From NCBI GenBank assembly GCA_963844295.1, contig CAWJNR010000004.1, forward strand, positions 281,306 to 345,305: a DNA stretch of 64,000 nt, read 5' to 3'. A model generated the notes under the pieces. That model was not told the DNA's origin. It saw only the letters and a list, made by a program, of their open reading frames with translations, and made no database searches. This stretch comes from an uncultured Actinomycetota bacterium (GTDB lineage: Bacteria; Actinomycetota; Actinomycetes; Mycobacteriales; SCTD01). The position numbers and the translations under genes were made by a program. Shown here piece after piece: positions 1 to 64,000 of the stretch (positions within the stretch are counted from its first letter, which is position 1; every line of letters starts with the position of its first letter).

Positions 1-889
1 TGCAGGAGCACACCGGGCAGGACCCGCGCGACGCCGAGGTGCTGGTCGGCACCTCCGCCGGCTCGGTGCTCGCCGCCTTCCTGGGCTGCGGCATCGGCGT
101 CGACGTGCTGCTGGACCACCAGCGCGGCATCGTCAACCCCGACGGCGCCCGAGATCGCGTACGACCCCGACACCGACTCCGGCGGCGCCCTGCCGCCGCT
201 GCCGCGCCCCGGGATCGGCTCGGCCCGCGGCGTGCTGAGCACCGTCCGGCGGCCGTGGCGGGTGACGCCGATGGGGGCGCTGTCGGCCGTGCTGCCCCAG
301 GGCCGCGGCTCGCTCGAGCCGGTCGGCGACGCTGGTCGACGCCGTCTGCCCGAAGGGCGCCTGGGCCGCTCACCCGCAGACGTGGATCGTCGCCATGGAC
401 TACGACACCGGGCGCCGGGTGGCCTTCGGCCGCGGCGGCCGCACCGCACGCGTCGCTGCGCAGACGCCGTCATGGCGTCCTGCGCGATCCCCGGCTGGTA
501 CGCCCCCGTGCGCATCGGCGGCCGCCGCTACGTCGACGGCGGCGCCTGCTCGCCGACGTCGGTCGACCTGGTCCTGCCGCTGGAGCTGGACGAGGTGGTC
601 GTGCTCTCGCCGATGACCTCGCTCGACTACGACCGGCCGACGACCGCGGCGGGCAGGCTCGAGCGGCGGTTCCGCCGGCTGGTCACCAAGCGCCTGGTCG
701 GCCGAGGTCAAGAAGGTCGCCGCGACGGGCACCAAGGTCACGCTGCTCGGTCCCGGCGCCGAGGACCTCGACGTCATCGGCGCCAACCTCATGGACCCGC
801 GCCGCCGCGAGCAGGTGCTCGAGACCTCGCTGCGCACCTCCGCCGCCGCCCTGCGCACGCTCACGCCGCGCTACGCCGCGACGGGCTGA
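1..889 (+). pseudogene. patatin-like phospholipase; 5-prime end lies outside the window and the reading frame is disrupted
   Basis: G-x-S-x-G nucleophile elbow VGTSAGSVLAAFLG in frame 3. MDYDTGRRVAFG in frame 2. ASCAIPGWYAPV...RYVDGGACSPTSVDL (catalytic D-G-G) in frame 1. C-terminal AEVKKVAATGTKVTLLGPGAEDLDVIGANLMDPRRRE in frame 2, with stop at 887-889. The frame has to switch near 160, 340, 450 and 700. Confidence 0.7.
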
Positions 890-898
890 CGCGCGGCC

Positions 899-1405
899 GT
901 GCGCGTCTACCTGCCGTCGACCCTGTCCGGCCTGCGCGCCCTGCTCGACGCGGGCGAGCTCGGCGCCGCCGCCGCTGCCCGGCTACGCCGTCACCGGGGC
1001 GCTGCGGGAGTGGTACGCCGAGGGCGACGAGGAGGAGCTGGAGTACGCCGCGATGACGCCTCGCCGCGCGGGCCACCGTGCGGCTGCTCGACCGGGGGCT
1101 GCTGCTGGAGCCCGGTCTGGCCGCCCGCCGCGTGGTCGTCGTGGCGGAGGTCGCCGCGGCCGAGCCCGCTCCCGACGTCGACCGCGCGGCCGTGCGGGTG
1201 CTCGACGCCGGTGCCGCTGCGGCTGGTGCAGGCCGTGCACGTCGACGACGCCGACGCCGAGCCCGACGTGCGTGCGGCCGCCGAGGCGCTGGTGGAGGCC
1301 GACCTCGGGAGCGAGGACGCCGCCTTCGTCGTCGAGCAGGCCGAGGGCCACGAGCTGCAGTGGTACGCCACCCAGGAGATCGGGCCGCTGCTCGAGCTGG
1401 GCTGA
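899..1405 (+). pseudogene. conserved hypothetical protein with an internally disrupted frame
   Basis: The two ends read well in frame 2 (MRVYLPSTLSGLRALLDAGELG ... VPLRLVQAVHVDDADAEPDV...HELQWYATQEIGPLLELG). The middle is only protein-like in frame 3 (PGYAVTGALREWYAEGDEEELEYAA) and frame 1 (RRVVVVAEVAAAEPAPDVDRAAVRVLDAG). This implies three same-direction shifts near 975, 1075 and 1210 that restore the frame overall. Confidence 0.5.
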
Positions 1406-1440
1406 GCGGGCTGCTCCTGAGCGGGCTGCTCCGGAGCTGC

Positions 1441-2163
1441 CTACTCGCCGCAGGGCTCCCCTGCGACGACGGAGGTCACGGTGCCGTCGTCCTCCGCGGA
1501 CGTGAGCGTGCCGTAGAACCCGGACGACTGGTCCTGCAGGCGGAACGACGGAGCGACGATCTCGTCGCCGGGCTGCACGTCCAGCTCGACGCCGGTCGTC
1601 CCCGCCCGCAGGTCGGCCACCGTCGCGCCGACGGCCAGGTCGTGCGTCGTCACGTCACCGACGAGGGCGCGCGCCGGGGGGACGGCCGACGGGTCGCCCC
1701 GCTCGGTCAGCGCCCAGGAGAACATCCGGAGCTCGGGGTCGGAGGCGTCGCCGAACAGCAGCACGAGCGCGCCGTCGCCGTACTCCAGCGCGCGCACGGT
1801 GGCGCCCGGGCAGACGCCGTACGCGCCGGCGCTCGGGCCCGGGCCGCTGTCGGTGGTCGGGGGCCCGAGGGCGTCGCGCAGCGCCGTCTGCGCGGCCTCG
1901 AACGGCGCACCGAACTCCAGCAGCACTCCCGGCAGGTCGACGCCGTCGCCGGTGAGCCGGACGTCGGCGGCGCTCGTCGTCGCGGCCGCCGACGGGGCAG
2001 CCGTCGCGTCGTCGGCGGGACCGGCGGGGTCTGCCGAGGGGGCCGCGGCGGTGCTGCGCGCGGCCGGCTCGAGGTCCGCCGGCGGGTCATCGCTCCCGCA
2101 CCCGGCCAGCGCCGAGCCCAGGAGCAGGGCGGCCAGCGCCGCGGAGGTGCGCACGGGCCGCAC
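1441..2163 (-). CDS. secreted lipoprotein, unknown function
   Basis: GTG start gives VRPVRTSAALAALLLGSALAGCGSDD, i.e. a signal peptide with lipobox L-A-G-C. High GC3 throughout. A Pro/Ala-rich linker is followed by a globular domain. Confidence 0.7.
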   Translation of the reverse strand: MRPVRTSAALAALLLGSALAGCGSDDPPADLEPAARSTAAAPSADPAGPADDATAAPSAAATTSAADVRLTGDGVDLPGVLLEFGAPFEAAQTALRDALGPPTTDSGPGPSAGAYGVCPGATVRALEYGDGALVLLFGDASDPELRMFSWALTERGDPSAVPPARALVGDVTTHDLAVGATVADLRAGTTGVELDVQPGDEIVAPSFRLQDQSSGFYGTLTSAEDDGTVTSVVAGEPCGE

Positions 2164-2191
2164 GCTAGCCCTCCCGTGACACTCTGACGGG

Positions 2192-3823
<1,632 letters not shown>

Positions 3824-3835
3824 GCGGGCGGCGGG

Positions 3836-4039
3836 CTACCGCCCGGTCTTGTCCTTCAGCTCCTCGATCTTCTGCGAGGCCTCGGCCTTGGTGAGCTCGG
3901 TCGTCTCGACCTGCTCGCCGGCCTGCTGCGCCAGCGTCGAGAGGTAGCTCTGCTGCGGGCCGGTCACCGGCTCGTCGCCGGTCACCCAGTCGCTGGGGTC
4001 CTTCTCGGCGGGCTGGGTCACGGCGTCGTGGTCGACCAT
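3836..4039 (-). CDS. DUF3072 domain-containing protein
   Basis: 67-aa ORF with DPSDWVTGDEPVTGPQQSYLSTLAQQAGE...LTKAEASQKIEELKDKTGR, the characteristic DUF3072 pattern. Confidence 0.75.
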   Translation of the reverse strand: MVDHDAVTQPAEKDPSDWVTGDEPVTGPQQSYLSTLAQQAGEQVETTELTKAEASQKIEELKDKTGR

Positions 4040-4092
4040 GGGGCTGTCCTCTCGAGGGGTTCGAACTGCTGTTCGACCCGTCTACCCGGTCC

Positions 4093-4527
4093 TCAGCCGA
4101 GCCACACCCGCTGGTCGGCCTGGCGCAGCCGGCGGGCCAGGCTGACCATGATCTTGTGCGCCAGCACCGGCACCTCCTCCAGCAGCGGCCGGAACCGGCG
4201 CGAGTCGATGAGCAGCAGCTCGCAGTCGGTCGTGGCGGTCACCGTCGCGTCGCGCGGCGCCGGGTCGATGATGGCGAGCTCGCCGAACCACTGGCCCTCG
4301 CGCAGGACGTTCACCTCCTGACCGCCGGCCACGACGGAGACCTCGCCGGACAGCAGCACGAAGAACTCGCGACCGATCTCGCCCTCCTTGACCAGGACGG
4401 TGCCCGCCGTGACCTCGACGGTGTCGGCCGAGCGGCCGAGAACCTGCAGGTCGTCGCGGGACAGCGCCCGGAACACCGACACCTCGCCCAGTCGCTCGAG
4501 GTGCTCGTCCTTGCCCTTGGCTGCCAC
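4093..4527 (-). CDS. single-domain cyclic-nucleotide-binding (Crp/cNMP-binding fold) protein
   Basis: GTG at 4527 preceded by AAGGAG. 144 aa with FRALSRDDLQVLG...GEIGREFFVLLSGEV...WFGELAIID..PRDATVTA, typical of the cNMP-binding beta-barrel. The 510-aa ORF in the track is an upstream antisense extension. Confidence 0.8.
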   Translation of the reverse strand: MAAKGKDEHLERLGEVSVFRALSRDDLQVLGRSADTVEVTAGTVLVKEGEIGREFFVLLSGEVSVVAGGQEVNVLREGQWFGELAIIDPAPRDATVTATTDCELLLIDSRRFRPLLEEVPVLAHKIMVSLARRLRQADQRVWLG

Positions 4528-4618
4528 GGGTGCTCCTTCGTCGTCCGGGTGAGGCGGACCACGACCGTGGTCCACCGCTGTCGCGTCGTCAAACCGCGGG
4601 CGCCGGGGTAGTGCTTCC

Positions 4619-4649
4619 CCGCCCCTGACCCGCCCCCGCCCCTGACCCG
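4619..4649 (+). repeat. tandem direct repeat CCGCCCCTGACCCG x2 (17-nt period) in the 5-prime leader of the metallopeptidase gene
   Basis: Read directly: copies at 4619-4632 and 4636-4649, immediately upstream of the GAGGAG RBS and the GTG at 4660. Confidence 0.8.
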
Positions 4650-4659
4650 AGGAGCGCCC

Positions 4660-5523
4660 GTGCGCCCACGCCTGCTGCCCGCCCTCGTCGGCGCCGTCCT
4701 GCTCGTGTCCGGCTGCGGGCTGCTGCCCGGTGACAGCGACGGCACCCCGCGGGAGCGCTTCGGCCAGGCGGTGGCGCAGGCCCGCGAGGCCATCGAGGCC
4801 GAGGTGGAGCGCGCGGTCGAGCAGGCCCGCGAGCGGCAGGGCGCGCAGACCGGCGACGTGCAGAGCGCGGACGACCCCGGCGTCGACGCGATCCGCACCG
4901 ACACCAACACCGCGTTCGAGTACGACACCTACACCGACACGCTGCAGCAGGTCATCGCCTCGCTGCAGGAGTACTGGGCGCAGGCGCTGCCGGCCGAGCT
5001 CGGGGTCGAGTACTCCGCCCCCAGCCGCTACTCCTACTACCGCGGCGAGGAGGGCGGCCCGCGCTGCGGGTCGGAGGCCGCGCCGCCGAAGAACGCGTTC
5101 TACTGCCCCGCGGGCGACTTCATCGCCTGGGACGAGACCGGCCTGATGATCCCGTACTACGTGCAGGCGGGGGACTTCGCCGCGGCGTTCGTCCTCGCGC
5201 ACGAGTTCGGCCACGCGATGCAGCAGCGGCTGCCGCGGCGGGAGCGGCTCGGCGTGCTGAACGAGCTGCAGGCCGACTGCTTCGCCGGCTCGTGGTCCCG
5301 CCACGTGCAGGAGCAGGGGCTGCTCTCGGCCGGCGACCTCGACGAGGCGACCCTGGCCGTCTTCTCCGCCCGGGACGTGCCGGGCACGTCCTTCACCGAC
5401 CCCCGCGCGCACGGCAGCGGCTTCGAGCGCACCCGCGCCTTCGCCGACGGCTACGAGGGCGGGCCCGGTGCCTGCTACCCGGCACCGGAGCAGGACTGGG
5501 TCGTCGGTGCGACCTCGCGCTGA
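4660..5523 (+). CDS. neutral zinc metallopeptidase lipoprotein (YpfJ-like)
   Basis: Signal peptide with lipobox LLVSGCG. HEFGH zinc motif within FVLAHEFGHAMQQ. ELQADCFAGSW and AHGSGFERTRAF are typical of the putative neutral zinc metallopeptidase family. Confidence 0.85.
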   Translation: MRPRLLPALVGAVLLVSGCGLLPGDSDGTPRERFGQAVAQAREAIEAEVERAVEQARERQGAQTGDVQSADDPGVDAIRTDTNTAFEYDTYTDTLQQVIASLQEYWAQALPAELGVEYSAPSRYSYYRGEEGGPRCGSEAAPPKNAFYCPAGDFIAWDETGLMIPYYVQAGDFAAAFVLAHEFGHAMQQRLPRRERLGVLNELQADCFAGSWSRHVQEQGLLSAGDLDEATLAVFSARDVPGTSFTDPRAHGSGFERTRAFADGYEGGPGACYPAPEQDWVVGATSR

Positions 5524-5578
5524 TCGGCCGGCCGCGCCCTGGGCCAGGCCGGGTGCCTGGCGCAACCGCAGCCGGCTC

Positions 5579-6433
5579 GTGCGGTGGTCGCGGCTGTGGC
5601 GCACCCGGCGACCGGAGACCTTCACCGAGAAGGTCCGCTACAAGATGCTGCGCGACCGGCGTGCGCTCCAGGTCGTCTTCGCCGACAAGGCCGCCATGCG
5701 CGCCCACGTGGCGCAGCTCGTGGGCGCGCAGCACCTGCCCGCGCTCGTGGCGCTGCTGGACGACCCGGCTGAGCTGGCCGCGCTGGCCCTGCCGCGCGAG
5801 TACGTCGTCAAGCCGACGCACGGCAGCGGGGCCTGCGTGGTCGTGTCGGACGCGGCACCGGCGGGGGAGCGGCTGCCGACGCCGGAGCACGGCTGGGTCT
5901 ACGCCCACGTGCGGCCCGAGCACGCCGACCCGCAGCAGCTCGCGGAGATCGCGAGCGGCTGGTGCGGCAAGCGCTACGGCCGCGGGCCGAACCACGAGTG
6001 GGCGTACGGGCAGGTGCGGGCGCGGGTCCTGGTGGAGGAGCTGCTGGCAGGACCCGACGGCGGGCTGCCGCACGACCTCAAGCTGTTCGTGCTGTCCGGG
6101 CGGGTGCACTTCGCGCAGCTGGACGCCGACCGCTTCGGCACCCACGTCCAGGACTTCTTCGACCGCGACTGGCAGCCGCTGGCGATGACCGGCGGTCACC
6201 CGCGCAGCGCCGTGCCACCGCCGCGGCCGGTGCGGTACGAGGAGGCGGTCGTCCTGGCCGAGCGGCTCGGGGTCGGCACCGACTTCGTGCGGGTGGACCT
6301 GTTCTGCCTGCCCGACCGGGTGGTCGTGGGTGAGCTGACCAGCAGCCCGGCCGGCGGGGACAGCCCGTTCGACCCGCCCTCGTGGGACGCGGTCTTCGGG
6401 GCGCCGTGGACGGTGCCGCGCCGCTACCGCTGA
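5579..6433 (+). CDS. ATP-grasp fold amidoligase family protein (TupA-like)
   Basis: PETFTEKVRYKMLRDRR..VFADKAAMRAHV, YVVKPTHGSGACVVV, HDLKLFVLSGRV and FVRVDLF motifs. The ORF opens at 5468; I chose the in-frame GTG at 5579, so the start is uncertain. Confidence 0.75.
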   Translation: MRWSRLWRTRRPETFTEKVRYKMLRDRRALQVVFADKAAMRAHVAQLVGAQHLPALVALLDDPAELAALALPREYVVKPTHGSGACVVVSDAAPAGERLPTPEHGWVYAHVRPEHADPQQLAEIASGWCGKRYGRGPNHEWAYGQVRARVLVEELLAGPDGGLPHDLKLFVLSGRVHFAQLDADRFGTHVQDFFDRDWQPLAMTGGHPRSAVPPPRPVRYEEAVVLAERLGVGTDFVRVDLFCLPDRVVVGELTSSPAGGDSPFDPPSWDAVFGAPWTVPRRYR

Positions 6434-9400
6434 GCGAGCTGCAGGGGTTCGACCCGCCCCCGCCGCACGAGCAGCCCCCGGCCCGGCACGACCTCGCCGC
6501 CCGTCGTGCGGGACAGCCGCACCCCCAGCAGGTCCCCGTCGCCGGCGGACTGCGGCGACAGCAGCAGCCCGGTGCGCGCCTTGCGCAGGTCGACCACGAA
6601 GCCGCGGTAGCCGGTGACCAGCTCCTCGGTCGTCCCGGCGGCGACGACGACGGTCCCGGCGTCGCGCGCCTCCCGCACAGCCTTCTCGAGGACGTGCGAC
6701 AGGCCGCTGTCGACGAGCAGCTCGGCGTCGTCGACCAGCAGCAGGCACCGCCCGTCCCCCACCTGCGCCTGCAGCTCGGCGGAGGCGTCGCGGGAGGTCA
6801 CGCAGCCGGGCAGCGCGCGCAGCGGGCTGGGGCGCGGGGCGACGGCGACGACCCGCAGGCCGCTGCGGGCCAGGCCGGCGGCGACGGTCAGCAGCGCGCC
6901 GCTGCGGCCGGAGCCGGCCGGTCCGCCGACCAGGAAGCCGGGCAGCGCGTCGGCCAGGTCGACCTCGACCGGGTCGAGCTCGTCGCCGCCGACGCCCAGC
7001 ACGACGCCGAGCGGCGCGGCCGCGGGCGGCAGGTCGGCCGCCCGCACGAGGGTCGGCAGCAGCTCGACGCGGCGCGGGCGGTGCAGGACCGGCGCGGGGG
7101 TGCGGGCGGCGTGCGCCGCGACCGCCGCAGCCTGCGCCGGGCCGGTCGGGTCGGGGGCGAGCAGCGCCACCTGCGCGACCAGGGGCGCGCCCGTCATCGA
7201 CCAGCCGCGTCCGGCCGGCAGGTGCTCGGGCACCAGCCGGCTGGGCAGGCCGGCGGCCGGGTAGTCGCCGCGGTCGGCCATGCGCAGCAGCAGCGTGTCC
7301 TCCACCATCGAGGAGATGCGCCCGACCAGCCCGCTGCGGTCGGCGCTGAGCGCGACGTGCAGCCCGACCGCCGGCCCCTCGCGGAGCAGCCGGTAGCAGA
7401 GCTCCACCAGGCGTCCGGCGTCGACGTCCTGGAAGGCGGTGAGGAAGGCCTCCCACCGGTCGAGCAGCAGGACCAGGTGGGGCAGCCGGTCGGCGGGCAT
7501 CGCGGCGGCGCGCTGCTCGGCGAGGTCCGCCAGCCCGGTCTCGGACAGCAGCGCCTGGCGGCGGCCGACCTCCGCGGCCAGCCACGTGAGCAGCCGGTCC
7601 ACCCGCTCCGGCTGGTCGCGCGCGACGACGGCGCCGGCGTGCGGGAGTGCGGCCAGCGGGCCGAGACCGCCGCCGCCGGGGTCGATCGCGTAGAGGTGCA
7701 GGTCGTCCGGGGAGGACGCAGTGGCGAGCGCGACCGCCAGGGTGCGGAGTGCCGTCGTCCGGCCCGACCGGGGTGAGCCGAGCACCATGAGGTGGGTCGA
7801 CCGGTCGAGGTCGAGCACCAGCGGACGCCGGGCCTGCTCGCCCGGCACGTCCACGACGCCGTACGCCGCGGGCGGCACCCGGCCGGGCGTGCCTGCCAGC
7901 GGGTCCTCCACCGGCGGCAGGTCGGCCGTGACGACGAGGGAGGGCAGCGGGGGGAGCCACGGCGAGCGCTGCGGCGGCAGGCCGAGACGGGCAGCCGCGC
8001 CGACGCAGGCGTCGACCAGCAGGGACAGGTCGGTGACGTCCTGGTCGCCCTCGGCGCCGGGCTGCAGGCGGGGCAGCGGGTCGCCCAGCTCGGCGGCGGG
8101 CAGCAGCTCCACCACCGGTTCCGCGTCGCGCGCGACGACCGAGGGCCGCCGTCCGCCGACCCGGCCGGCCTGGAAGGCGGTGAGGTCGGCGTGGCCGGTG
8201 CGGGCGTACGCGCGGCCTGGCGTGGTCCGGCTGATGGTCGCGGCCAGCGGGGAGTCGAGGACGTCGCGCGACTCGGCGTCGCGGGTGACCGCCAGGCACA
8301 GCCGCAGGTTGGTGTTGGCGCGGATGTCGGCCGAGACGACGCCCTCGGGGCGCTGCGTCGCGAGCACGAGGTGGACGCCCAGCGACCGGCCGCGCATGGC
8401 GATGCCGACCAGGCCGCCGACGAAGTCCGGGAGCTCCTCGACCAGCGAGGCGAACTCGTCGACCACGATCACCAGGCGCGGCAGCGGTGCGCGGGGGCCG
8501 CCCGGGGTGCCGACGAGGCGGCGGTGGTCCTCGACGTCCTTGGCGCCCACCTGCTGCAGCACCGCCTCGCGGCGCGAGAGCTCCGCGCCGAGGGACGCGA
8601 GCGCGCGCTCGACCAGCGTCCCGTCCAGGTCGGTCACCAGGCCCACGGTGTGCGGCAGGCGCTCGCAGGGGCCGAACGCCGCGCCGCCCTTGTAGTCGAC
8701 CAGCACGAAGGTCAGCTCGTCCGGCCGGTTCGTCAGCGCCAGCGAGGCGAGCAGCGTCTGCAGCAGCTCGCTCTTGCCCGATCCGGTCGTGCCGGCGACC
8801 AGCGCGTGCGGACCGTCGCGGGACAGGTCGACGGCGAAGGCGCCGTCCGGTCCCCGGCCGAGGACGGCGGTGGTCGAGCGGCCGGGGGAGGCCCAGCGCT
8901 CCACGACCGCCGCCGCGTCGTCGCTGCTCCCGGTCAGCGGCAGCTCGACGACCTCGGTCCACCGGAGGGAGGCGGGCAGCCCCTCCTCGCCGCCGCGGTC
9001 ACGGCTGTCGTCGCGCAGCGGCGCCAGCGCCCGGGCGACCGCGGCGGCCCAGGAGCGCGGGGCGAGGTCGGCGGTGGCCCCGCTCAGGTCCGGGCGTCCG
9101 GTGACCCTGACCTGCAGCCGACCGCCCGGCCCGGTCAGCACGGCGGTCGCGCCGCACTCCTCCGGGAGCAGCCGCGGGTCGTGGTCGAGGCACACGGCGT
9201 GGACGCCCACGGCCGGTCCGTCCGCGGAGCAGGGCCGCCAGCCCGGGGACCGTGCGCAGCGCCCGGGCGCCGTCGACGACGACGAGGACCGGCTTGTCGT
9301 CGGTGCGGGCGCTGCGGCTCAGGCCGGTGCGCTCGGCCCGGCGGGCCTCGACGAGCGCCGGTGAGCTCGCCGACGCGCAGCGCCGCCTGCGCCGGGCCGA

Positions 9401-10742
9401 GCCCGAGCAGGGCGCGGCAGTCCTGCCCGGCGTCCGGCCGGGTGTGCGGCAGCCAGCCGGCCCAGTCCCAGGCCGCCGCCGCAGCGGGCTCGGCCAGGAC
9501 CACGAGCGACAGGTCGCGCGGGCTGTGCAGGACGGCGGCCTGGCCGACGACGAAGCGCGCCAGCGCCTGCACGGACCGGCGCTCACCGGCGATGCCGAGC
9601 ACGCCGGCCTCGCGCAGCGGGACGACGACCGGCACGGAGCGCGCTGTCGCCAGCCCCCTCTGCGAGGTCGCCCTCGGCCTCCACCCGGGCCGGCTGGTCG
9701 GCCAGCCCGAGCCGCAGGTCGAGCAGGTCGTCGTCGCCGCGGCGGCGCTCCCACAGCCGCGGCAGCGGCCCCAGCGCGGTGAGGAGCAGCTCGGCGGCGT
9801 CGGGGGCCTGCTCGCGCCGGGCCGCCTCGTCGGCCCGGACGGCGTCGAGCAGGGTGTGCTCCGCGACGTCGCGCTGCGCCCGCCACAGCGCCCGGTCCCG
9901 GCGGCTGCGGCGCCGCCCGCTCCGGCGCTCGGTGACCAGGTTGCCCAGCACCACCACCGGCGAGAGCAGCGTGAACAGCAGGAACGTCGTGCTCCCGGTG
10001 ATCTGCCACATCGCGACGCCGAGCACCAGCGGTGCGACCAGCGCGATCACCGGCACCGGGCTGCGCTCGCGCTCGGCCAGTGGCGCGGGCACCACCACCT
10101 GCACCAGGGGCGCCGGCGGCCGCAGGCGGGGCGGCCGGTTGAAGGCCAGCCGGCCCTCGGCCTCGGGCGCCAGGGGTGCCGGGCGGTCCGGCTGGGCGGG
10201 ACAGGACGAGCGAGGAGCCGCCCACCCGCAGGACGGCCCCCAGCGGGAGGGCGACCGGATCGGGCACGCGACCGGAACGCCGTCGACGGTGGTGCCGTTC
10301 GTCGAGCCGAGGTCGACGACCTCCGCACCGTCGTGGGTCAGCCGCAGCCGGCAGTGCGCGCGGCTGACGTCGGGGTCCTCCAGGCGCACCCCCGCGCCGG
10401 CGTCCCGGCCGACGACGACCTCGCCGGGAGACAGCCGGTGCACCCCTCCGGCGTCGGGACCGCCGACGACCCGGAGCTCGACCAGCCCGTCGAGGGCAGG
10501 CGGGGTGGTGGCGGCGTCGACCTGCAGCAGGGCTCCCTGGACGAGCGGAGGCAGTCCGAGCAGGGCTGAGGGTGGCGAGCGCCGTGCCGCCGGTCGACAG
10601 CTGCCCGACCGCACCGGCGGGCAGCACGGCTCCGAGGAGCTGAGCGGCCGACGTCGGCCAGGCAGGCTCCGTCGGGGGAGCGCACGACGACGTCGGTCCG
10701 GGCGCCGGTGGCGGGCACCAGCAGGCCCAGGCCGAGCTCCAC
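6424..10742 (-). pseudogene. FHA-domain / FtsK-SpoIIIE family triple-ATPase (EccC/EssC-like), frame-disrupted
   Basis: N-terminal FHA (VVGRDAGAGVRLEDPDVSRAHCRL..DLGSTNGTTVDG). Two TM helices (PVIALVAPLVLGVAMWQITGSTTFLLFTLLSPVVVLG). Three P-loops (GTTGSGKSELLQT, GSPRSGRTTAL, GPAGSGRSGAL). The pieces lie in different frames, with shifts near 10650, 10570, 10268, 10200, 9645, 9360 and 9225. Confidence 0.8.
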
Positions 10743-10824
10743 GTGCTGCTGCCCCTCCGCCGTCGGAGGAGCCGGTCTACCAGGTCGCCGGGGACCTGGC
10801 CGCCACTGTCCACAGCCCGTGAGG

Positions 10825-11295
10825 TCAGCCCCCGGACCGCCCCGGCGGCATGTCGTAGGTGACCCACGGCGTGCGCACGGCGACCTGGTCGTACTTGCCG
10901 CGGGCGCGGTAGTTGTCGTCCGCAGTGATCCACCGGACGACGCTCCAGCCGCGCTCGGCGGCGAGGTCCTGCAGCGCGCCCAGCAGCGCGTCGACCGCAC
11001 CGGAGCCGCGGGCCAGCTCGTCGACGTGCAGGTCGTCGAGGAACCCGCCGACCGTGGAGGACAGCGGCCGGGCGAAGGGCCGCACGTGCGCCAGGCCGAC
11101 CGGCCGGTCGTCAGCGCCGACCACGACGAGGCCCTGCACCTCGTGCGCAGGGTCCATCAGCCAGCCCCAGGTGCGCTCGGCCTGCTCGTCGGTCTGCGCG
11201 ACCCGGTAGAAGGCGGCGTACGCGGCGTAGAGCTCGCGCCAGCGGTCGTGGTCGTCGGCGGTGACCGGACGGACCCGCCAGCGCTGCTCTTCCAC
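10825..11295 (-). CDS. GNAT family N-acetyltransferase
   Basis: 156-aa intact ORF. VGGFLDDLHVDELARGSGAVDALL matches acetyl-CoA binding motif A (R/Q-x-x-G-x-G/A). Confidence 0.8.
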   Translation of the reverse strand: MEEQRWRVRPVTADDHDRWRELYAAYAAFYRVAQTDEQAERTWGWLMDPAHEVQGLVVVGADDRPVGLAHVRPFARPLSSTVGGFLDDLHVDELARGSGAVDALLGALQDLAAERGWSVVRWITADDNYRARGKYDQVAVRTPWVTYDMPPGRSGG

Positions 11296-11355
11296 GCGGC
11301 CACGCTACGGGAGCCCCCACGGCCTGCGTACGTTGTCGGCCTGGAGGTGGAGCCC

Positions 11356-12999
11356 ATGCGCGTCGACTGCATCTGGCGGGGCGGGAACGTCCTCACGGTC
11401 GACCCCGCCCGGCCACGGGCCAGCGCGCTGGCCGTCCTGGGGGACCGGATCGTGGCGGTCGGCGACGACGCCGACCTGGCCGGGCTGACGGCTGACCGCA
11501 CCGTCGAGCTGGGCGGCGCGACGGTCGTCCCCGGCTTCCACGACGCGCACGACCACTGCGTCTTCTTCGGGATGTCGCTGGCCGAGCTCGAGCTGAGCAC
11601 GCCGCCCGTGCAGAGCCTCGAGGACGTCTACGCCGCCGTCGCGGCAGCTGCCCGGGAGACGCCGGCGGGCGGGTGGGTCGTCGGCGCCGGCTACGACCAG
11701 AACCGGCTGGCCGAGCGGCGCCACCCGACGGCCCGTGAGCTGGACGCGGTCGCGCCCGACCACCGGGTCTGGCTGCGGCACACCTCGGGCCACATGGCGG
11801 TCGTCAACGGCGCGGTCCTCGCCGAGATCGGCATCGACGCAGCCGAAGTCCCCGCCGGCGGCCAGGTCGAGCGCGACGGGACCGGCCGCCCGACCGGACT
11901 CCTGCTCGAGACCGCGCAGTCACTGGTGCGCGACCTCGTCTACCCGTACTCCGTCGACGCCATCGCCGACGCGGTCGACCGCGCGACCCGGCACTACCTG
12001 ACCGAGGGCATCACCAGCGCGCAGGAGGCCGGCATCGGCGCCGGTCTCGTGGCGTGGAGCCCGCGCGAGCTCGCGGCGTACGCGCAGGCTCGTGCCACCG
12101 GGCGGCTGCACGTGCGCACGACGCTCATGGTCGCCGCGGACGCCCTGCACGAGATCGGCGGCAGCGCCGAGGACCTCACCACGTTCGGCCTCGACCTCGG
12201 CATCGCCACCGGGCTGGGCGACGAGACGCTGCGCCTCGGGCCGCTCAAGATCTTCTCGGACGGCTCGATGCTGGGCCGCACCGCCGCCATGCGGGCCGAC
12301 TTCGCCGACGACCCCGGCAACCGCGGCTTCCTGCAGCGCGACCCGGAGGAGCTGCGCGAGCTGGTCCGCCGCGCGCACCGCGGCGGCTGGCAGATCGCGA
12401 CGCACGCGATCGGCGACCTCGCCGTCGGGACCGCGCTGGACTGCTACGAGCACGCGCTGCGCGACCTGCCCCGCGACGACCACCGGCACCGCATCGAGCA
12501 CGCGGGGGTCGTGGACGACGCCGACCTCGAGCGCTTCGCCCGGCTCGGCGTGATCCCCGTGCCGCAAGGACGCTTCGTGCACGAGCTGGGCGACGGCATG
12601 GCCGCGGCGCTCGGGCCCGAGCGGGTGCTCCAGAGCTACCGGCAGCGCAGCTTCCTCGACCGGGGCATCCCGCTGCCCGGCAGCTCCGACCGCCCGGTCG
12701 TGCAGGGCGCGCCGCTCGCCGGCATCCGCGACCTCGTGCTGCGCCGGACCGCGAGCGGCGCCTCGTACGGGCCGGACGAGACGCTGACCCCGATGCAGGC
12801 GCTGCACGCGTGGACGATGGGCTCGGCCCACGCGGCGTTCGAGGAGCACCGGAAGGGCAGCCTCGTGCCCGGCAAGCTGGCCGACATGGCAGTCCTGTCC
12901 GGCGACCTCACCACCGTCGACCCCGAGCAGATCGCCGAGCTGCAGGTGCTGGCCACGGTCGTCGGGGGTGAGGTCCGGCACGACGTGGGGATCTGCTGA
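11356..12999 (+). CDS. amidohydrolase family protein (Amidohydro_3, YtcJ-like metal-dependent hydrolase)
   Basis: ATG at 11356. VVPGFHDAHDH metal-binding motif, HAIGDLAV, and IEHAG....DL. 547 aa. The upstream part of the 763-aa track ORF is non-coding read-through. Confidence 0.85.
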   Translation: MRVDCIWRGGNVLTVDPARPRASALAVLGDRIVAVGDDADLAGLTADRTVELGGATVVPGFHDAHDHCVFFGMSLAELELSTPPVQSLEDVYAAVAAAARETPAGGWVVGAGYDQNRLAERRHPTARELDAVAPDHRVWLRHTSGHMAVVNGAVLAEIGIDAAEVPAGGQVERDGTGRPTGLLLETAQSLVRDLVYPYSVDAIADAVDRATRHYLTEGITSAQEAGIGAGLVAWSPRELAAYAQARATGRLHVRTTLMVAADALHEIGGSAEDLTTFGLDLGIATGLGDETLRLGPLKIFSDGSMLGRTAAMRADFADDPGNRGFLQRDPEELRELVRRAHRGGWQIATHAIGDLAVGTALDCYEHALRDLPRDDHRHRIEHAGVVDDADLERFARLGVIPVPQGRFVHELGDGMAAALGPERVLQSYRQRSFLDRGIPLPGSSDRPVVQGAPLAGIRDLVLRRTASGASYGPDETLTPMQALHAWTMGSAHAAFEEHRKGSLVPGKLADMAVLSGDLTTVDPEQIAELQVLATVVGGEVRHDVGIC

Positions 13000-13035
13000 C
13001 CGAGGGGGCTCTCGACCCGTCGCGCGGCTCGGGGC

Positions 13036-14664
13036 ATGCTCCGCCCCATGCCTGAGGACACGATGTTCAGCCCCGAGACCGCCGCCGCCATCGCCCGCGC
13101 GCGGCAGCACTCCGTCGGCGACCTGCTCCGCCGCACCGCCCTGCGCTACCCCGACAAGCTCGCGGTCGTCGACGGCGAGCGGCGGATGAGCTTCGCCGAG
13201 CTCGACGCCGCGGTGAACCGGACCGCCGCCGCGCTCGCCTCCCGCGGTCTGGTCAAGGGGGACCGGCTGGCGCTGCTGTCGCACAACTGCTGGCAGTTCG
13301 CGGTCCTGGCCTTCGCCACCGCCAAGCTCGGCGTGGTCCTCGTACCGGTGAACTTCATGCTCGGAGCGGAGGAGATCGCCTTCATCCTCGAGCACTCCGG
13401 TGCGGCGGGCATGGTCGCCGAGGACGCGCTGGCTCCCACCGCGGCCAGGGCGCTGGCCGCCGCAGGTCGCACCGACGGCGTGCGCGGCTGGATCGGGCTG
13501 TCCGGCGCGTCGCCCGACCCCGGCTGGGAGGACGTCGCCGGCTGGGCGGAAGAGGGCGACGCGAGCGAGCCGGACGTCCTCATCGGCGACGACGACCCGC
13601 TGCGCCTGATGTACACCTCCGGCACGGAGTCGCGGCCCAAGGGCGTGATGCTGTCCAGCCGGTCGCTGGTCGCGCAGTACGTCAGCTGCGTCGTCGACGG
13701 CGGCATGAGCGTCGACGACGTCGAGGTCCACGCGCTGCCGATGTACCACTGCGCGCAGCTGGACTGCTTCTTCAGCGTCGACGTCTACCTGGGCGCGACC
13801 AGCGTCATCCTGCCCGCGCCCGACCCGGTCGTGCTGCTCGAGACGGTCGAGCGGGAGAGGGTCACCAAGCTGTTCTGCCCGCCCACGGTGTGGATCTCGC
13901 TGCTGCGCTGCCCGGACTTCGAGACCCGCGACCTGTCCTCGCTGCGCAAGGGCTACTACGGCGCCTCGGCGATGCCGGTCGAGGTGCTGCGCGAGCTGCA
14001 GCGCCGCCTGCCGGACGTGCAGCTGTGGAACTTCTACGGCCAGACCGAGATGGCGCCGCTGGCCACGATCCTGCGGCCGCACGAGCAGCTCCCGCACGCG
14101 GGCTCAGCCGGGCGCGCGTCCATCAACGTGGAGACGCGCTGCGTCGACGACGACGACGAGCAGGTGCCGCCCGGCGAGGTCGGCGAGATCGTCCACCGCA
14201 GCCCGCACGCGGCGCTCGGCTACTACCGCGACGAGGAGAAGACCGCGGCGGCCTTCCGCAACGGCTGGTTCCACTCCGGCGACCTCGGCGTCATGACCGA
14301 GGAGGGCTACCTCTCGGTCGTCGACCGCAAGAAGGACATGATCAAGACCGGCGGGGAGAACGTCGCGAGCCGCGAGGTCGAGGAGATGATCTACCAGCTC
14401 GAGGGGGTCGCCGAGGTCGCCGTCTTCGGGATCCAGCACCCGCACTGGATCGAGGCGGTGACGGCCGTCGTCGTCCCGAAGCCGGGCGTCGAGCTGGACG
14501 TCGAGCAGGTGAAGGCGCACGCCCGGGAGCACCTGGCGGGCTACAAGCGCCCGAAGTTCGTGGTCCTCGCCGACAGCCTGCCGAAGAACCCCAGCGGCAA
14601 GATCCTCAAGCGGGAGCTGCGGCAGCGGCACGCGGACCTGGCGGCCGGCGACCGGTCGGCCTGA
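13036..14664 (+). CDS. AMP-dependent acyl-CoA synthetase/ligase
   Basis: AMP-binding signature LMYTSGTESRPKGV, GWFHSGDLG, and DRKKDMIKTGGENV. 542-aa intact ORF. Confidence 0.9.
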   Translation: MLRPMPEDTMFSPETAAAIARARQHSVGDLLRRTALRYPDKLAVVDGERRMSFAELDAAVNRTAAALASRGLVKGDRLALLSHNCWQFAVLAFATAKLGVVLVPVNFMLGAEEIAFILEHSGAAGMVAEDALAPTAARALAAAGRTDGVRGWIGLSGASPDPGWEDVAGWAEEGDASEPDVLIGDDDPLRLMYTSGTESRPKGVMLSSRSLVAQYVSCVVDGGMSVDDVEVHALPMYHCAQLDCFFSVDVYLGATSVILPAPDPVVLLETVERERVTKLFCPPTVWISLLRCPDFETRDLSSLRKGYYGASAMPVEVLRELQRRLPDVQLWNFYGQTEMAPLATILRPHEQLPHAGSAGRASINVETRCVDDDDEQVPPGEVGEIVHRSPHAALGYYRDEEKTAAAFRNGWFHSGDLGVMTEEGYLSVVDRKKDMIKTGGENVASREVEEMIYQLEGVAEVAVFGIQHPHWIEAVTAVVVPKPGVELDVEQVKAHAREHLAGYKRPKFVVLADSLPKNPSGKILKRELRQRHADLAAGDRSA

Positions 14665-14768
14665 GCCGGGGCTCGTGACACGAGGCCCTTGGCGGCGCAC
14701 GATCAGGACTGCCGCCGCGCCGACCACCTGCGACCGTCCGGCCACGGGGCGCGGCCTGGGAGCCCGTC

Positions 14769-15404
14769 ATGAGCACTGACGACAGGGACCTGTCCTCGCT
14801 GGCCGCTCGCGCGCACGAGCACGTCGTGACAGCGCTCGAGGAGCCCGAGCAGCAGGGGCCGGCCGGCGTCGCCTGGTGCTCGGCCCACCTCGGCGCCGTC
14901 GACGCGGTGCTCCACGCGGAGGCCCACCGACGGGTGCCGCAGGCGCGGGACCGGCTGCGGGCCGCGCGGGATGCCGACCGGGTGCTGCAGCACGCGCTCG
15001 GCCGCCTCGACCGGCGGCTGACCGGGGACACCCACCTCGACCACGTCCCGGTCGAGCGGGTCGTCGGGGAGGTCCTGTCGGCCCTCGACGCCCATGCGCG
15101 CACCGAGGAGCGGCTGCTCGAACCGCTGGTCGCAGCGCTGTCCGTGGAGGAACGCGGCGAGCTCGCGGAGCGGCTCGAGGCGGCGACCGTCGACGCCCCG
15201 ACCCGGCCGCACCCGCACGTCCCGCACACGCCGTTCACCCCCGCGGTCGAGCGGCTCGAGGCCGCGGTCGACCGGGTGCGCGACGCCCTGGACAACCGGG
15301 TCGGCGCGACCGGCCGCCCGCTGCCTGCGCCGCGCCCGCTCGGGAGGTGGGGGAGCTACCTCACCGGCTCGCCGTGGCCGGACCGGGAGGTCCGGCGCCG
15401 CTGA
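14769..15404 (+). CDS. hypothetical protein, possibly hemerythrin-like (HHE) domain
   Basis: Intact 211-aa ORF with high GC3. Helical repeats with His/Glu pairs (HLGAVDAVLHAEAH, HARTEERLLEPL) and a PTRPHPHVPH tail. The family assignment is by eye only. Confidence 0.5.
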   Translation: MSTDDRDLSSLAARAHEHVVTALEEPEQQGPAGVAWCSAHLGAVDAVLHAEAHRRVPQARDRLRAARDADRVLQHALGRLDRRLTGDTHLDHVPVERVVGEVLSALDAHARTEERLLEPLVAALSVEERGELAERLEAATVDAPTRPHPHVPHTPFTPAVERLEAAVDRVRDALDNRVGATGRPLPAPRPLGRWGSYLTGSPWPDREVRRR

Positions 15405-15591
15405 CCGGCCCCTGCCGACCCGCGGCTGGTTCAGGAGCTGCGGGAGGCCGGTTCGTCTCCGCCGGCCACGCGGTCGGACGTCCGGACCCCCACCGACGAC
15501 TGCGCGCTGCCGGACGCGGCCCCGCCTGGCGGGCGCCCGACGGACCGGGCCCGCTGCTCCCCGCCCGCCGACGACCTCGTGCGCCCCTTCC

Positions 15592-16677
15592 TCACGGGGC
15601 TGTGAGGAAGAACGGCACGCCCGCCCTCAGGCACAGCTCCCGGAGCTGGGTGACCAGCGGCCCGGGCAGCGGGATGCCGCCGGCGGCGCGTTCCAGCCGT
15701 GATCGCGTCTCGGGATCTCCTGCCACCAGGACCGGCAGATCGGGGTCGGTGGGCGCGGTGGCGTGGAGCTCGTCCAGCAGCTCGGCGACGTCGCCCTCGA
15801 AGCCGCCGTCCTCGCGGAACGTCGCTGGGTCCAGGGCGAGGAAGAAGTGCCCGATGTCCGACGACCCTCCCGGACTCGCTCCCGCGCCGGACAGGGTCGC
15901 GGACAGGATCTGGACCATGACGCCGAGCCCGTAGCCCTTGTGGCTCGCCAGATCGGCGGTGGCGCCGAGCGGTGTCAGGCCGCCGCGGCCAGGACTCCGG
16001 ATCACCGTCATGGCCTCGTGGGGGTCAGTGACCGGGTCGCCGTCCGGGCCGACGACCCAGCCGACCGGCAGCTGCTCCTCGACGTACCCCCGCACCTTGA
16101 TCTTGTTGATGGCCGTGGTGCTGGTCGACATGTCGAGCAGGAACGGAGGGTGTCGCCCCGCCGGCGCCGCGAACGCGAGCGGGTTGGTGGACAGCCGCGG
16201 CTCGGCCCCCCTGGTGGGCAGCACCGAGATCGTGCGTGCCGTGGTGGTGACGAGCGCGACCAGCCCGCGGGCCGCGGCCAGGCCCGCGTAGTAGCCGGTC
16301 GCGCCGAAGTGCGACGAGCCGCGCACCGACACCGCTCCGAGTCCGTGCGCGAGGGCCTTGTCTCCTGCGAGCGTCATCGCCCGCACGGCGGTGGGGTGCC
16401 CGAGCCCTCCGCGAGCGTCGAGGACGGCACTGACCGCCGTCTCGCGGAGGACGACGGGCAGCGCCGTGAGCCGGAGCTCTCCGCGAGCGTGCAGCTGCTC
16501 GTACGTCGGCAGCATGGACACGCCGTGCGAGTCGATGCCGGCCAGGTCGGCGTCGGTGATGGCACGGGCGGCGGTGTCCGCGTCGTCGTGCCGCATCCCC
16601 CAGGCGCGCAGCACCTCTCGCACCTGCTGCTCGACGACGTCCGAGTCCACCAGGACGGGGCGGTCAGCCGTGCTCAC
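15592..16677 (-). CDS. Ldh_2 family (malate/L-lactate/ureidoglycolate-type) oxidoreductase
   Basis: GTG at 16677. GIDSHGVSMLPTY, SSHFGATGYYA, NPLAFAAP and SHKGYGLG motifs of the Ldh_2 family. The start overlaps the stop of the upstream gene by 4 nt. Confidence 0.85.
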   Translation of the reverse strand: MSTADRPVLVDSDVVEQQVREVLRAWGMRHDDADTAARAITDADLAGIDSHGVSMLPTYEQLHARGELRLTALPVVLRETAVSAVLDARGGLGHPTAVRAMTLAGDKALAHGLGAVSVRGSSHFGATGYYAGLAAARGLVALVTTTARTISVLPTRGAEPRLSTNPLAFAAPAGRHPPFLLDMSTSTTAINKIKVRGYVEEQLPVGWVVGPDGDPVTDPHEAMTVIRSPGRGGLTPLGATADLASHKGYGLGVMVQILSATLSGAGASPGGSSDIGHFFLALDPATFREDGGFEGDVAELLDELHATAPTDPDLPVLVAGDPETRSRLERAAGGIPLPGPLVTQLRELCLRAGVPFFLTAP

Positions 16678-17426
16678 CGGCGGTGGTCGAGCAGGCGCTG
16701 CAGCCGGTCCTGGGTGTCGGCGCTGGCGAGGCAGACCGCCTGAGCCGCTGCGTCGACGAGCCGGTGGCGGTCGCCCTGCACGCGCATGGCTTCTTTCGCC
16801 AGCCGCTGGGCCAGGCTCGATCCCTCGGCGAGGTCGCCGAGCAGGTCGGCCAGCGCGTCGTCCAGCTCGTCCGTCTCGACACAGCGCGAGACCAGGCCGG
16901 TGGTGGCCGCCTGCGCGCCGGTCATGCGTCGCCCGGTCAGCACGAGGTCGGTCGCCAGGCCGGTCCCGACGAGCTGAGCGAGGCGCACCAGGGCGCCCGC
17001 GCTGGGGACGATCCCGAGGCGCACCTCGGGCAGACCCCAGAGGGCTGTCGTCGAAGTGATGCGGAAGTCGCACGCGAGTGCGAGCTCGCACCCGCCGCCG
17101 AGCGCCGCACCGTCCACCACGGCGACGGTCGGCCACGGGTGGTCGTGCAGGCGCTGGAAGAGGGTGCCGTTGAGCCGCGACAGCGAGTCGTCCGTGGAGC
17201 GGGCGCGCAGCTGCGCCACATCGCTCCCCGCCACGAACATGCCCGGCGCGCGACTGCGGACGACCACCGGCAGCGGTGTGGCCGCGTGCTCCTCGAGCGC
17301 TGAGGACAGGGCCCGACTCAGGTCGAGGTCGAGGGCGTTGCGCTTGTCCGGACGGTCGAGCAGCAGCGTCACCGCGTGCGGGCCCACGTCGACCTGGAGG
17401 ACCGCACGGGCAGGGCTTGGGGACAT
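16674..17426 (-). CDS. enoyl-CoA hydratase/isomerase (crotonase) family protein
   Basis: LLLDRPDKRNAL, VAVVDGAALGGGCELALACDFRI and GLPEVRLGIVPSAG (oxyanion hole). ATG at 17426; a TATACA box ends about 9 nt upstream, so the transcript may be leaderless. Confidence 0.85.
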   Translation of the reverse strand: MSPSPARAVLQVDVGPHAVTLLLDRPDKRNALDLDLSRALSSALEEHAATPLPVVVRSRAPGMFVAGSDVAQLRARSTDDSLSRLNGTLFQRLHDHPWPTVAVVDGAALGGGCELALACDFRITSTTALWGLPEVRLGIVPSAGALVRLAQLVGTGLATDLVLTGRRMTGAQAATTGLVSRCVETDELDDALADLLGDLAEGSSLAQRLAKEAMRVQGDRHRLVDAAAQAVCLASADTQDRLQRLLDHRR

Positions 17427-17503
17427 GCCGACACTGTATAGAATGTCAGGTTCCCGGGGGAGCACCCTTGGCCACCCTGCCCGAACGAGGAGCGTGCACC
17501 CCA

Positions 17504-17740
17504 GTGTCGGACCCGAGAAGCGCCGACGGGGGCGACGGGCCGATCCGTCGCCTGCGAGCAGGCCTGCTGGACGCCAACCCCTACGTCGTGGCCGCGGCGC
17601 AGATCGCCCTCATGCTGGCCAGCGGACTGCTGATCACCAACGGGTTGGCGCTGCCGGGCCTCGTCCTCCTGCTGGCCGTGACGGGGTCCAACGCCCTGCT
17701 GGTGCGTGGTCGTCGCGCACGGGACGGCGGCCGGACCTGA
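17504..17740 (+). CDS. small hypothetical membrane protein
   Basis: GTG start, 78 aa, high GC3. One or two hydrophobic helices (VVAAAQIALMLASGLLITNGLALPGLVLLLAVTG). No family recognised. Confidence 0.35.
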   Translation: MSDPRSADGGDGPIRRLRAGLLDANPYVVAAAQIALMLASGLLITNGLALPGLVLLLAVTGSNALLVRGRRARDGGRT

Positions 17741-17764
17741 GCGCTGCTCGCGGAGCTCGAGGAG

Positions 17765-18421
17765 TCAGAGGTGCTCACGCAGGCGGGCGGCGTTCATGAT
17801 GTGCTGGCGGGCGCGTTCGCCGGCCAGCTGCGCGTCCCTGGACCGCAGCGCCTCGAGGATCCCCTCGTGGTCGGCGGTCAGCTCACGGGCCGCGTCGTGG
17901 TCGCGCCAGATCGTCACGCGGGGCGGGAAGAGCGTCCACAGGCTCGAGGCGTGCGAGGCGATCAGCTCTGAGCCTGCGTGGTAGATGGTGAAGTGCAGTC
18001 GGCGGTTGAGCACAGCGAGGTCCTGTCCGCCGGCGTCGACGCTGACCTGCAGGTCGCGGTGCACGGCCTCGACAGCGGCGAGGTCAACGTCCGTCATCCG
18101 CTCGACGGCGACGGACGTCGCCAGGCCCTCGATCTCCGCGCGCAGGAGGTAGACGTCCTGGACGCGTTCCGGCGACAGCTCGCGCACCGTGGCTCCGCGG
18201 TGCGGCGCGTAGCTGATGGTCCCACCTGCCTCGAGCAGCCGGAGGGCCTCCCGGACGGGGGTGGCGCTGACGCCGTAGCGGGCGGCGATGCCGCTCTGGC
18301 GCAGCGAGCTTCCCGGCACCACGACGCCGCTCGCGATGTCCTCGCGCAGCCGCTGCAGGACGTACTCGGTCTTGCTCAGCGGTGGCGAAGGGGGCTCAGC
18401 AGGGGCCGGGGCCTTCGTCAC
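17765..18421 (-). CDS. GntR family transcriptional regulator (FadR/FCD subfamily)
   Basis: Winged HTH LRQSGIAARYGVSATPVREALRLLEAGG followed by a helical FCD-type domain. Divergent from the PrpD-family gene at 18577. Confidence 0.85.
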   Translation of the reverse strand: MTKAPAPAEPPSPPLSKTEYVLQRLREDIASGVVVPGSSLRQSGIAARYGVSATPVREALRLLEAGGTISYAPHRGATVRELSPERVQDVYLLRAEIEGLATSVAVERMTDVDLAAVEAVHRDLQVSVDAGGQDLAVLNRRLHFTIYHAGSELIASHASSLWTLFPPRVTIWRDHDAARELTADHEGILEALRSRDAQLAGERARQHIMNAARLREHL

Positions 18422-18576
18422 GGTCGGACCTCCTGCTCAGCTGGCTCCGGCGAGGCAGCAGCCGAACCCTAGACCGGGACCACCCGACCCGGAAGTCGAC
18501 ATGATATAGGTTGCCGACGCAAGTCCGGCCGGAGCCCGCGGGGCTCGCCGCCACCACCCACGTCAAGAGGGGCCCC

Positions 18577-19914
18577 ATGACCGACCCCGTCGCCCGCGAC
18601 CTCGCGGACTTCTCCCTGTCCTGTGCCGCGGCGGAGCCTGCTGCCCTGCACGAGGCCGCCCGGCGCCTGCTCGACGTGTACAGCCTGTCCGCCGCGTCCG
18701 GCCAGGACGGGCCGGTGCGGATCGCGAAGGGGCTGTCCGAGCCCCGCCAGGGCTCGGACGGCGTCACGGTCTGGTTCGAGCCGGGCCGCTACGAGCTGGC
18801 CGGGGCGGTCTTGGCCAACTGCGTCGCGACCCGGTACCGCGACATGAACGACTCCTACTTCAACCGGGAGTCCCTGCACCCGAGCGACATGGTCCCCGCC
18901 CTGTGCGGCGTGGCCGAGCAGGCGGGCGCCACCGTCGGACAGCTGCTGGACGCCGCATGCGTGGCCTACGACGTCGCGGTCGACATGGCCGACACCTGGC
19001 GCACCTCGGCCCGCGGTGCAGATCACGTCAACCTGATCCGCTTCGGCACCGTGGCAGGTGCCGGCCGCCTGCTGGGCCTGTCCGAGGAGCGGCTCACCCA
19101 GGCCTTCGCCATCGCCGCCACCACCCAGATCGCCACTCGGCAGACCCGGCGCGGTGACCTGACGATGTGGAAGGGCTACGCCGCCGGCGACAGCGCCGTC
19201 GGGGGACTGCGCGCGGTGCGCATGGCAGCTGCCGGTGTCGACGGCCCGACGCTGTCCTTCGTCGGCGACATGGGGTTCCAGGCCGTCGCCGTCGACGAGG
19301 CGACGCGGGTCGAGCGGTGGACTCCCACGACCGGAGGCCGTCGCGTCCTCGACACCCACCTGAAGGTCCACCCGGTGGGCTACCTGTCGCAGGCGCCCGC
19401 AGAGGTCGCCATCGCGCTGCACGGCCGCCTCGGCGGCGCCACGGTCGTCAGCGCCCAGGTCACCACGTACCGCCGCGCCAAGGAGATCATGGCCGACCCG
19501 GAGAAGTGGCACCCCCGCTCGCAGGAGACGGCAGACCACTCGCTGCCCTACATCGTCACCGTCTGCCTGCTGGACGGCCGCGTGGGGACGGACTCCATGC
19601 ACGAGTCGCGCTTCAGCGCACCTGACGTGTCCAGGCTCCTGCCGGAGGTGGAGGTCGTCGTCGACGAGGAGATGACGGCGGCCTACCCGCAGGAGATGGC
19701 CGTGCGCATCGAGGTGGTCACGAGCTCGGGAGAGCACCTCGAGGCCGCCGTGCCCTGGCCGCTGGGCCACGCCCGGCGACCCCTGACGGACGACCAGCTG
19801 CTCACCCGTTCGTCGGAGCTGCTGGCGGCGGCCCTCGGAGACGCGGCTCCCACCACCGCCGCCCGGCTGCTCCACCCTGATCTCGACCGCCCGGTCGGGG
19901 ACCTCTGGACCTAG
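18577..19914 (+). CDS. MmgE/PrpD family protein (paralogue 1)
   Basis: ATG at 18577 after AAGAGGGG. Roughly 445 aa with PrpD-like core (HPSDMVPALCGVAE, YLSQAPAEVAIAL, ADHSLPYIV). Confidence 0.85.
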   Translation: MTDPVARDLADFSLSCAAAEPAALHEAARRLLDVYSLSAASGQDGPVRIAKGLSEPRQGSDGVTVWFEPGRYELAGAVLANCVATRYRDMNDSYFNRESLHPSDMVPALCGVAEQAGATVGQLLDAACVAYDVAVDMADTWRTSARGADHVNLIRFGTVAGAGRLLGLSEERLTQAFAIAATTQIATRQTRRGDLTMWKGYAAGDSAVGGLRAVRMAAAGVDGPTLSFVGDMGFQAVAVDEATRVERWTPTTGGRRVLDTHLKVHPVGYLSQAPAEVAIALHGRLGGATVVSAQVTTYRRAKEIMADPEKWHPRSQETADHSLPYIVTVCLLDGRVGTDSMHESRFSAPDVSRLLPEVEVVVDEEMTAAYPQEMAVRIEVVTSSGEHLEAAVPWPLGHARRPLTDDQLLTRSSELLAAALGDAAPTTAARLLHPDLDRPVGDLWT

Positions 19915-19926
19915 GACAGGAACCCC

Positions 19927-21316
19927 ATGGCCAGCTCGCCCGCCATCTCCCCGGTGATGACCGAGGTGTCGCGCTACGTCGCGGCGTCCGGACGCACTCC
20001 CCTTCCCGACGACGTGGTGGAGAAGACCAAGCACCACGTCCTCGACACGCTGGCTGCGATGGTGTCCGGGGGACCGCTGCTCCCGGGTCGCCAGGCGATC
20101 AGCTACGTGCGGACGCAAGGCGGCACGCCGGAGGCCACGGTCGTCGGCACCGACGTGGTGACCACGGCGACCAACGCCGCTCTGGCCAACGGCATGCTCG
20201 CCCATGCTGACGAGACCGACGACTCCCACGCGCCGTCGCTCACCCACCCGGGTTGCGGCATCGTCCCCGCCGCCCTCGCGATGGCTGAGCGCGAGCAGCG
20301 CAGCGGCACCGAGCTGCTGCGGGCGGTCGCTCTCGGCTACGACATCGGCTGCCGGATGACGATGGCGCTCGCACTCCTACGACTTCCGGCGGGTGGGCCA
20401 CTCGACGCACAGCTTCGGACCGATGTTCGGCGCAGCGGTCGCCGCCGGTTCGCTGGCCGGCGTGTCCGAGGTGGGTGCGCGCCACCTGCTGTCCTACACG
20501 GCGCAGCAGACCTCCGGCATCGCGTGCTGGATGCGCGACGTCGACCACGTGGAGAAGGCCTTCGACTTCGGCGGCATGCCAGCGCGCAACGGCGTGGCGG
20601 CGGCGACCTTCGTCGCGCACGGCTTCACCGGGGTCGACGACGTCTTCTCCGGCGAGCGCAGCTTCTTCGACGCCTACGACGAGTCCGCGCGCATCGGGAA
20701 GGCGCCCGAGCCCGAGCGCCTGGTGCACGAGCTGGGGACCACGTTCGAGGTCATGAACACCAACATCAAGCGCTGGTCGGTGGGCTCGCCGATCCAGGCT
20801 CCCCTCGACGGGCTGCTGGACCTGGTCCGCGAGCACGGCATCGGTCCGGACGACGTGGACCGGCTCGTGGTGCGGGTGTCGCACCAGGGCGCGAACACGG
20901 TCGACGACCGCGACATGCCCGACATCTGCCTGCAGCACCTCTGCGCCGTCATGATCATCGACGGCATCGTGACGTTCGAGTCGGCGCACGACGAGGAGCG
21001 GATGCGCGATCCGCAGGTGCTCGCCCTGCGGTCGCGGATCGAGCTGCGAGGCGACGACGAGATGAGCCGGGTGATGCCGTCCCGCCAGGCCCTGCTCGAC
21101 CTGACCCTCCGGGACGGTCGCGAGATCTCCCACCGCGTGACAGCGGTCCTCGGCACGGCCGACAACCCGATGACGCGCCAGCAGGTGGACGAGAAGTGCT
21201 TCCACCTGCTGGCGCCGGTGCTGGGACCGGACCGTGGACGGGCCCTGTGCGATGCCGTCTGGTCTCTCGAGGACGTCCGGAGTGCCGTGGACCTGCGCCC
21301 CCTGCTCCAGGGCTGA
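19927..21316 (+). pseudogene. MmgE/PrpD family protein (paralogue 2) with one apparent frameshift
   Basis: The N-terminal half (HADETDDSHAPSLTHPGCGIVPAALAMAE...GYDIGCRMTMAL) is in frame 1. The rest (YDFRRVGHSTHSFGPMFGAAV ... to stop 21316) is in frame 2. The switch is at about 20370-20377. Confidence 0.8.
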
Positions 21317-21322
21317 GGGATC

Positions 21323-21353
21323 CCCGCACGGACGTGACCCACGTCCGTGCGGG
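21323..21353 (+). terminator. perfect 14-bp stem / 3-nt loop hairpin downstream of PrpD paralogue 2
   Basis: CCCGCACGGACGTG-ACC-CACGTCCGTGCGGG read directly. It begins 7 nt after the stop codon and has no U-tract. Confidence 0.6.
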
Positions 21354-21451
21354 TAGTCACAGCCGCTGCGAGGAATCGGGCCGTCGGCCGGGGCGCTCAT
21401 CACGACGACGGGTTCGTCCGTCGACCTGACGCCTCGAAGGAGCACTGCCGC

Positions 21452-21646
21452 ATGTCCGCACAGACCCTCGACCACCGTCCCGCCCTCACGCGCACGGTCA
21501 CGGCCGAGGTCCGCCGTCCCCTCCTGCGCGAGCTCTTCGTGGTCCTCCTCGACGCTGTGGGCGCGGTGCGCCAGCTGCGCAGCGCGCAGACCCCGGCCGC
21601 CCATCACGCCGTGGCTGCGGCGTTCGCCCGCGACCTGCGCCGCTAG
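21452..21646 (+). CDS. small hypothetical protein (64 aa)
   Basis: ATG preceded by GAAGGAG at an 8-nt spacing. GC3 is very high. MSAQTLDHRPALTRTVTAEVRRPLLRELFVVLLDAVGAVRQLR... Confidence 0.5.
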   Translation: MSAQTLDHRPALTRTVTAEVRRPLLRELFVVLLDAVGAVRQLRSAQTPAAHHAVAAAFARDLRR

Positions 21647-21663
21647 CACCGGCGGACCGACCG

Positions 21664-23037
21664 TCAGCCCCCGGGCACCGTCGCCGCCACCAGCTCCTCG
21701 ACCGACGCTGCTGTGTCGACCGCCCACACGAGGTCGGCCAGCCGGTCGGCCTGGGCCGCACCCAGCACGTCGTCCACGAGGTCGTGGAACTTGGCGAGCA
21801 GCTCGTCGTCGCTGATGCGGTTGCCGGGCGTCCCGGTGGCGTCGTCGACGCGGACGTCGATCTCCCGCCCATCGCGCAGGACCGCCTTCATGACGCACGC
21901 CTCGTGCGGGACGTCTTCGGACGGCAGCACGGAGATGCGCGCCATGAGGGCCCGTACGTCCGGGCGGTGCACGTTCTCGTCGGTGAACTGGCGCTGGCGG
22001 GCATGCCCCTCGAGCAGTGCCACCGCGCAGGTGAAGATGACGCTGAACTTCGCCTCGAGCTCGGTGCGCGGGTCCTGCTTGCCGGTCAGCTCGGCGACCA
22101 GGGGGTGCACCGACAGCGTGATGCTCTCGACGTCCGCAGCCGCGACCCCGTGCTCGGCGGCCAGGATGCGCACCGTGTCGATGGGCGGGTGCGTGACGAC
22201 GCCGCAGGCGTAGGGCTTGATCCCGTTCCGGAAGATCTCCCACCGGTCACCCAGGCCGTCGACGAGGTCGTTCGGGGTCGACTGCGTGGACATGACGGAG
22301 AACATCCCCCGCCTGCCCTGCAGCGAGTCCGGTGCGGCGACGTAGCCGCCGTCGGCGAGCAGCGCCGCCATCAGCCCGGACGTGGCCGCGTGCCCGGCGT
22401 GGAACGACTTGGTCATGGCCCCGAACTGCTCACGGTGCCCGGCTGCCTGGGTGGCGGCGATGCCGACAGCGTGGGCGAAGACGGCCGGGCGCAGCCCGAG
22501 CAGGCGCCCGCTGGCGCCGGCGGCGGCCAGCGTGCCCGTCGTACCCGTCATGTGCCAACCGACGTCGTAGTGCTCCGGGTAGAGGGCGACGCTGGCCCGG
22601 GCGCCGAGCTCGTACCCGAGGGCGTGGCTGGCGAGCAGGTCCGCCCCGGACAGGCCGCGCCACTCGGCGAGCGCCAGACCGGCGGCGTACAAGGGCGTGG
22701 TCGGGTGCAGGATCGTCGGGATGTGGGTGTCGTCGAAGTCGAAGACGTGCGCCGAGATGCCGTTCACCAGGGCCGCGTCCGTGGCGCGCAGGCGGGTCGA
22801 CGTCCCGTAGACGGTGACCTGCGGGTCGCCGCCGAGCAGCTGGAGCTGGCGGCTGACGATGGACGGGGCCGCCTCGTGCGCCGCCCCGACGGCCACGCCG
22901 AGGAAGTCGAGCAAGCAGCGCTTGCTCTCGTGGAGGACCGCCTCGGGCACGTCGGCCGTGGGCAGGTCGCACAGGAAGTCGATGATCTGCGCGGTCTCGG
23001 CAGACACGCGCTCGTCGATGGGCTGCTCGGTCGTCAT
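21664..23037 (-). CDS. MmgE/PrpD family protein (paralogue 3)
   Basis: ATG at 23037 (MTTEQPIDERV). FDFDDTHIPTILHPTTPLYAAGLALAE, GWHMTGTTG, FHAGHAATSG and KPYACGVVTHP motifs. 457 aa. Confidence 0.9.
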   Translation of the reverse strand: MTTEQPIDERVSAETAQIIDFLCDLPTADVPEAVLHESKRCLLDFLGVAVGAAHEAAPSIVSRQLQLLGGDPQVTVYGTSTRLRATDAALVNGISAHVFDFDDTHIPTILHPTTPLYAAGLALAEWRGLSGADLLASHALGYELGARASVALYPEHYDVGWHMTGTTGTLAAAGASGRLLGLRPAVFAHAVGIAATQAAGHREQFGAMTKSFHAGHAATSGLMAALLADGGYVAAPDSLQGRRGMFSVMSTQSTPNDLVDGLGDRWEIFRNGIKPYACGVVTHPPIDTVRILAAEHGVAAADVESITLSVHPLVAELTGKQDPRTELEAKFSVIFTCAVALLEGHARQRQFTDENVHRPDVRALMARISVLPSEDVPHEACVMKAVLRDGREIDVRVDDATGTPGNRISDDELLAKFHDLVDDVLGAAQADRLADLVWAVDTAASVEELVAATVPGG

Positions 23038-23855
23038 GCGGGCTCCTCGTGGGGTGGCTCGGTGGGTCCGTGGTCCGGGGTGGGCGGGAGGCCCAGGCGG
23101 GCCGAGAGCGTGCTGGCCGCTGCCAGCGCCACGGGCGCGATCGCCAGGAGCTCGGCCCGACCGGCACGGACGGCAGGCGCGCTGACCGACAGCGCGGCGG
23201 TCACGGCGCCGGTGTGGTCGCGCACGGGGACCGCCAGGGCGACCACCCCCGGCACGCGCTCCTCCAGGGACAGCGCGAGGCCGTCGGCGCGGATGGTGGC
23301 GAGCCCTGCACGCAGCCGCTCGGGGGGCAGCACGGACCCGTCGGCGGCGTGCAGCGGCTGTCGGAGCGCGGCGTCCAGCACGCTGGGCGACGCGTGCGCC
23401 AGCAGGACCTTCCCGGGAGCGCCCTGGTGCGCCGGACGCGGGGTGCCCAGGTCCGTGTAGGTGCGGCGCAGTGCCTGCGTGCTCTCGACCTGCGACAGCG
23501 TGCGGCGGGCAGGCGTGGCGTCCAGGACGTGCAGCCCGACCGTCTCGCCCGTCTGGTCCCGCAGCCAGGTCATGATCGGCAGGGCCTGGCTCTGCGGCGA
23601 GATGTGCGCACGCGCCGTCTCGGCCAGCCCGAGCACGCGGGGGCCCAGCGCGTACGCCGAGCCGCCCTGCTCCTGCTGCACCAGGCCGTGGCGGCCGAGG
23701 GCGGCCAGCAGCCGGTGCACCGTGCTCGGGCTGAGTCCGGTGCTGCGGGCGATCTCGCTCAGGCCCAGGTGCGGGCGGGCCGACGTGAAGGCCGCCAGCA
23801 CGGCGACGGCGCGGTCGATCGACTGGACCCCACCGCCGTCCCCGCCAGTCCGCAT
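23034..23855 (-). CDS. IclR family transcriptional regulator
   Basis: VQSIDRAVAVLAAF...LGLSEIARSTGLSPSTVHRLLAAL HTH, then an IclR effector domain (LSLEERVPGVVALAVPV). Its stop overlaps the start of PrpD paralogue 3 by 4 nt. Confidence 0.85.
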   Translation of the reverse strand: MRTGGDGGGVQSIDRAVAVLAAFTSARPHLGLSEIARSTGLSPSTVHRLLAALGRHGLVQQEQGGSAYALGPRVLGLAETARAHISPQSQALPIMTWLRDQTGETVGLHVLDATPARRTLSQVESTQALRRTYTDLGTPRPAHQGAPGKVLLAHASPSVLDAALRQPLHAADGSVLPPERLRAGLATIRADGLALSLEERVPGVVALAVPVRDHTGAVTAALSVSAPAVRAGRAELLAIAPVALAAASTLSARLGLPPTPDHGPTEPPHEEPA

Positions 23856-23902
23856 CGTGGAAGGCCCTTCCGTCACGTGGATCCACGCTAGCATCGCTGG
23901 CC

Positions 23903-24406
23903 GTGAGCAGCAGGGGTGACCGACCGAGCCCTCGGATGACCACGCTGGCCGTCGGTACGGCGGGAGGACTGCTCGGTGAGGCGTCCCCCCTGCCGGCCGG
24001 CGCCCTGCTCGGCTCGCTCGCTGCGGTGTCGCTGTACAACGTCTGGAGCGACGGCGGCGCCGCCGTGCCGGGGTGGCTGCGGGTGCCCGGGCGGGTCCTC
24101 GTCGGCGCGGCCATCGGCTCGCTCGCCACGCCGGCGCTCCTGACCAGCCTGGGCGCCAGCGCCGGCTGGGCCGCGGTGGCGGCGGTCGCGATCGTCTCGG
24201 TCGGTCTGCTGCTCGGTCTGCTGCTCTCCGCCCTCACCGGCCTGGACCGGCGCACGGCCCTCCTGGGCAGCTGTCCCGGGGGGATCTCGGAGATGGTGGC
24301 GCTGGCAGAGGAGTCCGGCGCCGACGTCGAGGTCGTGCTGGGCGTCCAGCTCGTGCGCAAGCTCGCCGTCATCCTGGGCGTGTGCGCCGTGGTGACCCTG
24401 CTGTGA
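23903..24406 (+). CDS. AbrB-family (AbrB/ammonia-monooxygenase-like) membrane protein, first half-repeat
   Basis: Multi-TM ORF with the characteristic LLGSCPGGISEMVALAEESGADVEVV motif. Confidence 0.7.
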   Translation: MSSRGDRPSPRMTTLAVGTAGGLLGEASPLPAGALLGSLAAVSLYNVWSDGGAAVPGWLRVPGRVLVGAAIGSLATPALLTSLGASAGWAAVAAVAIVSVGLLLGLLLSALTGLDRRTALLGSCPGGISEMVALAEESGADVEVVLGVQLVRKLAVILGVCAVVTLL

Positions 24407-24934
24407 GCGGCGCCGTGGCCGTCGCCCTGCTGCTCACCCTGTCGGTCAGTGCCGCCGCGGGCCTGCTCGCTGTCCGCCTCCGGCTGCCGGGCGGGGCCAT
24501 CGTGTGGGCGCTCGCCGCCGCCGCGGCCCTGCACCTGGCGGTCGACGACCTGGCGCCTCTCCCCGCCGCGCTGCGCACGGCGGCGCAGGTGCTCATCGGC
24601 ACGACCATCGGCGTCGGCGTGACCCGCGGCCCGTTGCGCGCCCTGCGTGCGGTCCGCTGGCAGGTGGCCCTGACCATGAGCCTCCTGCTCGTCGCGTGCG
24701 TCACCGCGGGCGCCCTGCTCGCTCGCCGCACCCCCTTGGACCTGCCCACGGCGCTGCTGGCCACCGGCCCGGGCGGGGCCGGCGACATGGCCGTCGTCGC
24801 CGTTCCGTTCGGCGTGGACCCTGCGCTCGTGGCCGGCTTGCAGGTCGCTGCGCCAGCTGCTCGTCTTCGTCCTCGTGCCGGTCCTGTTCGGCTTCATCGC
24901 CCCGGCGCGCCCCGGCGGGGAGGACGGGTCCTGA
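24403..24934 (+). pseudogene. AbrB-family membrane protein, second half-repeat, apparent C-terminal frameshift
   Basis: GTG overlaps the previous stop (GTGA). Matching motif LLATGPGGAGDMAVVAVPFGVDPALV. The final TM helix LRQLLVFVLVPVLFGFIAP is in the +1 frame from about 24847, with stop at 24932-24934. Confidence 0.6.
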
Positions 24935-25006
24935 ACTTCACCTAGACGCTCGCGTACGCGTTGCATACAGTGCGCATGCACTGTTGCCGCGAGCCTGGAG
25001 GACCCG

Positions 25007-26489
25007 ATGACGACCACCCCGGACGGCGAGCACGCCGATGTGATCGTGGTGGGCGGCGGCAACGCCGCCTTCAGCGCGGCGCACGCGGCGGCGGCACGTG
25101 GGCGGCGGGTAGTGCTGCTGGAGAAGGCGCAGCCCGACGAGGCCGGCGGCAACAGCTTCTACACGGCGGGGGCCTTCCGGATCGCCCACGACGGGCTGGC
25201 AGACGTGGCGGACCTGCTCGACGAGGACGAGCGTCACGCGAGTCTCGGTCCTGCCGCCGTACGCAGCGGCGAGCTTCGCCGAGGACATGGCCAAGGTCAC
25301 CGAGGACCGCAACGACAAGGTGCTCACCTCGGTCGTGGTCGGCGACAGCCAGGACACCCTGCGCTGGCTGCACGGCCTCGGACTGCGCTTCCGCCTCATG
25401 TACGAGCGCCAGGCCTACCTCGACGACGCCGGCAAGCAGGTCTTCTGGGGCGGGCTGGCCGTGGGCAGCGTGGGCGGTGGCAAGGGCCTGATCCAGCAGC
25501 ACACGGCGGCCGCGCTCGCTGCGGGTGTCGAGCTGCGCTACGGCTGCGCGGCCCAGGAGCTGCTCGTCGAGGACGGTGCCGTGCGCGGCGTGACCTGGAC
25601 GTCGTCCGACGGCAGTTCGGGCACGCTCCGCGCCGACTCGGTCGTCCTGGCCGCCGGTGGCTTCGAGGCCAACGCGCAGATGCGTCGCGAGCACCTCGGT
25701 CCTGGCTGGGAGCTGGCCAAGGTGCGGGGCACGCCGCTCAACACCGGCGACATGCTGCGGGCGGCGATGGCGGCCGGCGCCGCCCCGTACGGTGACTGGG
25801 GCTCCTGCCACAGCGTGGCCTGGGACGCCATGGCCGAGCACAACGAGAGCAACCGCGAGCTGACCAACCAGCTCACCCGCGGCGGGTACCCGCTGGGCTA
25901 CGTCGTGAACAGGTCGGGTGAGCGCTTCCTCGACGAGGGCGCCGACTACCGCAACCTCACCTACGCCAAGTACGGCGCCGAGATCCTCAAGCAGCCCGGC
26001 GGCGTGGCGTGGCAGCTGTTCGACGCCACGACCCGTCCGATGCTCCGCGCCGAGGAGTACGACATGCCCGGCGTCGGCGTGCTCGTCGCGGACACGGTCG
26101 AGGACCTGGCGCTGAAGATGGGCGTCGACGTCGCTGGCCTGGTGCGCACGGTGGACGAGCTGAACGCCAGCATCGACCGCTCCGTGCCCTTCGACGCAGC
26201 CGTGAAGGACGGACGGGCGGCCCGCGTGCAGCCCCCCAAGAGCAACTGGGCGCTCCCGCTGGAGGCGGCACCGTTCTACGCCTTCCCCGTGACGTGCGGC
26301 GTGACGTTCACGTTCGGCGGCCTGCACGCCGACGAGCACGGTCGGGTGCTCCGCGAGGACGGTTCGGCCCTTCCCGGGCTGTTCGTGTGCGGGGAGATGC
26401 TCGGCGGCCTGTTCAGCGGCAACTACGCCGGCGGCAGCGGGCTCACGGCCGGTGCGGTGTTCGGCCGGCGGGCCGGCTCCCTGGCCTAG
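25007..26489 (+). pseudogene. tcuA: FAD-dependent tricarballylate dehydrogenase TcuA-like flavoprotein, one apparent frameshift
   Basis: DVIVVGGGNAAFSAAHAAAARG dinucleotide fold, GGNSFYTAGAFR, VVLAAGGFEAN and FTFGGL...GLFVCGEM..G. The frame switches from 2 to 3 at about 25235-25250 (..DEDERHASLG / LPPYAAASFAEDMAKV..). Confidence 0.75.
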
Positions 26490-26516
26490 TCGGACGGGTC
26501 GGGAGCCGGGCCGGCC

Positions 26517-27872
26517 TCAGCCGGGGCGGCCGGCACGGACCACCTGCGCGAAGTCGGGCACGTCGTCCACCGTCCAGCAGGTCTGGAGCAGCTGCTCCGC
26601 CTGCGCGGCCCCGAGCACCGGACCAGCCAGGTCGAGGAACTTCTCGCCGATCTCGGCGTCGGTCAGCGGGTTGCCGGGGGTCCCCTTGTTGTGGGCCACG
26701 CTGTGCACGAGCCGACGGCCATCGGCCAGGGTGATCTGGACGCGGGTCGCGTCCTTGTCCATCGAGGGGTCGGTGGTGATGCGCACCAGGTCGCGCACGG
26801 CGGCGACCTCCGGCGCAGCCACGCGGCTGTCGGTGAACTGCTCCAGACCGGCCCGCCCGTCGACCAGTGCGACAGCCGCGCCGTGGAAGATGCTGAACTT
26901 GCCGTCCAGCCCGGACCGCAGGTCCCGCTTGGCCGTCACCCACGAGACGTAGTCGTGGACCCGGGCGTCGATCTCCACGACGTCCGCGACCTCGAAGCCC
27001 TCTGAGTCCCGCAGCGCGAGCACCGCCTCGATGGTGGGGTGGATGAGCGAGCCGCAGGCGTAGAACTTGAAGCCGTTGTCGGGCAGGGTCCAGCGGCTGC
27101 CCAGCTCGTCTGTCACCTCCTCGAGGCGGGGGGCGTCCGACATGACGGCCAGCAGCCCGCGCTTGCCCTCCACGATCGTCGTGGTGGAGGTGAAGCCGCG
27201 TCGCGCGAGGAGCGCGGACAGCATGCCGTCGGTCGCGGCCTTGCCCGGGTGCAAGGGCTTGCCCATGGACCCGTAGACCTCCTTGAGGCCGGCCGCCTGC
27301 GTCCCGGCCGTGCCCAGCGCGACCGACGTCGCCTCCGGGGACAGACGGAGCAGACTGGCTGCTGCGGCCGCCGCACCGAGGTGCCCCACGGTGCCGGTGA
27401 CGTGCCACCCCCGGCCGTAGTGGCTCGGCCCGGCGGCTCGGGCGACCCGGACCTCGGTCTCGAAGCCGACGACGAAGGCGGCGAGGGCGTCCGCTCCGGT
27501 CGTCGTGCCGAGCTCGCTCAGCGCCGCGACGACGGGCCAGACCGGTGCGCTGCCGTGCACGGTCGTCTCGCCCGGGTTGTAGGTGTCGTCGTAGTCCTCG
27601 ACGTGCGCCGAGTAGCCGTTGACGAGGGCCGCGAACAACGGGGTCACGGTCTCGTGCCGGCCGAGCACCGTCGCGGTGCCGGTGCCACCGGCCTCGCCCG
27701 CGACCTCGAGCAGGGCGTCCACGCCGGGGTCGCCCGAGCCGTTGATGGCGACTCCGAGCCAGTCGATGAGGCAGCGCCGCGCCTGCGCGACCACATGGGG
27801 CGGTACCTCGCTGAGGATGAGGCGGCTGGCGAAGTCGGCGAGCGCGGCGGTCGCGCCGGCGGGAGTGGACAT
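26517..27872 (-). CDS. MmgE/PrpD family protein (paralogue 4)
   Basis: ATG at 27872 (MSTPAGATAALADF). HVEDYDDTYNPGETTVHGSAPVWPVVAALSE, GWHVTGTVG, PLHPGKAATDG and KFYACGSLIHP. 451 aa. Confidence 0.9.
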   Translation of the reverse strand: MSTPAGATAALADFASRLILSEVPPHVVAQARRCLIDWLGVAINGSGDPGVDALLEVAGEAGGTGTATVLGRHETVTPLFAALVNGYSAHVEDYDDTYNPGETTVHGSAPVWPVVAALSELGTTTGADALAAFVVGFETEVRVARAAGPSHYGRGWHVTGTVGHLGAAAAAASLLRLSPEATSVALGTAGTQAAGLKEVYGSMGKPLHPGKAATDGMLSALLARRGFTSTTTIVEGKRGLLAVMSDAPRLEEVTDELGSRWTLPDNGFKFYACGSLIHPTIEAVLALRDSEGFEVADVVEIDARVHDYVSWVTAKRDLRSGLDGKFSIFHGAAVALVDGRAGLEQFTDSRVAAPEVAAVRDLVRITTDPSMDKDATRVQITLADGRRLVHSVAHNKGTPGNPLTDAEIGEKFLDLAGPVLGAAQAEQLLQTCWTVDDVPDFAQVVRAGRPG

Positions 27873-28047
27873 GCGGGCTCCTCGGAAGCGTTGAGGTGGG
27901 GGAGGGCTCCGGTCGTCGGGCCGATGACCGGGTGGAGGGCGAGGGCGGGGCCAGGCGGCAGAGGCCGTCCGCAAGAGGGGGAGATGCGATCGGGCGACGG
28001 ACACGAGGTCCGCCGCCCGATCACTCCCGCTACGTGCCGGGGAGCGT

Positions 28048-28785
28048 CTAGGACATCAGCTCTCCGCCGTTGGCGCCGATGCTCTGGCCGGTGACGTAGC
28101 CGCCGGCGTCCGAGGAGAGGAAGCCCACGACGCTGGCCACGTCCTCCGGTCGCCCGAAGCGGCCGAGGGCGCCGATCCCCTTCCGCTCCTCCTGCCGACT
28201 GCGGGTCGGCCTCGTCAAGCGCTCGGTCAGCACCGTCCCGGGGCAGACGATGTTGACGGTGATCCCGTCGCGCCCGAACTCGTTCGCGAGGGAGCGGGTC
28301 AGGCCGACCAGGGCGTGCTTGGCCGAGGCCGAGGTGGCCCTCTCGGCCACCCCCAGCGTGGCGCGCACGCCCGTCATGCAGATGATCCGACCCCAGCCGC
28401 GCTCGCGCATCCCGGGGATCAACGCGCGGCAGAGCAGGTAGGGAGCCTCCACCGTGATGGCGTGCACCGACCGCCACTCCTCGAGGTCGACCTCGAGGAA
28501 CGGTCGGTGCGGACGGCTGGCCGCGTTGTTGACCAGCACGTCCACCCGGCCCACCTCGGCCGCCAGCCGGCGGACCTCATCGGCGTCGGTGAGGTCCGCG
28601 AGCAGCACGCGGGCGTCGGTCCCCAGGGCTCGGACCTGCTGCGCGACGTCCTCGGCCGCCTCCGCGTCGCGCCGGGTGTGGACGACGACGTCCATGCCGA
28701 GGCGGGCGAGCTCGAGAGCCGTGGCGCGGCCGATGTTGCGGGCCGCCCCCGTGACGAGGGCGACCCGACGGTCCGCGGCGGTCAC
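28048..28785 (-). CDS. SDR family oxidoreductase (FabG-like fold, atypical active site)
   Basis: Rossmann motif TGAARNIG and NNAA. The position normally occupied by Y-x-x-x-K reads S-A-S-A-K (ERATSASAKHALVGLTRSLA). Its start overlaps the tctC stop by 4 nt. Confidence 0.8.
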   Translation of the reverse strand: MTAADRRVALVTGAARNIGRATALELARLGMDVVVHTRRDAEAAEDVAQQVRALGTDARVLLADLTDADEVRRLAAEVGRVDVLVNNAASRPHRPFLEVDLEEWRSVHAITVEAPYLLCRALIPGMRERGWGRIICMTGVRATLGVAERATSASAKHALVGLTRSLANEFGRDGITVNIVCPGTVLTERLTRPTRSRQEERKGIGALGRFGRPEDVASVVGFLSSDAGGYVTGQSIGANGGELMS

Positions 28786-29822
28786 TCGTTCACGAGCTGG
28801 CCGGTCTCCCGGAAGAGGGTGATGTGCTCCTCCTCCTGCTCGGCCAGGTGGGCGCCGTACTCGTCACCGACCAGGAAGTTGGGGACAGCGGCGGACCGCT
28901 CGATGAACTCCTTGTAGGACTCCGTCTCGGTCAGCTGGCGCAGCAGGTCGGCGTAGTACTCGATGGCCTCGTCGGACATGCCGGGAGGCCCGACCACGCC
29001 GCGGGTCTGCGCCGGCGGGATGTCCTCGAAGCCGAGCTCCACCGTGGTGGGGGTGTCCGGGAACAGGTCGACCCGATCGTCACCGATGATGGCGACGGGG
29101 ATCATCTCGCCGGCCTCGACGTTCTCCAGCATGTCGCTGGGCTCGGTCATGTACAGCGCCGCGTCCCCGCGGAGCAGGGCGGTCTTGCGCTCGCCGCCGC
29201 CCGGGAACGACAGGAACTGCCAGTCGGCGCCCGACTCGCGCTGGAGGAACTCGCCCGACAGCGCGTCGGTCGCGGTGTTCGACCCGCCGGACTGGACGAG
29301 CGCGCCCGGCTGCTCCTTGGCCGCCTCGATGAAGTCCTCGAGGGTCTTGTACGGGCCGTCGGCGGCGACGGCCACGGCCATGGAGTCGTCGTAGAGCGAC
29401 GCGATGGGGGTGAACGTGTCGAGGCCGACGTCGACGCCCTCGGTCACGAGGCGGTTGACGGTGTAGACGTTGCTGGCGAAGGCGATCATGTCGTTGCGCC
29501 CCTCCTGCTCCTGCAGGTAGGACAGGGCCACCGCGCTGCCGCCGCCGTCGCGGTTGTCGACGGTCCAAGCGCCGGGCTCGATGATCTCCTCCTCCTCCAT
29601 GAGGGCGATGATCTCGCGGGCCAGGAGGTCGGCGCCGCCGCCCGGCGCCGTGTGGACGACGACGTCGGTCTGGTCCGGCGGGCTGAAGCTGCTGCCGCTG
29701 TCGCCGTCGGCCGTGTCCTCGCTGCCGTCGTCACTGCCGCCGCACGCGGCGACCGTGGTCATCAGGGCGAGCGCCGTGCCGACGATGGCGGTGCGGTGTC
29801 GAAGGGCGTGTGATCTGCGCAT
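28782..29822 (-). CDS. tctC: tripartite tricarboxylate transporter substrate-binding protein (Bug/TctC family), lipoprotein
   Basis: Signal peptide with lipobox VAACGG. Bug-family fold cues (PGGGADLLAREI, VQSGGSNTATDALSGEFL, VGPPGMSDEAIEYY). Confidence 0.85.
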   Translation of the reverse strand: MRRSHALRHRTAIVGTALALMTTVAACGGSDDGSEDTADGDSGSSFSPPDQTDVVVHTAPGGGADLLAREIIALMEEEEIIEPGAWTVDNRDGGGSAVALSYLQEQEGRNDMIAFASNVYTVNRLVTEGVDVGLDTFTPIASLYDDSMAVAVAADGPYKTLEDFIEAAKEQPGALVQSGGSNTATDALSGEFLQRESGADWQFLSFPGGGERKTALLRGDAALYMTEPSDMLENVEAGEMIPVAIIGDDRVDLFPDTPTTVELGFEDIPPAQTRGVVGPPGMSDEAIEYYADLLRQLTETESYKEFIERSAAVPNFLVGDEYGAHLAEQEEEHITLFRETGQLVNE

Positions 29823-29870
29823 GTCAGTCTCCTTGTCGCGCGTGCATGTGCCGTGCAGGTGTGCGAGCGG

Positions 29871-31385
29871 TCAGTCCTCCTCCTCGAGCACCTTCTTCCT
29901 GAACGTGTCCGTCTTGCCGAACAGCGTGGAGCCGAGCATCAGCACGGCCATGGCCAGGAGCACCAGCGCGATCGGCCGCTCCAGGAAGATCCCGCCGTCA
30001 CCGTTGGAGATGACGAGGGACTGCGTGAGGGCGCGCTCGGCCAGCGAGCCGAGGACGAACGCCAGGAGCAGCGGCGCGGGTGGCAGGTCGACCTTGCGCA
30101 TGATGTAGCCGACGACCGCGAAGGCCAGGAACAGCCAGAGGTCGTAGACGCTGCCGCTGAGGCTGTACACGCCCACGATGCAGACCACGAGGATGCCCGG
30201 GTACAGGTAGACGTACGGGATGCGCAGGATGCTGGCGAACAGCGGGACCAGCGGCAGGTTGAGGACGACGCACATCAGGTTCCCGATGTACATGCTGGCG
30301 ATGATCGCCCAGACCAGGTCGGGCTGTTCGGTGAAGAGCTGGGGCCCGGGGCGGAAGCCGTAGATGATGAGGGCGGCGAGCATGACGGCGGTCGCGGCCG
30401 ACCCCGGGATGCCCAGGGTCAGCAGGGGCACCATGGCACCGCCGGTCTCGCTGTTGTTGGCGCCCTCGGGGGCCGCGACGCCGTCCATGGCGCCCTTGCC
30501 GAAGTCCTCCGGGCGCTTGGAGATGCGCTTCTGGACGCCGTAGGAGATGAAGGAGGCGATCGTGGCGCCGGCGCCGGGGAGCACGCCGATGAAGAACCCG
30601 ATCACCGAGCTCTGTGCGAACGCCGTCCGGCAGTACTTGATGTCGGCCCAGGTGGGCAGCAGCTCGCGGAGCTTGCGCGGCACCGGGAACATCGTGGTGC
30701 TCGCTGTGTTCTCGACGTTGCTGAGGACCTCGGCCACGGCGAAGACGCCGATCGCGACGATGATGAAGTCGATGCCGTCCAGCAGCTCGATCTGCCCGAA
30801 GACGAAGCGCGACTGACCCGAGACGATGTCGGCGCCGACGGTCGCGAGCAGCAGGCCCAGCGCCGTCGACAGGATGCCCTTCAGCACGGAGTCACCGGCG
30901 AGCAGCAGGATCGTCGTGAGGCCGAACACCATCAGCGCGAAGAACTCGGGGGGCCCGAAGCTGACGGCGAAGTCCGCCACCACGGGGGCCAGGAACGTCA
31001 GCCCGATGACCCCGATGGTGCCCGCGACGAAGGACGAGATGGCGGCGATGCCCAGCGCCGCCCCGGCTCTGCCCTGCTTGGCCAGGGCGTAGCCGTCGAT
31101 CGTCGTCATGATCGACGCCGACTCGCCGGGGATGTTGAGCAGGATGGCGGTCGTCGACCCGCCGTACTTGGCGCCGTAGTAGAGGCCGGCCATCATGATC
31201 AGCGTGCCCTCCGGCGGCAGGCCGAAGGTGATGGGCAGGAGGATGGCCAGGGTCGCGGACGGGCCGAGGCCGGGCAGGACGCCGACGACCGTCCCCAGGG
31301 TCACGCCGATCAGCGCCAGCAGCAGGTTCATCGGCGTGAGCGCCGTCGCGAACCCGCCGGCCAGGCTGTTCAGTGAGTCGAGCAT
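29871..31385 (-). CDS. tctA: tripartite tricarboxylate transporter permease, large subunit
   Basis: 504-aa polytopic membrane ORF. GVLPGLGPSATLAILLP, YYGAKYGGSTTAILLNIPGE and GVLPGAGATIASF are typical of TctA. Confidence 0.9.
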   Translation of the reverse strand: MLDSLNSLAGGFATALTPMNLLLALIGVTLGTVVGVLPGLGPSATLAILLPITFGLPPEGTLIMMAGLYYGAKYGGSTTAILLNIPGESASIMTTIDGYALAKQGRAGAALGIAAISSFVAGTIGVIGLTFLAPVVADFAVSFGPPEFFALMVFGLTTILLLAGDSVLKGILSTALGLLLATVGADIVSGQSRFVFGQIELLDGIDFIIVAIGVFAVAEVLSNVENTASTTMFPVPRKLRELLPTWADIKYCRTAFAQSSVIGFFIGVLPGAGATIASFISYGVQKRISKRPEDFGKGAMDGVAAPEGANNSETGGAMVPLLTLGIPGSAATAVMLAALIIYGFRPGPQLFTEQPDLVWAIIASMYIGNLMCVVLNLPLVPLFASILRIPYVYLYPGILVVCIVGVYSLSGSVYDLWLFLAFAVVGYIMRKVDLPPAPLLLAFVLGSLAERALTQSLVISNGDGGIFLERPIALVLLAMAVLMLGSTLFGKTDTFRKKVLEEED

Positions 31386-31433
31386 GCAGGTGCTCCCAAC
31401 GCTTCGTCCCGCCGCCGCAGCGCCGGTGCCGAA

Positions 31434-31886
31434 CTAGAAGTAGAGGACGCCAGGAGGCAGGCGGACGCCGAGGAGCACCGCGAACAACGTCCAGAACACG
31501 ATGGGCACGAGGGCGACGACCAGGAACGCCGTCGGCGTGAACTTCCGCTCGATGCCGAACATGATCCCGGCCATCAGCAGGAGCATGGAGACGATGAAGC
31601 CCAGGGACTCCATCACCCCGATGACGACCGCCATCAGCACGAAGGCGCCGACGACGCGCAGGGTGCCGTTGCGGTCGAGAGCCTCGAAGTGGCCCTGCGA
31701 AGGGTTCACGAACTGCTTGATCGCGAGGATGGCGCCCGTGACGATGAAGATGATCGCCAGCCCGCGCGGCAGGAAGCCGGGGCCGGGGGAGTTGCGGGTG
31801 AAGACCGCGAGCTCCTGGCCGGCGAGGATGACGCCGATGCCGAGGGCGACGAAGAAGATCCCGACGCCGAGGTCGATGCGCTTCAC
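31434..31886 (-). CDS. tctB: tripartite tricarboxylate transporter small membrane subunit
   Basis: GTG at 31886. 150 aa with four TM helices (VKRIDLGVGIFFVALGIGVILAG...GPGFLPRGLAIIFIVTG). Located immediately upstream of tctA. Confidence 0.8.
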   Translation of the reverse strand: MKRIDLGVGIFFVALGIGVILAGQELAVFTRNSPGPGFLPRGLAIIFIVTGAILAIKQFVNPSQGHFEALDRNGTLRVVGAFVLMAVVIGVMESLGFIVSMLLLMAGIMFGIERKFTPTAFLVVALVPIVFWTLFAVLLGVRLPPGVLYF

Positions 31887-33235
31887 CGCTGCACCACCAC
31901 GCAGGCGCGCAGCAGCGGAGCCACGCTGTCCGCCTCCGGCAGGCCCCGGACCTGGTCCACGACCGCGCTCGCGCCGTCGGCTCCGAGCAGGGGAGTGGTG
32001 AGCAGGACGAACTTGTGCTCCACCTCGGCCGCGGTCATCCGGCGCTCGCGGGTGCCGCGGGCCTTGGTCCTCGCGCTGAGCCGGGTGCCGTCGTTCAGCA
32101 CGACCACCACCTCGGCCTCGTCCCGCGGCGTGTCGTCGAGGGAGGTGCCGGTGATGCGAGAGCGGAGGTCGACCACGTCGGTGCGTCCGACCCAGTCGTC
32201 CTCGAAGTGCGCGGGCAGGAGCGAGCCGGTCAGCAGCGCCGTGGCCGTGGCGTGGAAGACGCTGAACTTGGACTGCAGTCCGTCGCTGGGGGCCGCGTTG
32301 CCGGTGATGCTCAGCGCCAGCGGGTTGACGAGGAGCTCGACGGTGGCGATGTCGGCCGCCCGGACCCCCTGGTCCAGAAGGGCCAGGGCGGCGTCGACCG
32401 CGGGGTGGATGACGACACCGCACGGGTACGGCTTGGGGTCCCAGTCGAGCATCCGGAGCCGGTCGCCCAGGTCGTCGGCCAGTCCCGGGGCCTCGGGCGC
32501 TCCGTGGGTGAGGAAGTAGCCGTCCCCCGGCTGCTCGAGGATCGTCGTGGAGGACGTGAGACCGCGGCGGGCGGCGACGGCGGCCAGGACGCCGTTCTGC
32601 GCCGCGTGGGCCGGGTTCATGGCCTTGGTCATCGTCCCCCGGTGACCGCGCAGCCCGCTCGAGAGGGTGCTCGCGATGCCGAGCGCGAAGGTCGTCTGGT
32701 CCGGCGTGAGGCCCATGAGCCGGGCGGCGGCCATGGCCGCGCCCATCGCTCCGGCCGTGCCGGTCAGGTGCCACCCGTGCGCCTGCTGCGCGCCGGCGGC
32801 GATGGCCACGCGAGACGTGACCTCGAGCCCGACGGCGTGGGCCGTCAGCAGCTGGAGCCCGCTGGCCCCCTCGTGCTCGGCCACGGCCAGCGCGGCCGCC
32901 GTGACCGGGGCGTTGACGTGGACGATCGCGTCGAAGTGCGTGTCGTCGAAGTCGAGCACGTGGGAGACGTAGGCGTTGTGCAGGGCGGCGAGAGCCGTGC
33001 TGGTGCGCTCGGTGCTGCCGAGCAGGGTCGCCTGGGGACGGCCCGCGAGGTCCTCGACGACGCCCGCCATCCGGCGGCTCGCGTCGTGGTCGAGCCCGGC
33101 CAGGCCGACGCCGACGGTGTCCAGGATCCCCTGTGCCGACTTGGTCAACGCCTCGGCGGGGAGCCCGTCGGACGACACGGTCGAGGACCACTCCGCCAGG
33201 CGGCGGGTGGGCGCGATGCAGTTGGCCGGCGGCAC
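31883..33235 (-). CDS. MmgE/PrpD family protein (paralogue 5), first gene of the tctBAC-SDR operon
   Basis: HVLDFDDTHFDAIVHVNAPVTAAALAVAE, GWHLTGTAG, AMNPAHAAQNG and KPYPCGVVIHP. Its stop overlaps the tctB start by 4 nt. Confidence 0.9.
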   Translation of the reverse strand: MPPANCIAPTRRLAEWSSTVSSDGLPAEALTKSAQGILDTVGVGLAGLDHDASRRMAGVVEDLAGRPQATLLGSTERTSTALAALHNAYVSHVLDFDDTHFDAIVHVNAPVTAAALAVAEHEGASGLQLLTAHAVGLEVTSRVAIAAGAQQAHGWHLTGTAGAMGAAMAAARLMGLTPDQTTFALGIASTLSSGLRGHRGTMTKAMNPAHAAQNGVLAAVAARRGLTSSTTILEQPGDGYFLTHGAPEAPGLADDLGDRLRMLDWDPKPYPCGVVIHPAVDAALALLDQGVRAADIATVELLVNPLALSITGNAAPSDGLQSKFSVFHATATALLTGSLLPAHFEDDWVGRTDVVDLRSRITGTSLDDTPRDEAEVVVVLNDGTRLSARTKARGTRERRMTAAEVEHKFVLLTTPLLGADGASAVVDQVRGLPEADSVAPLLRACVVVQR

Positions 33236-33255
33236 GTGACCCTCCTCACTCTAAA

Positions 33256-33279
33256 TTCGATAAGATATATGGGTTCGAA
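33256..33279. promoter_or_regulatory. AT-rich box with TTCGA/TCGAA inverted arms in the divergent PrpD5 / GntR intergenic region
   Basis: TTCGATAAGATATATGGGTTCGAA is the lowest-GC spot for kilobases. It shares GATATA(T)GG(G)TT with the box at 18503-18512 in the other GntR/PrpD divergent region. Confidence 0.4.
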
Positions 33280-33432
33280 CGGTGTGGCAATCACCACGTC
33301 ATGCGACCGAGCCGCCCGCCGACGCTGGGGGCGCCCGGGCCGGCCGTGCGACGTGCATCTTGCATGCAATGTGGTCCAAAGGCTAGCGCCTACGTGAGGT
33401 GAGTCACGTGTCCCCCGCTGTACGGTCGTCCG

Positions 33433-34194
33433 ATGGCGGTCGGAAGGGGCGAGAAGGTCGGGGAAGGAAGCCGCTCGGTGTCGGACGCTCGGCCGGCCAA
33501 CGCGTCCGGGCTGCCGGTGCAGGAGCTGCGCCAGTACTACGGGGCTGACGGCCACGAGCGCGGGCGCACGACAGAGGCCGTGTCGGAGGCGCTGCGCGAG
33601 GCGATCATGGATGGCGTCCTGGCTCCGTCGGCATGGTTGCGCGAGGACGAGCTGGCGGCCGCCTTCCAGGTCAGCCGGACCCCGGTGCGCGAGGCCCTGC
33701 GCCGCTTGTCGGACGAGGGCCTGGCGGTCAAGACGGCGCACCACGGGACCGTCGTCGCTCCGCTGAGCCTCGAGGACATCCTGGCGCTCTACGTGGTGCG
33801 GGAGGACCTGGAAGGACTAGCGGCCCGCCTGGCGGCGGGTCGGCGGACCCCAGGGCTCATCGGGTCGCTGCAGGAGGTGCACGAGCAGATGATCGCCTCC
33901 GCCGAGCGGGGCGACGTCACCCTCATGGCCCGGCAGAACCTCGCCTTCCACCGCGTGCTGCGCGAGGCAGCGGGCAACCCCTACCTCGAGCGCTTCCTCA
34001 CGCAGGTCGAGCACGCGGTGCGTCGTGTCCCGTCGACCTTCACCCAGACGGGTCGCCCGGACACCGTGCTGGCCGAGCACGCCGCGGTGATCGAGGCGCT
34101 CGCGGCCGGCGACCCGGAAGGTGCCGAGCGCGCCGCGCGCCAGCACATGCGTCGTGCTCGCGAGGTGCGGCTGCAGTTCCTGCTCGGCTCGTGA
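33433..34194 (+). CDS. GntR family transcriptional regulator (FCD subfamily)
   Basis: LREDELAAAFQVSRTPVREALRRLSDEGL HTH plus an FCD domain (NLAFHRVLREAAGNPYL). The start is uncertain and could be downstream of 33433. Confidence 0.85.
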   Translation: MAVGRGEKVGEGSRSVSDARPANASGLPVQELRQYYGADGHERGRTTEAVSEALREAIMDGVLAPSAWLREDELAAAFQVSRTPVREALRRLSDEGLAVKTAHHGTVVAPLSLEDILALYVVREDLEGLAARLAAGRRTPGLIGSLQEVHEQMIASAERGDVTLMARQNLAFHRVLREAAGNPYLERFLTQVEHAVRRVPSTFTQTGRPDTVLAEHAAVIEALAAGDPEGAERAARQHMRRAREVRLQFLLGS

Positions 34195-34273
34195 AGCCGC
34201 GGTTCCCGACGACCGGACAGGCCCCACCTCGCGGCCGGTGCCACGTGCGCTGCCCTGAGGGCGCACCTCGCAG

Positions 34274-35632
34274 ATGACGAGCGTGCCTGCGCGTCGCGAC
34301 AGCGCACGACCCCCGGCGCCCGACGCCCCGGCGAAGGGATCCTGCACACTGCATCCTGTTGATCGGCCACGGCACTGGGACTCCCGTCCCTCGCCTACGA
34401 CGAACGGGAGCGCGGTGCCGCCCGGCGAACACCCAGGTACGGGCCCCGCCGTCCCGGAGGACCAACCCTCGGCTCTCGGGCTGCGGCTCTACCTCCCGAC
34501 CTTGTTCTTCGGCATCGGTCAGGGGGCCATCGCCCCTGTGGTGGCGCTGTCGGCGCTGCAGCGCGGCGCCTCGGTCAGCCAGGCGGGGCTCGTCGTCGCC
34601 ATGCTGGGCGTCGGCCAGCTCCTGGGGGACCTGCCCGCCGGGGCGCTGGCTGCCCGAGTCGGTGAACGGCGGGCCATGCTGGGCGCCACGGTGCTCGGCG
34701 TCGCCGCTCTCGTGGTCGCCGCCCTGACCGAGTCGCTGCCCCTGCTCGCGATCGCCATCACGGTCAACGGCTTCGCCACGGCGGTGTGGGGCCTCGCGCG
34801 GCAGAGCTACATCACCGACGTCGTGCCCGTGCGCATGCGCGCCCGGGCCCTGTCGACCCTGGCGGGGTCGCGGCGCTTCGGCTTCTTCGCGGGCCCGTTC
34901 CTGGGTGCGGCCGTCATCTCCGTGACCAGCACCGACGCCGGTTACTGGATCCACGTCGCGACATCGATGGCTGCGGCGGTGGTGCTGGTCGCGCTCCCGG
35001 ACCGCCGGGACGCCGCACCCGACCGCGAGGCGCGCCACGGCACGCGGGGTCCCTCCACTCTCCGCGTCGTACGCGAGAACCTGCACGTGCTGCGGACGCT
35101 GGGCTTCGCGGCCGTGCTCGTGGGAGCGACCCGCGCGTCCCGTCAGGCGGCACTGCCGCTGTGGGCCGCGCACCTTGGCCTGGACGCGGGAGCCGCGAGC
35201 CTGGTCTTCGGCATCGCCGGCTTCGCAGACCTGCTGCTGTTCTACCCTGCCGGCAAGGTCATGGACCTGTACGGCCGCCGGTGGATCGGCGTGCCGTCGA
35301 TGCTCGTGCTCGGGGCGTCGCTCGCGCTGCTCCCGCTGGCGCAGACGACCACCCCGTTCGTCGCGGTGGCCGTCCTGATGGGCATCGGCAACGGCATGAG
35401 CAGCGGCATCCTCATGGTGCTGGCCGCCGACGCCTCCCCCGCCATAGGGCGGTCCCAGTTCCTGGGCGCGTGGCGGTTGTGCTCCGACGCCGGCAACGGT
35501 GCCGGCCCCCTCGTCCTCGCCGGCGTTGCCGCCGCCACCGCTCTTGCACCCGCTCTGGTCACCACCGGCGTACTCGGCCTGGCTTCCGCCGCGGCTCTGC
35601 AGCGGTGGATCCCGCGGCGACCTGACGGTTAG
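34274..35632 (+). CDS. MFS transporter
   Basis: About 12 predicted TM helices. MFS loop motif GALAARVGERRAM. The start is uncertain. Confidence 0.8.
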   Translation: MTSVPARRDSARPPAPDAPAKGSCTLHPVDRPRHWDSRPSPTTNGSAVPPGEHPGTGPAVPEDQPSALGLRLYLPTLFFGIGQGAIAPVVALSALQRGASVSQAGLVVAMLGVGQLLGDLPAGALAARVGERRAMLGATVLGVAALVVAALTESLPLLAIAITVNGFATAVWGLARQSYITDVVPVRMRARALSTLAGSRRFGFFAGPFLGAAVISVTSTDAGYWIHVATSMAAAVVLVALPDRRDAAPDREARHGTRGPSTLRVVRENLHVLRTLGFAAVLVGATRASRQAALPLWAAHLGLDAGAASLVFGIAGFADLLLFYPAGKVMDLYGRRWIGVPSMLVLGASLALLPLAQTTTPFVAVAVLMGIGNGMSSGILMVLAADASPAIGRSQFLGAWRLCSDAGNGAGPLVLAGVAAATALAPALVTTGVLGLASAAALQRWIPRRPDG

Positions 35633-35753
35633 CATGCCGCCTCGTCGGCTCGTCATCCACAGGCTGTGACCTCGTGGTGCCGCTGCGCGCCCGCCGGGTC
35701 CAGGTTCAGCCAGTCGTCCGGCTGCGGGCGCACGGGACAGGACGGGAGCGCGG

Positions 35754-36185
35754 GTGGTCGGCGTCGTCGGCGGACCGGCCAGCACCGGCTACGACCACGT
35801 CGAGGCCGAGGTCCGGGAACTGGTCCGCCGTCGGGGGCTCGACCCGATCGAGGACCGGGTCGCGATGCGCCGACTGGTCGACGACGTGGTCAACGACTAC
35901 GACGAGCGGGCGCTGACGTCGTCGCTGCCGCCGCTGCCCGACGCCCGCTCGGCCGCCCGCGCCGTCTACGACGCCGTCGCCGGCTTCGGCCCGTTGCAGC
36001 GCCACCTCGACGACCCGACGGTCGAGGAGATCTGGATCAACGAGCCGGGGCGCGTCTTCGTCGCCCGACGTGGTCGTTCCGAGCTCACCACGACGATCCT
36101 GAACGACGGCCAGGTCCGCGACCTCGTCGAGAAGATGCTGAAGACCACCGGCCGACGGGTCGACCTGTCGACGCCGTTCGCATAG
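35754..36185 (+). pseudogene. cpaF: CpaF/TadA-family pilus-assembly (type II/IV secretion) ATPase, 5-prime fragment of 142 codons
   Basis: GFGPLQRHLDDPTVEEIWINEPGRVFVARRGRSELTTTILNDGQVRDLVEKMLKTTGRRVDLSTPF is the conserved N-terminal domain. It stops abruptly at TAG 36183-36185, where family members continue VDAxLPDGSRL. That continuation is found at 40614. Confidence 0.8.
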
Positions 36186-36453
36186 CCGAGCCAACATGCG
36201 CAAGGAACGCGCTTGATCCTCGGCTGACGCGCTCTCGGCGCGAAGCGTCCTTCCCGACCGGCATCGGGTGCTCACCGACCCGAGGCGCCGGCCGGGTAGA
36301 CGCCGCTCACTACGACCGCTCGGCCGTTCAGCGGAGCCAGCAGTGCTGCCGACGCACGGCAGGACCCGCTACAGACGCGACGTACCGAACGATTCACCCG
36401 CGGTCACCCAGCGAACACGCCAGGCAACATGACTAGCCCTGGGCGTTTAGCGC

Positions 36454-36474
36454 GTTGAGAGAATCTCAACGCCG
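36454..36474. promoter_or_regulatory. perfect 9-bp inverted repeat GCGTTGAGA-gaa-TCTCAACGC upstream of the surface-protein gene
   Basis: Read directly. It lies in the 465-nt non-coding left arm of the insertion, about 180 nt upstream of the GTG at 36651. It could be an operator or a hairpin. Confidence 0.4.
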
Positions 36475-36650
36475 ACTGGTCCGGATGGCTCATGTGCACC
36501 GGATGTCCGATCTCTAACTTCGGACGGGACAGACCGTGACGCAGTGATCCGGGACCATTACTTGGTCGCCTTGGCCCCGGGGAGCGAGTGGCGAACCCGA
36601 CGCGGTTCAGCAAGGGGCGGTGACGCCTCTTCAGCCCCTCAGGAGACCTC

Positions 36651-38869
36651 GTGCGTCGTACAGGCAAGGCAGTCGGAGTAGTCGCGGCGGCAACGTCGCT
36701 GGTCATGATCGGTGGCGGGCTTGCTCTTCGCCGACACGTTGCAGGACTCCATCGAAGACTCGGGCACGGGGGTGGCGCTGGTCGCCGGGTCATCCACCAG
36801 CGGTAGCGCCACGATCCGTGTCGTCGGCAACAATGCCGCAGGTGACCCGGACCCCGGCTGCAACATCGACGCTGGCGAAAACCCGCTCAGACTTGACGTT
36901 GTGACGCCGGAGGGTGTCACGGCCAACCCTGACCCCTTGTCGATCACAGCTTGTGGTGAAGACTTCACAGTCACCTTCACCGCCAGCGCCAGCGCGGTCA
37001 GTGGCCACGCAACCGTCCGGGTCCTGTCCGGGCCGGCCGGCGGTGGCACATACGTCAACCAGGTCGACATCCCCATCACAGTGACGCAGGCCAACGCGAA
37101 GCCCGTCGTGTCCGTGAACGGGGTCACTCCCGGCACCAGCTACGTCCTTGGGGCGGTGCCGACCGCTACCTGCTCTGTCACGGACGCCGAGACGGCGAGC
37201 ATCCCGTCCTTCACCGCTGCGCTGAGCGGCGAGCTGACCGCCGGGCTCGGCACTCAGACTGCGACGTGCGACTACACCGACGCTGGCGGCCTGAAGGCCG
37301 ACACCAAGACGGTCACCTACTCCATCGTCGCGCCGCCGAACACCAAGCCGACGGTCGCCGTGCGCGGGGTCACCGACGGCGCGAGCTACGAGATCGGTGC
37401 TGTCCCGGCCGCGACCTGCGACGTCACCGACGCTGAGGACGGCAACAGCAGCAAGGCAGCTGTTCTGAGCGGCGTCCTGTCACACGGTCTGGGCAGCCAG
37501 ACCGCTACGTGTGACTACACCGACGCGGGCGGCCTGCAGGCGGACACCCAGTCGGACACGTACACCGTCGTCGACACCGGCAAGCCCACGATCACGCACA
37601 CCCTGACGCCGGCTGCCGGACCGAACGCGGCTGGTTGGTACAACGAAGACGTCACCGTGGACTTCACCTGCGACGACGAAGGCGGCTCCGGCATCGCCTC
37701 CTGCGTGGGTGACACGACCTTGGGAGACGGTGCGAACCAGTCCGTCGACTGGGACGGCCACCGACTGGGCGGGCAACACCGCCACCGACGAGGTGTCCGG
37801 CATCAACGTCGACACCAGCGCCCCCAACGCGCCGACCGCAGTGCTGAGCCCGGCCCCGAACGGCGCCGGCTGGAACAACACCAACCTGGTCGTCGACTTC
37901 ACCGCCGTCGGTGACAACGGCCCCAGCGGAGTCGCCAGCTGCACCGCCGACGTTCCGGTCAGCACCGAGACGGCGAGTCAGACCGTCAGCGGCACCTGCA
38001 CCGACAACGCCGGCAACGTCAGCGCCGCCACCGAGGTGACCGTCAAGCTGGACAAGACCGGCCCCGTCATCAGCAACACGGTTACGGTTACGGGCGACGA
38101 GGGCGCCAACGGCTGGTACACCTCCAACGTGGAGGTCATCTTCACCGCGATCGACGCGCTGTCGGGGCTGACCGCCGCCAGCAAGTCGGTGACCAGCAGT
38201 GGACAGGGCGCCGCCGTGCAGGTTCAGAGCCCAGCGTTCACCGACCTCGCCGACAACACCACCGACGCTGGGGACGTCACCAAGTCCTACAAGATCGACC
38301 TGACGAACCCCACCGCTGCCTTCGACAGCACCATCGGCTCGGTGTACTTCGGGTCCGTCCCGACTGCCCCGACCTGCACCGCCACTGATGGGCAGTCCGG
38401 CCCGGCCGGTTGCGAGGTGGCTGGCTACAACACCACCGTCGGCACGCACACCCTCACGGCTACGGCCACGGACAACGCCGGCCGCACCAGCACCACGCAG
38501 CAGACGTACACCGTTAAGGCGTGGACGCTGAGCGGCTTTTACCAGCCGGTCGACATGGGCGGTGTCTGGAACACCGTCAAGGGCGGCAGCACGGTCCCGC
38601 TGAAGTTCGAGATCTTCAGCGACAAGACCGAGCTCACCACCACCGGCGCAGTCAAGACCTTCACCCAGAAGGCCATCGCCTGCCCGAACGCCGCAGCAGT
38701 GGACGAGATCGAGATCGTGAGCACCGGAGGCACCACCCTGCGCTATGACGCCACGGGTGGCCAGTTCATCCAGAACTGGGCAACTCCCCGGACGCCTGGC
38801 GCCTGCTACGTCGTCACGATGACCGCCCTGGACGGTTCGCAGATCACGGCGAACTTCAAGCTCAAGTAG
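36651..38869 (+). pseudogene. secreted multi-domain Ig-like / PxKF-domain surface protein, two apparent frameshifts
   Basis: GGAG RBS plus GTG gives signal peptide VRRTGKAVGVVAAATSLVMIGG in frame 3. The body is in frame 1 from about 36712 and in frame 2 from about 37745. Contains two tandem ~80-aa repeats, three GW(Y/N)xxxVxVxF..D..SG modules, and a C-terminal WTLSGFYQPVDM...STVPLKFEIF...LRYD..GQFIQNW (P-x-K-F motif). Confidence 0.7.
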
Positions 38870-38887
38870 GAACAGCGCGGAACGATG

Positions 38888-38913
38888 CCCCACCCGGCAC
38901 CTGCCGGGTGGGG
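38888..38913 (+). terminator. 12-bp GC-rich hairpin downstream of the surface-protein gene
   Basis: CCCCACCCGGCA-CC-TGCCGGGTGGGG read directly. It starts 19 nt after the TAG stop. Confidence 0.6.
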
Positions 38914-38981
38914 CCTCGGCCTTCCATCGAACCGGCCGCAGCTGCCCTGGACGGACAGCTACCAGCAGCTAGGAGCTCGGC

Positions 38982-39464
38982 TTGAATCGCGACGGCGAGA
39001 CAGTGCTGGTGGCGTCGGACATGCCAGAGCAGCGTGCGTGCACACCGTCGCTCGACTCGTCGGGTGAGGATGGCCTTGCGTTGAGCGAGGCGGCGCAGCT
39101 GTACGACGTGTCACTGCGCTCGCTTCGCCGGCTGATCACGCTCGGGGGGATCCCAGCCCACAAGATCAAGGGCGCGCGAGGTCAGGAATGGCGCGTCACG
39201 GCCGCCACGTTGGACGCCGCTGGCTACGCCCCTCGCCTCATCGACCTCACCCAGGCGGAGGACCCGAACAGCTCGGAGGTCAGGCGGCTGACGCAGGCGC
39301 TCGTCGCTGCCCAGGCGCGCAACGCCGAGCTCGATGGTCGACTCGGCTACGCCCTTCTGACCGTGGGGCGACTGCGTGGACGACTTCGAGACGCGGGCAT
39401 CAACCCCGACGAGCTATTCGGCGCCGACCTTGAGGCGGAGGAAGCCCCACACGGGGAGCGTTGA
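38982..39464 (+). CDS. helix-turn-helix (MerR/excisionase-type) DNA-binding protein with coiled-coil tail
   Basis: LSEAAQLYDVSLRSLRRLITLGGIPAHKIKGARGQEWRV is the HTH_17/excisionase signature. The C-terminal part is helical (RRLTQALVAAQARNAELDGRLG). Confidence 0.65.
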   Translation: MNRDGETVLVASDMPEQRACTPSLDSSGEDGLALSEAAQLYDVSLRSLRRLITLGGIPAHKIKGARGQEWRVTAATLDAAGYAPRLIDLTQAEDPNSSEVRRLTQALVAAQARNAELDGRLGYALLTVGRLRGRLRDAGINPDELFGADLEAEEAPHGER

Positions 39465-39511
39465 TCCGCACCTGCGACGTCCAGGCTCGCGTGACGTTCG
39501 ACGGTCCTGTC

Positions 39512-39770
39512 ATGGGCGAAGCTGACGCGAGGGAGCCACGGTTCATGCGCCTGTCCGACGTCGCCGGCGAGCTCGACGGGAGCATGAGCCAGGTCCAGGC
39601 ACTGGTGCGCTCAGGCGATCTACCTGCCATCAAGATCGGCGCGGGGCTTCTGGCGGGTGGAGCGGGCCGTGCTAGAGGAGTGGATCGCGCGCATCTACGC
39701 CAGCACACGGGCTGCCATGGTGGCCGAGGAGTTGAGGGTGCCTCCAGAGGTTGGCTTGAACGGTCTTTAG
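39512..39770 (+). pseudogene. excisionase-family HTH protein, one apparent frameshift
   Basis: RFMRLSDVAGELDGSMSQVQALVRSGDLPAIKIG in frame 2 continues as GRGFWRVERAVLEEWIARIYA in frame 3. The shift is at a G-run at about 39640-39648; stop at 39768-39770. Confidence 0.6.
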
Positions 39771-39983
39771 CTCAATGCTGTTGGCTTCGCTCGCCTCGCA
39801 CCGAGTCGCCGTCAGCACCTCGGTGGGACCGTCGACGCGGCTGCCTCCTGTGGCTACGGTCGCGGGTGGCCAGGTGAGGGAGGGCCGCATGACGACGGGG
39901 ACGGTGTACCCACATCCACGCTTGCAGGAGGTCCTGCTCGCGGCCTCCGGCCGTGCCCGAACTTCAAAGGCCCCTGCGCGGAG

Positions 39984-40613
39984 ATGCGTTGGACGCCAGA
40001 GGCAGGTCACGCCCCGCGTGGCTTCGCGGGCGCTACCGGCGAGCTCGCGGACGTCCGGCTGGTCCTGGTGTGTGCGGAGCCGGGAGACCCTCAGGCATGG
40101 GAGCGCTACGACGGACGCTCGGGTGAGGACCTCCTGCGGGCGACCCACGACTTTACGTACGCCTCGTTCCGCGACGGTACTGACCAGTTCCACCGGAACG
40201 TGCGTCTGATCCTCGACATGTGCTTCCCGGGTGGGGCCTGTGATGAGCAACTAGAGCAAGCCTGGATCACGGAGTCCGTCCTGTGCTCAGCTCGCGTTGA
40301 GAGCGGTTCCGTCTCCGCCGCCGCAGCCAGGACCTGCAGGTCGACCTACCTGCAACGCGAACTTGATCTGCTCCCGAACGCGGTCGTTGTCGCCCTCGGG
40401 GCAAAGGCGCGCGACCGCATGAGAGGGATCAAGGGGGAAGTAGTGGACGCCGTTGCGGCTGCGCCGCCAGGCTGCAACCGACGGGACGCTCGCGCCTCCT
40501 GGAAGGCAGCGGCCGCTCGCGTCCGGGACACAGCGTCGGGGGCGGGCGTCTCCTGCACCGTGGCCTCGGCTGCCACCGTGAACGGCACCGACGCACCCGT
40601 TGGCATCGGTCCA
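39984..40613 (+). CDS. uracil-DNA-glycosylase-superfamily-like protein (uncharacterised subfamily)
   Basis: GHAPRGFAGATGELADVRLVLVCAEPGDP resembles UDG motif A (GE-PG). LPNAVVVALGAKA and AAAPPGCN fall at the motif-B position. A possible longer N-terminus from the ATG at 39889 would need another frameshift. The ORF runs without a stop into the cpaF fragment at 40614. Confidence 0.45.
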
Positions 40614-40670
40614 CCCTTCGTCGACGCGATGCTGCCCGACGGCTCGCGGCTGCACGTCGTGATTCCCGAC
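40614..40670 (+). pseudogene. cpaF: 19-codon internal fragment of cpaF/tadA (PFVDAMLPDGSRLHVVIPD)
   Basis: This is the exact continuation expected after ...DLSTPF at 36179. Similarity to the family ends after VIPD, where the sequence becomes LASSVRGPGPGETVNLF-stop instead of the conserved I-x-R..W.VNIRKF. Confidence 0.6.
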
Positions 40671-40740
40671 CTTGCATCCAGCGTGCGTGGCCCCGGTCCC
40701 GGCGAGACCGTAAACCTGTTCTGACCTGGCCTTTCGCACC

Positions 40741-40780
40741 TGGACCGCGCTGGACCGTTCTGGACCGTTCTGGACCGTCG
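40741..40780 (+). repeat. four tandem 10-bp iterons TGGACCGNNC (CTGGACCG core)
   Basis: tggaccgcgc tggaccgttc tggaccgttc tggaccgtcg read directly. They lie about 150 nt upstream of the integrase start and about 70 nt inside the junction at 40671. Confidence 0.9.
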
Positions 40781-40928
40781 TCGGGCTCTGACGGCCCACA
40801 GACGGCCCAGGGACGATCTTCCTGGGCGGCGCCGGAAGCTGTGCCGGTGAGGCGCTGGATCCACAGCTGCGCCGGTTGCTCTAGCAACGCCGTCCGGGTC
40901 GGGTGAGGTGGGGCCGGAGGCGGGCCTC

Positions 40929-42101
40929 ATGGGCACGATCGAAGATCGTTGGTGGAGCAGTCAGGTGGGCGGGCGGGTGCCGGGGGAGCGGTCCGGACGG
41001 GGCTTGCGGTGGCGGGCCCGCTACCGCGACGGTGAGGGCCGGCATCGCTCCCGGTCGTTCGCCCGCAGGCCGATGCGGTGCGCTTCCTGACGTGGGTGCA
41101 GGCCGATCTGCTGCGCGGCACCTACATCGATCCGGGCCGGTCCCGCACTGCCCTGTCGGTGTACGCCGAGCTGTGGCTGGCCTCGTTGTCGGTCCGGCCG
41201 TCGACCCGCCGCACCCACGACAGCAACCTGCGGACCTGGATCCTGCCGGCACTCGGCGCCCGCACCCTTGGCCTCGCTCACCCCGACCGATGCCCGCGGG
41301 CTGGTGCGGCAGCTGGGGGAGGGCTCGCGCCATCGACGGCTCATCACGTGCATGGGCTGCTGGCCTCGATCTTGAGCTTGACGGTGGAGGACGGCTACCT
41401 GTCGCGCAACCCGGCCGCGCGGACCGGACCCGGCCGACCACGGCGGGTGCAGGTCCGGCCGTTCACCGTCGGCAGGTGCAGGCGCTGATCGACAGCACTC
41501 CGGAGCGGTTCCGGGTGGCGGTGCTGCTGGGTGCCGGCTGCGGCCTGCGGATCGGCGAGGTGCTCGGCCTGAGCCGTCGATGCGGTCGACTTGCACGCGG
41601 GTCAGTTGGCGGTCAGTCGGCAGCTGCAGGCGCTGTCCGGTCAGGGCCTGGTGCTGCGGCCACCGAAGAGCCACAGCAGTGTCCGCACGGTGCCGCTGCC
41701 CGACAGCGTCGCCACCGCGGTCGCCGAGCACCTGCGCCGATGGCCACCGGCCGCGGGTGCGGGGGCGGGGGAGCAGGACCTGCTTGCTGCGGACAGTCAG
41801 CGGCCGGCCGATGTGGCCACGCACGTTCCACAGCCGCATCTGGCGCACCACCACGGACACCGCCGGGTTGCCGGGGGTGCGGTTCCATCAGCTGCGGCAC
41901 TTCTACGCCAGCGCCCTGATCGGGGCCGGGGAGAGCGTCAAGACCGTCCAGGCTGCCCTCGGCCACGCCAGCGCCGTCGAGACCCTGCAGGTGTACGTCG
42001 GACTGTGGTCCGACAACGACCAACGGACCCGCGCCGCTATCGACGCACTTCGACTCGGCGCGCCCGCCAGCGCCACGACATCGCACCCCGCGGGGACGTG
42101 A
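40929..42101 (+). pseudogene. tyrosine-type site-specific integrase, about six frame disruptions
   Basis: MGTIEDRWW...GRGLRWRARYRDGEGRHRSRSF, AVRFLTWVQADLLRGTYIDP, RFRVAVLLGAGCGLRIGEVLGL, LRPPKSHSSVRTVPLP, and FHQLRHFYASALIGAGESVKTVQAALGHASAVETLQVY (R..H-x-x-R..Y catalytic region). These are spread over three frames, with shifts near 41070, 41280, 41320, 41472, 41575 and 41808. Confidence 0.85.
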
Positions 42102-42272
42102 GCCCCGCTGCGCAGCCTCGTTCGGCCAACCGGCGAAGTCGCTTCTTCGAAGACGGAGCCAGCGTCCGGAACTGCCGACGAGAAGCGGGCGGTCCACTGC
42201 GCCGGGCGAACGGCGTCGTGTCGTCACGCAGAGGCAACCACCGCGTCACGTCCCTCGACGAGCATCGGCGGC

Positions 42273-42743
42273 ATGGAGCAGCCCGTGTCCGTCACTGCAT
42301 GCCGTCGCATCGCCCTCATCGCCCATGACAACAAGAAGCAGGACATGCGCGAGTGGGCGCGCTTCAACCTCCACCGCCTTGTGGAGCACGAACTCTTCGC
42401 CACGGCGACCACCGGCCGCATCCTGCAGGACGAGCTCGGGCTCGAGGTCACCTGCTTCCGCAGCGGGCCGTACGGCGGTGACCAGCAGATCGGTGCCCGC
42501 ATCGCAGAGGGCGAGATCGACCTGCTCGTCTTCTTCTGGGACCCGTTGGAGCCGCACCCCCACGATCCCGATGTGAAGGCCCTGCTGCGCGTGGCAGTGG
42601 TCTGCAACATCCCGGTGGCGTGCAACCGGGCGACCGCCGACTTCATGATCTCCTCGCCGCTCCTGGCGCAACCGCACCTGTGTGGCTCGTCGGCTGCGGG
42701 GTCTGCGCCGCGTCCGGCAGTGATCACGGCGCAGGTCGCCTGA
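42273..42743 (+). CDS. mgsA: methylglyoxal synthase
   Basis: RRIALIAHDNKKQDM, ATATTGRILQ, GPYGGDQQIGA and FFWDPLEPHPHDPDVKALLRV are MgsA signatures. Confidence 0.9.
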   Translation: MEQPVSVTACRRIALIAHDNKKQDMREWARFNLHRLVEHELFATATTGRILQDELGLEVTCFRSGPYGGDQQIGARIAEGEIDLLVFFWDPLEPHPHDPDVKALLRVAVVCNIPVACNRATADFMISSPLLAQPHLCGSSAAGSAPRPAVITAQVA

Positions 42744-42909
42744 GGGCCGGGACGTGCAGAGGTCGCACCACGCCGCGCGGGTCCGCGCGTCGAGGCGTGT
42801 CATGCCGCGCAGGGGCACAGCTCACCAGGGGCTCGAGGTGTTGCATCGACGTCATCGTCAGCGTGGTGCTCGTCCTACCTTTCGGCGCGGGACGCGCGAT
42901 GCTGTGCGG

Positions 42910-43542
42910 GTGGAGCGCTTGCTGTACGGGTGGACCGCAGCGGTCGGTGATGATGGCGCGGCGGCGGGCCGAGACCTCGTCAGTTGCTACGCCGAGCCGC
43001 ACCGGCAGTACCACGATCGGCAGCACCTGATGGAGGTGCTCGACGCGCTCGGGGTGCTTCGGGCAGGCGGAGACGTCCCGCCGAGCGTGGTCTGCGCCGC
43101 CTACGGGCACGACGTGGTCTACGACCCGGCGGCCTCCGACAACGAGCAGCGCAGCGCTGCCCTCACGGCGTCGGTCTTGCGCCGGCTCGGGAAGCCGTCG
43201 GTGTTCGTGGACGAGGTCGTGCGCCTGGTCCTGCTGACGGCGACGCACGCGCCTGCGGACCAGGACGAGGACGGGGCAATGCTGTGCGATGCCGACCTCG
43301 CCGTCCTGGCCGCCCCGGACCAGCGCTACCGCGAGTACGCCTCAGCGGTGCGCCGGGAGTACGGGCACCTGACCGACGAGGCGTTCCGCTCTGGCCGCAC
43401 GGCCGTGCTGCGCGAGCTCGTCGGCCGGCGGCAGCTCTACGCGACGCCCGAGGGGGCGCGGCGGTGGGACGGCGCGGCCCGTCGGAACATGCGACGGGAG
43501 CTCACACGGCTTGACGGGGCTGCCGCAGACCCGCAGCCCTGA
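42910..43542 (+). CDS. HD-family metal-dependent phosphohydrolase-like protein
   Basis: YAEPHRQYHDRQHLMEVL, AAYGHDVVYD and DADLAVLA. I chose the GTG at 42910; the ORF opens at 42754. Confidence 0.65.
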   Translation: MERLLYGWTAAVGDDGAAAGRDLVSCYAEPHRQYHDRQHLMEVLDALGVLRAGGDVPPSVVCAAYGHDVVYDPAASDNEQRSAALTASVLRRLGKPSVFVDEVVRLVLLTATHAPADQDEDGAMLCDADLAVLAAPDQRYREYASAVRREYGHLTDEAFRSGRTAVLRELVGRRQLYATPEGARRWDGAARRNMRRELTRLDGAAADPQP

Positions 43543-43810
43543 GACGCGACACCAGCTCGCGGGCGCGTACCGGCTGGGCGCCGAGCGCGACAGCGTGGTC
43601 CAGCAGGGAAGACGGGATGTCGTAGTGGTCGCCTTGGAACGCCCGCCGCGGTACGTCGAGCCGGGCCGCGAACTCGTGCAGCTCGTCATAGGACACGTCG
43701 CTGACCAGGTGCGCCCAGCGCTCCCCGCGCCAGGGCCAGATCGGCGCATCCACCAGCACTGCCACACCAGCACGGTAGGCGGCGGCAGCTGCGTCCGCTC
43801 CTTCCGCCAT
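43502..43810 (-). CDS. DUF4031 domain-containing protein
   Basis: VLVDAPIWPWRGERWAHLVSDVSYDELHEFAARLDVPRRAFQGDHYDIP is the characteristic DUF4031 pattern. Confidence 0.75.
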   Translation of the reverse strand: MAEGADAAAAAYRAGVAVLVDAPIWPWRGERWAHLVSDVSYDELHEFAARLDVPRRAFQGDHYDIPSSLLDHAVALGAQPVRARELVSRLRAAGLRQPRQAV

Positions 43811-43893
43811 CCCCGGCGAAGCGGGTCTCCTTCTCGTGGCGGTCGGCCCTGTACGCGGATCCGTCACCCACGGACCGCCGCCGGCAGCCCCCA

Positions 43894-44610
43894 GTGCAGG
43901 ATGACCAGGTGACGAAGGTGCGCGCGCTCGTCTTCGACGTGTTCGGCACGGTCGTGGACTGGCGCAGCGGCGTCCTGGCCGAGGCCCGCGACGTCGAGCG
44001 TCGCAGCGGTCTGCGCGCCGACTGGGCCACGGTCGTCGACGACTGGCGGCGCGCGTACGGACCCTCGCTGCTCGAGGCACGCCGCGCGAGTGCGTGGCGG
44101 GACCTCGACGCGCTCCACCGGGAGTCCCTGGCCACCGTGCTGGCCAGTCATGGTCTGCCCCTGTCCGCCGTGGAGCGCGAAGCGCTGGTGCGGTCGTGGC
44201 GGCGTCTGCCCGCCTGGCCGGACGCCCGCCACGGCCTGGAACGCCTGCGTCGGCAGCACGTGACGGCCACCCTGTCCAACGGGCACGTCGCGCTGCTGAT
44301 CGACCTGATGCGCTTCTCAGACCTCCGCTTCGATGCGGTGCTGTCGGCACAGATGGCCGGCAGCTACAAGCCCGACCCGGTCGTCTACGCGACGGCCGCC
44401 GAGCTGCTGGGACTCAGGCCGCAGGAGCTGGGGATGGTGGCAGCGCACGGCCCGGACCTCGTTGCCGCGGCCGAGGTCGGGCTGCGACCGCTCTTCGTCC
44501 GGCGGCCGGAGGAATGGGGCCCGGCAGGCGGCGACGAGCCCCCGCACGGCCTGCCCGGTCTGGTCGTCGCATCGTCGCTCGAGGACCTCGCGGACCAGCT
44601 CGCGGACTGA
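43894..44610 (+). CDS. haloacid dehalogenase type II / HAD-superfamily hydrolase
   Basis: ALVFDVFGTVVDW (DxxGT nucleophile motif), LSNG, SYKPDP and AAHGPDLVAA. Confidence 0.8.
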   Translation: MQDDQVTKVRALVFDVFGTVVDWRSGVLAEARDVERRSGLRADWATVVDDWRRAYGPSLLEARRASAWRDLDALHRESLATVLASHGLPLSAVEREALVRSWRRLPAWPDARHGLERLRRQHVTATLSNGHVALLIDLMRFSDLRFDAVLSAQMAGSYKPDPVVYATAAELLGLRPQELGMVAAHGPDLVAAAEVGLRPLFVRRPEEWGPAGGDEPPHGLPGLVVASSLEDLADQLAD

Positions 44611-44714
44611 CGGCGGGGTCGTCTTCGACCCGAGCCCGACGACGAGCCGACTGGACCTACGCGGCACGGGCCGGCACACGTGCCCAGGTGGCCGCACCGG
44701 GGTAGGGGCCCGGC

Positions 44715-44843
44715 ATGAGCGAGCAACCGGACACGCCCGAACCGGCGGAACCGGCACCTCAGGAGCCGCAGGCGCAACCGGTCGCCGGCGGTGATGACGA
44801 CGGACCGCCCGTGCAGGGCGAAGGTGCCCCGGACAGCTACTGA
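44715..44843 (+). CDS. possible 42-aa acidic, Pro-rich peptide
   Basis: ATG...TGA with high GC3 (MSEQPDTPEPAEPAPQEPQAQPVAGGDDDGPPVQGEGAPDSY). Below the ORF-track length cut-off, low complexity, no clear RBS. Confidence 0.2.
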   Translation: MSEQPDTPEPAEPAPQEPQAQPVAGGDDDGPPVQGEGAPDSY

Positions 44844-44926
44844 CTGACCGCACCGGCGTGTCCCGCTGGGTGGTCGGGAAGTGTCACGTTGCACTCACGG
44901 CGACGGGGCGGGCGTGCACTCGGCCG

Positions 44927-45157
44927 CTAGAGCGTGCCTACGACGTCACCACCGCCGTCGAGGATGACCAGCGGAAAGGCGCTCCCCGTCTCCTTCTGAG
45001 CGAGCAAGGCTTCGACTGCCTCACGTTGCCCGGCCCCGGTGAAGTTGGAGTCGGGCCGCACGGGCTGCCAGGGCGCGAGGAACCGCCGGTTCTGCACGTA
45101 CAGCGACCTCAGCGTCTCGGCATCGTCGGACGTCAGGCGGCGGGTGACGGCGGGCAT
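44927..45157 (-). pseudogene. GNAT (RimJ/RimL-like) acetyltransferase, 5-prime fragment of 76 codons
   Basis: MPAVTRRLTSDDAETLRSLYVQNRRFLAPWQPVRPDSNFT...FPLVILDGGGDVVGTL then a stop. The acetyl-CoA-binding half of the fold is missing. The break lies 47 nt from an inverted TTCCCGACC motif. Confidence 0.6.
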
Positions 45158-45284
45158 CGGCCGATGCTGCCAGAGCGAGCGGGAGGTGGCCGTAGCCGCT
45201 GGTCTCGTACGTCTCCGCGCTTGCGTCCTGGGCCCGCTAGCTGTTCTCGGTGCCAGCCCGACGCTGGCGCGCGGCTGTGGCGGC

Positions 45285-45800
45285 ATTTTTTTGTGTAGAT
45301 GACTTGGTAGATAGAGATGGGAGGCAAAGGGATCAGAAAGAGAGAGGTCTAAAGGATCTGAGAGCAGATAGACAACGACGTAGCGCTCTGGAGAAAAAGG
45401 AAATGGAAGAACAACGAGTAAAAGTAAGTGTAACTGGACGAGACTACTGCAAGGTAAGCAACAACGAGCGAGTGGTGTCACAGGATGAGGTGATCGAGAC
45501 GGCGTAAGTGCGGACGGCAGACGGGAAGTGCTGGGCTGCGCGACGGTGACAGCGAGACGAGGCGTTCTGGACGAGTCCTGCGCGACACGAGACGCGGTCT
45601 GGACGGCGTACAACTGGACAACAGCGACGCGCAACGCGGCCTGGCGAATGCCAACGGGGCCGTCTCCAAGGCAGCAGCTGGCAGCGCTGCCGGGTCCACA
45701 CAAGCGCAACGACCTGGCCAAGGTCAGCAAGAGCCACGACAGAGATGGTCGCCGCGACGATAAGGAGGTTGCCGAGTTCGCGCAGGGTCCCGACACCCGC
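45285..45800 (+). other. non-coding purine-rich, T-poor, lower-GC tract with CTGGAC repeats
   Basis: Hand count for 45301-45540: A84 C35 G87 T34, i.e. 71 percent purine and 51 percent GC. For 45541-45660: A27 C36 G45 T12. It begins after a T7 run. CTGGAC occurs at 45434, 45567, 45599 and 45614. There is an imperfect tandem duplication CTGCGCGAC..CGAGACG..TCTGGACG at 45535-45610. Confidence 0.7.
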
Positions 45801-46079
45801 GTGAATCTGGGTGCCGCTGACGCGCCGGGGAGTGGCTGTCCTGGCACCGAGAACGGCGGTCGGCCGGACCCGACCCACGGCGCAGAGGTACCTGTAGCCA
45901 TCCGTGCCGGCGTACCCGGGCGGGCCTCTTGATCGGGAGTGCCTGTCCTACGGGGACCGGTCCCGGGGGTGCCCTACCTTCGGGTCATGCACCCCACCCG
46001 TGACTAGGGCCGGCCGCTCCCTTCGCGCCGCCGCCCCGTCCGCAGCACGCCGGCCCAATGGCCGGGGTGCCCAGTCGTC

Positions 46080-47366
46080 ATGGAGCTCTGCATGTCCCGT
46101 CCTGCTGGGGCGGCGTCCTCTTCGGCGTTGCTTCGCCTGCCCGGAGCACTGCCCGCGTTCGCCGCCGCCGCCGTCCTTCGCCTGTCCTACGCCTCCGTCG
46201 TGCTGTCCCTGCTGCTGGTCGTGCAGGGTGCGACCGGTTCCTTCGCCGTGGCCGGCACCGCTGTCGGGGCTTACGCCCTCCCGAGCTTGTTCGCGCCGTA
46301 CAAGTCGCGCCTTGTCGATCGCGTCGGCGTGCTGCGCACGCTCACCTGCCTCGGTGTCGGCTACTCATCCGTCCTAGCCGTGATCGCGGCTTGCGCGGTC
46401 GGTGGCGTTCAGATCGCGCTGCCGTACCTGCTCCTCGCCGCGGCCTCAGGAGTCCTGTCGCCCCCGGCGGGGCCGGTCATGCGCGGGATCTGGGCCGTCC
46501 TCACCCCCGACGAGCTCGGACGCAGCCGCGCCTACAGCCTGGACGCTGTCGCAGAGGAGGGGCTGTTCGCCGTCGGGCCGCTGCTGGTCGGGGCCGTCCT
46601 GCTGGTCGCCGGCCCGGAGACGGCGCTGGCGGTCACGGCAGGGCTCGCGCTGACTGGTGCCTGTGTCCTCGGCCAGTCCCGAGCCGCCGTGGCGGTCGCC
46701 GCTGCTGCTCGGCTTCCGTCTGGGCGGCGGCTGCTCGGGCCGCTGCACCTTCCCAGGGTGCGCTGGATCGTCGTGGCGATGCTCGTCGTCGGGTTCGCGC
46801 TCGCGCCGCTGGAGGTCGCCGTGGTCGCCCGAGCGACTCAGGCAGGGTCGCCCGCCGCGGCGGGGTACTTGCTCGCCGTTCTGTCGGTCGGCAGCGCAGC
46901 GGGTGGCCTGCTCTGGGGGCGGCTGGGTCGACCGCCGACCACCGGATTGCTCCTCACGGTCATGGCCATGCTCGGCGTAGGAACCGCGGTTGCCGGGCTC
47001 GTCCCGTCGCTGCCCGCGCTGGGGGTGGTGCTCGCGCTGACCGGCGCTGCCATCGCGCCGGCATTCGTCGTCGCCTACGTCCTGGCGGACCGGCTCGTCG
47101 ACGACAGCGTCCGCACGGAGACCAACACCTGGGTCACCACAGCGGCCAACATCGGTGGAGCCGCAGGCGCCGCCGTCGCCGGACTGATCACTGAACACGT
47201 CTCCGCCCGGGCCTCGTTCGCCGTGGGGGGCGGGCTCCTCATCCTCGCGTTGCCCCTGCTGCTTCTCACGCGCAGTCGCACGCACCCGGGGACCAGCAGC
47301 CTCACCACAGGTATGAAGCCGGAGCCACCGCCCGAACCACTCGCTGGCTCACCTAGCCGCGACTAG
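46080..47366 (+). CDS. MFS transporter
   Basis: 428-aa ORF with about 12 TM helices. Ala/Leu/Gly/Val-rich with typical MFS spacing. Confidence 0.75.
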   Translation: MELCMSRPAGAASSSALLRLPGALPAFAAAAVLRLSYASVVLSLLLVVQGATGSFAVAGTAVGAYALPSLFAPYKSRLVDRVGVLRTLTCLGVGYSSVLAVIAACAVGGVQIALPYLLLAAASGVLSPPAGPVMRGIWAVLTPDELGRSRAYSLDAVAEEGLFAVGPLLVGAVLLVAGPETALAVTAGLALTGACVLGQSRAAVAVAAAARLPSGRRLLGPLHLPRVRWIVVAMLVVGFALAPLEVAVVARATQAGSPAAAGYLLAVLSVGSAAGGLLWGRLGRPPTTGLLLTVMAMLGVGTAVAGLVPSLPALGVVLALTGAAIAPAFVVAYVLADRLVDDSVRTETNTWVTTAANIGGAAGAAVAGLITEHVSARASFAVGGGLLILALPLLLLTRSRTHPGTSSLTTGMKPEPPPEPLAGSPSRD

Positions 47367-47432
47367 CAGACTCATCACACGGGGGGGCGTTGCCTCTGTT
47401 CCGCGGCGATCAAGCGGCGTACTTTCGGTGAT

Positions 47433-48077
47433 GTGGAGCCTCGGCCGCCCGTGTCGCTTGATGGCTGCGCTGCGAACGGCTCCACGCCCGATGTTCTGGA
47501 CAGCGGGAGCGAGCGGGAGCCGCGACTGACACCTGCGGCCCGACGCCGACTCCGGCTCGGCGGCCTCGGGGTGATCGTCGCAACGGCGGCCGTGGTCGCA
47601 GGGCTGGAGGTGCAGGAGCGGCGCGCCGCCGCAGCCGAGGAACGTCGGCTGGCGGGCTTGCTGCAGTTGTCCGTGGCCGACAACGGGTCCTGGCAGACCT
47701 TGTTGAGCGCGAGTTCCCTTCCGCCCACTGCAGTCCAGATGGACATGCGAGTACAGATTCGCAACGACGGCCCGCGGGATGTCACCGTGAGCAACGCCAG
47801 CGCGGGCCGGTTCGTCCTCTTCATCGCGCCCGTCTCGATCGCAGCGCAGGCGACAGTCGAACTCGTGCTGCTGCAGGAGGTTGACTGCAGCGCGGAAGCG
47901 CCGCCTTCGTCCGACACGTTCGCTCCGGGCCTCCCGCTCGCGCCCGGGCCGCTCGAAATCACCGCCTTTACATCCCGCGGCACCCGCACGATCACGATCG
48001 CCGAGCCGCCCTACGACACCGAACAAGAAGCACTGGCTTGTGCCTTGATGCAGAACAATCCGCCGCCACCGGGGTGA
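47433..48077 (+). CDS. membrane-anchored hypothetical protein; extracytoplasmic domain paralogous to 55909-56577
   Basis: One TM (LRLGGLGVIVATAAVVAGL), then a domain with IRNDGPRDV...VELVLLQEVDC...LEITAFTS...ALAC. The order RN-G / VDC / AC is the same as in the sigma-linked protein at 55909. Confidence 0.55.
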   Translation: MEPRPPVSLDGCAANGSTPDVLDSGSEREPRLTPAARRRLRLGGLGVIVATAAVVAGLEVQERRAAAAEERRLAGLLQLSVADNGSWQTLLSASSLPPTAVQMDMRVQIRNDGPRDVTVSNASAGRFVLFIAPVSIAAQATVELVLLQEVDCSAEAPPSSDTFAPGLPLAPGPLEITAFTSRGTRTITIAEPPYDTEQEALACALMQNNPPPPG

Positions 48078-48296
48078 AGCGCACGCGTCATGTGTGGCCT
48101 TCTGCGACGTCGGAGAGCCGCCACTGGGGTGCGGACGTGAACGGCAGGCGCAGGCCCGTTGTGTCCCTGTGCGGACTGAGCTCTCCTGCTCGTCTCGGCA
48201 TGCACCACGTCGGCCTCACCGGCGCAACTTGTCGCCTCCGGGCCGAGCCGTACGCCGTCGTCGCAGCCTCCCAGCCTTCTCTCCCCGACACCACCG

Positions 48297-48701
48297 TTGA
48301 CATTCATCGGTGGTTGCGCTGTCGAGGCCGTTACCAAGCGCCTGGCCGCTCTTGCCCGTGACGTCAGCCGCGGGGACGGCGTGGCGGTCGCTGCCCACTT
48401 TCTCGCCGGTCCGGGCCTCAGGTGGGAGGTCCGGGAGCACTTCGACCCCCCGAACGGCACCGCCGGTGCGCTGCGGACCCTGGACGCCATCTCTGCCTTC
48501 GCCGAGGTGATGCACGAGCGTGGCGAGGTCTGGCAGACCGAGCAGGTCGTCCCACCTGCCCAGCACACCGACGGCACGCCTGCCGTCTACGGAGCCCGCG
48601 TCACGGCCACCGCCCCTGGAGGCCGCCTCGGCAGTCCCGTCAAGGCGGTCATCGATTGTGCGTCCGGCCGCGTTGCCCACATGGTCGGTCCCAGCACGTA
48701 G
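48297..48701 (+). CDS. hypothetical protein
   Basis: 134-aa ORF with a TTG start and good GC3. No recognised motif (possibly a small alpha+beta fold). Confidence 0.45.
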   Translation: MTFIGGCAVEAVTKRLAALARDVSRGDGVAVAAHFLAGPGLRWEVREHFDPPNGTAGALRTLDAISAFAEVMHERGEVWQTEQVVPPAQHTDGTPAVYGARVTATAPGGRLGSPVKAVIDCASGRVAHMVGPST

Positions 48702-48842
48702 GTGGCGGCCTTGAGGTACTGGCGCCGCCGCCCTTCGACGGCGAAGCAAGGCGGGGCGGGTGCGCTCAAGCCGCTACCGCCACCTGGCGTTCAGCCGAGC
48801 AGAGGCAGGCGCGGCGCGGGGAACGTCGCTAACCTGCGCGCC

Positions 48843-49043
48843 GTGTCCCAGGCCATCACGTACGTGGTCGTGGGGCTCTGGCTCGTTGGCTGGGTGGCGA
48901 TAGCCGCCTACGTCCATGCGCGGCCTGCGGACAGGGCCGACCGCCTCGATGCCGCAGAGCTCTTCGGCCTCGCCTTGCTCACCGGCTTGCCCCTGTTGCT
49001 CATGGTCAGGCTGGCTCTGGACTCACGCGTCGGTCCGTCCTGA
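48843..49043 (+). CDS. small two-TM hypothetical membrane protein
   Basis: In-frame GTG at 48843. AITYVVVGLWLVGWVAIAAYV and LFGLALLTGLPLLLMVRLAL helices. The ORF opens at 48702. Confidence 0.4.
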   Translation: MSQAITYVVVGLWLVGWVAIAAYVHARPADRADRLDAAELFGLALLTGLPLLLMVRLALDSRVGPS

Positions 49044-49117
49044 GGCCGTCCGCTAGCGCTGGGGTGCGCGACCAAGCCGACCGCTGCAAGGACGTGTCTC
49101 GACAGCCGGCTGGGCGG

Positions 49118-50111
49118 CTATCCCTCGGGGCGTGGCGTCGCGCCGGAGTAGGTGATGCCGCGTACGAAGCGCGCGAGCTCCTCTCGGTCCCAACGTCCGC
49201 TCGCCGGCGTACTGACGTCCAGACGGAGCTCGTCGTCCAGGCGCAGGACGAGGTAGTAGCGACCGTTGGTCTCGTCGAGCCAGCCGCCCTGCTGTCCGAC
49301 CCTGACAGGAGTCCCTGCTCCGTCAGTCGCTTCGCTGGCCTGACGTACGGCTACCTGGACAGACCTCGGGTCGTCCTGCGGGTTCGGTGTCCCGGCAGCG
49401 GGTCCGATCGTGAGGCCAGTCTCCTGGAAGGCTGCGAGCACGTAGTCCTGAGGTGCCACGTCCAGCGCGAAGCTCCGCCGCCTCGCGCAGCTCCTCGTCT
49501 TGGAGGCCGCGCGCGAACGCCAGTGTCTCCTCCTGGGTGACCGGCGCGAAGCTGTTCACATGGACCCACTGCTGCGGGGTGCGCTGCCAGGTGATCCCGG
49601 TCGACCCTTCGTAGCGGCGCAGGGCTGCCGTCCTGCCGTTGACGTCCACGAGATCGGCGGCGGTGCGCTCGTCTTCATCGGGCTTGCTCGCGGAGACCGA
49701 GACAGACAGTGCGCTCAAGGGCCCGTCCTGACCGCGATCGAGTCGCTCCCAGGTCGCAGTGGCCGTACCGCGCTCGGCGGACAGCCTCGGGTCTGCGTTC
49801 AGCCCCGGCGGCAGGTAGGCCGGACTGAGAGGGAAGCTGGGACGAAGGTCGGTCGGCAGGAGGAAGCCGGATCGGGAGGCGTTCTGCCAGGCCAGGACGG
49901 CCTCGCCGCGTCCGGTCGGACCCGCAGTGACGGCGATGGCGCCAGCGGAGGCGGCGAGGACGGCGACCGTCGCCAGCGCGCCGGCTGCTGTCCGCCTGCG
50001 GGCGCGGCGGCGGCTGCGGGCGTGCACCGCAGCGAGCAGTCCATCGGCTCCGGGCGCCTCGCCAGCGCGCTCCCTGAACAGGTGCGGAAGATCGTGCTCT
50101 GTGAGCTTCAT
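49118..50111 (-). pseudogene. membrane-anchored partner of the ECF sigma factor (anti-sigma-like), one apparent frameshift
   Basis: ATG 50111 overlaps the sigma stop (ATGA). Short cytoplasmic N-terminus, one TM (AAGALATVAVLAASAGAIAV), then an extracytoplasmic domain. The frame switches at about 49470 (..GLQDEELREAAE / FALDVAPQDYVLAAFQETG..). Confidence 0.6.
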
Positions 50112-50620
50112 CGGGCGGCTCCGTCGGTGCAGAAGGTGTCCAGATCGAGGGTGCGCAGTCGGGCCAGCGCCTTGGACGCGTGGGCGCGGACGGTGACAGG
50201 CGAGCAGTTCAGGTAGCCGGCGATCGCGTCGTCGTTCAGGTCCTCGTAGTAGCGCAGGACCAGGACCGCACGCTGCTGTCGGGGCAGTCGGGCCAGCAGT
50301 GCCCACATCGCGTCGCGATCGGCATGCGCTGCTGCATGACCGCCGACGCCGTGAGCTCCCGGCTCGGGGAACTCGTGCGTGATCACTTCTGTGCTGGCTC
50401 GTCGTCGTCGCCACGACAGGAAGTCGTTCAGGATCGCGCGTCGTACGTACGCTTCCGGCTGGTCGACCCGCGCCCAACGGCGGTGGGCCTTGCTCAGGGC
50501 TTCCTGCACCAGGTCCTGCGCCTGGTGCAGGTCCCGGCTCAGCAGGTAGGCGAACCTGAGCAGCGCCGGCCCTCGCGCGACGACGAAGGCGTCGAACGAG
50601 TCCACGCGGTCATCCTTCAT
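50108..50620 (-). CDS. ECF-type sigma-70 family RNA polymerase sigma factor
   Basis: Region 2 (DLVQEALSKAHRRWARVDQPEAYVRRAILN) and region 4 (LPRQQRAVLVLRYYEDLNDDAIAGYLNCSPVTVRAHASKALARLR). Confidence 0.85.
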   Translation of the reverse strand: MKDDRVDSFDAFVVARGPALLRFAYLLSRDLHQAQDLVQEALSKAHRRWARVDQPEAYVRRAILNDFLSWRRRRASTEVITHEFPEPGAHGVGGHAAAHADRDAMWALLARLPRQQRAVLVLRYYEDLNDDAIAGYLNCSPVTVRAHASKALARLRTLDLDTFCTDGAAR

Positions 50621-51018
50621 GCCCCCGTAGATGTTCTGAGGGACCTGAAGTGTGTAAGCCCTCGGACGTGACGGCTGGTGAGTGCAGCCGCTGGCCGGCC
50701 GGTCTTCTCGGAACTGCTCCGCTGGAGCCCGGCGCCTCGGGGCTGTGACGTGGGCAGCCTCAACCCTCATCGGCCAAGGCGTCTGCGGCCCGATGGCGGC
50801 ACAGTCGCCCGTCCGCGCACAGCCCCATCCCGTTCGCGTGCGGCCTCTTCGCCGACGGCAGTCGCGACAAGAGCCGCTTCGTGTCGACGCGGTCAGGGTT
50901 CCGCGGCACCGCGGTGACTCCGCCTGCTCACACGGGGGTGGTTCGGTTTTCTGCACGCCGTTGTGGCTGCGCGTGGGCCAGCGCACGACGCAGCCGTCAA
51001 AGGGACTTCGTCTGCCGG

Positions 51019-53424
51019 CTACTCGACGCGCAGCGCGTCCGGTTGCGCAGCACTGCGGACGAACGGAAGTGCGCTTGCGGTCGCGAGCAGACTGGCGATC
51101 ACCGCGCACGCCGCGATCAGCCCGTAGCCGGCCCAGGGCAGCGGTGGGACGGGCACTCCGTCGATCCGGCCCAGACGCAGGTACATCCAGGACGCTGCCG
51201 CCGAGACCGCGACGGCGACGGCGACCGTGACGAGCATGGGCGTCGCGGTCTGCAGCAGGACGCTGCGACGCAGGACACGGGTGGGGATGCCCATCGCGGT
51301 CAGGGCGGCGTGTGCGTTGCGCCGCTCACGCAGGCTGTCCGCCGTGGTGACGGTCAGGGACAGCCCGCCGACCAGGACCACCAGGGCCAGCCCGATCATG
51401 GCGAGGCGGGCGTACCCGGCGCTTGCTGAGCGCGCCTGCACGGTTGCCTCTTCCGCCGTCAGCGGGGGGAACGGGGTCCTGACCGGGCCGAGGGCCGCGC
51501 GGACGGCCTCGACGGAGGCGACGTCCCCGTCTGTGCCGACGAGGATGGCGTCGGGCCGTTCCGGTAGCCCCGGCAGCCGGGTGAACAGGACGTCGCCGTA
51601 CAGCTGGAACCCGTCGATGCCCTGCACGAGCCCGTCGGGGAGCTGCAGCACGGGCAGGTCCGGGGGCACGGCGATCTGCAGGCCGGAGCTGCGCAGTCCG
51701 TTGCGGTCCAGCACCTCGTAGGTGGCCGGCAGCGCTCGGGTCTCGTCCTGGAAGGAGTTGACCAGCCGGTAGACGGTGCTGCTGCCGCAGCCGGCCAGCG
51801 GCGTGCGCAGCAGCTGCGACAGCTGCGCGCAGTCGACCACCACAGCCCCGATCGGCAGCTGGGTCTGGTCGATGACCCGGTCGGGTGGGTAGTCGGCGGG
51901 GGCTGTGGCTCCCTCGCGCAGCAGCTGCACCTGCCGGACGACGAGCGGCTCCTGGGCGCCGTTGACGGCTCGCACCTGGTCGAGCACCGTGCTCGCGTCA
52001 GTCGTGCTGCTGAAGCCGGCGACGACCGTGGCTGGTCGCAGTGCTGAGGCCAGCACTCCCTGCCCGCTGGGCGTTGTGGTGGCGAGCAGCGGCAGGAAGG
52101 CCAGCAGCCACCCGCCGACCACCACGACCAGCGCCATGCCGGTGACGGTCCGCGAGGCCGCTGCCGGGTCCATGACCAGGCGCCGTCCGGCCAGCTGGCT
52201 CGCCGGTCCCGGCCCGATGCGGGCCAGCACCGTGCCGGCGCCCCGGGCCAGGGCCGGGCCTGCGACGGCCAGGCCGACCAGGCACAGCAGCGCGCCGCCG
52301 ACCAGCAGCGTCGTCCCGTACCACCGGCCGGAGATGACGGCGCCGGAGTTCGCCAGCGCGGCGGTGAGCATCAGCAGCCCGACCGTCAACGGCAGCAAGC
52401 GGCGCAGGGACGGCGTGGGGGGCGTCGCCTGCCGCCGGACATCCAGCGGGTTGCGGGCTGCGCGGCGCAGCGCGACCAGCCCGGCGCCGGTGGCCAGCGC
52501 CGGCACTCCGGCGGCGATGAGGACCACGGCCCAGACGGGCGGGGCGATGTCGGTGGCGAACAGACCGCCCGGAACGGGGACGAGCGCGGCGACCGGAGCG
52601 CGCAGGAGCCAGAACAGCAGGCCGCCCGCCGCGGTGCCGAGCACGCCGACGACAGCACCTTCCACAGCCCCCAGGCCGGTGACCTGCCCGGACGTCGCGC
52701 CGACCAGCCGCAGCGCGGCCGCGCGCCGGTCCCGGCTCGCCGCCGACAGGCGGGTTGCGGTGGCGACCAGGACCAGCAGCGGGACGATCAGCCCGACGGC
52801 CGCGATCAGGAGCGCCGCCCGGAGCTCGTCCGGGATGCCCTGGGTGACGGCGGTGACGCCGTCGGACTGGCCTGTGCTGTACATCAGGTCACTGCCGCGG
52901 CCGCCCGGGAAGCCGGCCGCCAGGTCGCCTTCGAGCTCGCCCGGGGCGGCCCCGGCGATCGCGAACAGCTCGTCGGGTCCGACGAGACCGGCATCGGCGA
53001 TGGTGCCTGTCACCGTGCCGTGCAGGCGCGGCGCGAGCTCGGCTCGATGCGGCCCGGCCAGGGCGGCAGCCAGGGCCGGTGAGACCAGCACCTCACCCGG
53101 GCCGGGGAGGCGGTCGACGCCCTGGGGTGGTGTCACCGGCGGGCCGACCACCTCGACGTCGAGCACCCTCAGCGTCTGGCCACGCCAGAAGCCGATGCTG
53201 GGTTCGGCGCGGACACCCTCGGTCAGGGTCTGCTGCCGCTCGGAGTAGGTGACGTACCGGCTGTGCGCGGTCTCCAACCGGTCGATCGCAGCAGGGCCGG
53301 CGCCGGCGATGCCGAGCAGGAGCGCGACCCCGGCGGCGACGCCGCCGGCCATCAGCAGCAGACGGACCCGTGCGCTGCGGTCCCCGCCCAGGGCCAGCCG
53401 CAGGCCCATGGGCAGCTCGGTCAT
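51019..53424 (-). CDS. FtsX-like ABC transporter permease (two FtsX domains, MacB-type)
   Basis: 801-aa intact ORF. N- and C-terminal 4-TM FtsX modules flank large extracytoplasmic domains. The start overlaps the ATPase stop (ATGA). Confidence 0.85.
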   Translation of the reverse strand: MTELPMGLRLALGGDRSARVRLLLMAGGVAAGVALLLGIAGAGPAAIDRLETAHSRYVTYSERQQTLTEGVRAEPSIGFWRGQTLRVLDVEVVGPPVTPPQGVDRLPGPGEVLVSPALAAALAGPHRAELAPRLHGTVTGTIADAGLVGPDELFAIAGAAPGELEGDLAAGFPGGRGSDLMYSTGQSDGVTAVTQGIPDELRAALLIAAVGLIVPLLVLVATATRLSAASRDRRAAALRLVGATSGQVTGLGAVEGAVVGVLGTAAGGLLFWLLRAPVAALVPVPGGLFATDIAPPVWAVVLIAAGVPALATGAGLVALRRAARNPLDVRRQATPPTPSLRRLLPLTVGLLMLTAALANSGAVISGRWYGTTLLVGGALLCLVGLAVAGPALARGAGTVLARIGPGPASQLAGRRLVMDPAAASRTVTGMALVVVVGGWLLAFLPLLATTTPSGQGVLASALRPATVVAGFSSTTDASTVLDQVRAVNGAQEPLVVRQVQLLREGATAPADYPPDRVIDQTQLPIGAVVVDCAQLSQLLRTPLAGCGSSTVYRLVNSFQDETRALPATYEVLDRNGLRSSGLQIAVPPDLPVLQLPDGLVQGIDGFQLYGDVLFTRLPGLPERPDAILVGTDGDVASVEAVRAALGPVRTPFPPLTAEEATVQARSASAGYARLAMIGLALVVLVGGLSLTVTTADSLRERRNAHAALTAMGIPTRVLRRSVLLQTATPMLVTVAVAVAVSAAASWMYLRLGRIDGVPVPPLPWAGYGLIAACAVIASLLATASALPFVRSAAQPDALRVE

Positions 53425-54101
53425 GCCAGGACCGAGTCGGCGGTCAGGCGGCCGTCGCGCAGGACGACCTCGCGGTCGGCGTAGGCGGCGACCCGCGCCT
53501 CGTGCGTCACGACCACGACGGACGTGCCCTGCTCGCGGGCGGCGCCGACCAGCTCCTCCATCACCAGGTCACCGTTGAGGCTGTCCAGCGCACCGGTCGG
53601 CTCGTCGGCGAACACCACCCGCGGTGCGTTGACCAGCGCCCTGGCCACCGCCACCCGCTGCCCCTGGCCACCGGACATCTGACCCGGGCGCTTGTCGGCG
53701 ACCGCGGCGACGTCCAGCCGATCCAGCCAGGCCCGTGCCCGCTCTCCGGCCTGCCTGCGCCTGACGCCGGCTAGACGCAGCGGCAGGGCGACGTTCTCCA
53801 CCGCAGTCAGCTCCGGTACCAGCGAGCCGAACTGGAAGACGAAGCCGAACGAGCTCGCGCGCAGCCGGCTGCGCGCCTCGTCGTCCTGGTCGTCGATGCG
53901 CGTGCCGCAGAACTGCACCTGACCGGCGTCGGGCCGCAGGATCCCTGCCAGGCAGTGCAGCAGCGTCGACTTGCCCGACCCCGATGGTCCGAGCAGCGCA
54001 AGGATCTCACCGGGCTGGACGGCCACCGATGCTCCGGCCAGGGCCGTCGTCTGGCCGAAGCTCAGGTGCAGGTCGGTGGCGGACAGCAGGGGATCGGTCA
54101 T
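53421..54101 (-). CDS. ABC transporter ATP-binding protein
   Basis: Walker A GPSGSGKST, signature MSGGQGQR, Walker B VVFADEPTGALD, and H-loop VVTHE. Confidence 0.9.
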   Translation of the reverse strand: MTDPLLSATDLHLSFGQTTALAGASVAVQPGEILALLGPSGSGKSTLLHCLAGILRPDAGQVQFCGTRIDDQDDEARSRLRASSFGFVFQFGSLVPELTAVENVALPLRLAGVRRRQAGERARAWLDRLDVAAVADKRPGQMSGGQGQRVAVARALVNAPRVVFADEPTGALDSLNGDLVMEELVGAAREQGTSVVVVTHEARVAAYADREVVLRDGRLTADSVLA

Positions 54102-54622
54102 GTCAGCTCCTGAGCCAGGCGATGGAGGCGGGCAGCGGTGTGCTCGAGCCATCGCAGGTCGGCTTCGAGGTGGAACAGCGAGAAGTCGCAGGCCAGCGTC
54201 GTGCTGAGCGCGGCACCTCGCTTGCGCCCGGTGAGGTCGCGCATCACCGTCAGGTGCGCCGTCCGCTGCGCGTCCAGGATCTGGTCGGCGTTCCGGCCGG
54301 ACAGCAGCGCGAGAACGACCTTGGTGTAGACGGTCGACTGCAGGTACGGACTGGCGTCCTCCGGCTCGGAGAGCCAACGCTCGAGATGGGTGACCCCGTC
54401 CGGCGTCAGGGCGTAGGTGGTGCGGTCAGGCCCCTCGCCCCGCTCGACGCCGACGATGCTGACCTCGCCGTCCCGCAGGAGCCGGGACAGGGTGCTGTAG
54501 ACCTGCCCCGGCTTGACCGGCCGCTGCTGACCGAAGCGCGCGTCGTACTCGCGCTTGAGGTCATAGCCGTGCCGGGGCGCAGACTCGAGCAGGCCGAGGA
54601 GGGTCTGGGGGAACGACACCAC
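54098..54622 (-). CDS. PadR family transcriptional regulator
   Basis: LLGLLESAPRHGYDLKREYDARFG...GQVYSTLSRLLRDGEV winged HTH. Its stop overlaps the ABC ATPase start. The start is uncertain (GTG at 54622 or 54619, or 54634). Confidence 0.8.
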   Translation of the reverse strand: MVSFPQTLLGLLESAPRHGYDLKREYDARFGQQRPVKPGQVYSTLSRLLRDGEVSIVGVERGEGPDRTTYALTPDGVTHLERWLSEPEDASPYLQSTVYTKVVLALLSGRNADQILDAQRTAHLTVMRDLTGRKRGAALSTTLACDFSLFHLEADLRWLEHTAARLHRLAQELT

Positions 54623-54625
54623 GCG

Positions 54626-54646
54626 ACTAGACACTGAGTGACTAGT
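54626..54646. promoter_or_regulatory. 21-bp near-perfect palindrome (candidate PadR operator)
   Basis: ACTAGACACT-G-AGTGACTAGT has 9 of 10 arm positions complementary. It sits immediately upstream of the padR start in a locally GC-poor spot. Confidence 0.5.
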
Positions 54647-54722
54647 AGAAGTCAAGCGCGTGCGCACAGCCGCCGCCGGACGACGGCTTGACCCCGGGGG
54701 TGCCGGGAGTCATCGTCGGACG

Positions 54723-55031
54723 ATGCCGCAGCCCGTCCTCTTCCCGACCGGTGGTTGGATCTTCGACGCGCGAGGGGCGGGACGTGGCGTGCGGGTCAGC
54801 GCGCACACCGAGGCCGGCTTCCTGGTGCTGAGCACGTGGAAAGCGGACGTGTGCGTCGGGACGGTCAGGTTGCTGCCGGACGAGGCGGCGCAGCTGGTCA
54901 GCACGATCGCGGACGGGCTCGCCCGGCTGGCCACCGCCGACGTGGATACGGCCGGTGCCGAGCGGGACCGGCGCCTGGCGGCGCTGGAGTCCAGGCTGGA
55001 CGACCTCAGCCAGGCTGCGCGCAAGGAGTAG
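54723..55031 (+). CDS. hypothetical protein
   Basis: ATG at 54723 (MPQPVLFPTGGWIFDARG...AGFLVLSTWKADVCVGTVRLLPDEAAQLV). High GC3 with a coiled C-terminus. Confidence 0.5.
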   Translation: MPQPVLFPTGGWIFDARGAGRGVRVSAHTEAGFLVLSTWKADVCVGTVRLLPDEAAQLVSTIADGLARLATADVDTAGAERDRRLAALESRLDDLSQAARKE

Positions 55032-55266
55032 ACCGAGCCGTCAGCTCACCGGCAGCCGCTGACGACTCAGCGCCGTCACTCTCCTGGAGTGCTTGTCGGA
55101 CAGCGAGCATGGCCGGGACGCCCTGTCGCTCCAGCTCGTCCGACCGGTCCGCGCAGATCCGCCACGCGACAGGATCGCGGCGGCACAGGGCGGCTGAGCG
55201 TGCGGTGAGCGCTGCCCAGGACGCACGCGGCCGGTCGTCCTGATCGGCGGGCGCCGTGGTGGTCAC
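55006..55266 (-). CDS. hypothetical protein
   Basis: 86-aa ORF with a GTG start and moderately high GC3. No motif recognised. Overlaps the convergent neighbour by 26 nt. Confidence 0.35.
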   Translation of the reverse strand: MTTTAPADQDDRPRASWAALTARSAALCRRDPVAWRICADRSDELERQGVPAMLAVRQALQESDGAESSAAAGELTARSTPCAQPG

Positions 55267-55379
55267 GACCTCCTAGACGAACGGGACGACCGCCAGGTTG
55301 CCTCCGGCAGCGGATCGGTGACGATCGACAACCTCCGGGTCGCGGGTGACGTAGTGACAGGCATGACGATGGACGGCCC

Positions 55380-55908
55380 ATGAAGCTCAGCGCGGCGCAG
55401 CAGCGCGACTTCGACGACTTACGTACGAGGCCGCAGCAACGCCTTGTTGCGCACCGCCCACCTGCTCACCGGAGACCGCTCGGACGCCGAGGACCTGCTC
55501 CAGCTCGCGCTGGAGCGCCTCGCCCGTCACTGGCGGAGACTGGACGACCAGCCCGACGCCTACGTGCGGCGGACCCTGGTCAACCTGGCTACCGACCGCT
55601 GGCGGCTCCGCAACCGGCGCCCCCAGCAGGACCGCAGCGAACTGCTCGACGACCACCCGACCGCCGCCGACGCGCAACGGCAGGTCGAGCAGCGCTTGGA
55701 CCTCGTCCGGGCCTTGCGGACCCTCACGCCCCGCCAGCGCGCCGTGCTGGTGCTGCGCTACTTCGACGACCTGTCCGAGGCCGACACGGCCTCAGCCCTG
55801 GGTTGCTCGATCGGGACGGTGAAGAGCACCGCATCCAGAGCCCTGTCCCAGCTCCGCGAGCAGAGCGCGGACGACCACACCCTCCGCCGCCCACAGCAGG
55901 AGCAGCAG
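55380..55908 (+). pseudogene. ECF-type sigma-70 family sigma factor; N-terminal frameshift and no in-frame stop before the next ORF
   Basis: MKLSAAQQRDFDD in frame 3 continues as YVRGRSNALLRTAHLLTGDRSDAEDLLQLALERL in frame 1, with the shift at about 55420. Region 4 is LTPRQRAVLVLRYFDDLSEADTASALGCSIGTVKSTASRALSQLRE. Confidence 0.75.
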
Positions 55909-56577
55909 ATGATCGACACCGACGATCTGACCACCCGCCTGCAGCAGCAGATGCGCACCGCCACCGCCGACGACGTCGCCCCGGCCGACCTGCTCCACCG
56001 CGTGCACCGCAGCAACACCCGCCGGCGGCACCGCACCTACGGCGTGGTCGCCACCGTGGTTGCCCTGTCCGGGGCCGCCGCGCTGGCCTTGCCAGGGGCC
56101 GGGGTGGACGCACCAGGGCCGGCCCGCCTGGCTGCACCTTCCACGCCCTCTGCCGCCGGGCAGCTGTCGCTGCTGCGGGCCGACTCCGGGCAGACCTCGC
56201 TGCAGGTGCAAGTCAACGGCCCGCTACGCACCGAGCTGATCGAACTACCCGGCTACCTGCGCAACAGCGGAACGAACCCGCTGCTCCTTCTAGACCTCAG
56301 CGTCCCCGGCACCTCACTGCGCGGCGACTTCCCTGTTGAGACCCTCGCCCCGGGCGGAGAACGGCCCCTCACGCTCGTCCGGACCGTGGACTGCGCCGAC
56401 GAACCGGACTTGCCGGCCACGCTCGATGTGCGAGTGCGCATCCGCACCGCCGACCACGAGACCTCAGTCCTGCTGCCCCTGCCGGAGGAAGTCGTCAGCA
56501 ACTACCGCAACACCCACGCCTGCACCCCGCAACGGCGCGCCCTTGACGACGCCGAAGCACGAACCCAGGAGAGCTGA
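55909..56577 (+). CDS. membrane-anchored sigma-partner protein (anti-sigma-like)
   Basis: MIDTDDLTTRLQQQM..., TM YGVVATVVALSGAAALALPGA, then an extracytoplasmic domain with LRNSGTNP...TLVRTVDC...RVRIRTADHET...HAC. As sequenced it is in frame with the sigma ORF. Confidence 0.6.
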   Translation: MIDTDDLTTRLQQQMRTATADDVAPADLLHRVHRSNTRRRHRTYGVVATVVALSGAAALALPGAGVDAPGPARLAAPSTPSAAGQLSLLRADSGQTSLQVQVNGPLRTELIELPGYLRNSGTNPLLLLDLSVPGTSLRGDFPVETLAPGGERPLTLVRTVDCADEPDLPATLDVRVRIRTADHETSVLLPLPEEVVSNYRNTHACTPQRRALDDAEARTQES

Positions 56578-56620
56578 ACGAAACGCGAGCGCGTGCAACA
56601 GCCGCGATCGGCGTTCGCGC

Positions 56621-56877
56621 ATGGACGATCCGCAGGACTACGACTTCGTCGGCAGGACGCCAGACCAACGACCACCGGACCTGTCGAGGGACCAGGTACG
56701 AGACCTCTCCTCGACATCGACGCGCTCGCCGTCGTCAGAGCCGAGCAACTCAGGGAGCTCGGCATGGACGTCGACAAGGTCGCCTTCCTCCACTCACCGG
56801 ACGGGCTTCGCGGTAGCGCCCGCTTCCTGCGCAAGCTGTATCCGCCGCAGCACCCCGATGCCCTCGACAACCCGTAG
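56621..56877 (+). pseudogene. hypothetical protein with a possible frameshift
   Basis: MDDPQDYDFVGRTPDQRPPDLSRDQV in one frame joins LLDIDALAVVRAEQLRELGMDVDKVAFLHSPDGLRGSARFLRKLYPPQHP in another at about 56700. Both parts look coding. Confidence 0.35.
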
Positions 56878-57323
56878 CTGGCCCTAGCGGCGTGTGGCCC
56901 GGCGGGCGGGCTGCTACCGCACTTGCCAAGGCAGCTCCGAGCACCCCCGCAGCACAGGAGCGCACTGCGGGACGGAGCAGGCAGACCGATCAGCACGAGA
57001 CGAGCGTGAACGGGCTCTCCAGACCGCCCATCACGACACCCTCGGCTCTACGGATCAAGAGGTTGCAGGTTCGAGCAGTGCGGAGCGCGCGCAGAAGCGC
57101 AGGTCAGACGGGGTGCAGTCGCTGGTGCGGCGAACGCGCAACGGAGTTGCTAGCGCAGCCTCAAGCAGGGTCCCGCGAGGGATGTTGATCGTGCTGTTCC
57201 TCGGTCTCGGTCAGTGCCGCGCCGGCGGTACGCGCACCGGTCAAGGAGCCATGATCCGTCGTTGTACGTCAGACGGGCGTTGTGGCAGCCTCACCGACCG
57301 TGACGGCACCTACTGACGTGCGT

Positions 57324-57770
57324 ATGGCTGTGCTGCGCGACTACCCGCTGCGGCTGTGGGAGGAGCAGCAGGAGTACAGCGACTCCCTGCTGAGGGAGTT
57401 CAGGCTGCTGCTCATCGGTGCGGACCTCGACGGGATGCACCACGAGGCACCCCGGGCGCTGGTCGACTTCGCGGCGACGTTCACCGTCATGTTCGAGACG
57501 CAGCTCGAGGCCGTCAACGAACCCCGGCGGCGTGCGGCCGAGGCTGGGCTGGACCGGATCGACTCGCCGGTGCCGCTGATCGACGGCATCGAGGGGATCC
57601 TCGAGCAGGTCGACCAGCTGCTGCACGCGGCAGACGACTTCTGCATGCAGGGCGGGTTGCTGATTCTGCCGCGGCCAGAGGAGCTGCGGCGGCTGTTCGA
57701 CTGGACCCGGTACGAGCTGGTGATGCAGCTGCACGGTGGACAGGCGACGCCCTGGCCAGGGCCGTTCTAG
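57324..57770 (+). CDS. hypothetical protein
   Basis: ATG at 57324 (MAVLRDYPLRLWEEQQEYSDSLLREFRLLLIG...). 148 aa with high GC3 and helical character. No family recognised. Confidence 0.6.
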   Translation: MAVLRDYPLRLWEEQQEYSDSLLREFRLLLIGADLDGMHHEAPRALVDFAATFTVMFETQLEAVNEPRRRAAEAGLDRIDSPVPLIDGIEGILEQVDQLLHAADDFCMQGGLLILPRPEELRRLFDWTRYELVMQLHGGQATPWPGPF

Positions 57771-58019
57771 CGCAGGAGCTGCAGCAGCCTGTGGCGTTCA
57801 GGCGCCTGCTGGACCACGAGCGCTCGCAGCGTCATCGACTTCTCGCGCCGCTGCTCAACCCGGATGCGCTGATCCTCGACACGTGCTCGAGCGCGGCAAG
57901 GTGGCCGTCGAGGTCTTCGGGGTCCGCGCCTACCGCGTCCATTGCACCGGGGTGTCCTGTCACGGCTCGTTCACGCATCCGACGTGGACCTGTCTGACGC
58001 CTCCGTGCATGATCGGTCG

Positions 58020-58304
58020 ATGGGTCCCCTTGATCCGGAACCGCTAGCGGCGTCCGCCCGCGCCTACGCGGAGGCGCTGCAGCAGGCCGCTGACAGTTCC
58101 GGTCACGGCGGTGCCGTGACGCTGGAGGCCGTCGAGGATGTTCTGCAGGCGCGGCTGGGCCTGTACCGCTGCTTGATCGCGATCGGCTGGGTGCCGCCGC
58201 CGCGGGTCGCGACGGCGATCAGGCTCGACGACCAGCTGCTGCACGAACCGAGCCATGAGGGCCGTGTCGAACGTGATGGCTGGCCGGCCGCCGACGGTCC
58301 GTGA
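58020..58304 (+). CDS. hypothetical protein
   Basis: ATG at 58020 (MGPLDPEPLAASARAYAEALQQAADSSG...). 94 aa with high GC3. Confidence 0.45.
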   Translation: MGPLDPEPLAASARAYAEALQQAADSSGHGGAVTLEAVEDVLQARLGLYRCLIAIGWVPPPRVATAIRLDDQLLHEPSHEGRVERDGWPAADGP

Positions 58305-58573
58305 CCAGGCGAACCCGCGGGCGACCAGCCGGCGCTGCTACGGGCTGGCGCCGGAGGCCATCCTGATGCGGGTGCGGGTGTGCGATGCGACCCGCCGCGG
58401 TGAGGGGATGGGGGGTAAGCGGCGGGTGTAGGTGCGGCCGCCGACGAGCTCTGCGGCGCGGAAGAACCACCGTGGTGGCCACCGTGCGGGATCCCTAAGG
58501 AACCCGGCGGGGTCCTCACGTCGGCGCACCCGCTGTACCTCGAGGATGGTTGCCGACGGATTCACGCGGACTA

Positions 58574-59012
58574 CTAGCTTGCGAACTCCCAGTGCCACGG
58601 CTCCGGTCGAGCGCCCGCCGCGCTGCGCCCACCGTCGAGCAGATGGCCCTCGGGGCCGTCGTCGGGGTCCACCGTGTCCCACATGTGCTTCACGATGACG
58701 TCGACGATCCGTTGCCGGCGGGCCGCGGGCCAGCCAGCCCCCGCGCAGAACACCCAAGCCACCTCACCGCCCGCCGCCTCGAAGGAGACCTCGTGGGCGT
58801 AGAACGGCGCGGTCAGGCCGAGGTCGTGCAGCATGGCCGCGACGTAGAGCAGCTCAGTGTCAAGGCTCAGGCCGTTCAACCTCGCGTAAGCGGCCCCCAG
58901 AAGAACGACCGCACGCTGTGGCCGTAGAGCGCGGCAGAGGCGTTCCGGCCGGCGACCTCATGGGCCAGGTGGGCGGCGGCGTTGCCGGTACGGCGATGTC
59001 GGCGAGGCGCAC
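58574..59012 (-). pseudogene. HD-domain protein, frame-disrupted
   Basis: LDTELLYVAAMLHDLGLT (H-D motif) lies in the 101-aa ORF. The N-terminal part VRLADIAVP / GNAAAHLAHEVAGRNASAALYGHSVRSFFWG is in other frames, with shifts near 58985 and 58896. The 3-prime end is also uncertain. Confidence 0.55.
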
Positions 59013-59037
59013 GATCCGGTCCTGTCTCGTCGGGTGA

Positions 59038-59361
59038 TCAGCGGTGCGCTGGCGGCGCGAAGACCACGATCACCCGCAGGTCCTCGGTGACGTCGACGAA
59101 CCGGTGCGGGACGTGCGGGGGGACGTAGGCCACCGAGCCGGCCTCGACCGGCGTGCGCGCGCCGTCCACGTCGAGGACGGCCCGCCCGGCCACCACGACG
59201 TACACCTCGTCCACGTCGTGCGGGGTCTGGGTGTCGTGGTGCCCCGGCGCCGCCGCGAACAGGCCGAGGGACAGGGCCGGCACACGCAGGACCTCGCGGT
59301 ACGTGGCGTCGCCGTGCTCGGCGAGGAGCTCCGCGAGACTTGCGACGCTCGGCGCCGTCAC
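59038..59361 (-). CDS. cupin domain-containing protein
   Basis: GTG at 59361 overlaps the methyltransferase stop (GTGA). HHDTQTPHDVDEVYVVVAGRAVLDVDG....GSVAYVPPHVPHRF are the two cupin motifs. Confidence 0.8.
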   Translation of the reverse strand: MTAPSVASLAELLAEHGDATYREVLRVPALSLGLFAAAPGHHDTQTPHDVDEVYVVVAGRAVLDVDGARTPVEAGSVAYVPPHVPHRFVDVTEDLRVIVVFAPPAHR

Positions 59362-60155
59362 GCCGGGACCCGGCAGAGCACTTCGCCGTGCAGGACGGTG
59401 AACCAGCCGTCCTTGGCGGCGGCCCACTTCCGCCAGCCCGTCGCCAGCTCCGGTAGCTCGGCCTCGGTCGCCAGCCCGAGTTCGACGGCCTGTCCGGCGA
59501 TGCGGGAGGCGACGATCCGGTCGGCCTGCATGCCGCCCCACCACTGCCGGTCCTCGGGGGTGGCGAAGCACCACGCGCTCGCGGAGGGGACGATCTGGGC
59601 GAAGCCGGCGGCGTTCGCCCAGCTGAGCAGCCGGCGTCCGGCGTCGGGCTCGCCCTCGTGCGCCCGGGCTGCCGCTCGGTAGACCTCCTGCCAGCGGTCG
59701 AGTGCCGGCACGGACGGGTACCAGGTCATCGCGGCGTAATCGGCGTCGCGGACGGCCACCAGCCCGCCTGGGCGGGTCACGCGCCGCATCTCGCGCAGCG
59801 CCGCGACCGGGTCTGCCAGGTGCTGCAGCACCTGATGGGCGTGCACGACGTCGTACACGCTGTCGTTCGCATCAAGGCGCAGCGCGTCGCCGACGGCAAA
59901 CCTGACCTGCGACAGGTCGCACGCGGAGGCGGCCTGCGCGATGACGCCCGCGTCGATGTCGACGCCCAACACGTCGCCCTCAGATCCAACAAGCGCTCCG
60001 AGATCGCGGGTGATCGTGCCCGGTCCGCAGCCGACATCGAGGACGCGCATGCCTGGCCGCAGGTGCGGCAGCAGGTAGGCGGCCGAGTTCTCCGCCGTCC
60101 GCCAGCGGTGCGAGCGCAGGACGGTCTCGTGGTGGCCCTGCACGTACGTCGCCAT
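59358..60155 (-). CDS. class I SAM-dependent methyltransferase
   Basis: VLDVGCGPGTITRDL (motif I), VDIDAG, and VVHAHQVLQHL. I chose the ATG at 60155 (MATYVQGHHETVLRSHRWRTAENSAAYLLPHL). Confidence 0.85.
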   Translation of the reverse strand: MATYVQGHHETVLRSHRWRTAENSAAYLLPHLRPGMRVLDVGCGPGTITRDLGALVGSEGDVLGVDIDAGVIAQAASACDLSQVRFAVGDALRLDANDSVYDVVHAHQVLQHLADPVAALREMRRVTRPGGLVAVRDADYAAMTWYPSVPALDRWQEVYRAAARAHEGEPDAGRRLLSWANAAGFAQIVPSASAWCFATPEDRQWWGGMQADRIVASRIAGQAVELGLATEAELPELATGWRKWAAAKDGWFTVLHGEVLCRVPA

Positions 60156-60389
60156 GTCCGGACCCTGCCGCAGGATCTCAACATTCGCAACGCGCGTCCC
60201 ATTTCTTGAGATGGCGACGACGGGTGCGGCTGCGGCCGCGCTCTCACCGGCGGGCCCGCCCTCCTCCGTGCTGGTCACCGAGGGAGCCCGTCGCCGGTTG
60301 ATCGCAACCGCCCCGCGGCGGGAGTGCCCTCACCTTCTTCGCCCCCCGCAGGACAGGTCGGCCCGCCCCCAAAGGACGCCTGAGAACGG

Positions 60390-61802
60390 TTACTCGCTCG
60401 ACGATGTCAGCGGGTCGCGCCGTTGCGGCAGCCACACCCGCAGCACGGTCTCGTCGGGGTGCAGGTCGATGGTGATGTCGCCGCCGTGCCGGCCGACGAC
60501 GATGCGACGTGAGATGTCCAGGCCCAGACCTGTCCCCTGCCCCACACCCTTCGTGGTGAAGAAGGGCTCGAACGCGCGGTCCTTGGCGGCGACGTCGGCC
60601 CAGGTGCCGGAGTCCCCCACCTCGACGACCACGCCGTCCCGCTCCGGGAACACGGCCAGGCGCAGCCGGCCCGAGCCCCCCATGGCGTCCAGGGCGTTGG
60701 TGATGAGGTTGGTCCACACCTGGTTGAGCTCGCCCGGGATGGCCTCGATGCTCGGCGTCCCCGGGGCGTACTCCCGTACGACGGTGACGCCGTCGGGCAT
60801 CCGGTGGCTCAGGACCACGAGCGTGCTCTCCAGCCCCTCGGTCAGGACGGTGTCCTGCAGCGATGCCCGGTCCAGTTGCGAGTACGACTTCACCGCCCCC
60901 ACGAGGTCGGAGATGCGGTTCGTCGACTCCTTGACCTCCCGCAGCAGCGTGCGGGTGCTCAGCGTGCTCACCACCCAGGCCAGGCCGGGGTCGAGCGCGT
61001 CACCGAGCAGGTCGGCGACCCGGTCGAGCCAGTCCACGTCGGCGTCGGCGGCGGCGAGCGGTCCGGCGAGCGTCCACTCGTCCTCGATCCCGCGACGTGC
61101 CAGCCAGTCCGAGAGCTCGTCCTCGCGGTCGGCGAGCGCCATCGCGCCGGTCCCGGTGGCGGGCGGCGCGCTGGCGACCTCCTGGCGCAGGGCGTCCAGG
61201 GCCAGCAGCTGCTCTGCGGTGACCGAAGCGGCTGCCAGGCCGCCGACGGTCGACAGGAGCCGCTCAGTGGCCTGGCCGAGGGCATCGACGGCCCGGGCCG
61301 CGGCGGCGGCTGGGTTGTTGAGCTCGTGGGCCAGCCCCGCGGCCAGGGTGCCCAGGGCGACGAGCGCATCGCGTTGGCGGGCGGTGGTCTCGACCGTGCG
61401 TGCTGTGCGGAACACGCCCTCGATGAGGTGAGCGCCGAACGGGTCGAGGCGGCGGGTCCAGTCCTTCAGCGCGGCCGAGGCGACGCGCAGGGCCCTGCCG
61501 CCCGCCCCGGCCCGCCCGGTAGCGAGGTAGACGGCGTGCTCGTCCCAGGCGCGGAAGCCGCCGGCCCATCGGCCAGGCGCGTCCATGGCGCCGAGCAGCG
61601 TCTCCTCGTGGCCGACGGTGCGGACGAGGTCGATCCGGCCTTCGAGGAGCACCCACCAGTCCGCCGCCGGCCCTCCCTGGGTCCACAGCTCGTCTCCGAC
61701 GCTGAAGCCGACCTCGGCACCCAGGGCGATCAGGTCGTGCATCTCCTCGTCGCTGACCTTCTGGAACAGGTCGAGCGCGCGCAGGTCCTCTGCGGTGATC
61801 AC
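60390..61802 (-). CDS. sensor histidine kinase with an N-terminal cyclic-nucleotide-binding domain
   Basis: N-terminal cNMP-binding beta-barrel (LDLFQKVSDEEMHDL...WWVLLEGRIDLV). H-box LAAGLAHELNNPAAA. N-box VWTNLITNALDA. G-boxes DSGTW and GQGTGLGLDISRRIV. Confidence 0.85.
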   Translation of the reverse strand: MITAEDLRALDLFQKVSDEEMHDLIALGAEVGFSVGDELWTQGGPAADWWVLLEGRIDLVRTVGHEETLLGAMDAPGRWAGGFRAWDEHAVYLATGRAGAGGRALRVASAALKDWTRRLDPFGAHLIEGVFRTARTVETTARQRDALVALGTLAAGLAHELNNPAAAAARAVDALGQATERLLSTVGGLAAASVTAEQLLALDALRQEVASAPPATGTGAMALADREDELSDWLARRGIEDEWTLAGPLAAADADVDWLDRVADLLGDALDPGLAWVVSTLSTRTLLREVKESTNRISDLVGAVKSYSQLDRASLQDTVLTEGLESTLVVLSHRMPDGVTVVREYAPGTPSIEAIPGELNQVWTNLITNALDAMGGSGRLRLAVFPERDGVVVEVGDSGTWADVAAKDRAFEPFFTTKGVGQGTGLGLDISRRIVVGRHGGDITIDLHPDETVLRVWLPQRRDPLTSSSE

Positions 61803-63454
61803 GTGGTCGCCAGGTAGCGGTGCACCAGGTAGACGGTCATGGCACCCTCGCCGACGGCCGAGGCGACGCGCTTCATCGAGTCAAGGCGTACGTCGCCGGC
61901 GGCGAAGACGCCCGGCACGCTCGTCTCCAGGGCGTACGGCGCCCGGGCGAGCGGCCAGGGGGTCGTCGGCGACGAGGCCAGCAGGTCCTGCCCGGTCAGC
62001 AGGAAGCCGCCGCGGTCGCGGGCGACCGAGTCTCCCAACCAGTCGGTGCGGGGCGAGGCACCGATGTAGACGAACAGCCAGTTCGTCGGGACGTCCTCCG
62101 GCGCGGCGCCCCCCTCGCAGATCGTGATCGAGGACAGGTGCCCGTCACCGCGGGCGCCGACGACCGAGCTGCCCAGCCGCACCTCCACGTTCTCGGTCGC
62201 GGCGATCTGCTCGACGAGGTACATCGACATGGTGTCCTCCAGCCGGGCGCCGCGCACGACCATGACCACTCGCTTGGCGTAGCGGGCGAAGTTCAGCGCG
62301 GCCTGCCCGGCGGAGTTCGCGCCTCCCACGACGTACACGTCGTCGCCCTGGCACTGACTGGCCTCGCTCGCGGACGAGCCGTAGTAGACGCCCTGGCCGG
62401 CCAGCTCCTCGAGCCCCGGCCCCTCCAGCCGCCGGTAGGACACCCCGCTCGCCACGACCACGGCACGGGCCTCGAGCTCCCCGCCGTCGTCGAAGCGCAC
62501 GGCCCGCACCGGACCGCGCGTCTCGAGCCCGACGACGTCGCGAGCCAGCAGCATCTCGGCACCGAAGCGGGTGGCCTGGGCGACCGCGCGGTGTGCGAGG
62601 TCGGCCCCCGACACGCCCTTGGGAAAGCCGAGGTAGTTCTGGATGGATGCGCTCTGACCGGCTTGCCCGCCGGGGGCATCCTTCTCCAGGACGACCGTGC
62701 GCAGCCCCTCCGACGCGGCGTAGACCGCTGCAGCCAGGCCGGCCGGTCCGCCCCCGACGATGCACAGGTCGTACAGCGGCTGCTCCGGTCGCGTCCGCAG
62801 CCCGAGGGCGCTTGCTAGTTCGAGGGTGGACGGGGCCTTGAGCGGCTCGCCGTCCGGGACGAGGACCAGCGGCAGGCTGTCCAGCCCTGCCTCCGCCAGG
62901 CTCGCCAGCCGGTCTGCCTCCTCGTCGCGCTCGAGCTCGAGCCACTGGTACGGGACGTGGTTGCGGGTGAGGAAGCTACGGACCTCGTGCGAGTGCCGCG
63001 ACCACCGGTGGCCCACCACCTTCAGCTCGCCGGTGTCCTGGGGGTGGGAGGTGCGCCAGTCGCCCAGCAGGTCGTCGACGACGGGGTACAGGCGGTCCTC
63101 GGGCGGGTCCCACGGCTTGAGCAGGTAGTAGTCCAGCCCGACGTCGTTGATCGCCTGGATGGCGGCATCGGTGTCGGCATAGGCCGTGAGCAGCAGGAAC
63201 TTCGCATCCGGGGCGTGTGCGCGCGCTTGCGTCAGCATCTCGACGCCGCTCATCTCCGGCATCTTCTGGTCCGACACCACGAGGGCCACCGGCCGGGCGC
63301 GCAGCGCGAGCTCGGCGAGCACCTCGAGCGCCTGCGCCCCGGACGACGTCCGGATGAGCCGGTAGTCGCCGCCGTACCGCGACCGCAGGTCCCGGGTGAT
63401 GGCGGCGAGGACCTCCGGGTCGTCGTCGACAGTCAGGATGGTCGGCTTGCTCAC
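61799..63454 (-). CDS. fused response-regulator receiver / thioredoxin-disulfide-reductase-like flavoprotein
   Basis: GTG at 63454. REC domain (ILTVDDDPEVL...LVVSDQKMPEMSG...KPW). FAD/NAD(P) domains (DLCIVGGGPAGLAAAVYAASEG, VYVVGGANSAGQAAL, GVFAAGDVR). The stop overlaps the kinase start by 4 nt. Confidence 0.85.
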   Translation of the reverse strand: MSKPTILTVDDDPEVLAAITRDLRSRYGGDYRLIRTSSGAQALEVLAELALRARPVALVVSDQKMPEMSGVEMLTQARAHAPDAKFLLLTAYADTDAAIQAINDVGLDYYLLKPWDPPEDRLYPVVDDLLGDWRTSHPQDTGELKVVGHRWSRHSHEVRSFLTRNHVPYQWLELERDEEADRLASLAEAGLDSLPLVLVPDGEPLKAPSTLELASALGLRTRPEQPLYDLCIVGGGPAGLAAAVYAASEGLRTVVLEKDAPGGQAGQSASIQNYLGFPKGVSGADLAHRAVAQATRFGAEMLLARDVVGLETRGPVRAVRFDDGGELEARAVVVASGVSYRRLEGPGLEELAGQGVYYGSSASEASQCQGDDVYVVGGANSAGQAALNFARYAKRVVMVVRGARLEDTMSMYLVEQIAATENVEVRLGSSVVGARGDGHLSSITICEGGAAPEDVPTNWLFVYIGASPRTDWLGDSVARDRGGFLLTGQDLLASSPTTPWPLARAPYALETSVPGVFAAGDVRLDSMKRVASAVGEGAMTVYLVHRYLATT

Positions 63455-63719
63455 TGTCCCCCCAGGTGCCACGGGTCGGCCCCAGATGCCGGGACAGTGG
63501 CGATGCGCGAGCCTCGCCTGCGGCGCCGCCGCGGTCAAGACGGGTGCAACCACGCGCTCCTGCTCGAGCCGAAAGGCTTCCTGGGCAGCTCCGACGGGCG
63601 TGTGGTCCGTTGTCGACGTCCGCGTGACACGCCCGGGTCCACAAGGACTACGAGCTGGTGCCGCAGTGCGCCTGCGGCACGGCCGCGGTCGGGTGGGGTG
63701 GGGCCGGAGGTGAGGCCTC

Positions 63720-64000
63720 ATGGGCACAGTCGAAGATCGTTGGTGGAGCAGCCGGCAGGGCGGGCGGGTGCCCCGGGAGCGGTACGGACGCGGCTTGCGG
63801 TGGCGGTCCCGCTCCGGGACGGTGAGGGCCGGCAGCGGTCCCGCTCGTTCTCTCGCAAGCCTGATGCGGTGCGCTTCTTGACGTTGGTGCAGGTCGATCT
63901 GCTGCGCGGCACCTACATCGACCCGGGCCGCTCCCGGACCGCCCTGTCGGTCTACGCCGAGCTGTGGCTGACCTCGTTGTCAGTGCCGTCGTCGACCCGC
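63720..64000 (+). pseudogene. second tyrosine integrase (paralogue of 40929-42101); runs off the window and has one frameshift in the visible part
   Basis: MGTVEDRWWSSRQGGRVPRERYGRGLRWR... then, after a shift at about 63815-63820, RDGEGRQRSRSFSRKPDAVRFLTLVQVDLLRGTYIDPGRSRTALSVYAELWLTSLS. Nucleotide similarity to the first integrase begins about 35 nt upstream of the ATG (GTCGGGTG(A/G)GGTGGGGCCGGAGG). Confidence 0.8.

Follow-up and report, generated by a model that had tools for sequence, protein, structure and literature searches.

A catabolic locus in a high-GC actinomycete of uncultured type raised the question of what five very different MmgE/PrpD-family genes do beside an organic-acid uptake system and dehydrogenases. 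The locus lies in a stretch of 64,000 nucleotides (the window) and also encodes TctB-TctA-TctC, a TcuA-like flavoprotein, an SDR, two half-size AbrB-type membrane proteins, an Ldh_2 dehydrogenase, a crotonase, an acyl-CoA synthetase, two GntR/FCD regulators and one IclR regulator (Table 1). All gene families named in a sequence-only reading of this DNA were recovered with Pfam at or near the positions assigned to them there. The absence of prpB and prpC was also confirmed, with no citrate-synthase or PEP_mutase/ICL domain in any cluster ORF (Pfam). In a GTDB search, 50,344 MmgE/PrpD homologues were found in 21,713 of 113,104 genomes, 19.2% having at least one (PMC12290011). Since five members are packed into 15 kb here and their linkage recurs in relatives, the co-localisation is not due to chance. 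The locus is a real, evolutionarily conserved organic-acid gene cluster.

Table 1. Features of the multi-PrpD locus, with positions in the window.
Feature	Coordinates	Strand	Assignment and context	Orthologues (identity)
Acyl-CoA synthetase (AMP-binding)	13036..14664	+	PF00501, PF13193; NCBIfam NF006182, 794 bits (cut-off 663)	
orfX, 211 aa	14769..15404	+	GC3 signal of coding DNA; no family match (Pfam), no predicted membrane segment (hydropathy)	
Ldh_2-family (type-2 malate/L-lactate/sulfolactate) dehydrogenase	15592..16677	-	PF02615, 7.8e-96; short of every NCBIfam equivalog cut-off; nearest solved structure type-2 malate dehydrogenase 1v9n, 2.5e-48	
Enoyl-CoA hydratase/isomerase (crotonase, ECH)	16674..17426	-	PF00378, 2e-40; reaches no NCBIfam equivalog cut-off	
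GntR/FCD regulator 1 (GntR1)	17765..18421	-	PF00392, PF07729; divergent from PrpD1-PrpD2	L086, 89%
PrpD1	18577..19914	+	Pfam; ATG at 18577 with RBS	L004 and L086, 73–81%
PrpD2	19927..21316	+	Split Pfam N-domain; one extra base at 20371	Burkholderiales, 72–75%
Hairpin	21323..21353	+	Perfect 14-nt stem, 3-nt loop; 7 nt past PrpD2 stop	
orfY, 64 aa	21452..21646	+	No family match	Closest relative, same position, 56%
PrpD3	21664..23037	-	Pfam; CAD/IDS-epimerase-type signature	Mycobacterium, Mycolicibacterium, Streptosporangiales, 60–64%
IclR-family regulator	23034..23894	-	PF09339, PF01614; divergent from AbrB pair and flavoprotein	L001/L086, 75%
AbrB-family membrane protein, first half-size gene (AbrB1)	23903..24406	+	PF05145, profile positions 158–311 only; about 4 hydrophobic segments (hydropathy)	
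AbrB-family membrane protein, second half-size gene (AbrB2)	24403..24945	+	PF05145	
TcuA-like FAD_binding_2 flavoprotein	25007..26489	+	Pfam; one extra base at 25244	
PrpD4	26517..27872	-	Pfam; CAD/IDS-epimerase-type; probable ATG start at 27872 with RBS GAGGAG	L001 and L004, 76–78%
Hairpin	27988..28022	-	15-nt stem; between SDR stop and PrpD4 start	
SDR (FabG-like) dehydrogenase	28048..28785	-	Pfam	
TctC solute-binding protein	28782..29822	-	PF03401; predicted lipoprotein-type signal peptide (…ALMTTVAAC/GG) with lipobox, from the N-terminus	
TctA large permease subunit	29871..31385	-	PF01970, 2.4e-169	L001, 92%
TctB small membrane subunit	31434..31886	-	PF07331	
PrpD5	31883..33235	-	CAD/IDS-epimerase-type; heads PrpD5-TctB-TctA-TctC-SDR operon	61–75%, heading the equivalent operon in every case
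Palindrome TTCGATAAGATATATGGGTTCGAA	33256..33279		Between GntR2 and PrpD5 operon	
Palindrome TTGCATGCAA	33360..33369		Between GntR2 and PrpD5 operon	
GntR/FCD regulator 2 (GntR2)	33433..34194	+	Divergent from PrpD5 operon	L001, L004, L096, 77–78%
MFS transporter	34274..35632	+	Adjoins GntR2	Closest relatives, 75%

Synteny with the closest relative (L086) was limited to about 17765–35632, and the order there is MFS-GntR2-PrpD5...TcuA-AbrB pair-IclR-PrpD3-orfY-PrpD2-PrpD1...GntR1. Gene-neighbourhood conservation, proposed earlier as a check, thus holds for this core and not for the left side, where the closest relative has ACAD, UGSC, another crotonase, DUF6282 and 2-Hacid_dh in place of the acyl-CoA synthetase, orfX, Ldh_2 and crotonase. 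The synthetase gene was absent from L086, L002 and L004 and is, judged by gene context, a variable accessory module not kept beside the core in relatives. The MFS transporter probably belongs to the conserved block, since it is kept beside GntR2 in the closest relatives. The description as one 21-kb island was not upheld: only the core is syntenic, and no GC shift, tRNA or mobility gene, and so no sign of a mobile island, was detected at the locus edges. The arrangement PrpD5-TctB-TctA-TctC-SDR-(AbrB pair)-PrpD is shared by three independent lineages of metagenomic origin (L001/L086/L096, L004/L005 and L002/L003). All five PrpD orthologues occur together in L001/L086, and those of the PrpD5 operon, PrpD4, PrpD2 and PrpD1 in L004; wherever a related locus was of sufficient length to tell, the paralogues were together, not scattered. 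Clusters with three to six PrpD genes were also present in Mycolicibacterium, Streptosporangiales, Burkholderiales and on a Pacificitalea plasmid.

The genes of the locus form tightly coupled operons, with five or more transcription units running in both directions and three regulators, whose control of the locus, as previously proposed, is suggested by adjacency. Overlaps of 4 nt (GTGA or ATGA) join the GTG starts of TctB, SDR and Ldh_2 to the stops of PrpD5, TctC and crotonase, respectively, and the ATG of PrpD3 to the stop of IclR, with which it is predicted to be co-transcribed; AbrB1 and AbrB2 overlap likewise. The 4-nt overlaps described for the transporter operon and its heading paralogue are real at PrpD5/TctB and TctC/SDR; TctB-TctA and TctA-TctC are each spaced by approximately 48 nt. 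The PrpD1-PrpD2 transcript probably ends at the hairpin behind PrpD2, a putative terminator. At the position of the second hairpin, relatives carry an AbrB gene pair, and in L087 and the Pacificitalea plasmid AbrB is a single fused gene of ~369 aa instead of two half-size genes. The motif TATACAGTG, common to the regions upstream of ECH and the flavoprotein, was not more frequent than expected by chance. The long ORFs at 21664–25152 and 15592–17136 were rejected as mostly spurious open frames of high-GC DNA.

Both PrpD2 and the flavoprotein are broken in the sequence as deposited. In PrpD2, a single extra base at 20371 shifts the frame from 0 to +1; of the ORF 19927–21429, previously taken as a PrpD gene, only the initial ~148 codons are genuine, and the remainder of the gene lies in the +1 frame. 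The flavoprotein is interrupted in the same way, by one extra base at 25244. If these breaks are real, this copy is without PrpD2 and the flavoprotein, and a decaying, partly non-functional cluster would result. A search with the repaired PrpD2 gave a best match of 90% and none of 100%, whereas PrpD5 and PrpD3 each had one, so the break sits in the deposited assembly. However, each break consists of one extra base without any other lesion, GC3 stays high downstream, and the identity to intact orthologues is 80–85% on either side. The alignment of PrpD2 with its L004 and L002 orthologues (tblastn) is contiguous over the break, from residue 148 to 149, and the flavoprotein likewise aligns with its orthologues without a gap at its break. 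At least two further genes (Patatin and DUF6912, at 1–1405) are frame-split, a pattern typical of indel-prone assemblies. Neither version of the 25244 site had a match in JGI metagenomes. The extra bases are most likely assembly errors, and we consider decay of the locus unlikely.

The five paralogues share 23–40% identity with each other but 60–89% with their own orthologues in related loci or contigs, which points to old, separately maintained functions. The active-site comparison suggested in the sequence-only reading separated PrpD1 from the other four. PrpD1 carries the true 2-methylcitrate-dehydratase-type signature R..D.ND[ST][WY]...HPSD (aligned to 6s62 and 1szq). The 1,4-dicarboxylate is held in CAD, IDS epimerase and methylsuccinate isomerase by His, Asp/Glu, His, His, Lys and Lys (PMC12290011); PrpD2–5, which have the CAD/IDS-epimerase-type signature, carry these residues in the alignment. 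None of the five reached the 2-methylcitrate dehydratase cut-off (best NCBIfam score 147 bits for PrpD1, against 950), and by this measure no paralogue of the cluster is a canonical 2-methylcitrate dehydratase. No characterised member is close to any of the five (PDB E-values 1e-17 to 1e-47), so the PrpD reaction type is not readable from sequence. The view that the pathway is undescribed is in agreement with our literature search, in which no paper on such a multi-PrpD cluster or on its substrate was found.

Adjacency had suggested a branched-chain or tricarboxylate substrate. In a scheme of tricarballylate/aconitate utilisation, the tripartite tricarboxylate transporter (TTT) imports the acid, the flavoprotein converts tricarballylate to cis-aconitate, and the PrpD proteins act as aconitate-type hydratases, isomerases or decarboxylases. 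TctCBA fits this scheme, as do a gene for PrpF, of the aconitate-isomerase family, in L002, a related locus, and an aconitase gene adjoining the Burkholderiales version. The designation of the flavoprotein as TcuA-like was borne out in part: the frame-corrected protein exceeded the NF006130 (TcuA) cut-off (530 versus 369 bits) but failed the original TcuA model TIGR02485 (252 versus 372.55 bits), and no TcuB-like partner was found among the cluster ORFs (Pfam). Its nearest solved structure was the fumarate reductase Fcc3 (6e-30), but R402, H504 and R545, which hold the dicarboxylate in Fcc3, are Tyr, Thr/Phe and Tyr in the alignment. With these residues missing and TIGR02485 failed, desaturation of a succinyl moiety is without active-site support. 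Furthermore, the mycobacterial, Burkholderiales and Pacificitalea cluster versions have no such flavoprotein, and its counterparts in L002 and L004 share only 45–48% identity with it and are differently positioned. Since cis-aconitate requires no more dedicated enzymes, five paralogues would go unexplained, and this scheme appears quite improbable.

Degradation of a branched C5-dicarboxylate (methylsuccinate, itaconate or mesaconate-like), with one or more PrpD proteins as alkylsuccinate epimerases and the synthetase, the crotonase and a dehydrogenase performing CoA-level steps, is doubtful to a similar degree. The characterised MmgE/PrpD proteins include an (S)-(R)-methylsuccinate isomerase, encoded beside an acyl-CoA dehydrogenase, although 96% of the published isomerases are from Pseudomonadota (PMC12290011). 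PrpD2 orthologues in Burkholderiales adjoin ACAD, CoA ligase and family-III CoA transferase genes, and the PrpD2-PrpD1 pair abuts ACAD in the closest relative. In contrast, an ACAD, a family-III CoA transferase and a citramalyl-CoA lyase are all absent from the window (Pfam). The synthetase and crotonase, while present in the window, are not conserved with the core, and at the position of Tyr148, the catalytic residue of the isomerase, every paralogue has a residue other than Tyr (alignment uncertain).

Another reading takes the locus not for one system but for a number of small, unrelated units (PrpD plus regulator, TTT plus PrpD, CoA module) that happen to be neighbours where catabolic genes are abundant. 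This would agree with the multiple regulators and transcription units, the replaced left module, the lineage-dependent accessory content and the common occurrence of PrpD beside TctC/Bug genes in Betaproteobacteria, but it is very unlikely, given the joint orthologues in L004 and L001/L086 and the linkage of the same paralogue types across Actinomycetota, Alpha- and Betaproteobacteria despite changed gene order.

The best explanation, which includes the frame breaks as errors and to which we assign an even chance, is that the cluster takes up acids of the substituted succinate, malate or citrate type and converts them in several steps, with enzyme roles proposed from family membership. The acid imported by the TTT would be a substituted 1,4-dicarboxylate (a di- or tricarboxylate of the substituted succinate, malate or citrate type), of which several stereo- or regio-isomers are probably taken up. 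The two half-size AbrB-type proteins would form a second putative transporter beside TctCBA, and an MFS protein is also encoded. The PrpD-family enzymes, all acting via an enolate on a succinate-like backbone, would dehydrate, rehydrate, epimerise or decarboxylate the acid. The flavoprotein may desaturate saturated congeners into the pathway, as TcuA does with tricarballylate. Ldh_2, crotonase and acyl-CoA synthetase could constitute a lineage-specific add-on for products at the hydroxy-acid or CoA level, and the regulators would de-repress the operons in the presence of the acid. The window contains no lyase or thiolase to complete a pathway. Accessory genes vary among relatives, and the core may thus serve different acids in different lineages.

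In related clusters, one PrpD, an NAD-type dehydrogenase and a PrpD2-type protein recur as a triad, usually beside TTT genes. The Mycolicibacterium agri cluster contains three PrpD genes with TctCBA, SDR and IclR, and a Streptosporangiales MAG has SDR-PrpD adjoining PrpD3. L087 combines five PrpD genes with TTT, SDR, AbrB, Iso_dh and PEP_mutase/ICL, and the Pacificitalea plasmid pDY25-A five with TctABC, SDR, AbrB, an FCD regulator, tartrate dehydrogenase and Iso_dh. The order is PrpDx-SDR-PrpD2-ACAD-CoA ligase-PrpDy-CoA transferase-ICL-like in Burkholderiales and TctC-PrpDx-2-Hacid_dh-PrpD2-like in Cupriavidus. The dehydrogenase slot is taken by unrelated families (SDR, 2-Hacid_dh, Iso_dh and Ldh_2), which argues for a hydroxy-acid oxidation step. 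Within the triad, a hydroxy-acid would be isomerised and then oxidised, following the logic of aconitase and isocitrate dehydrogenase, or of LeuCD and LeuB, but without iron-sulfur clusters. Compared with known carboxylate catabolic clusters, this one is an uncharacterised variant.

Since the G+C content was ~73% across the window, long open frames occurred in all six phases and the raw list of open reading frames (ORFs) was misleading. Genes were mapped with a GC3 frame plot, a seven-state frame HMM and Pfam. All gene families listed in a first, sequence-only reading of this DNA were found in the window with Pfam. The absence of prpB and prpC was also confirmed, as neither citrate-synthase nor ICL/PEP-mutase domains were found in the cluster ORFs and the other window ORFs scanned. 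The window contained no lyase to complete a pathway. Genes of the cluster are translationally coupled: the MmgE/PrpD-family gene PrpD5 overlapped the transporter gene TctB by 4 nt (GTGA/ATGA), as previously claimed, and further overlaps of this type were present at TctC/SDR, crotonase/Ldh_2, IclR/PrpD3 and between the two AbrB-family halves. The TctB–TctA and TctA–TctC spacers were ~48 nt each. The small ORF orfY (64 aa) had no family match, and was 56% identical to an ORF in the closest relative (L086, 11415–11609); both were located between PrpD2 and PrpD3.

Gene map of the PrpD cluster (window coordinates)
Gene	Position	Strand	Remark
Acyl-CoA synthetase	13036–14664	+	
orfX	14769–15404	+	
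Ldh_2 dehydrogenase	15592–16677	-	
Crotonase	16674–17426	-	
GntR1 (GntR/FCD regulator)	17765–18421	-	
PrpD1	18577–19914	+	
PrpD2	19927–21316	+	frame-broken at 20371
orfY (small conserved ORF)	21452–21646	+	
PrpD3	21664–23037	-	
IclR regulator	23034–23894	-	
AbrB-family membrane protein, first half-size gene	23903–24406	+	
AbrB-family membrane protein, second half-size gene	24403–24945	+	
FAD_binding_2 flavoprotein	25007–26489	+	frame-broken at 25244
PrpD4	26517–27872	-	
SDR	28048–28785	-	
TctC	28782–29822	-	PF03401, 7.2e-23
TctA	29871–31385	-	PF01970, 2.4e-169
TctB	31434–31886	-	PF07331, 8e-17
PrpD5	31883–33235	-	
GntR2 (GntR/FCD regulator)	33433–34194	+	
MFS transporter	34274–35632	+	

An Amidohydro_3-family gene (10570–12999, plus strand) ended 37 nt before the acyl-CoA synthetase gene on the same strand. 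These two genes and orfX may constitute one operon, a hint that the left module is part of another, possibly amide, pathway.

Two genes of the cluster contained frame breaks. PrpD2 had been read as a single ORF (19927–21429), in a frame that proved right for ~148 codons only and wrong for the remainder; its Pfam N-domain ran on in the +1 frame. In tblastn searches with intact PrpD2 orthologues, residue 148 ended at 20370 and residue 149 started at 20372. Since these residues are contiguous, the gene carries exactly one surplus base, at 20371. The flavoprotein gene had the same type of lesion at 25244, and the frame of its GxGxxG N-terminus (MTTTPDGEHADVIVVGGGNAAF...) differed from that of the remaining protein. 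GC3 was >0.9 downstream of both breaks and orthologue identity was 80–85% on either side. At 1–1405 (plus strand), a patatin-like phospholipase domain and a DUF6912 domain were each divided between frames, and the frame HMM made six switches over 1.4 kb. These splits and the breaks at 20371 and 25244 jointly suggest an indel-prone assembly. Based on the retained GC3, the identity on both sides and the split genes at 1–1405, both breaks are probably assembly indel errors rather than pseudogenes. Searches with the repaired PrpD2 gave no 100% match (best 90%), while PrpD5 and PrpD3 had one 100% match each, so the break is present in the deposited assembly. A pattern search of JGI metagenomes for both versions of the frameshift site at 25244 gave no match.

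PF03972 (N-terminal) and PF19305 (C-terminal) exceeded the gathering score in all five PrpD paralogues, with PrpD2 counted after joining its two halves, which lie in different frames, at 20371. The paralogues shared 23–40% pairwise identity and, judged from sequence, are old and distinct. Orthologues in related contigs were 73–81% (PrpD1), 76–78% (PrpD4) and 61–75% (PrpD5) identical. PrpD3 orthologues were 88–89% identical in the closest relative and 60–64% in Mycobacterium, Mycolicibacterium and Streptosporangiales. The PrpD2 type was especially widespread, with 66–85% identity in actinobacterial contigs and 72–75% identity between the actinomycete protein and those of >100 Burkholderiales clusters. 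A profile search of genome contigs with the PrpD5 orthologue alignment, on which the locus survey was based, gave only paralogue-level identity (≤42%) among the matches listed. A JGI metagenome search with PrpD5 yielded one close locus.

In the alignment to solved 2-methylcitrate dehydratases, PrpD1 had the motif R-x2-D-x-N-D-[ST]-[WY]...HPSD. PrpD2–5 had H-x2-[DE]-x-D-D-[ST]-[HY] plus a His/His/Lys/Lys set. The dicarboxylate-binding residues His, Glu/Asp, His, His, Lys and Lys were all present in PrpD2–5 (MAFFT alignment). This set binds the common 1,4-dicarboxylate backbone in cis-aconitate decarboxylase (CAD), iminodisuccinate (IDS) epimerase and methylsuccinate isomerase, as described in 2025 (PMC12290011). 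At two of these positions PrpD1 had Arg and Asn, like true PrpDs, and it retained the HPS histidine. The MAFFT column had indicated a PrpD1 without the catalytic histidine, but aligning PrpD1 to true PrpDs and CAD with HMMER revealed a shift of one residue in this column, and the idea was dropped.

The reading of these proteins as methylsuccinate isomerases is a live lead, because an acyl-CoA dehydrogenase (ACAD) gene adjoined the PrpD2 orthologues in Burkholderiales and the PrpD2–PrpD1 pair in L086. All identified (S)-(R)-methylsuccinate isomerases adjoin methylsuccinyl-CoA dehydrogenase, an ACAD (PMC12290011); no Acyl-CoA_dh domain was found in the window cluster. The histidine of the catalytic Tyr148/His102 pair of the isomerase was conserved in the paralogues. 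At the position four residues ahead of the second histidine, PrpD1–5 had R, R, D, G and A, in an alignment that was one residue off elsewhere. None of the paralogues reached the cut-off of the 2-methylcitrate dehydratase equivalogs (NF042438, TIGR02330, NF006943). PrpD1 scored best, at 147 bits where the high-GC Gram-positive PrpD equivalog requires 950; the other four scored 25–50 bits. The nearest solved structures were true PrpDs for PrpD1 (E 1e-17), and the Bacillus subtilis 'IRG1' homologue and IDS epimerase for PrpD4 and PrpD5 (E 1e-34 to 1e-47). Close kinship to fungal or mammalian CAD was not seen, since solved CADs matched at 1e-8 to 1e-29 and were never the top match.

Whether the paralogues might be scattered in relatives, a possibility raised in the sequence-only reading, was examined, and the opposite was found: they were co-localised in related loci. 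The order PrpD5-TctB-TctA-TctC-SDR-AbrB-AbrB-PrpD was kept in three independent metagenomic lineages (L001/L096, L004/L005 and L002/L003), which also contained a GntR/FCD regulator, a FAD_binding_2 flavoprotein and further PrpD genes. The closest relative was a single 54-kb contig (L001 and L086) with the order MFS-GntR2-PrpD5-TctBAC-SDR-(AbrB pair)-PrpD4-flavoprotein-AbrB pair-IclR-PrpD3-orfY-PrpD2-PrpD1. An ACAD gene and two UGSC genes followed, then GntR1 (89%) and, beyond it, a different crotonase, DUF6282, 2-Hacid_dh and a sixth PrpD. From this synteny, the conserved block corresponds to approximately 17765–35632 of the window. The acyl-CoA synthetase, orfX, Ldh_2 and crotonase genes of the window are lineage-specific; the equivalent place in the closest relative was occupied by a crotonase and a 2-hydroxy-acid dehydrogenase of an unrelated family. 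The window lacked the AbrB pair between SDR and PrpD4, and instead had a 175-nt spacer with a hairpin (27988–28022).

Related clusters were also found in more distant bacteria. The cultured Mycolicibacterium agri had the arrangement PrpD / PrpD3-type / SDR-PrpD-TctC-TctA-TctB / IclR, which recurred in at least 10 further Mycobacterium or Actinomycetota loci, and a Streptosporangiales metagenome-assembled genome (MAG) had SDR-PrpD / PrpD3-type only. Locus L087 combined five PrpD genes with a tripartite tricarboxylate transporter (TTT), an SDR, a fused AbrB, an Iso_dh-family dehydrogenase and a PEP_mutase/ICL-family gene. Plasmid pDY25-A of the cultured alphaproteobacterium Pacificitalea manganoxidans (NZ_CP021405.1, 41378–60571; locus L094) encoded five MmgE/PrpD proteins, TctABC, an SDR, an AbrB-family protein, an FCD regulator, a 'tartrate dehydrogenase' and a second Iso_dh-family protein. 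Burkholderiales MAGs had the conserved operon PrpDx-SDR-PrpD2-ACAD-ADP-forming CoA ligase-PrpDy-family-III CoA transferase-(TctC)-PEP_mutase/ICL-like, adjoining purEKC (L091, 7228–16421; L092, 5817–17416). The PrpD2 orthologues of these two loci were 73–75% identical to the actinobacterial one, and identity at this level between members of different phyla points to either strong constraint or horizontal transfer. A chromid of Cupriavidus campinensis had TctC-PrpDx-2-Hacid_dh-PrpD2-like. From the loci compared, the smallest recurrent unit consisted of a PrpD3/4/5-type gene, an NAD-type dehydrogenase gene (SDR or a non-homologous replacement) and a PrpD2-type gene, usually with TTT components.

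The earlier description of the locus as a 21-kb island was not upheld. A genomic (horizontally acquired) island was rejected because there was no sharp GC step (0.69–0.75 inside the cluster versus 0.74–0.79 to the left and 0.67–0.72 to the right), no tRNA in the window, and ordinary chromosomal genes in the flanks. At 36000–50000, where G+C was lower (0.67–0.72), the GC3 coding signal was weak, few ORFs had Pfam matches, and an HTH_17 (excisionase-like) ORF was present at 38973–39464. It is this segment, rather than the PrpD cluster, that could be of foreign origin or poorly assembled. On the minus strand at 6424–10776, a FtsK/SpoIIIE-family ATPase (964 aa, two ATPase regions, EccC-like) was followed by an FHA-domain protein. 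These may be a type VII secretion-related pair, unrelated to the PrpD cluster.

The three TTT components TctA, TctB and TctC were adjacent on the minus strand, and the TctC N-terminus was of the lipoprotein type (MRRSHALRHRTAIVGTALALMTTVAAC). TctC/Bug proteins bind many different carboxylates, and a tricarboxylate ligand is putative here. The AbrB-family protein (PF05145) was encoded by two overlapping half-size genes in the window (23903–24945) and in close relatives, both halves being of membrane nature, and by a single fused gene (~369 aa) in L087 (12942–14051) and Pacificitalea (L094, 14326–15444). The NCBI label 'transcriptional regulator' for this polytopic membrane protein looks like a misnomer.

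TATACAGTG or CATACAGTG occurred just upstream of the crotonase and flavoprotein genes (17432–17440; 24964–24972), the second copy overlapping a perfect palindrome (ACAGTGC-GCAT-GCACTGT, 24967–24984). TTGCATGCAA was located at 33360–33369 in the PrpD5/GntR2 intergenic region. Other candidate operator palindromes were present at 33256–33279 and, imperfect, at 17430–17447. None of these four candidates was shown to be significant. TATACAGTG was rejected as a shared upstream motif, as it occurred twice against an expectation of 0.97, and in 27 of 100 shuffles the count also reached two.

The sequence-only reading had called the flavoprotein TcuA-like. After frameshift correction it passed one NCBIfam TcuA model (NF006130, 530 bits, above 369) and failed the other (TIGR02485, 252 bits, below 372.55), and the partner TcuB was absent: no Fe-S or CCG-domain protein was found among the cluster ORFs. 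In the Salmonella tcu system, TcuB is a membrane Fe-S protein that re-oxidises TcuA. The nearest solved relatives of the flavoprotein were soluble fumarate reductases. The argument for a succinyl substrate from fumarate-reductase residues was dropped, since Fcc3 R402, H504 and R545 were not conserved (Tyr, Thr/Phe and Tyr aligned there); the predicted active site thus lends no support to a succinyl-type substrate. The flavoprotein was absent from the mycobacterial and proteobacterial cluster versions and is therefore not part of the minimal system.

We propose that TctC would bind a succinate-backbone organic acid outside the cell and TctBA would import it. The PrpD-family enzymes would then dehydrate, rehydrate, epimerise or decarboxylate the acid via an enolate, the mechanism proposed for the whole MmgE/PrpD family (PMC12290011), and a dehydrogenase would oxidise the resulting hydroxy-acid. 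Because the dehydrogenase slot is filled by SDR, 2-Hacid_dh, Iso_dh or Ldh_2 depending on the lineage, we suggest a free 2- or 3-hydroxy-acid as its substrate. Saturated congeners may be desaturated by the flavoprotein, like tricarballylate by TcuA, and products would be handled by CoA-level enzymes that differ by lineage. The simplest reason for so many paralogues would be either a range of stereo- or regio-isomers or a series of consecutive hydro-lyase steps. We give this general picture of uptake, PrpD-family conversions, hydroxy-acid oxidation and CoA-level follow-up an even chance of being correct. A more specific version, which we consider rather unlikely, is that the multi-PrpD/TTT/dehydrogenase clusters of the window, Mycolicibacterium, Burkholderiales, Cupriavidus and the Pacificitalea plasmid encode a widespread unrecognised catabolic route. 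In it, PrpD pairs would act on substituted malates, citrates or succinates as Fe-S-independent, aconitase-like dehydratase/hydratase or epimerase sets, followed by an NAD-dependent hydroxy-acid dehydrogenase. If true, this version would extend a family of only four characterised activities by several new reaction specificities.

About one in five sequenced prokaryotic species encodes MmgE/PrpD proteins; their known activities are limited to 2-methylcitrate dehydratase, CAD, IDS epimerase and methylsuccinate isomerase, and most members are uncharacterised (PMC12290011). In three phylum- or class-level groups, three to six deeply diverged paralogues stayed linked to genes for an uptake system and a dehydrogenase, which points to at least one multi-step organic-acid pathway that has so far not been assigned. 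The cluster is conserved across phyla and points to unassigned activities in a large family. The question is directly testable in the cultured carriers Mycolicibacterium agri, Pacificitalea manganoxidans DY25 and Cupriavidus campinensis, of which P. manganoxidans, with pDY25-A, is a ready experimental model. Solving the pathway would mend the annotation of thousands of genes mislabelled '2-methylcitrate dehydratase', and dicarboxylate biotechnology could gain oxygen-tolerant hydro-lyases or epimerases from it.

Multi-PrpD/TTT clusters were not described in the literature searched (PrpD family with TctC, tricarballylate or tartrate; TcuA in Actinobacteria). The methylcitrate operon prpBCDE is similar in the fold and true-PrpD signature of PrpD1, as in E. 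coli, Salmonella and other PrpD structures, and in the nearby acyl-CoA synthetase gene. Unlike this operon, the window lacks prpB and prpC, its PrpD scores are far lower (147 versus 950 bits for PrpD1, less for the others), and it adds four paralogues of another subtype, a TTT importer, a flavoprotein and an SDR. In the itaconate/methylsuccinate cluster of Pseudomonas and Cupriavidus (ich-mcd-mmgE-ict-ccl), MmgE/PrpD is the (S)-(R)-methylsuccinate isomerase (PMC12290011). Both clusters place a PrpD-family enzyme with a free substituted succinate as substrate, putative in the window, among CoA-level catabolic enzymes, and the dicarboxylate-binding His/Glu(Asp)/His/His/Lys/Lys set is conserved. 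In contrast, the window, from an actinomycete host, has five paralogues rather than one, lacks ACAD, CoA transferase and citramalyl-CoA lyase, and contains a TTT importer, SDR, flavoprotein and AbrB-type proteins.

The Salmonella tcuRABC locus, like the window, combines an organic-acid importer with a regulator, and the flavoprotein passes one TcuA model. However, it fails TIGR02485, TcuB and a TcuC-type MFS in the flavoprotein operon are lacking, and the regulator families differ. To our knowledge, PrpD-family genes are not part of tcu. As in TctCBA citrate transporter/Bug systems, the three components are present and adjacent, and TctC has an export signal. The order here is B-A-C, with a translationally coupled PrpD-family gene in front and an SDR behind, and GntR/FCD regulation would apply instead of an adjoining TctDE two-component regulator. 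IDS epimerase (Agrobacterium BY6) and the B. subtilis 'IRG1' homologue, which has no established activity, are the nearest structures to PrpD4 and PrpD5 and have the same signature type, but sequence similarity is distant and the window has no C-N lyase partner. Aconitase/isocitrate dehydrogenase and LeuCD/LeuB would be alike in logic only (dehydration, rehydration, NAD-dependent oxidation), and Iso_dh-family (tartrate or isopropylmalate-type) dehydrogenases are present in the related clusters L087 and pDY25-A. The cluster lacks an aconitase-family or Fe-S hydro-lyase, and PrpD-family proteins would serve instead. Although the cluster has components or logic in common with the methylcitrate operon, the itaconate/methylsuccinate cluster, tcuRABC and the plain citrate TctCBA locus, it is none of these. 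It belongs with the carboxylate catabolic clusters that have a PrpD-family enzyme at their centre.

Follow-up and report, generated by a model that had tools for sequence, protein, structure and literature searches.

We analysed a 64,000-nucleotide (64-kb) stretch of DNA of a soil actinobacterium, hereafter called the window, in which two pieces of a cpaF/tadA pilus ATPase gene are separated by 4.4 kb:

35754 to 36180, + strand: 5' fragment of cpaF/tadA, codons 1-142 plus one base
40614 to 40670, + strand: cpaF codons 143-161 (PFVDAMLPDGSRLHVVIPD), the stretch of the gene between the two proposed insertion sites

Two intact CpaF proteins of relatives, used as tblastn queries against the window, matched 35736/35784-36179 (82-95% identity, E 1e-64 to 1e-80) and, with 80% identity over 25 aa (E about 7e-8), a second piece at 40599-40673; no CpaF matches were found beyond these two pieces in the 64 kb. 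At the DNA level cpaF homology ends at 36180 in about 80 loci and restarts at 40609/40614, extending to 40670 with 84-92% identity in dozens of loci. The ORF at 35754-36185 (143 aa) has the C-terminus ...GRRVDLSTPFA*, reading A* after the cpaF part with the stop at 36185, and the base G at 36180, which follows ...TTC, also fits cpaF, so that the left break lies between 36180 and 36181. A preliminary description of this DNA had the first 142 codons end at 36179; the codons were confirmed and the break is located one base further. Its next 19 codons at 40614-40670 were reproduced by the tblastn search. This 57-nt piece, which occurs once in the window, is in frame with an upstream ORF, as had been reported: it lies near the end of ORF 39984-40724, which runs through it, and an integrase gene comes next at 40929.

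Alignment of the 5' fragment with the CpaF structures 8RKD and 9E24 showed that it comprises the N-terminal part only and stops before Walker A. The Walker A/B core of the ATPase is absent from the 64-kb window, where the sole Walker-A match belongs to an unrelated ABC ATPase, in agreement with the earlier placement of the Walker-box part outside the window. The fragment thus has the N-terminal homology of the CpaF/TadA family (PF00437, T2SSE) and lacks both the Walker core and the tadB/tadC context; TadB, TadC, TadE and PrfB queries gave no tblastn matches in the window, as expected from the reported lack of tadB and tadC. The missing tadZ had been listed as well. It is indeed absent upstream, but this is normal for the clade because in intact relatives cpaF opens the operon (cpaF-tadB-tadC-tadE...), its upstream neighbour being variable. 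A cpaF 3' part on the window's own contig was not among the 120 best C-terminal homologues listed, and the window contains neither a second copy of the 57 nt nor a cpaF 3' part that could represent attR, and no tRNA or tmRNA targets. The intact relative P0121 aligns to the Caulobacter CpaF structures (8RKD, 8RJF, 9E24) over residues 56-375 with E 2e-66, whereas the window copy, consisting of residues 1-142 and 19 detached residues without Walker motifs, cannot be an active ATPase. Functional cpaF has been lost at this locus, and the tad locus at this position is inactivated. Both cuts lie within a conserved stretch of the CpaF N-terminal domain, GRRVD-S-P--DA-LPDGSR-V. Codons 143-175 encode an invariant protein sequence with above-average third-position conservation, which would suit a stable integration target.

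The second cut, between 40670 and 40671, is on sequence grounds the predicted attL of a tyrosine-integrase element:

40671 to 40811, + strand: integrase-proximal (putative attL) arm of about 140 nt, conserved in loci L001, L002 and L004
40929 to 42101, + strand: tyrosine integrase pseudogene int1, aligned to the intact 387-aa integrase of L110
63720 to 64000, + strand: start of a second related integrase, int2, about 90% identical to int1 at the nucleotide level

Four copies of CTGGACCGNN are located at 40740-40779 and two copies of GACGGCCCA, in the opposite orientation, at 40790-40809; these putative arm-type motifs between core and integrase (40740-40809) are also kept in L002, and a 22-nt motif of the arm is present in 41 metagenome contigs. 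The preliminary description had an integrase-proximal segment start at 40671, and similarity to cpaF does stop there, but the integrase beginning at 40929 is a pseudogene. Its reading frame shifts from 3 to 2 near 41070, is broken by stops at 41488-41590 and shifts from 2 to 3 near 41735. In L110 the same arm is followed by an intact integrase, to which the window copy aligns only over three frames with stops. The int1 domains are Phage_int_SAM_3/Phage_int_M and the C-terminal part of PF00589, and identity to phage and plasmid integrases in the searched collections is at most 35%.

The junction of ...VVIPD with the left arm and integrase recurs in six contigs (L001, L002, L004, L088, L106, L119), and in all six the 5' part of cpaF is uninterrupted. 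A PF00589 integrase, here a pseudogene, thus adjoins the junction, and the same target and arm are found in independent genomes. A break after VVIPD(I) is present in about 36 of 120 short metagenomic CpaF proteins among the matches listed, a count from which the frequency of site occupancy cannot be read because the shortness of all 120 best N-terminal matches is partly a ranking artefact, many full-length genes being found among the C-terminal homologues. Further contigs with the same arm share just about 10 nt (TCCVGACATC) with cpaF, so that the crossover would lie where the 57-nt piece ends on the right.

On the other side of the integrase, neither a second copy of the core nor a cpaF 3' part nor a recognisable right arm (attR) was detected up to 64 kb, covering 23 kb downstream, and right-arm homologues of other family members were not found in 42-64 kb. 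The 23 kb contain ordinary-looking genes (mgsA, HAD, MFS, ECF sigma factors, an ABC transporter). The left-arm-like CTGACCTGCGCTTCTGCG at about 57.1 kb on the minus strand was rejected as it lacks other arm features; int2 is frameshifted, cut by the end of the window and not preceded by the conserved arm.

The first cut, between 36180 and 36181, marks the left edge of a 4.4-kb insertion, which we call X:

36174 to 36180, + strand: CCGTTCG, left copy of a 7-nt repeat, cpaF sequence, read directly
36181 to 40613, + strand: element X, 4.4-kb insertion without integrase, partly homologous to a 9.3-kb element of L083
36181 to 36205, + strand: left end of X, conserved 25 nt (CATAGCCGAGCCAACATGCGCAAGG), nearly identical in L125, L126 and L083
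36528 to 36611, + strand: c-di-GMP-II riboswitch aptamer (RF01786, 59.5 bits, E 1.4e-11)
36712 to 38869, + strand: large repeat-rich Ig-like surface protein, overlapping ORFs 36712-37914 and 37709-38869
38982 to 39464, + strand: excisionase-family HTH_17 DNA-binding protein, 160 aa (PF12728, E 1.2e-7)
39461 to 39877, + strand: second, weaker HTH_17-like ORF
39984 to 40724, + strand: 246-aa ORF with a weak, sub-threshold UDG-like match, spanning the 57-nt cpaF piece into the arm
40592 to 40613, + strand: right end of X, conserved 22 nt (GACGCACCCGTTGGCATCGGTCCA region), where homology with L083 and L102 starts exactly

The G+C content of X is 0.66-0.69 compared with 0.72-0.75 in the flanks. The right copy of the 7-nt repeat, CCCTTCG, forms the first 7 nt of the cpaF piece at 40614, and in L083 both copies read CCCTTCG. 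At just 7 nt the direct repeat is weak taken alone; CCGTTCG at 36174-36180 is likely the crossover region. The left junction, ...CCGTTCG/CATAGCCGAGCCAACATGCGCAAGG, recurs in L125, L126 and L083, and beyond the 25 nt the DNA is unrelated in every locus. The right junction, GCACCCGTTGGCATCGGTCCA/CCCTTCG, recurs in L083 and L102, the right end of X being 92% identical to L083 over 79 nt, cpaF piece included. In L083 both X ends flank a 9.3-kb element without integrase, to the right of which cpaF(143-end)-tadB-tadC-tadE is intact. X thus shows the features of a cassette, namely conserved ends around different cargo and a short direct target repeat at both junctions.

The riboswitch, which precedes the surface-protein ORF by about 100 nt, matches the full-length RF01786 model above the gathering score of 53.5. 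Its counterpart in L083 scores 58.4 bits at the orthologous position, and the leader at 36442-36606 is 84% identical to that of L083. The two surface-protein ORFs, which have a weak Big_13 match, probably represent one frameshifted gene, as their homologue in L083 is read as a single ORF of 743 aa. HTH_17 homologues directly follow a large surface-protein gene in L083, L128, L130 and L131. The parts shared by X and L083 are the leader, the C-terminal part of the surface protein and the HTH_17 gene.

Several candidate mechanisms for X were rejected. An inverted repeat of its ends (CCGA-GCCAAC/GTTGGCATCGG) is no proof of a transposon or att core as 15% of random 40-mer pairs from the window score equally, and the left half of the palindrome at this site is not conserved in L125 and L126. 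Mobilisation as an Xer/dif element (IMEX) was dismissed since aligning the predicted Frankia alni dif (PMC3025954) to both junctions gave scores equal to the mean of the background, and assignment of the left junction to the 'VDAML/..NHPG' class of L020 and L009 since the sequence similarity was unconvincing. Neither the window nor the L083 element yielded a recombinase for X. Integrases do occur near homologues of its HTH_17 protein in L128 and L130, but without cpaF or X ends.

That neither copy of X (window, L083) carries a recombinase, together with its statistically weak terminal inverted repeat and the ample homology offered by highly conserved cpaF flanks, might suggest that X was inserted once and then spread among relatives by homologous recombination via these flanks, no active mechanism operating at the site. 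We regard this as improbable: the 25-nt and 22-nt ends are about 88-96% conserved, compared with 82-85% for the adjacent cpaF, and the interior is wholly different right after the ends in L125, L102, L083 and the window. Conserved ends with differing interiors fit functional ends with exchangeable cargo rather than one inherited insert. The closest cpaF relatives of the window have either an intact gene (L003, with 90% nucleotide identity to the 5' fragment, the comparison with uninterrupted relatives having been proposed earlier) or only the second junction (L004, L002), while loci with the left junction of X are more distant from the window cpaF (82-85%), so that X is not one vertically inherited scar.

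Another reading would assign both cuts to one family, X being the right end of an element of the same integrase family that accreted in tandem, with the integrase side of the left copy deleted afterwards; the succession of X right end, 57 nt, left arm and integrase would then be the attP-type junction of two tandem copies. That integrative elements accrete in tandem is well established (PMC5704250), the 57 nt are immediately preceded by excisionase-type HTH genes oriented towards the integrase, and the composite block of right end, 57 nt, left arm and integrase is also found in L102. An attP or tandem junction would look just like the combination of X right end and integrase arm in the window and L102. 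X, however, has its own conserved left end and the 7-nt repeat at both junctions, and in L083 its two ends bound an integrase-less element while cpaF is intact past codon 161 and not followed by a left arm. Moreover, nothing interrupts the cpaF 5' part in the six attL loci, the sequence shared with cpaF at other junctions of the family amounts to just about 10 nt, the X right end showed no GACGGCCCA-type arm sites beyond chance, and the required deletion would need to stop no more than 4 nt from the left edge of the block. Tandem accretion is therefore, in our view, a doubtful explanation.

We consider it very unlikely that chimeric assembly, or random deletions without target specificity, produced the arrangement. 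The window does come from one assembly, and several genes of the region are frameshifted (int1, int2, surface protein). Yet all three junction sequences recur in independent assemblies from other samples, and the frameshifts are limited to mobile-element genes, the long neighbouring ORFs being intact. Misassembly, against which the preliminary description had advised checking, is unlikely as other data sets contain these composite junctions too.

The explanation we favour, with moderate confidence, is that the chromosomal cpaF, with which the tad operon of this clade begins, was struck by two different site-specific insertions with target sites 57 nt apart. Each element type is found elsewhere without the other, indicating two separate events, as had been proposed, and both junctions recur base for base in independent assemblies, which bears out the suggested preferred integration region in cpaF. 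The claim that the same short stretch was hit twice holds for the region; the hits themselves are at two distinct sites and belong to two element families. As both sites are broken alike in unrelated environmental genomes, the short cpaF stretch serves mobile DNA as a landing pad time and again. Site 2 (codon 161) would be the attB of the tyrosine-integrase family, with a core of about TCCSGACATC within an imperfect palindrome, CGTCGTGAT-CCCCGAC-ATCACGCG. Integration there would have generated attL, in which the cpaF 5' part is followed by the 140-nt arm containing arm-type repeats and then by the integrase, since decayed to a pseudogene, and the right end of the element and the remaining cpaF-tadBC may lie beyond the window or have been lost. 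Site 1 (codons 142/143, CCSTTCG), which would read ...CCGTTCGTCGAC... without X, holds the 4.4-kb cassette lacking a recombinase gene; most likely X was moved by a site-specific recombinase acting in trans, or it descends from a larger element by internal deletion. The sequences themselves show the two junctions, their recurrence, the independence of the two element types, the decay of the integrase and the loss of a working cpaF, whereas it is by inference that we place the crossovers exactly, assign a recombinase to X and order the two insertions.

Site 2 resembles the DusA-specific integrase islands and prophages (PMC4482086), which occupy one conserved position in the 5' half of a coding gene in many genomes, with the integrase adjoining the junction. 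DusA-targeting elements are reported from a single site at the 5' end of dusA (PMC4482086). Unlike in DusA systems, the target gene is new and the site-2 element provides no replacement for the cut gene, leaving cpaF truncated; a 5'-restoring pattern was observed at a different cpaF junction class in L020 and is absent from the window. With AICEs of the pSAM2 type (PMC3218068) the element shares high-G+C actinobacterial hosts, including Frankia, a tyrosine integrase with an excisionase-family HTH protein, and att identity segments of tens of nucleotides. The Frankia AICEs of that study are, with one exception, integrated in 3' ends of tRNA genes (PMC3218068), whereas the target here is a pilus ATPase gene and no Rep or FtsK-type Tra genes were found adjoining int1. 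A recombinase-less, att-bounded element beside an integrase-bearing one in the same target gene recalls CIMEs, IMEs and their accretion (PMC5704250), and several generations of inserts at one locus recall the tandem islands at ssrA of Dehalococcoides (PMC3146451). Unlike in CIME/IME accretion, X and the integrase element occupy two sites with unrelated cores and not one att.

At least five or six distinct recurrent junctions in cpaF (EEIWINE/, STPF/, VDAML/, VVIPD/, HWSVN..IRK/ and Walker A) raise the speculative and rather unlikely idea that the stretch encoding the N-terminal domain is a multi-family integration hot spot in soil Actinomycetota, favoured since switching off or rewiring Tad benefits the element. 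Possible gains would be the exclusion of pilus-dependent phages or the replacement of pilus adhesion by the element's own c-di-GMP-controlled adhesin. Some elements would rebuild cpaF, leaving arrays of displaced 5' fragments, and others would knock the gene out.

No description of cpaF/tadA as attB was found in the literature searched. The element kinds are already known; new is the target gene, cpaF being a precisely mapped attachment gene for actinobacterial integrative elements, whose other known sites are mostly tRNA genes. It provides two neighbouring attB candidates, each about 20-30 bp long, and active integrases, if recovered (the L110 type is intact), might serve as integration tools for hard-to-manipulate Frankiales and Mycobacteriales. 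Many short 'CpaF' annotations in metagenomes are displaced gene ends at att sites and no new protein family. Finally, a surface protein under a c-di-GMP-II riboswitch, carried on a cassette in a pilus operon, ties second-messenger control of adhesion to mobile DNA.

The window is high-G+C actinobacterial DNA (G+C ~72%), and its closest public relatives are metagenome-assembled genomes labelled Frankiaceae, Frankiales, Mycobacteriales and Actinomycetales. The cpaF locus and its surroundings comprise the following features.

34274-35632: MFS transporter gene, left of the cpaF fragment
35754-36185, +: cpaF 5' fragment ORF, 143 aa, C-terminus ...GRRVDLSTPFA*
36181-40613: X, an insert of 4.4 kb
36528-36611, +: c-di-GMP-II riboswitch inside X, upstream of an Ig-like surface-protein gene
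40614-40670: 57-nt piece, cpaF codons 143-161
40740-40779: four direct CTGGACCGNN repeats, within the arm (the integrase-proximal DNA)
40790-40809: two GACGGCCCA repeats within the arm, opposite in orientation to CTGGACCGNN
40929-42101: int1, an integrase
63720-64000, +: int2, a second integrase, ~90% nt identical to int1, frameshifted, running off the window end

Using the intact CpaF of relatives as tblastn queries we obtained a match from 35736/35784 to 36179 (82-95% identity) and a second one at 40599-40673 (80% over 25 aa, E ~7e-8), with no further CpaF match in the 64 kb; queries with TadB, TadC, TadE and PrfB gave no match in the window. Likewise, in blastn comparisons with ~80 related loci the cpaF homology stops at 36180, almost without exception, and restarts at 40609/40614-40670 with 84-92% identity. 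The 57-nt piece is single copy within the window and in frame with an ORF at 39984-40724. Everything right of codon 161 is missing from the locus, and the sole Walker-A match in the window lies in an ABC transporter gene. Alignment of P0121, an intact relative, to the Caulobacter CpaF structures 8RKD and 9E24 places both cuts in the N-terminal domain, before Walker A; the fragment is incapable of being an ATPase. All factual statements of the preliminary description were confirmed. Its remark that tadZ, tadB and tadC are lacking nearby weighs differently in view of the gene order in intact relatives, where tadZ is absent too. In those relatives cpaF comes first, followed by tadB-tadC-(small ORF)-tadE... 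and, further on, prfB. As their neighbour 5' of cpaF varies and is never tadZ, the MFS transporter gene is plausibly the native left flank.

The left cut (36180/36181) is shared with two other short CpaF-like public proteins, P0108 and P0120, which also end in ...STPFA*. Their contigs, L126 and L125, align to the window through ...CCGTTCG followed by CATAGCCG(A/C)GCCAACATG(C/T)GCAA and are wholly unrelated beyond. At the right end of X, loci L083 and L102 become homologous to the window 22 nt ahead of the cpaF piece, with GCACCCGTTGGCATCG(G/C)TCCA followed by CC(C/G)TTCGTCGAC. L083, located on a 4.16-Mb contig, is the decisive case. It has the X-type right end and then cpaF from codon 143 to its end, unbroken at codon 161, with tadB, tadC, tadE-like genes and prfB downstream. 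The same left end as in X lies 9.3 kb to the left, preceded by CCCTTCG and ~25 nt of cpaF-like DNA. No recombinase was found in the 9.3 kb between these ends, which hold two c-di-GMP-II-type riboswitches (5815-5898 and 912-995, one of GAG subtype), two GGDEF proteins, a GerE-type response regulator, a 743-aa surface protein, an HTH_17 protein and a 271-aa ORF. X shares three parts with this element, i.e. the riboswitch leader (84%), the HTH_17 gene (67% nt) and the C-terminal half of the surface protein. X therefore belongs to a family of inserts with exchangeable cargo, having conserved ends of ~25 nt and a 7-nt repeat, CCSTTCG, at both junctions. The riboswitch and surface protein of X and the riboswitches, GGDEF proteins and GerE regulator of L083 make the cargo look like a self-contained c-di-GMP adhesion module. 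A pair of a large surface protein and a 160-aa HTH_17 protein also occurs without cpaF (L128 1952-5635, L130 1832-4703, L131 4141-7096). In two cases a tyrosine integrase is encoded on the other strand, no more than a few kb away, and the pair may be a mobile module in its own right.

The reconstructed empty site of X in the window, GTCGACG-CCGTT-CGTCGAC, forms a perfect palindrome. However, L125 and L126 do not keep the left half, and the short inverted repeat shared by the ends of X is not significant by itself, so we treat the exact crossover as inferred. Excision of X is predicted to restore the cpaF joint ...GACGCCGTTCGTCGACGCG... and would leave GGTCCACCSTTCGCATAGCC as the circle junction (attP). 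We also tested X for a Xer/dif mechanism and rejected it. Elsewhere in the window, 17424-17451 (+), CATGCCGACACTGTATAGAATGTCAGGT, agrees with the predicted Frankia alni dif site at 20 of 28 positions, the only such match, and is a possible chromosome dimer-resolution site.

At the right cut (40670/40671) the DNA that follows ...GTGATTCCCGAC is not random. Its first ~140 nt, the arm (40671-40811), are homologous to the DNA found after the equivalent cpaF position of L001, L002 and L004. The repeats within the arm have the appearance usual for arm-type integrase-binding sites. Scanning metagenome contigs for exact copies of GACGGCCCACAGACGGCCCAGG gave 41 contigs with distinct junction groups: the arm is preceded by an unbroken 5' part of cpaF reaching VVIPD(I) in L088, L106 and L119, as it is in L001, L002 and L004, by just ~10 nt of cpaF identity (TCCVGACATC) in L087, L091, L096, L099, L104, L105, L110 and L113, and by the end of an unrelated gene (...FEHFTKF*) in a third group. 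Together these put the crossover where the 57-nt piece ends on its right side; in the intact gene this point lies inside an imperfect palindrome, CGTCGTGAT-CCCCGAC-ATCACGCG. Excision of the integrase element would give the predicted joint ...GTGATCCCCGACATCAC.... The same position recurs in public data, as 36 of 120 short CpaF-like proteins diverge at VVIPD, VVIPDI or VIPDIT with related tails, e.g. [IL]A[YCSF][SG]VR..., that of P0028, LASSVRGPESGEPVDLL, being nearly the same as the window's LASSVRGPGPGETVNLF. Contig L127 starts exactly at VVIPD; this, along with many 1-3 kb contigs, fits assembly breakage at VVIPD in populations mixed for occupied and empty sites. L132 (509-11030) has a cpaF 5' fragment that breaks off at VVIPDI. 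Behind it come an oppositely oriented integrase fragment and an island encoding thymidylate synthase, DHFR, dCMP deaminase, ParB-CE and SIR2_2, which looks like phage-type or defence cargo.

L110 carries an intact 387-aa tyrosine integrase downstream of the arm. Compared with it, int1 has frame changes near 41070 and 41735 and in-frame stops at 41488-41590, and its Pfam matches, to the SAM-like/central domain and to the C-terminal portion of the catalytic domain, fall in different ORFs, so that int1 is a pseudogene. The family has no close characterised relative in the collections searched, its best matches (30-35% identity) being Arthrobacter, Gordonia and Mycobacterium phage and Streptomyces plasmid integrases. 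To the right of int1 lie genes for methylglyoxal synthase, a HAD hydrolase, an MFS transporter, two ECF sigma factors, a MacB-like ABC transporter, PadR, a methyltransferase, a histidine kinase and a response regulator-thioredoxin-reductase fusion; replication, transfer and phage genes are absent. As the homology of int2 to int1 begins just ~25 nt upstream of the ATG, int2 is without the conserved arm and cpaF core. A stretch of lower G+C (0.648) at 44900-46000 may represent a further foreign insert or else non-coding DNA; its sole long ORF is listed here.

44927-45901, -: ORF of 324 aa, no Pfam match

The preliminary description had proposed two independent events, and the distribution of junctions agrees with this: six loci have the integrase-type junction without X, L083 has X-type ends without the arm, and the X-type end and the arm occur together in the window and L102. 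The main rival reading takes X for the right end of an integrase element and the composite block for a tandem or attP-type junction. It could draw on the excisionase-type genes of X, which are directed toward the integrase, and on the repetition of the block in L102. This reading is less likely, being weakened by L083, by the absence of arm-type motifs from the right end of X and by the short identity with cpaF in other integrase-family members. The nearest relatives of the window's cpaF 5' part are L003 (90% nt, with an intact gene), L004 (88%) and L002 (87%; both with the integrase junction only). Loci with the X-left junction are further off (84.6% and 82.5% nt), so the X junction is not one vertically inherited scar.

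With respect to this stretch of cpaF, the PFVDAMLPDGSRLHVVIPDITRRHWSVNIRKF segment is invariant at the protein level in 66 intact genes, and third codon positions are conserved above average there and in DDPTVEEIWINEPGR further upstream. Breaks recur at several positions, and those after EEIWINE, HWSVN / NIRK and EEVFEL and at Walker A fall outside the 57-nt piece.

Tail clusters among the public short CpaF proteins P0001-P0120
PFVDA..LPD: 18 proteins, tails ..L[HSP][NSK][HQ]PG..
VVIPD: 36 proteins
HWSVN..IRK (after HWSVN / NIRK): ~11 proteins
Walker A motif (GKTTL, then VKCS.): ~13 proteins, 7 with the tail VKCS.
EEVFEL: 5 proteins

Since this list is biased to short proteins and many full-length genes exist, the counts show that breaks recur but give no frequency; of the 80 best-matching loci (species-representative genomes) just L004, L009 and L020 have such junctions. 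A junction after EEIWINE is found in L089, L121 and L098. Over its entire length cpaF seems prone to such recurring breaks. L020 has two displaced 5' fragments (1464-1964, 6366-7046) ahead of the intact gene (9980-11233), and L009 has one (2876-3118) ahead of an intact gene at 9827-11224. The displaced fragments are broken between PFVDA.L and ..NHPG..; the DNA between the pieces contains no integrase, but peptidase S9-like and adenylate cyclase/STAND genes. This looks like serial replacement of the cpaF 5' end, and the L020 pattern is as expected if the incoming element carries its own 5' end, as in dusA islands (PMC4482086).

The dusA-specific integrases are the closest analogue for intragenic 5' targeting, and CIME/IME accretion (PMC5704250) is that for a recombinase-less insert beside an integrase element. 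All but one of the known Frankia AICEs in PMC3218068 sit in tRNA genes, and our literature search returned no paper naming cpaF or tadA as attachment gene. The finding is real and the initial interpretation was essentially right: integration in cpaF is recurrent, yet the preference is not for one site but for two separate target sites, 57 nt from each other and both used repeatedly. One is occupied by a decayed tyrosine-integrase element, the other by a cassette that lacks an integrase and carries a riboswitch-controlled surface protein. The kinds of element are already known; what is new is cpaF as the target gene, together with new members.

Follow-up and report, generated by a model that had tools for sequence, protein, structure and literature searches.

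The window (the whole stretch of 64,000 nucleotides that was analysed) contains an insert of 4,433 bp, here called X (36181-40613), lying in a dead pilus-ATPase gene fragment, cpaF' (Table 1). X begins with CATAGCCGAGCCAACATGCG and closes with ...CGCACCCGTTGGCATCGGTCCA, and its GC content is 67.6% as compared with 71-72% in the flanks. The left flank closes with CCGTTCG, the right flank opens with CCCTTCG, and a GCCAAC/GTTGGC pair lies at an identical offset from both junctions. These 7-mers, insert ends and offsets had been described in the original prediction, made from the letters of the window alone, and we found them as described.

Table 1. Features of insert X, its junctions and its target in the window, and occurrences of site S on metagenome contigs (slashes mark the limits of the break interval)
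Feature	Location	Strand	Details
cpaF' left piece (target DNA)	35651..36173	+	5' part of orphan Tad/CpaF ATPase gene fragment
attL-type hybrid junction	36174..36210	+	target-version core CCGTTCG (36174-36180), then S L-arm CATAGCCGAGCCAACATGCGCAAG; break CCG/TTCG/CATAG
Non-coding leader	36211..36527	+	hairpins ~36183-36227 and ~36253-36297; promoter-proximal block 36417-36510
c-di-GMP-II riboswitch aptamer	36528..36611	+	Rfam RF01786; upstream of surface-protein gene
Surface protein	36651..38869	+	multi-domain, Ig-like; C-terminal PxKF domain
HTH#1	38982..39464	+	HTH_17 (excisionase/BldC/MerR-like) domain, E = 1e-7, plus 43-residue helix
HTH#2	39545..39770	+	short HTH_17 gene, E = 0.008; frame broken in assembly
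UDG-superfamily gene	39889..40547	+	4-Cys motif; one frame change near 39945
attR-type hybrid junction	40589..40620	+	S R-arm CGCACCCGTTGGCATCGGTCCA, then S-version core CCCTTCG (40614-40620); break CCCTTCG/TCGAC
cpaF' right piece (target DNA)	40621..40670	+	terminates at older junction with integrase element
Half-S junction	L141:116-148		break GAG/TTCG/CACAG
Half-S junction	L138:719-750		break CCCTTCG(CA)/CGTGAC
Complete S	L026:869-915		
Complete S	L044:4042-4088		
Complete S	L140:172-226		
Complete S	L140:5389-5445		
Complete S	L141:4219-4280		

The leader showed no coding signal, and its two hairpins gave fold z-scores of -2.1 and -3.0. Its promoter-proximal block is 76.6% identical to L140:432-525, in the cassette of a metagenome contig. 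The riboswitch scored 59.5 bits with RF01786 (gathering score 53.5; E = 1e-10); a copy with 89% identity is found elsewhere, at C2:640617-640710, and a weak c-di-GMP-II-GAG match occupies the equivalent place in L140. The surface protein matched Big_13 and the NF038114 PxKF domain (E = 5e-36) and has internal repeats, its gene being spread over three frames in this assembly. The assembly has many frame errors, and single-base details, among them the G/C difference in the core, might in principle be artefacts as well.

Within the cassette family, HTH#1 and the surface-protein gene form a conserved pair: in 7/7 contigs examined that carry an HTH#1 homologue, it lies directly after a large surface-protein gene, either complete or truncated at the contig start. 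The model of its product (pLDDT 80) had BldC as its best domain match. HTH#2, a diverged paralogue of a chromosomal HTH gene conserved in the family, shares ~75% nucleotide identity with a gene that adjoins a SAF-domain gene in many relatives. The last gene has 353 homologues (best 80%) and no natural stop, leaving its ORF open into cpaF'. Its product matched Pfam UDG below the cut-off (E = 0.002) and so represents a divergent, unnamed family; nevertheless, the top Foldseek matches of its AF2 model (pLDDT 84) in the PDB were all UDGs (6iob and 1ui1; UdgX and Thermus family 4; TM ~0.45), and the protein shows the UDG alpha/beta fold together with motifs A and B, AEPGDP and APPGCN being invariant in alignment A2 where a GEAPG-like motif A and an HPSP-like motif B are expected. 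The cargo is as predicted, namely a surface protein, two HTH_17 genes and a UDG-superfamily gene, and it encodes no transposase, integrase or other recombinase. The suggestion that the cargo hides an unrecognised recombination function was not borne out, the model of the UDG-like protein having a UDG fold and that of HTH#1 a BldC/MerR-like DNA-binding domain with an added helix.

Two empty sites identify X as an insertion. On another contig of the genome, a paralogous cpaF is continuous (C3:19515-20094); the left piece of cpaF' is 90% identical in nucleotides to C3:19515-20044 (97.7% amino acid identity over 133 residues) and the right piece 94.7% identical to C3:20038-20094. In another genus, the cpaF'-int-mgsA context is uninterrupted (G022:C90), with the cpaF' piece unbroken at 7642-8082 and the junction of cpaF' with the integrase element (40670) retained. 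X is, as had been proposed, a discrete, non-autonomous insertion without a recombinase, whose movement must have depended on a function supplied in trans. Its termini recur in other contexts (L026, L044, L138, L140 and L141), but no second copy of X itself was present in this genome or in the 478 related genomes searched.

Taken alone, the inverted similarity of the X termini is marginal: among random pairs, 5% attain the 10/20 same-offset matches, 5-20% equal the local score and 0.7-2% have a same-offset 6-mer. It is genuine all the same, since the profile of a conserved site, S, finds both ends in a search of ~5.5 Mb (nhmmer E = 3e-8 for the attL junction, model positions 27-63 only; E = 7e-5 for attR, positions 2-33 only). 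S is a dyad-symmetric site of ~55 nt, GCACCCGTTGGCATCGCTCCA-CCCTTCG-CATAGCCGAGCCAACATGCGCAAG, which is contiguous at five places on four metagenome contigs (nhmmer E = 4e-18 to 5e-12) with a fixed spacing between its arms; one of these sites (L140_b) has CCCGCCG instead of CCCTTCG. The sample of S amounts to five complete sites and four junctions, on metagenomic contigs of 1.1-6.3 kb without assigned taxonomy and in the window. Dyad symmetry holds in 93% of cells as against 24-36% in slid controls, and covariation in the dyad is not significant (one compensatory pair; 80/500 shuffles do equally well).

The contiguous copies of S flank homologous cassettes (riboswitch, large surface protein and HTH_17 gene) or precede the closest homologue of the UDG-like gene. 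In L140, two directly oriented S copies surround the weak riboswitch-like match, a surface-protein gene and an HTH#1 gene, and in L141 the order is an L-arm-only junction, a surface-protein gene, an HTH#1 gene, a complete S and the next gene. Arrays of cassettes separated by the site are thus seen in L140 and L141, two short contigs only. Searches of 78 genomes of the family and 400 of the class gave no intact S, and the S-profile search located no second S in this genome, either at the two int copies of the contig or anywhere else.

Each end of X matches one half of the S model; the two halves are complementary and overlap in the 7-nt core only. The L-arm at attL is identical or nearly identical to that of L026, L140 and L141, and the R-arm at attR is identical to L138:721-747 at 26/27 nucleotides, with close matches also in L026, L044, L136 and L141. 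Two further half-S junctions, in L141 and L138, have unrelated flanks, and the break falls inside TTCG in all four junctions. The R-arm is followed by CCCTTCG in every context (the window, L138, L136 and the complete sites), whereas the bases before the L-arm belong to the target (CCG in the window, GAG in L141). Read from the alignment and its blastn extension, the two left target flanks have CGACCTGT in common at equal offset and match at 12/20 positions. Two random 7-mers of the window match at 6/7 or more positions with a frequency of 0.43%. The CCNTTCG repeat noted in the original prediction is present, but its first three bases are at attR the CCC of S and at attL the CCG of cpaF, so that it represents a crossover core common to site and target and not a target duplication. 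Likewise, the terminal similarity stands while its reading as transposon inverted repeats does not, the repeats being the two dyad arms of a single att-like site, found unbroken in other DNA. Both parental forms are found, S in L026, L044, L140 and L141 and cpaF in C3 and G022, and both hybrids lie in the window.

We favor, with a probability of roughly 75%, a model where X is a cassette without a recombinase that came as a circle bearing S and was joined to a secondary site in cpaF' by a conservative site-specific recombinase supplied in trans. In this model, X would formerly have been circular with one copy of S, and the enzyme, of either the tyrosine or the serine class, would have placed the crossover in the TTCG at the dyad centre. 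S would thereby have been split into attL (cpaF, CCG-TTCG and the L-arm) and attR (the R-arm, CCC-TTCG and cpaF). X is probably now trapped in cpaF', as neither an intact S nor an obvious enzyme remains in this genome.

S can also be read as a split leaderless promoter (TTGGCA, 17 nt, TAGCCG, 7 nt, ATG) and, on that reading of its letters, may double as a promoter that recombination would reconstitute or destroy. A wider and more tentative reading, which we hold to be possible but not the likelier case, is that S-flanked cassettes form an undescribed integron-like system of high-GC Actinobacteria. Cassettes carrying the -35 element on one arm of S and the -10 element with the ATG on the other would be excised as circles and inserted by a recombinase encoded outside the cassette, the targets being S itself or TTCG sites of loose similarity. 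The cassettes, each of several genes and separated by S, would typically carry a c-di-GMP-riboswitch-controlled adhesin with a BldC/Xis-like HTH gene, besides genes of defence type (the UDG-like gene being an example), and the cassette's own HTH protein might serve as an architectural or directionality factor.

A candidate enzyme lies close by, as a tyrosine integrase (40903-42104) is encoded 290 bp to the right of X. If this integrase acted on S, then cpaF' with its four phased CTGGACCG repeats would be an attI-like platform of integron type, empty in G022 and holding a captured S circle in the present genome (G000). The layout of int, direct repeats (40740-40778), an insertion point 120-160 bp away and the cassette would suit such a platform, as would its cassette-free version in G022 and the four tyrosine-recombinase loci of this genome, where no resolvase-type or serine recombinase domain was detectable. 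However, the integrase's own cpaF' junction (40670) and arm repeats show no likeness to S, no integrase genes occur on the S-bearing contigs and the metagenome collection yielded no close relative of this integrase. The cassette genes are, moreover, oriented towards int, opposite to integrons, there is a single cassette only, and the adjacency may merely reflect foreign DNA accumulating in dead sequence. We regard this assignment as rather unlikely.

It is still less probable that X is a non-autonomous transposon of the DDE type (a mobile insertion cassette) with imperfect terminal inverted repeats and a strong preference for duplicating 7 bp of CCNTTCG, the contiguous S sites being neighbouring copies that abut. 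The inverted arms of 10-11 nt near both ends, the 6/7 direct repeat and a cargo of whole genes would agree with such an element, but the constant CCCTTCG after the R-arm and the target's own bases before the L-arm do not, nor does the constant spacing of the arms in complete S sites. Terminal repeats at the tips of the element matching a cognate IS were rejected, as the arms start 4-5 nt inside X and no similar ends occur elsewhere in the genome; no transposase with X-like ends was found there, and its repeat families have different ends. A one-off illegitimate or microhomology (NHEJ-type) capture that cut an ordinary conserved promoter or operator of the donor by chance would fit a single-copy X without an enzyme and the promoter-like letters of S, and Ku/LigD are common in Actinobacteria, but it is already disfavoured and barely credible, as one and the same 4-nt interval of S is broken in four independent junctions from three sources, the ends of X make up two exactly complementary halves of S that have the core in common, and both cassette ends lie outside genes.

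How small sets of accessory genes are transferred among actinobacterial chromosomes without hallmarks of phages, plasmids or IS elements is poorly understood. The site-specific joining of S to cpaF' favored here offers a concrete recombination site, for which the two parents, the two products and a 4-nt crossover interval are available, and a cassette family that combines c-di-GMP-controlled surface adhesins with defence-island genes. S may mark an undescribed, integron-like form of gene movement without a built-in recombinase. Once the enzyme is identified, actinobacterial genetics would gain a new site-specific system, and a class of orphan-looking insertions would be explained. If S is also a promoter split by recombination, gene capture would be linked to expression in a new way.

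Among known systems, S resembles the attP sites of large serine integrases in being an imperfect dyad of ~50 bp with a central crossover, although this genome has no detectable serine recombinase domain. It recalls the circle joints of IS110/IS1111 elements in its subterminal inverted repeats and in its putative split promoter, which would be rebuilt when the ends join. Unlike those elements, X has no DEDD recombinase (the only DEDD gene of the genome lies at C3:279839), and its leader (330 nt) shows no guide-like complementarity to target or donor, shared k-mers being at chance level. The pdif modules of Acinetobacter plasmids and IMEX lack a recombinase, carry short dyad sites and depend on the tyrosine recombinase pair of the host. 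X is likewise a gene module without a recombinase and bounded by a short dyad site, but S does not appear to be an 11-6-11 dif, and the TTCG break falls where the XerC arm would be and not at the border of arm and spacer. By eye only, TTCGCATAG resembles the XerC arm of E. coli dif (8/11), with no XerD arm visible.

CIMEs and IMEs, known from the Streptococcus ICESt literature, are att-flanked remnants of integrative elements that lack an integrase. X is similarly att-flanked and integrase-less, carries excisionase-type HTH genes, adjoins an integrase-bearing element and has attL and attR hybrids derived from one attP and one attB. Unlike CIMEs, which have att sites in common with the neighbouring ICE, it has a site unrelated to the neighbouring integrase junction, and S lies between arrayed cassettes in donor contigs, not at a tRNA-type attB. 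MICs, which place IS-derived ends around passenger genes (PMC4337579, PMC5444012), have a passenger-only content, inverted end similarity and a short direct repeat in common with X, but no cognate IS was found for X, its repeat is a shared core and its ends are joined at fixed spacing in other DNA.

Compared with integrons, S has GTTGGC...GCCAAC and not the RYYYAAC...GTTRRRY pair of attC, its crossover is at the dyad centre (TTCG) and not in the R' box (between G and TT), neither an IntI-type integrase nor any other recombinase has been linked to it, and the host phylum is Actinobacteria, whose genomes had no complete integrons in a survey of complete genomes (Cury et al. 2016, PMC4889954). 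S cassettes are also large (4-5 kb, 2-4 genes), with their own regulatory RNA and regulator. Like integron cassettes, including those at secondary sites and in CALIN arrays (PMC4889954), they are promoter-independent mobile units without a recombinase of their own, have one recombination site each, form S-separated arrays, would move as circles and can be caught at secondary sites having only a few bases in common with their own. We judge X to be a non-autonomous site-specific cassette that is probably trapped, an actinobacterial variant akin to integron cassettes and CIMEs.

Alignment of the filled site with two independent empty sites confirmed that the 4.4-kb stretch at 36181-40613 is an insertion, as the original prediction had claimed. 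The insert interrupts a fragment of a Tad/CpaF-type ATPase gene (cpaF'), whose 5' part (35651-36180) terminates in ...GTCGACG CCGTTCG and whose frame picks up again at 40614 with CCCTTCG TCGACGCGATGCTG..., extending to 40670 only. The first empty site is a full-length cpaF paralogue on contig C3 of the source genome (G000), unbroken at this point (...GACGCCGTTCGTCGACGCG...). Positions 35651-36180 align to C3:19515-20044 and 40614-40670 to C3:20038-20094, the two alignments overlapping by exactly 7 bases. The second was found in G022, a family relative of another genus, where the cpaF fragment runs unbroken through ...CAGC CCCTTCG TCGACGCG... Its context equals that of the window (cpaF 5' fragment, same break, arm repeats, the tyrosine integrase gene int and mgsA, at 77-80% identity), the counterpart region L041 (G022:C90) 7642-9483 covering window positions 35651-36180 plus 40614-40670 and 40671-42104. 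The continuity of cpaF in both C3 and G022 establishes that the insertion is real.

The 3' part of cpaF is absent beside the fragment in both G000 and G022, which makes the target an orphan gene fragment, presumably a non-functional one at that edge of an older element which faces the integrase. In both genomes this orphan, ~190 codons long, breaks off after …CCCGAC, where it is joined to an arm region and int, followed by mgsA. The arm region contains 10-bp-phased CTGGACCG repeats and a 45-nt block nearly invariant across the two genera. Among 78 family genomes, a further cpaF'-int platform was present in G022 alone, and the metagenome collection yielded neither the conserved arm block nor relatives of int. 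The cpaF' of G000 is ~95% identical to the resident full-length C3 gene, suggesting gene conversion or recent copying. Two candidate motifs were discarded: G022 does not share the likeness to GCCTTTCGCA seen beside the arm repeats, and a 'TTCCCGACC' motif at three breakpoints was rejected as the 44.87-kb site aligned with cpaF and with the 40.67-kb junction no better than random.

When both ends of the insert were searched in all fetched loci, the right and left ends were found contiguous elsewhere, joined via one CCCTTCG. The joined sequence, here called S, is a site of ~55 nt comprising an R-arm, the core CCCTTCG and an L-arm. On L138, a metagenomic locus carrying a homologue of the first excisionase-type gene of the insert (HTH#1; 79% nucleotide identity), a 27-mer identical at 26/27 positions to the right end of the insert, CCCTTCG included, follows ~75 nt after the gene and is itself followed by unrelated DNA. 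S is known from four junctions and, in complete form, from five sites. With a profile of six S sequences, the complete sites were recovered at E values of 4e-18 to 5e-12. Against the left end of the insert (model positions 27-63) the profile gave E = 3e-8, and against the right end (model positions 2-33) E = 7e-5, the two matches sharing the 7-nt core only; no other S was detected by this profile in the 3.57 Mb of G000. The arms of S form an imperfect dyad, GCAC-CC-GTTGGC-A-TCG ... CGA-GCCAAC-AT-GCGC, on either side of 16 central nt, TCCA CCCTTCG CATAG. Its symmetry holds in 93% of cells, versus 24-36% when partner columns are slid; one compensatory pair was seen, variation being too low for significant covariation, and S has no match in Rfam. 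The terminal inverted repeats of the original prediction are thus real as far as GCCAAC, CCGA and TGCG go, these being the arms of S, but their similarity alone is marginal and they are not transposon TIRs.

Outside the window, S was found on short metagenome contigs only (JGI 3300061560, ENA ERZ27252461, GCA_030155325.1 and one Logan run; GC 66-69%). Contig breaks at or near S are to be expected if S is repeated in the donor genomes. No intact S was detected in 78 family genomes or in 400 class genomes. A single IMG/VR match (L139) was set aside: it lies inside phage tail genes, lacks the remainder of S, and its 19 specified bases are about what chance would give. The insert as a whole has no second copy, nor have its ends, in G000 (blastn, fuzzy matching and nhmmer), in 61 relatives or in the phage and plasmid collections, and none of the IS-like repeat families of G000 has ends like it. 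Its termini do recur, joined as S, on L026, L044, L140 and L141.

Features of the insert, its junctions and the occurrences of S (bare coordinates are window positions)
Feature	Position	Description
Left end of insert		non-coding DNA, ~250 nt, holding two hairpins
c-di-GMP-II riboswitch	36528-36611	after a promoter-proximal block; Rfam 59.5 bits
Ig-like surface protein gene		~740 codons; C-terminal PxKF domain; hairpin 3' of it
HTH#1	38982-39464	160 aa, HTH_17 domain
HTH#2	39545-39770	short HTH_17 gene
UDG-superfamily gene	39889-40547	last cargo gene
int	40903-42104	tyrosine integrase gene
Window attL		...GACG CCG/TTCG/CATAGCC...
Window attR		...GGTCCA CCC TTCG/TCGAC...
L141 junction		...GGCAC GAG/TTCG/CACAGCC...
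L138 junction		...CTCCA CCCTTCG(CA)/CGTGAC...
Complete S	L026:869-915	CACCTGTTGGCATCGCTCCA CCCTTCG CATAGCCGAGCCAACATG; 270 nt upstream of a UDG homologue 80% identical to the window's
Complete S	L044:4042-4088	70 nt past HTH#1 homologue
Complete S	L141:4219-4280	
Complete S	L140:5389-5445	diverged copy at L140:172-226
R-arm	L136	at very end of contig
1.7-1.9-kb repeats	C2:361613-363438, 521286-523082, 1344637-1346530; C4:251511-253345; C2:1188776-1190695; others	repeat families of G000

Four junctions from three sources (the window, L141 and L138) could be compared. The switch between S and non-S sequence falls within TTCG, at the dyad centre, in 4/4 of them; on the R-arm side the CCC of S is always retained, and on the L-arm side the target's own bases are found. 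A target reading CCG, like the C3 paralogue, would explain the G/C difference between the two 7-mers of the window. The flanking CCNTTCG repeat had been taken for a duplication. The match itself stands (6/7, with a chance of 0.43%), but judged from the aligned sequences the 7-mer is a shared crossover core and not the result of duplication by staggered cutting. With both parental forms and both products known, a constant crossover interval and no duplication, the pattern is that of conservative site-specific recombination. The left target flanks of the window and L141 also have CGACCTGT in common at an equal distance from TTCG, with 12/20 matches and an 8-nt run (chance ~1e-3 by a hand estimate), and the blastn match extends across it. 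This hints at half-site recognition, although the G022 allele fits the shared sequence less well (5/8).

Two of the metagenomic loci point to S as a cassette boundary. L140 has a pair of directly oriented S copies, between which lie a block homologous to 36417-36510, a weak match to a c-di-GMP-II-type riboswitch, a 1360-aa surface-protein gene and an HTH#1 gene, the same architecture as that of the insert; the riboswitch match, sub-threshold and of the c-di-GMP-II-GAG type, occupies the position of the window's riboswitch. On L141 the order is L-arm junction, surface-protein gene (1040 aa), HTH#1 gene and complete S, at whose ATG a GerE-type gene begins. The distance from HTH#1 to the R-arm is 70-100 nt in the L044, L138, L140 and L141 cassettes. 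Unlike the L140 and L141 cassettes, the insert has two more genes, HTH#2 and the UDG-like one, separating HTH#1 from the R-arm, and no S interrupts this stretch. If two S copies in direct repeat recombined, a circle carrying one S would be set free, and recombination of this circle with a non-S site would give the arrangement seen in the window. As both sites of the insert are now hybrid and no intact S is left in G000, the insert is probably trapped there.

The GC content of the insert is 67.6%, compared with 71-72% in its flanks. The two hairpins at its left end are modest, its right end has none, and simple scans for promoters and terminators returned nothing. HTH#1 has ~50 homologues, at most 72% identical and nearly all on short contigs; the species-representative genomes searched contain no close relative. 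In 7/7 contigs examined, the gene directly 5' of the homologue encodes a large Ig/cadherin-like surface protein and is either complete or truncated at the contig start, so the two genes form a conserved pair. The pair is present in two 98% identical loci, L045 and L046 (GCA_030155305.1 and GCA_030155405.1), which diverge ~480 nt past the HTH gene; beyond this point L045 carries a tyrosine integrase with an Arm-DNA-bind_4 domain and, farther on, a resolvase fragment. No S was detected in either locus. A second c-di-GMP-II riboswitch upstream of a PxKF/Ig-like surface-protein gene is found in G000 at C2:640617-640710, its aptamer 89% identical to that of the insert, and relatives show the same arrangement (e.g. 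G017:C100:33-133). HTH#2 is a diverged copy (~75% nucleotide identity) of a small HTH_17 gene present in most genomes of the genus (L004, L008; G000:C4:275516-275683), where it adjoins a SAF-domain (CpaB-like) gene.

The HTH#1-HTH#2-UDG module is not conserved: 0/80 UDG loci had HTH#1, HTH#2 or int close by, the nearest UDG homologues stand alone, and the UDG-like gene is missing from all 300 genomes of the order that were searched. It is a member of an unnamed family with invariant AEPGDP, SVLCSA and APPGCN motifs and four conserved Cys (loci L026, L027, L031, L142 and L051-L130), which may hold an Fe-S cluster as in family 4. This family is dispersed across many phyla, frequently beside restriction or defence genes (HsdM, HNH_2, a ScoMcrA-like gene and an SLFN-like helicase).

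G000, in which the window spans C4:281306-345305, assembles into 4 high-GC contigs with a marker-gene completeness of 65.6% only. Multi-frame genes are common in it (both integrase paralogues, the surface protein, the UDG-like gene and the C3 cpaF), with frame changes at differing places in paralogues (e.g. 40903-42104 and 63687-64816; C3:19558-20574). The frame breaks are probably assembly indels and are not taken as evidence of pseudogenes. The genome looks like an indel-rich long-read assembly, in which apparent pseudogenes are unreliable. The tabulated 1.7-1.9-kb repeat families have copies 90-95% identical, and their long ORFs resemble DUF222/HNH '13E12-type' proteins, not classical IS transposases. 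A non-coding, purine-rich, T-poor tract of lower GC at 45285-45800, flanked by a truncated minus-strand ORF and an MFS gene, starts directly after a T7 run.

As for the enzyme acting on S, large serine integrases would fit a central crossover in a dyad of ~50 bp, but the G000 assembly has no detectable domain of the resolvase type; it contains two Xer-like tyrosine recombinase loci, the two C4 integrases and one IS110-type gene. The product of int, 290 bp to the right of the insert, is the enzyme one would first suspect, though an unlikely candidate. Four 10-bp-phased CTGGACCG repeats lie upstream of it, partly conserved in G022, and the order int, repeats, insertion point, cassette recalls that of intI, attI, cassette; however, no link between int and S emerged from the comparisons made. 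A recombination function hidden in the cargo, as the original prediction had considered, is contradicted by the structural models: the UDG-like protein (31 sequences, pLDDT 84) has UDGs as its sole PDB fold matches (UdgX and the Thermus and Thermotoga family-4 enzymes), HTH#1 (pLDDT 80) consists of a winged helix of the BldC/MerR/Xis type and, after it, a helix of 43 residues, and with these folds the cargo contains no cryptic recombinase. The absence of a transposase or integrase from the insert holds as predicted, and resolvase signatures are likewise missing (Pfam, NCBIfam, PADLOC and PHROGs), the curated libraries yielding excisionase-type matches only. No bridge-RNA-like guides above chance were found in the 330-nt leader. 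HTH#1 may plausibly bind S as an accessory or directionality factor. A further reading of S, TTGGCA, 17 nt, TAGCCG, 7 nt, ATG(CGCAAG), has the layout of a leaderless promoter whose -35 box would lie in the R-arm and whose -10 box and start codon would lie in the L-arm; S is predicted to be a split leaderless promoter.

On sequence grounds, we replace the transposon reading of the insert by that of a site-specific cassette, whose att-like site is newly recognised. Complete integrons were missing from actinobacterial genomes in a 2016 survey (PMC4889954). The closest analogues of the insert include integron cassettes, among them those stuck at secondary sites, and CALINs (PMC4889954), as well as CIMEs and Xer-dependent pdif/IMEX modules; MICs are analogous in form only. 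S does not conform to the definitions of attC and of TIR/TSD, nor to the layout of dif. There is a moderate chance that the S-flanked cassettes represent a new cassette system.

Follow-up and report, generated by a model that had tools for sequence, protein, structure and literature searches.

A dead IS256-family transposase fragment in an actinobacterial genome, overlaid by one-strand C-to-A replacement of probable sequencing or assembly origin

The window, by which we mean the whole 64,000-nt stretch of DNA that was analysed, contains a tract of about 500 nt with an unusual base composition, which lies between a truncated acetyltransferase gene and an intact transporter gene. The features of this locus, in window positions, are as follows.

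44930-45157, minus strand: truncated gene of a RimJ-like GNAT acetyltransferase, of which the N-terminal 76 codons are present, identified by matches to PDB 3IGR and NCBIfam NF008072.
45240-45256 and 45841-45857, plus strand for the left arm: 17-nt inverted pair (GCTGTTCTCGGTGCCAG / CTGGCACCGAGAACGGC) around the transposase relic, 94% complementary.
45286-45292, plus strand: T7 run, two bases ahead of the abrupt left edge of the transposase homology.
45295-45771, plus strand: internal fragment of an IS256-family (Transposase_mut) transposase gene, identified by blastn, by the PF00872 match of its relatives and by tblastn.
45295-45534, plus strand: part of the relic with heavy one-strand C>A replacement.
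45535-45771, plus strand: near-normal part of the relic.
45772-45968, no strand: unassigned spacer that separates the relic from the native upstream sequence of the MFS gene, without transposase homology.
46080-47366, plus strand: intact MFS transporter gene (PF07690, E 1.1e-21).

The tract was singled out in the initial annotation, which described it as purine-rich, T-poor, low in GC and unlike anything else in the window, and the base counts given there are reproduced exactly: positions 45301-45540 hold A84 C35 G87 T34 (71% purine, 51% GC), only 12 of the 120 nt of 45541-45660 are T, and the T7 run does stand before the tract. The anomaly is present in the file and far above chance. When the 64-kb window is scanned in 240-nt windows, the tract is the maximum for purine content (0.713, against a mean of 0.504 and an sd of 0.037), with a next-highest value outside it of 0.633, and also the minimum for GC content (0.479, against a mean of 0.727), with a next-lowest value of 0.621. 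In the whole 3.57-Mb genome it is the 200-nt window of lowest GC, at 0.46 against 0.744 +/- 0.040. An imperfect tandem duplication had also been reported in the tract; a 15-nt pair of 87% identity is indeed there, but it is part of coding-derived sequence.

A BLASTN comparison with actinobacterial genomes, which the initial annotation had proposed, was run against 40 related genomes and matched 45295-45761 (plus strand) to IS256-family transposase genes of related actinobacteria at 73-78% nucleotide identity. The matched genes belong to the relatives G023 (4 copies), G003, G011, G018 and G013; these sequences are multi-copy, often close to contig ends, and the protein that they encode matches PF00872 (Transposase_mut) in Pfam with an E of 6.7e-98. 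When a full-length relative of 418 aa was searched against the window by tblastn, only aa 118-279 aligned (E 2e-14), in an alignment that is split across two frames and runs through stop codons. The relic covers codons ~118-279 of ~418, about 39% of the transposase gene, and it contains 7 stops in one frame plus several frameshifts or single-base deletions.

Over aa ~118-279 the relic aligns codon by codon with the transposases of IS256-family insertion sequences (PF00872), and in an alignment of this kind to transposases from the same genus and family it retains the FLDATY and ISD(A/S)H blocks, which we take to carry the first two acidic catalytic residues of the IS256-family transposase. It differs from these insertion sequences in having stops and frameshifts and in lacking much of what defines them. 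A complete transposase ORF with all three catalytic acidic residues is absent, since only aa ~118-279 remain, and neither a start codon nor the C-terminal part is present in the relic. Extension of the alignment into the flanks found no significant transposase homology left of 45295 or right of 45771, the terminal inverted repeats and target-site duplication of a ~1.3-kb element are not recognisable around the relic, and no direct repeat was found flanking it. There is no intact copy anywhere else in its own genome; searches of that genome by DNA and by protein found no second copy of any kind, which removes explanations by duplication, by a mechanism of the diversity-generating retroelement (DGR) type or by an intact IS. 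An exact 33-mer taken from the garbled part had no match among the genome contigs searched.

On the strength of these alignments the tract is a dead internal fragment of an IS256-family transposase gene, and as biology such a fragment is ordinary and not a new kind of element. Among the candidate readings offered earlier, a foreign DNA remnant was the right one, the remnant being the transposase fragment, and the RNA and iteron or origin readings find no support. The initial annotation had counted against its own view the case in which the tract, after correction for damage, proves to be conserved protein-coding sequence; with 73-78% identity and the tblastn match to aa 118-279 this is what we find, though the copy is dead.

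That the only homologues of the tract are protein-coding transposase genes speaks against its encoding a structured or protein-sponging non-coding RNA, a reading that we find hardly credible although the tract is intergenic and purine-rich words such as GAGACG and GACGAG recur in it. An Rfam 15 scan of the tract, also proposed in the earlier work, returned 0 matches at E<=1, and a scan of five related loci at gathering thresholds returned nothing. A tRNA/tmRNA scan found none, RNA folding of both strands was no better than that of shuffled sequences (z +0.84 and +2.04, so there is no excess fold), and a promoter and terminator scan found none in the tract.

The codon alignment bears in the same way on the proposal that CTGGAC repeats make the tract an iteron region, a replication origin or an integrase arm site. 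Four copies of this hexamer do occur in the tract, at 45434, 45567, 45599 and 45614, and there is a true array of four at 10-nt intervals next to int-1, but the tract copies are irregularly spaced (133, 32 and 15 nt), and CTGGAC is a common hexamer found 90 times in the window. Two of the four tract copies are conserved Leu-Asp and Trp-Thr codons (FLDA, FWT) in every relative, and the other two arise from single changes. We give this reading next to no chance. The four CTGGAC at exact 10-nt spacing adjoining int-1 (40740-40775) are themselves a genuine iteron-like array.

As a reference for substitutions in the relic we used the twelve closest of 80 further family members from GTDB genomes, and scored the sites at which 9 or more of these twelve sequences have the same base. 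Measured against this 12-sequence consensus, C has been replaced by A at 34 of 127 ancestral C, whereas none of 139 G has become T (Fisher p = 8e-13). Across the whole relic G is kept at 134 of 141 sites and A at 59 of 62. Outside C sites the relic is 88.9% identical to its closest single relative (L033); this comparison counts 44 C>A changes and no G>T change.

The C>A effect sets in abruptly at 45295 and fades by about 45535 (~250 nt), with C kept at 2/9, 6/18, 6/18, 7/15, 14/18, 14/18, 17/17 and 12/19 of the sites in successive 60-nt bins from 45295. Within 45295-45534, under the same 9-of-12 criterion, only 21 of 60 ancestral C survive and 28 of 60 have become A, while 70 of 71 G, 29 of 29 A and 28 of 33 T are unchanged. 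A few T>A changes are found as well. The replacement depends on the 3' neighbour, having affected 26 of 39 C before C or G against 2 of 15 before A or T (p = 6e-4). The alignment shows few indels in this worst zone, with neighbouring bases intact. In 45535-45771 C is kept at 57 of 72 sites with 6 C>A changes, and the alignment shows several one-base deletions there, mostly of one C of a CC pair.

The C>A changes strike conserved first and second codon positions and generate TAA and TAG stops, and for this reason they are not ordinary divergence. The purine-rich, T-poor and low-GC look of the tract arises because C on the plus strand became A in ordinary coding sequence of 70% GC. Read from the substitution pattern, then, the odd composition of the tract is a one-strand C>A replacement, which was overlooked in the initial annotation.

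Ordinary neutral decay of an old pseudogene or of foreign low-GC DNA is, given the strand asymmetry, a very improbable source of the composition. The tract is a dead mobile-element fragment, which would fit such decay, but decay of this sort is strand-symmetric, and the counts are 34 C>A against 0 G>T. In addition the intact transposase relatives are high in GC, and the effect is graded over 250 nt inside one fragment.

A diversity-generating retroelement was considered and rejected. Such elements resemble the case at hand in producing base-specific differences involving adenine between related sequences, but the direction is wrong, the ancestral base of the tract being C and the derived base A; there is no template/variable pair, as the tract is single-copy in the genome by DNA and protein search, and the product is a dead fragment.

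A real mutational origin would require a strand-coordinated hypermutation cluster in the IS relic, read as G>T on the minus strand. The route proposed for it is that resection at a double-strand break or deletion junction (45294/45295) left the minus strand single-stranded, that its guanines were oxidised or lost, and that adenine was inserted opposite the lesions at fill-in, before end-joining. Damaged single-stranded DNA at a break is reportedly a source of one-strand clustered mutations in the yeast work of Gordenin and colleagues. Such damage is predicted to strike one base type on one strand, with an abrupt start and a gradual weakening away from it, as is seen here; the edge at 45295 is also where unrelated sequences meet, the few T>A changes would be explained by adenine placed opposite lost purines, and the replacement is clean, with few indels where it is worst. 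The tract is thus like the kataegis-like clusters of damaged single-stranded DNA in its single base type, single strand, clustering and sharp edge, but unlike them in density: about half of all C are replaced over 240 nt, far above known single-event clusters. C>A is not the usual spectrum of cytosine damage, and we know of no bacterial example of such a strand-coordinated cluster. We regard hypermutation of this kind as unlikely, in view also of a sister tract on the same contig, of comparable, cruder base-dropout junk elsewhere among contiguous assemblies, in one case within a housekeeping gene, and of the demonstrably error-rich state of the assembly, each of which is described below.

When the whole genome was scanned for base-depleted windows, strong C depletion turned up at three places only, all on the plus strand of contig C4, one of them being the tract studied here. 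The other two, both C-free, are the following.

C4:73146-73620 (= L011:3147-3621), outside the window, plus strand: C-free tract with zero C in ~475 nt.
C4:73983-74036 (L011:3984-4037), plus strand: short C-free tract, 360 nt beyond the larger one.

The larger tract is composed of 57% G, 22% A and 21% T and is non-repetitive. It has an abrupt left edge, C recovers gradually rightward to about 73800, and its strand and polarity are those of the tract studied here. Its start coincides with the last codons, at the 3' end, of a hydroxyacyl-CoA dehydrogenase gene that is conserved in relatives. No codon periodicity was seen in it, and a cytosine-tolerant, ungapped genome scan for its undamaged source gave, among the matches listed, no non-self match below 15 mismatches. 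The tract overlies a minus-strand PAS-like gene. The loss of every one of roughly 170 C is not expected from a mutational process, and 0 C in ~475 nt is not plausible from damage. For the C>A changes to be real, the relic would have to carry a natural and extremely dense one-strand G>T cluster at a break or end-joining junction, and the C-free tract would have to be a more extreme product of the same kind; we hold this combined account to be decidedly unlikely. If it were true, a localized, guanine-specific mutational process so far undescribed in bacteria would be at hand, and the tract, should its bases prove real, would document in a wild bacterium a rarely seen local hypermutation of one strand.

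Of 401 genomes belonging to the same order, 20 contain stretches of 128 nt or more without C or without G, mostly well within long contigs. In three of these genomes (G340, G210 and G147) the stretches are tandem repeats, which may be natural, and in two they are poly-G at contig starts. Base-dropout junk in genomes of the same order lies at the following loci.

L115:961-2000, L120:1405-2010, L122:1441-1945, L110, L112 and L118: base-dropout junk in same-order genomes.

Poly-T and poly-A runs of 1-3 kb are seen among the base-free stretches of this order. In one same-order genome an mdh-like gene contains poly-A followed by ~500 nt of filler made of A and G only, another sequence has poly-G followed by ~900 nt of C-poor or C-free filler beside normal coding sequence, and a 7-contig genome of the same genus has ~480 nt of C/T-only filler. 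Within the genus, base-free stretches were found in genomes of 4, 7 and 30 contigs and in 0 of 6 sampled genomes of at least 230 contigs, and same-genus genomes of 10 and 60 contigs were likewise without them, all of these being small numbers.

The assembly that contains the tract is error-rich. The rpoB gene is frame-split into at least 4 pieces and rpoC into 2 (G000:C2:2865-6156 and C2:2-2597), and marker completeness for the 3.57 Mb in 4 contigs is 65.6%, against 90-100% in relatives of comparable size. With so many single-base indel errors, genes of the window that appear frame-damaged, such as the integrases, may in reality be intact. Because the assembly is error-rich, with rpoB and rpoC frame-broken, an artefactual origin of the C>A changes becomes more likely. 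The T7 run ahead of the relic, which aligns opposite CCCGCC of the relatives, may on that alignment be garbled sequence too.

Taken with the substitution data, these observations indicate that the C>A replacement probably arose in long-read sequencing or in consensus building and assembly, and was laid over a real IS relic. The homology, the spectrum, the gradient, the quality of the assembly and the recurrence of junk are observed directly, and from them we infer a shared technical cause for the tract. In one stretch of read, C would have been systematically miscalled as A and some C deleted instead, with G, A and T left untouched, and the miscalled stretch would have been beyond repair by polishing.

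Errors of related kinds have been described. In long-read metagenomes assemblers report sequences without any read behind them (bioRxiv 10.1101/2025.04.22.649783), spurious noise reads occur in nanopore data (PMC5872496), and nanopore basecalling makes strand-specific, base-replacing errors (PMC9414165). The tract resembles such long-read artefacts in that one base is lost on one strand, that it stands in a highly contiguous, frame-error-rich assembly with a sister C-free tract on the same contig, and that it is like the junk of other contiguous assemblies. The base-replacing, strand-specific miscalls as published concern tandem repeats and not unique sequence (PMC9414165), whereas the tract is unique coding sequence that is still 76% identical to its relatives and shows a smooth gradient.

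Two further points count against the artefact. The flanking MFS gene, 300 nt away, is without frame errors, so the region is not generally of low quality, and the replacement is unusually clean where signal-level miscalls might be messier. We still prefer an origin of the C>A changes in sequencing or assembly, and see no new RNA or DNA element in the tract. Its practical value is as a warning that highly contiguous long-read public genomes carry stretches in which one base has been partly or wholly erased on one strand. Where erasure is only partial, the stretch resembles unique and complex non-coding DNA whose composition seems alien, and it is easily taken for an RNA gene, an origin or a foreign island; a simple check, in which a stretch is aligned to relatives and each substitution is compared with its reverse-complement counterpart, exposes erased tracts.

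On the left of the relic, the long minus-strand ORF at 44927-45901 is spurious, as had been suspected, with the exception of its last 76 codons. This part is the GNAT fragment, which matches PDB 3IGR (ribosomal-protein-S5-alanine N-acetyltransferase) with an E of 1.5e-6, residues 6-75 aligning to chain positions 13-83 of 184, and NCBIfam NF008072 with an E of 1.5e-8, under the curated cut-off. The stop after 76 codons is consistent with truncation at the island junction noted in the initial annotation.

On the right, the MFS protein has 80% aa identity to a metagenome homologue and no frame breaks. Homologues of the gene share sequence only from about 45969 onward, and when the same locus was sought through the MFS gene in metagenomes, all eight homologues found had different upstream neighbours and no IS relic. 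The ~110 nt upstream of the gene (45969-46079) are conserved in metagenome homologues (L023:636-754; L025:1077-1098), and a CATGCA...GTGACTAGG motif is common to the MFS upstream regions. This conserved region may be a leader or operator.

The 17-nt inverted pair is the only inverted pair flanking the relic; its arms are 584 nt apart and do not lie at IS ends. Its core has only two exact copies in the genome, where the motif was not seen as a repeat family, and the extended alignment of the flank foldback is marginal, with a score of 30 against a shuffle mean of 18.7 (sd 3.0, max 33). In the related genome G017 only ~25 nt separate the two arms, which form a hairpin immediately upstream of glnA (L007:1501-1563), and in view of these hairpin arms the relic may lie inside a former hairpin.
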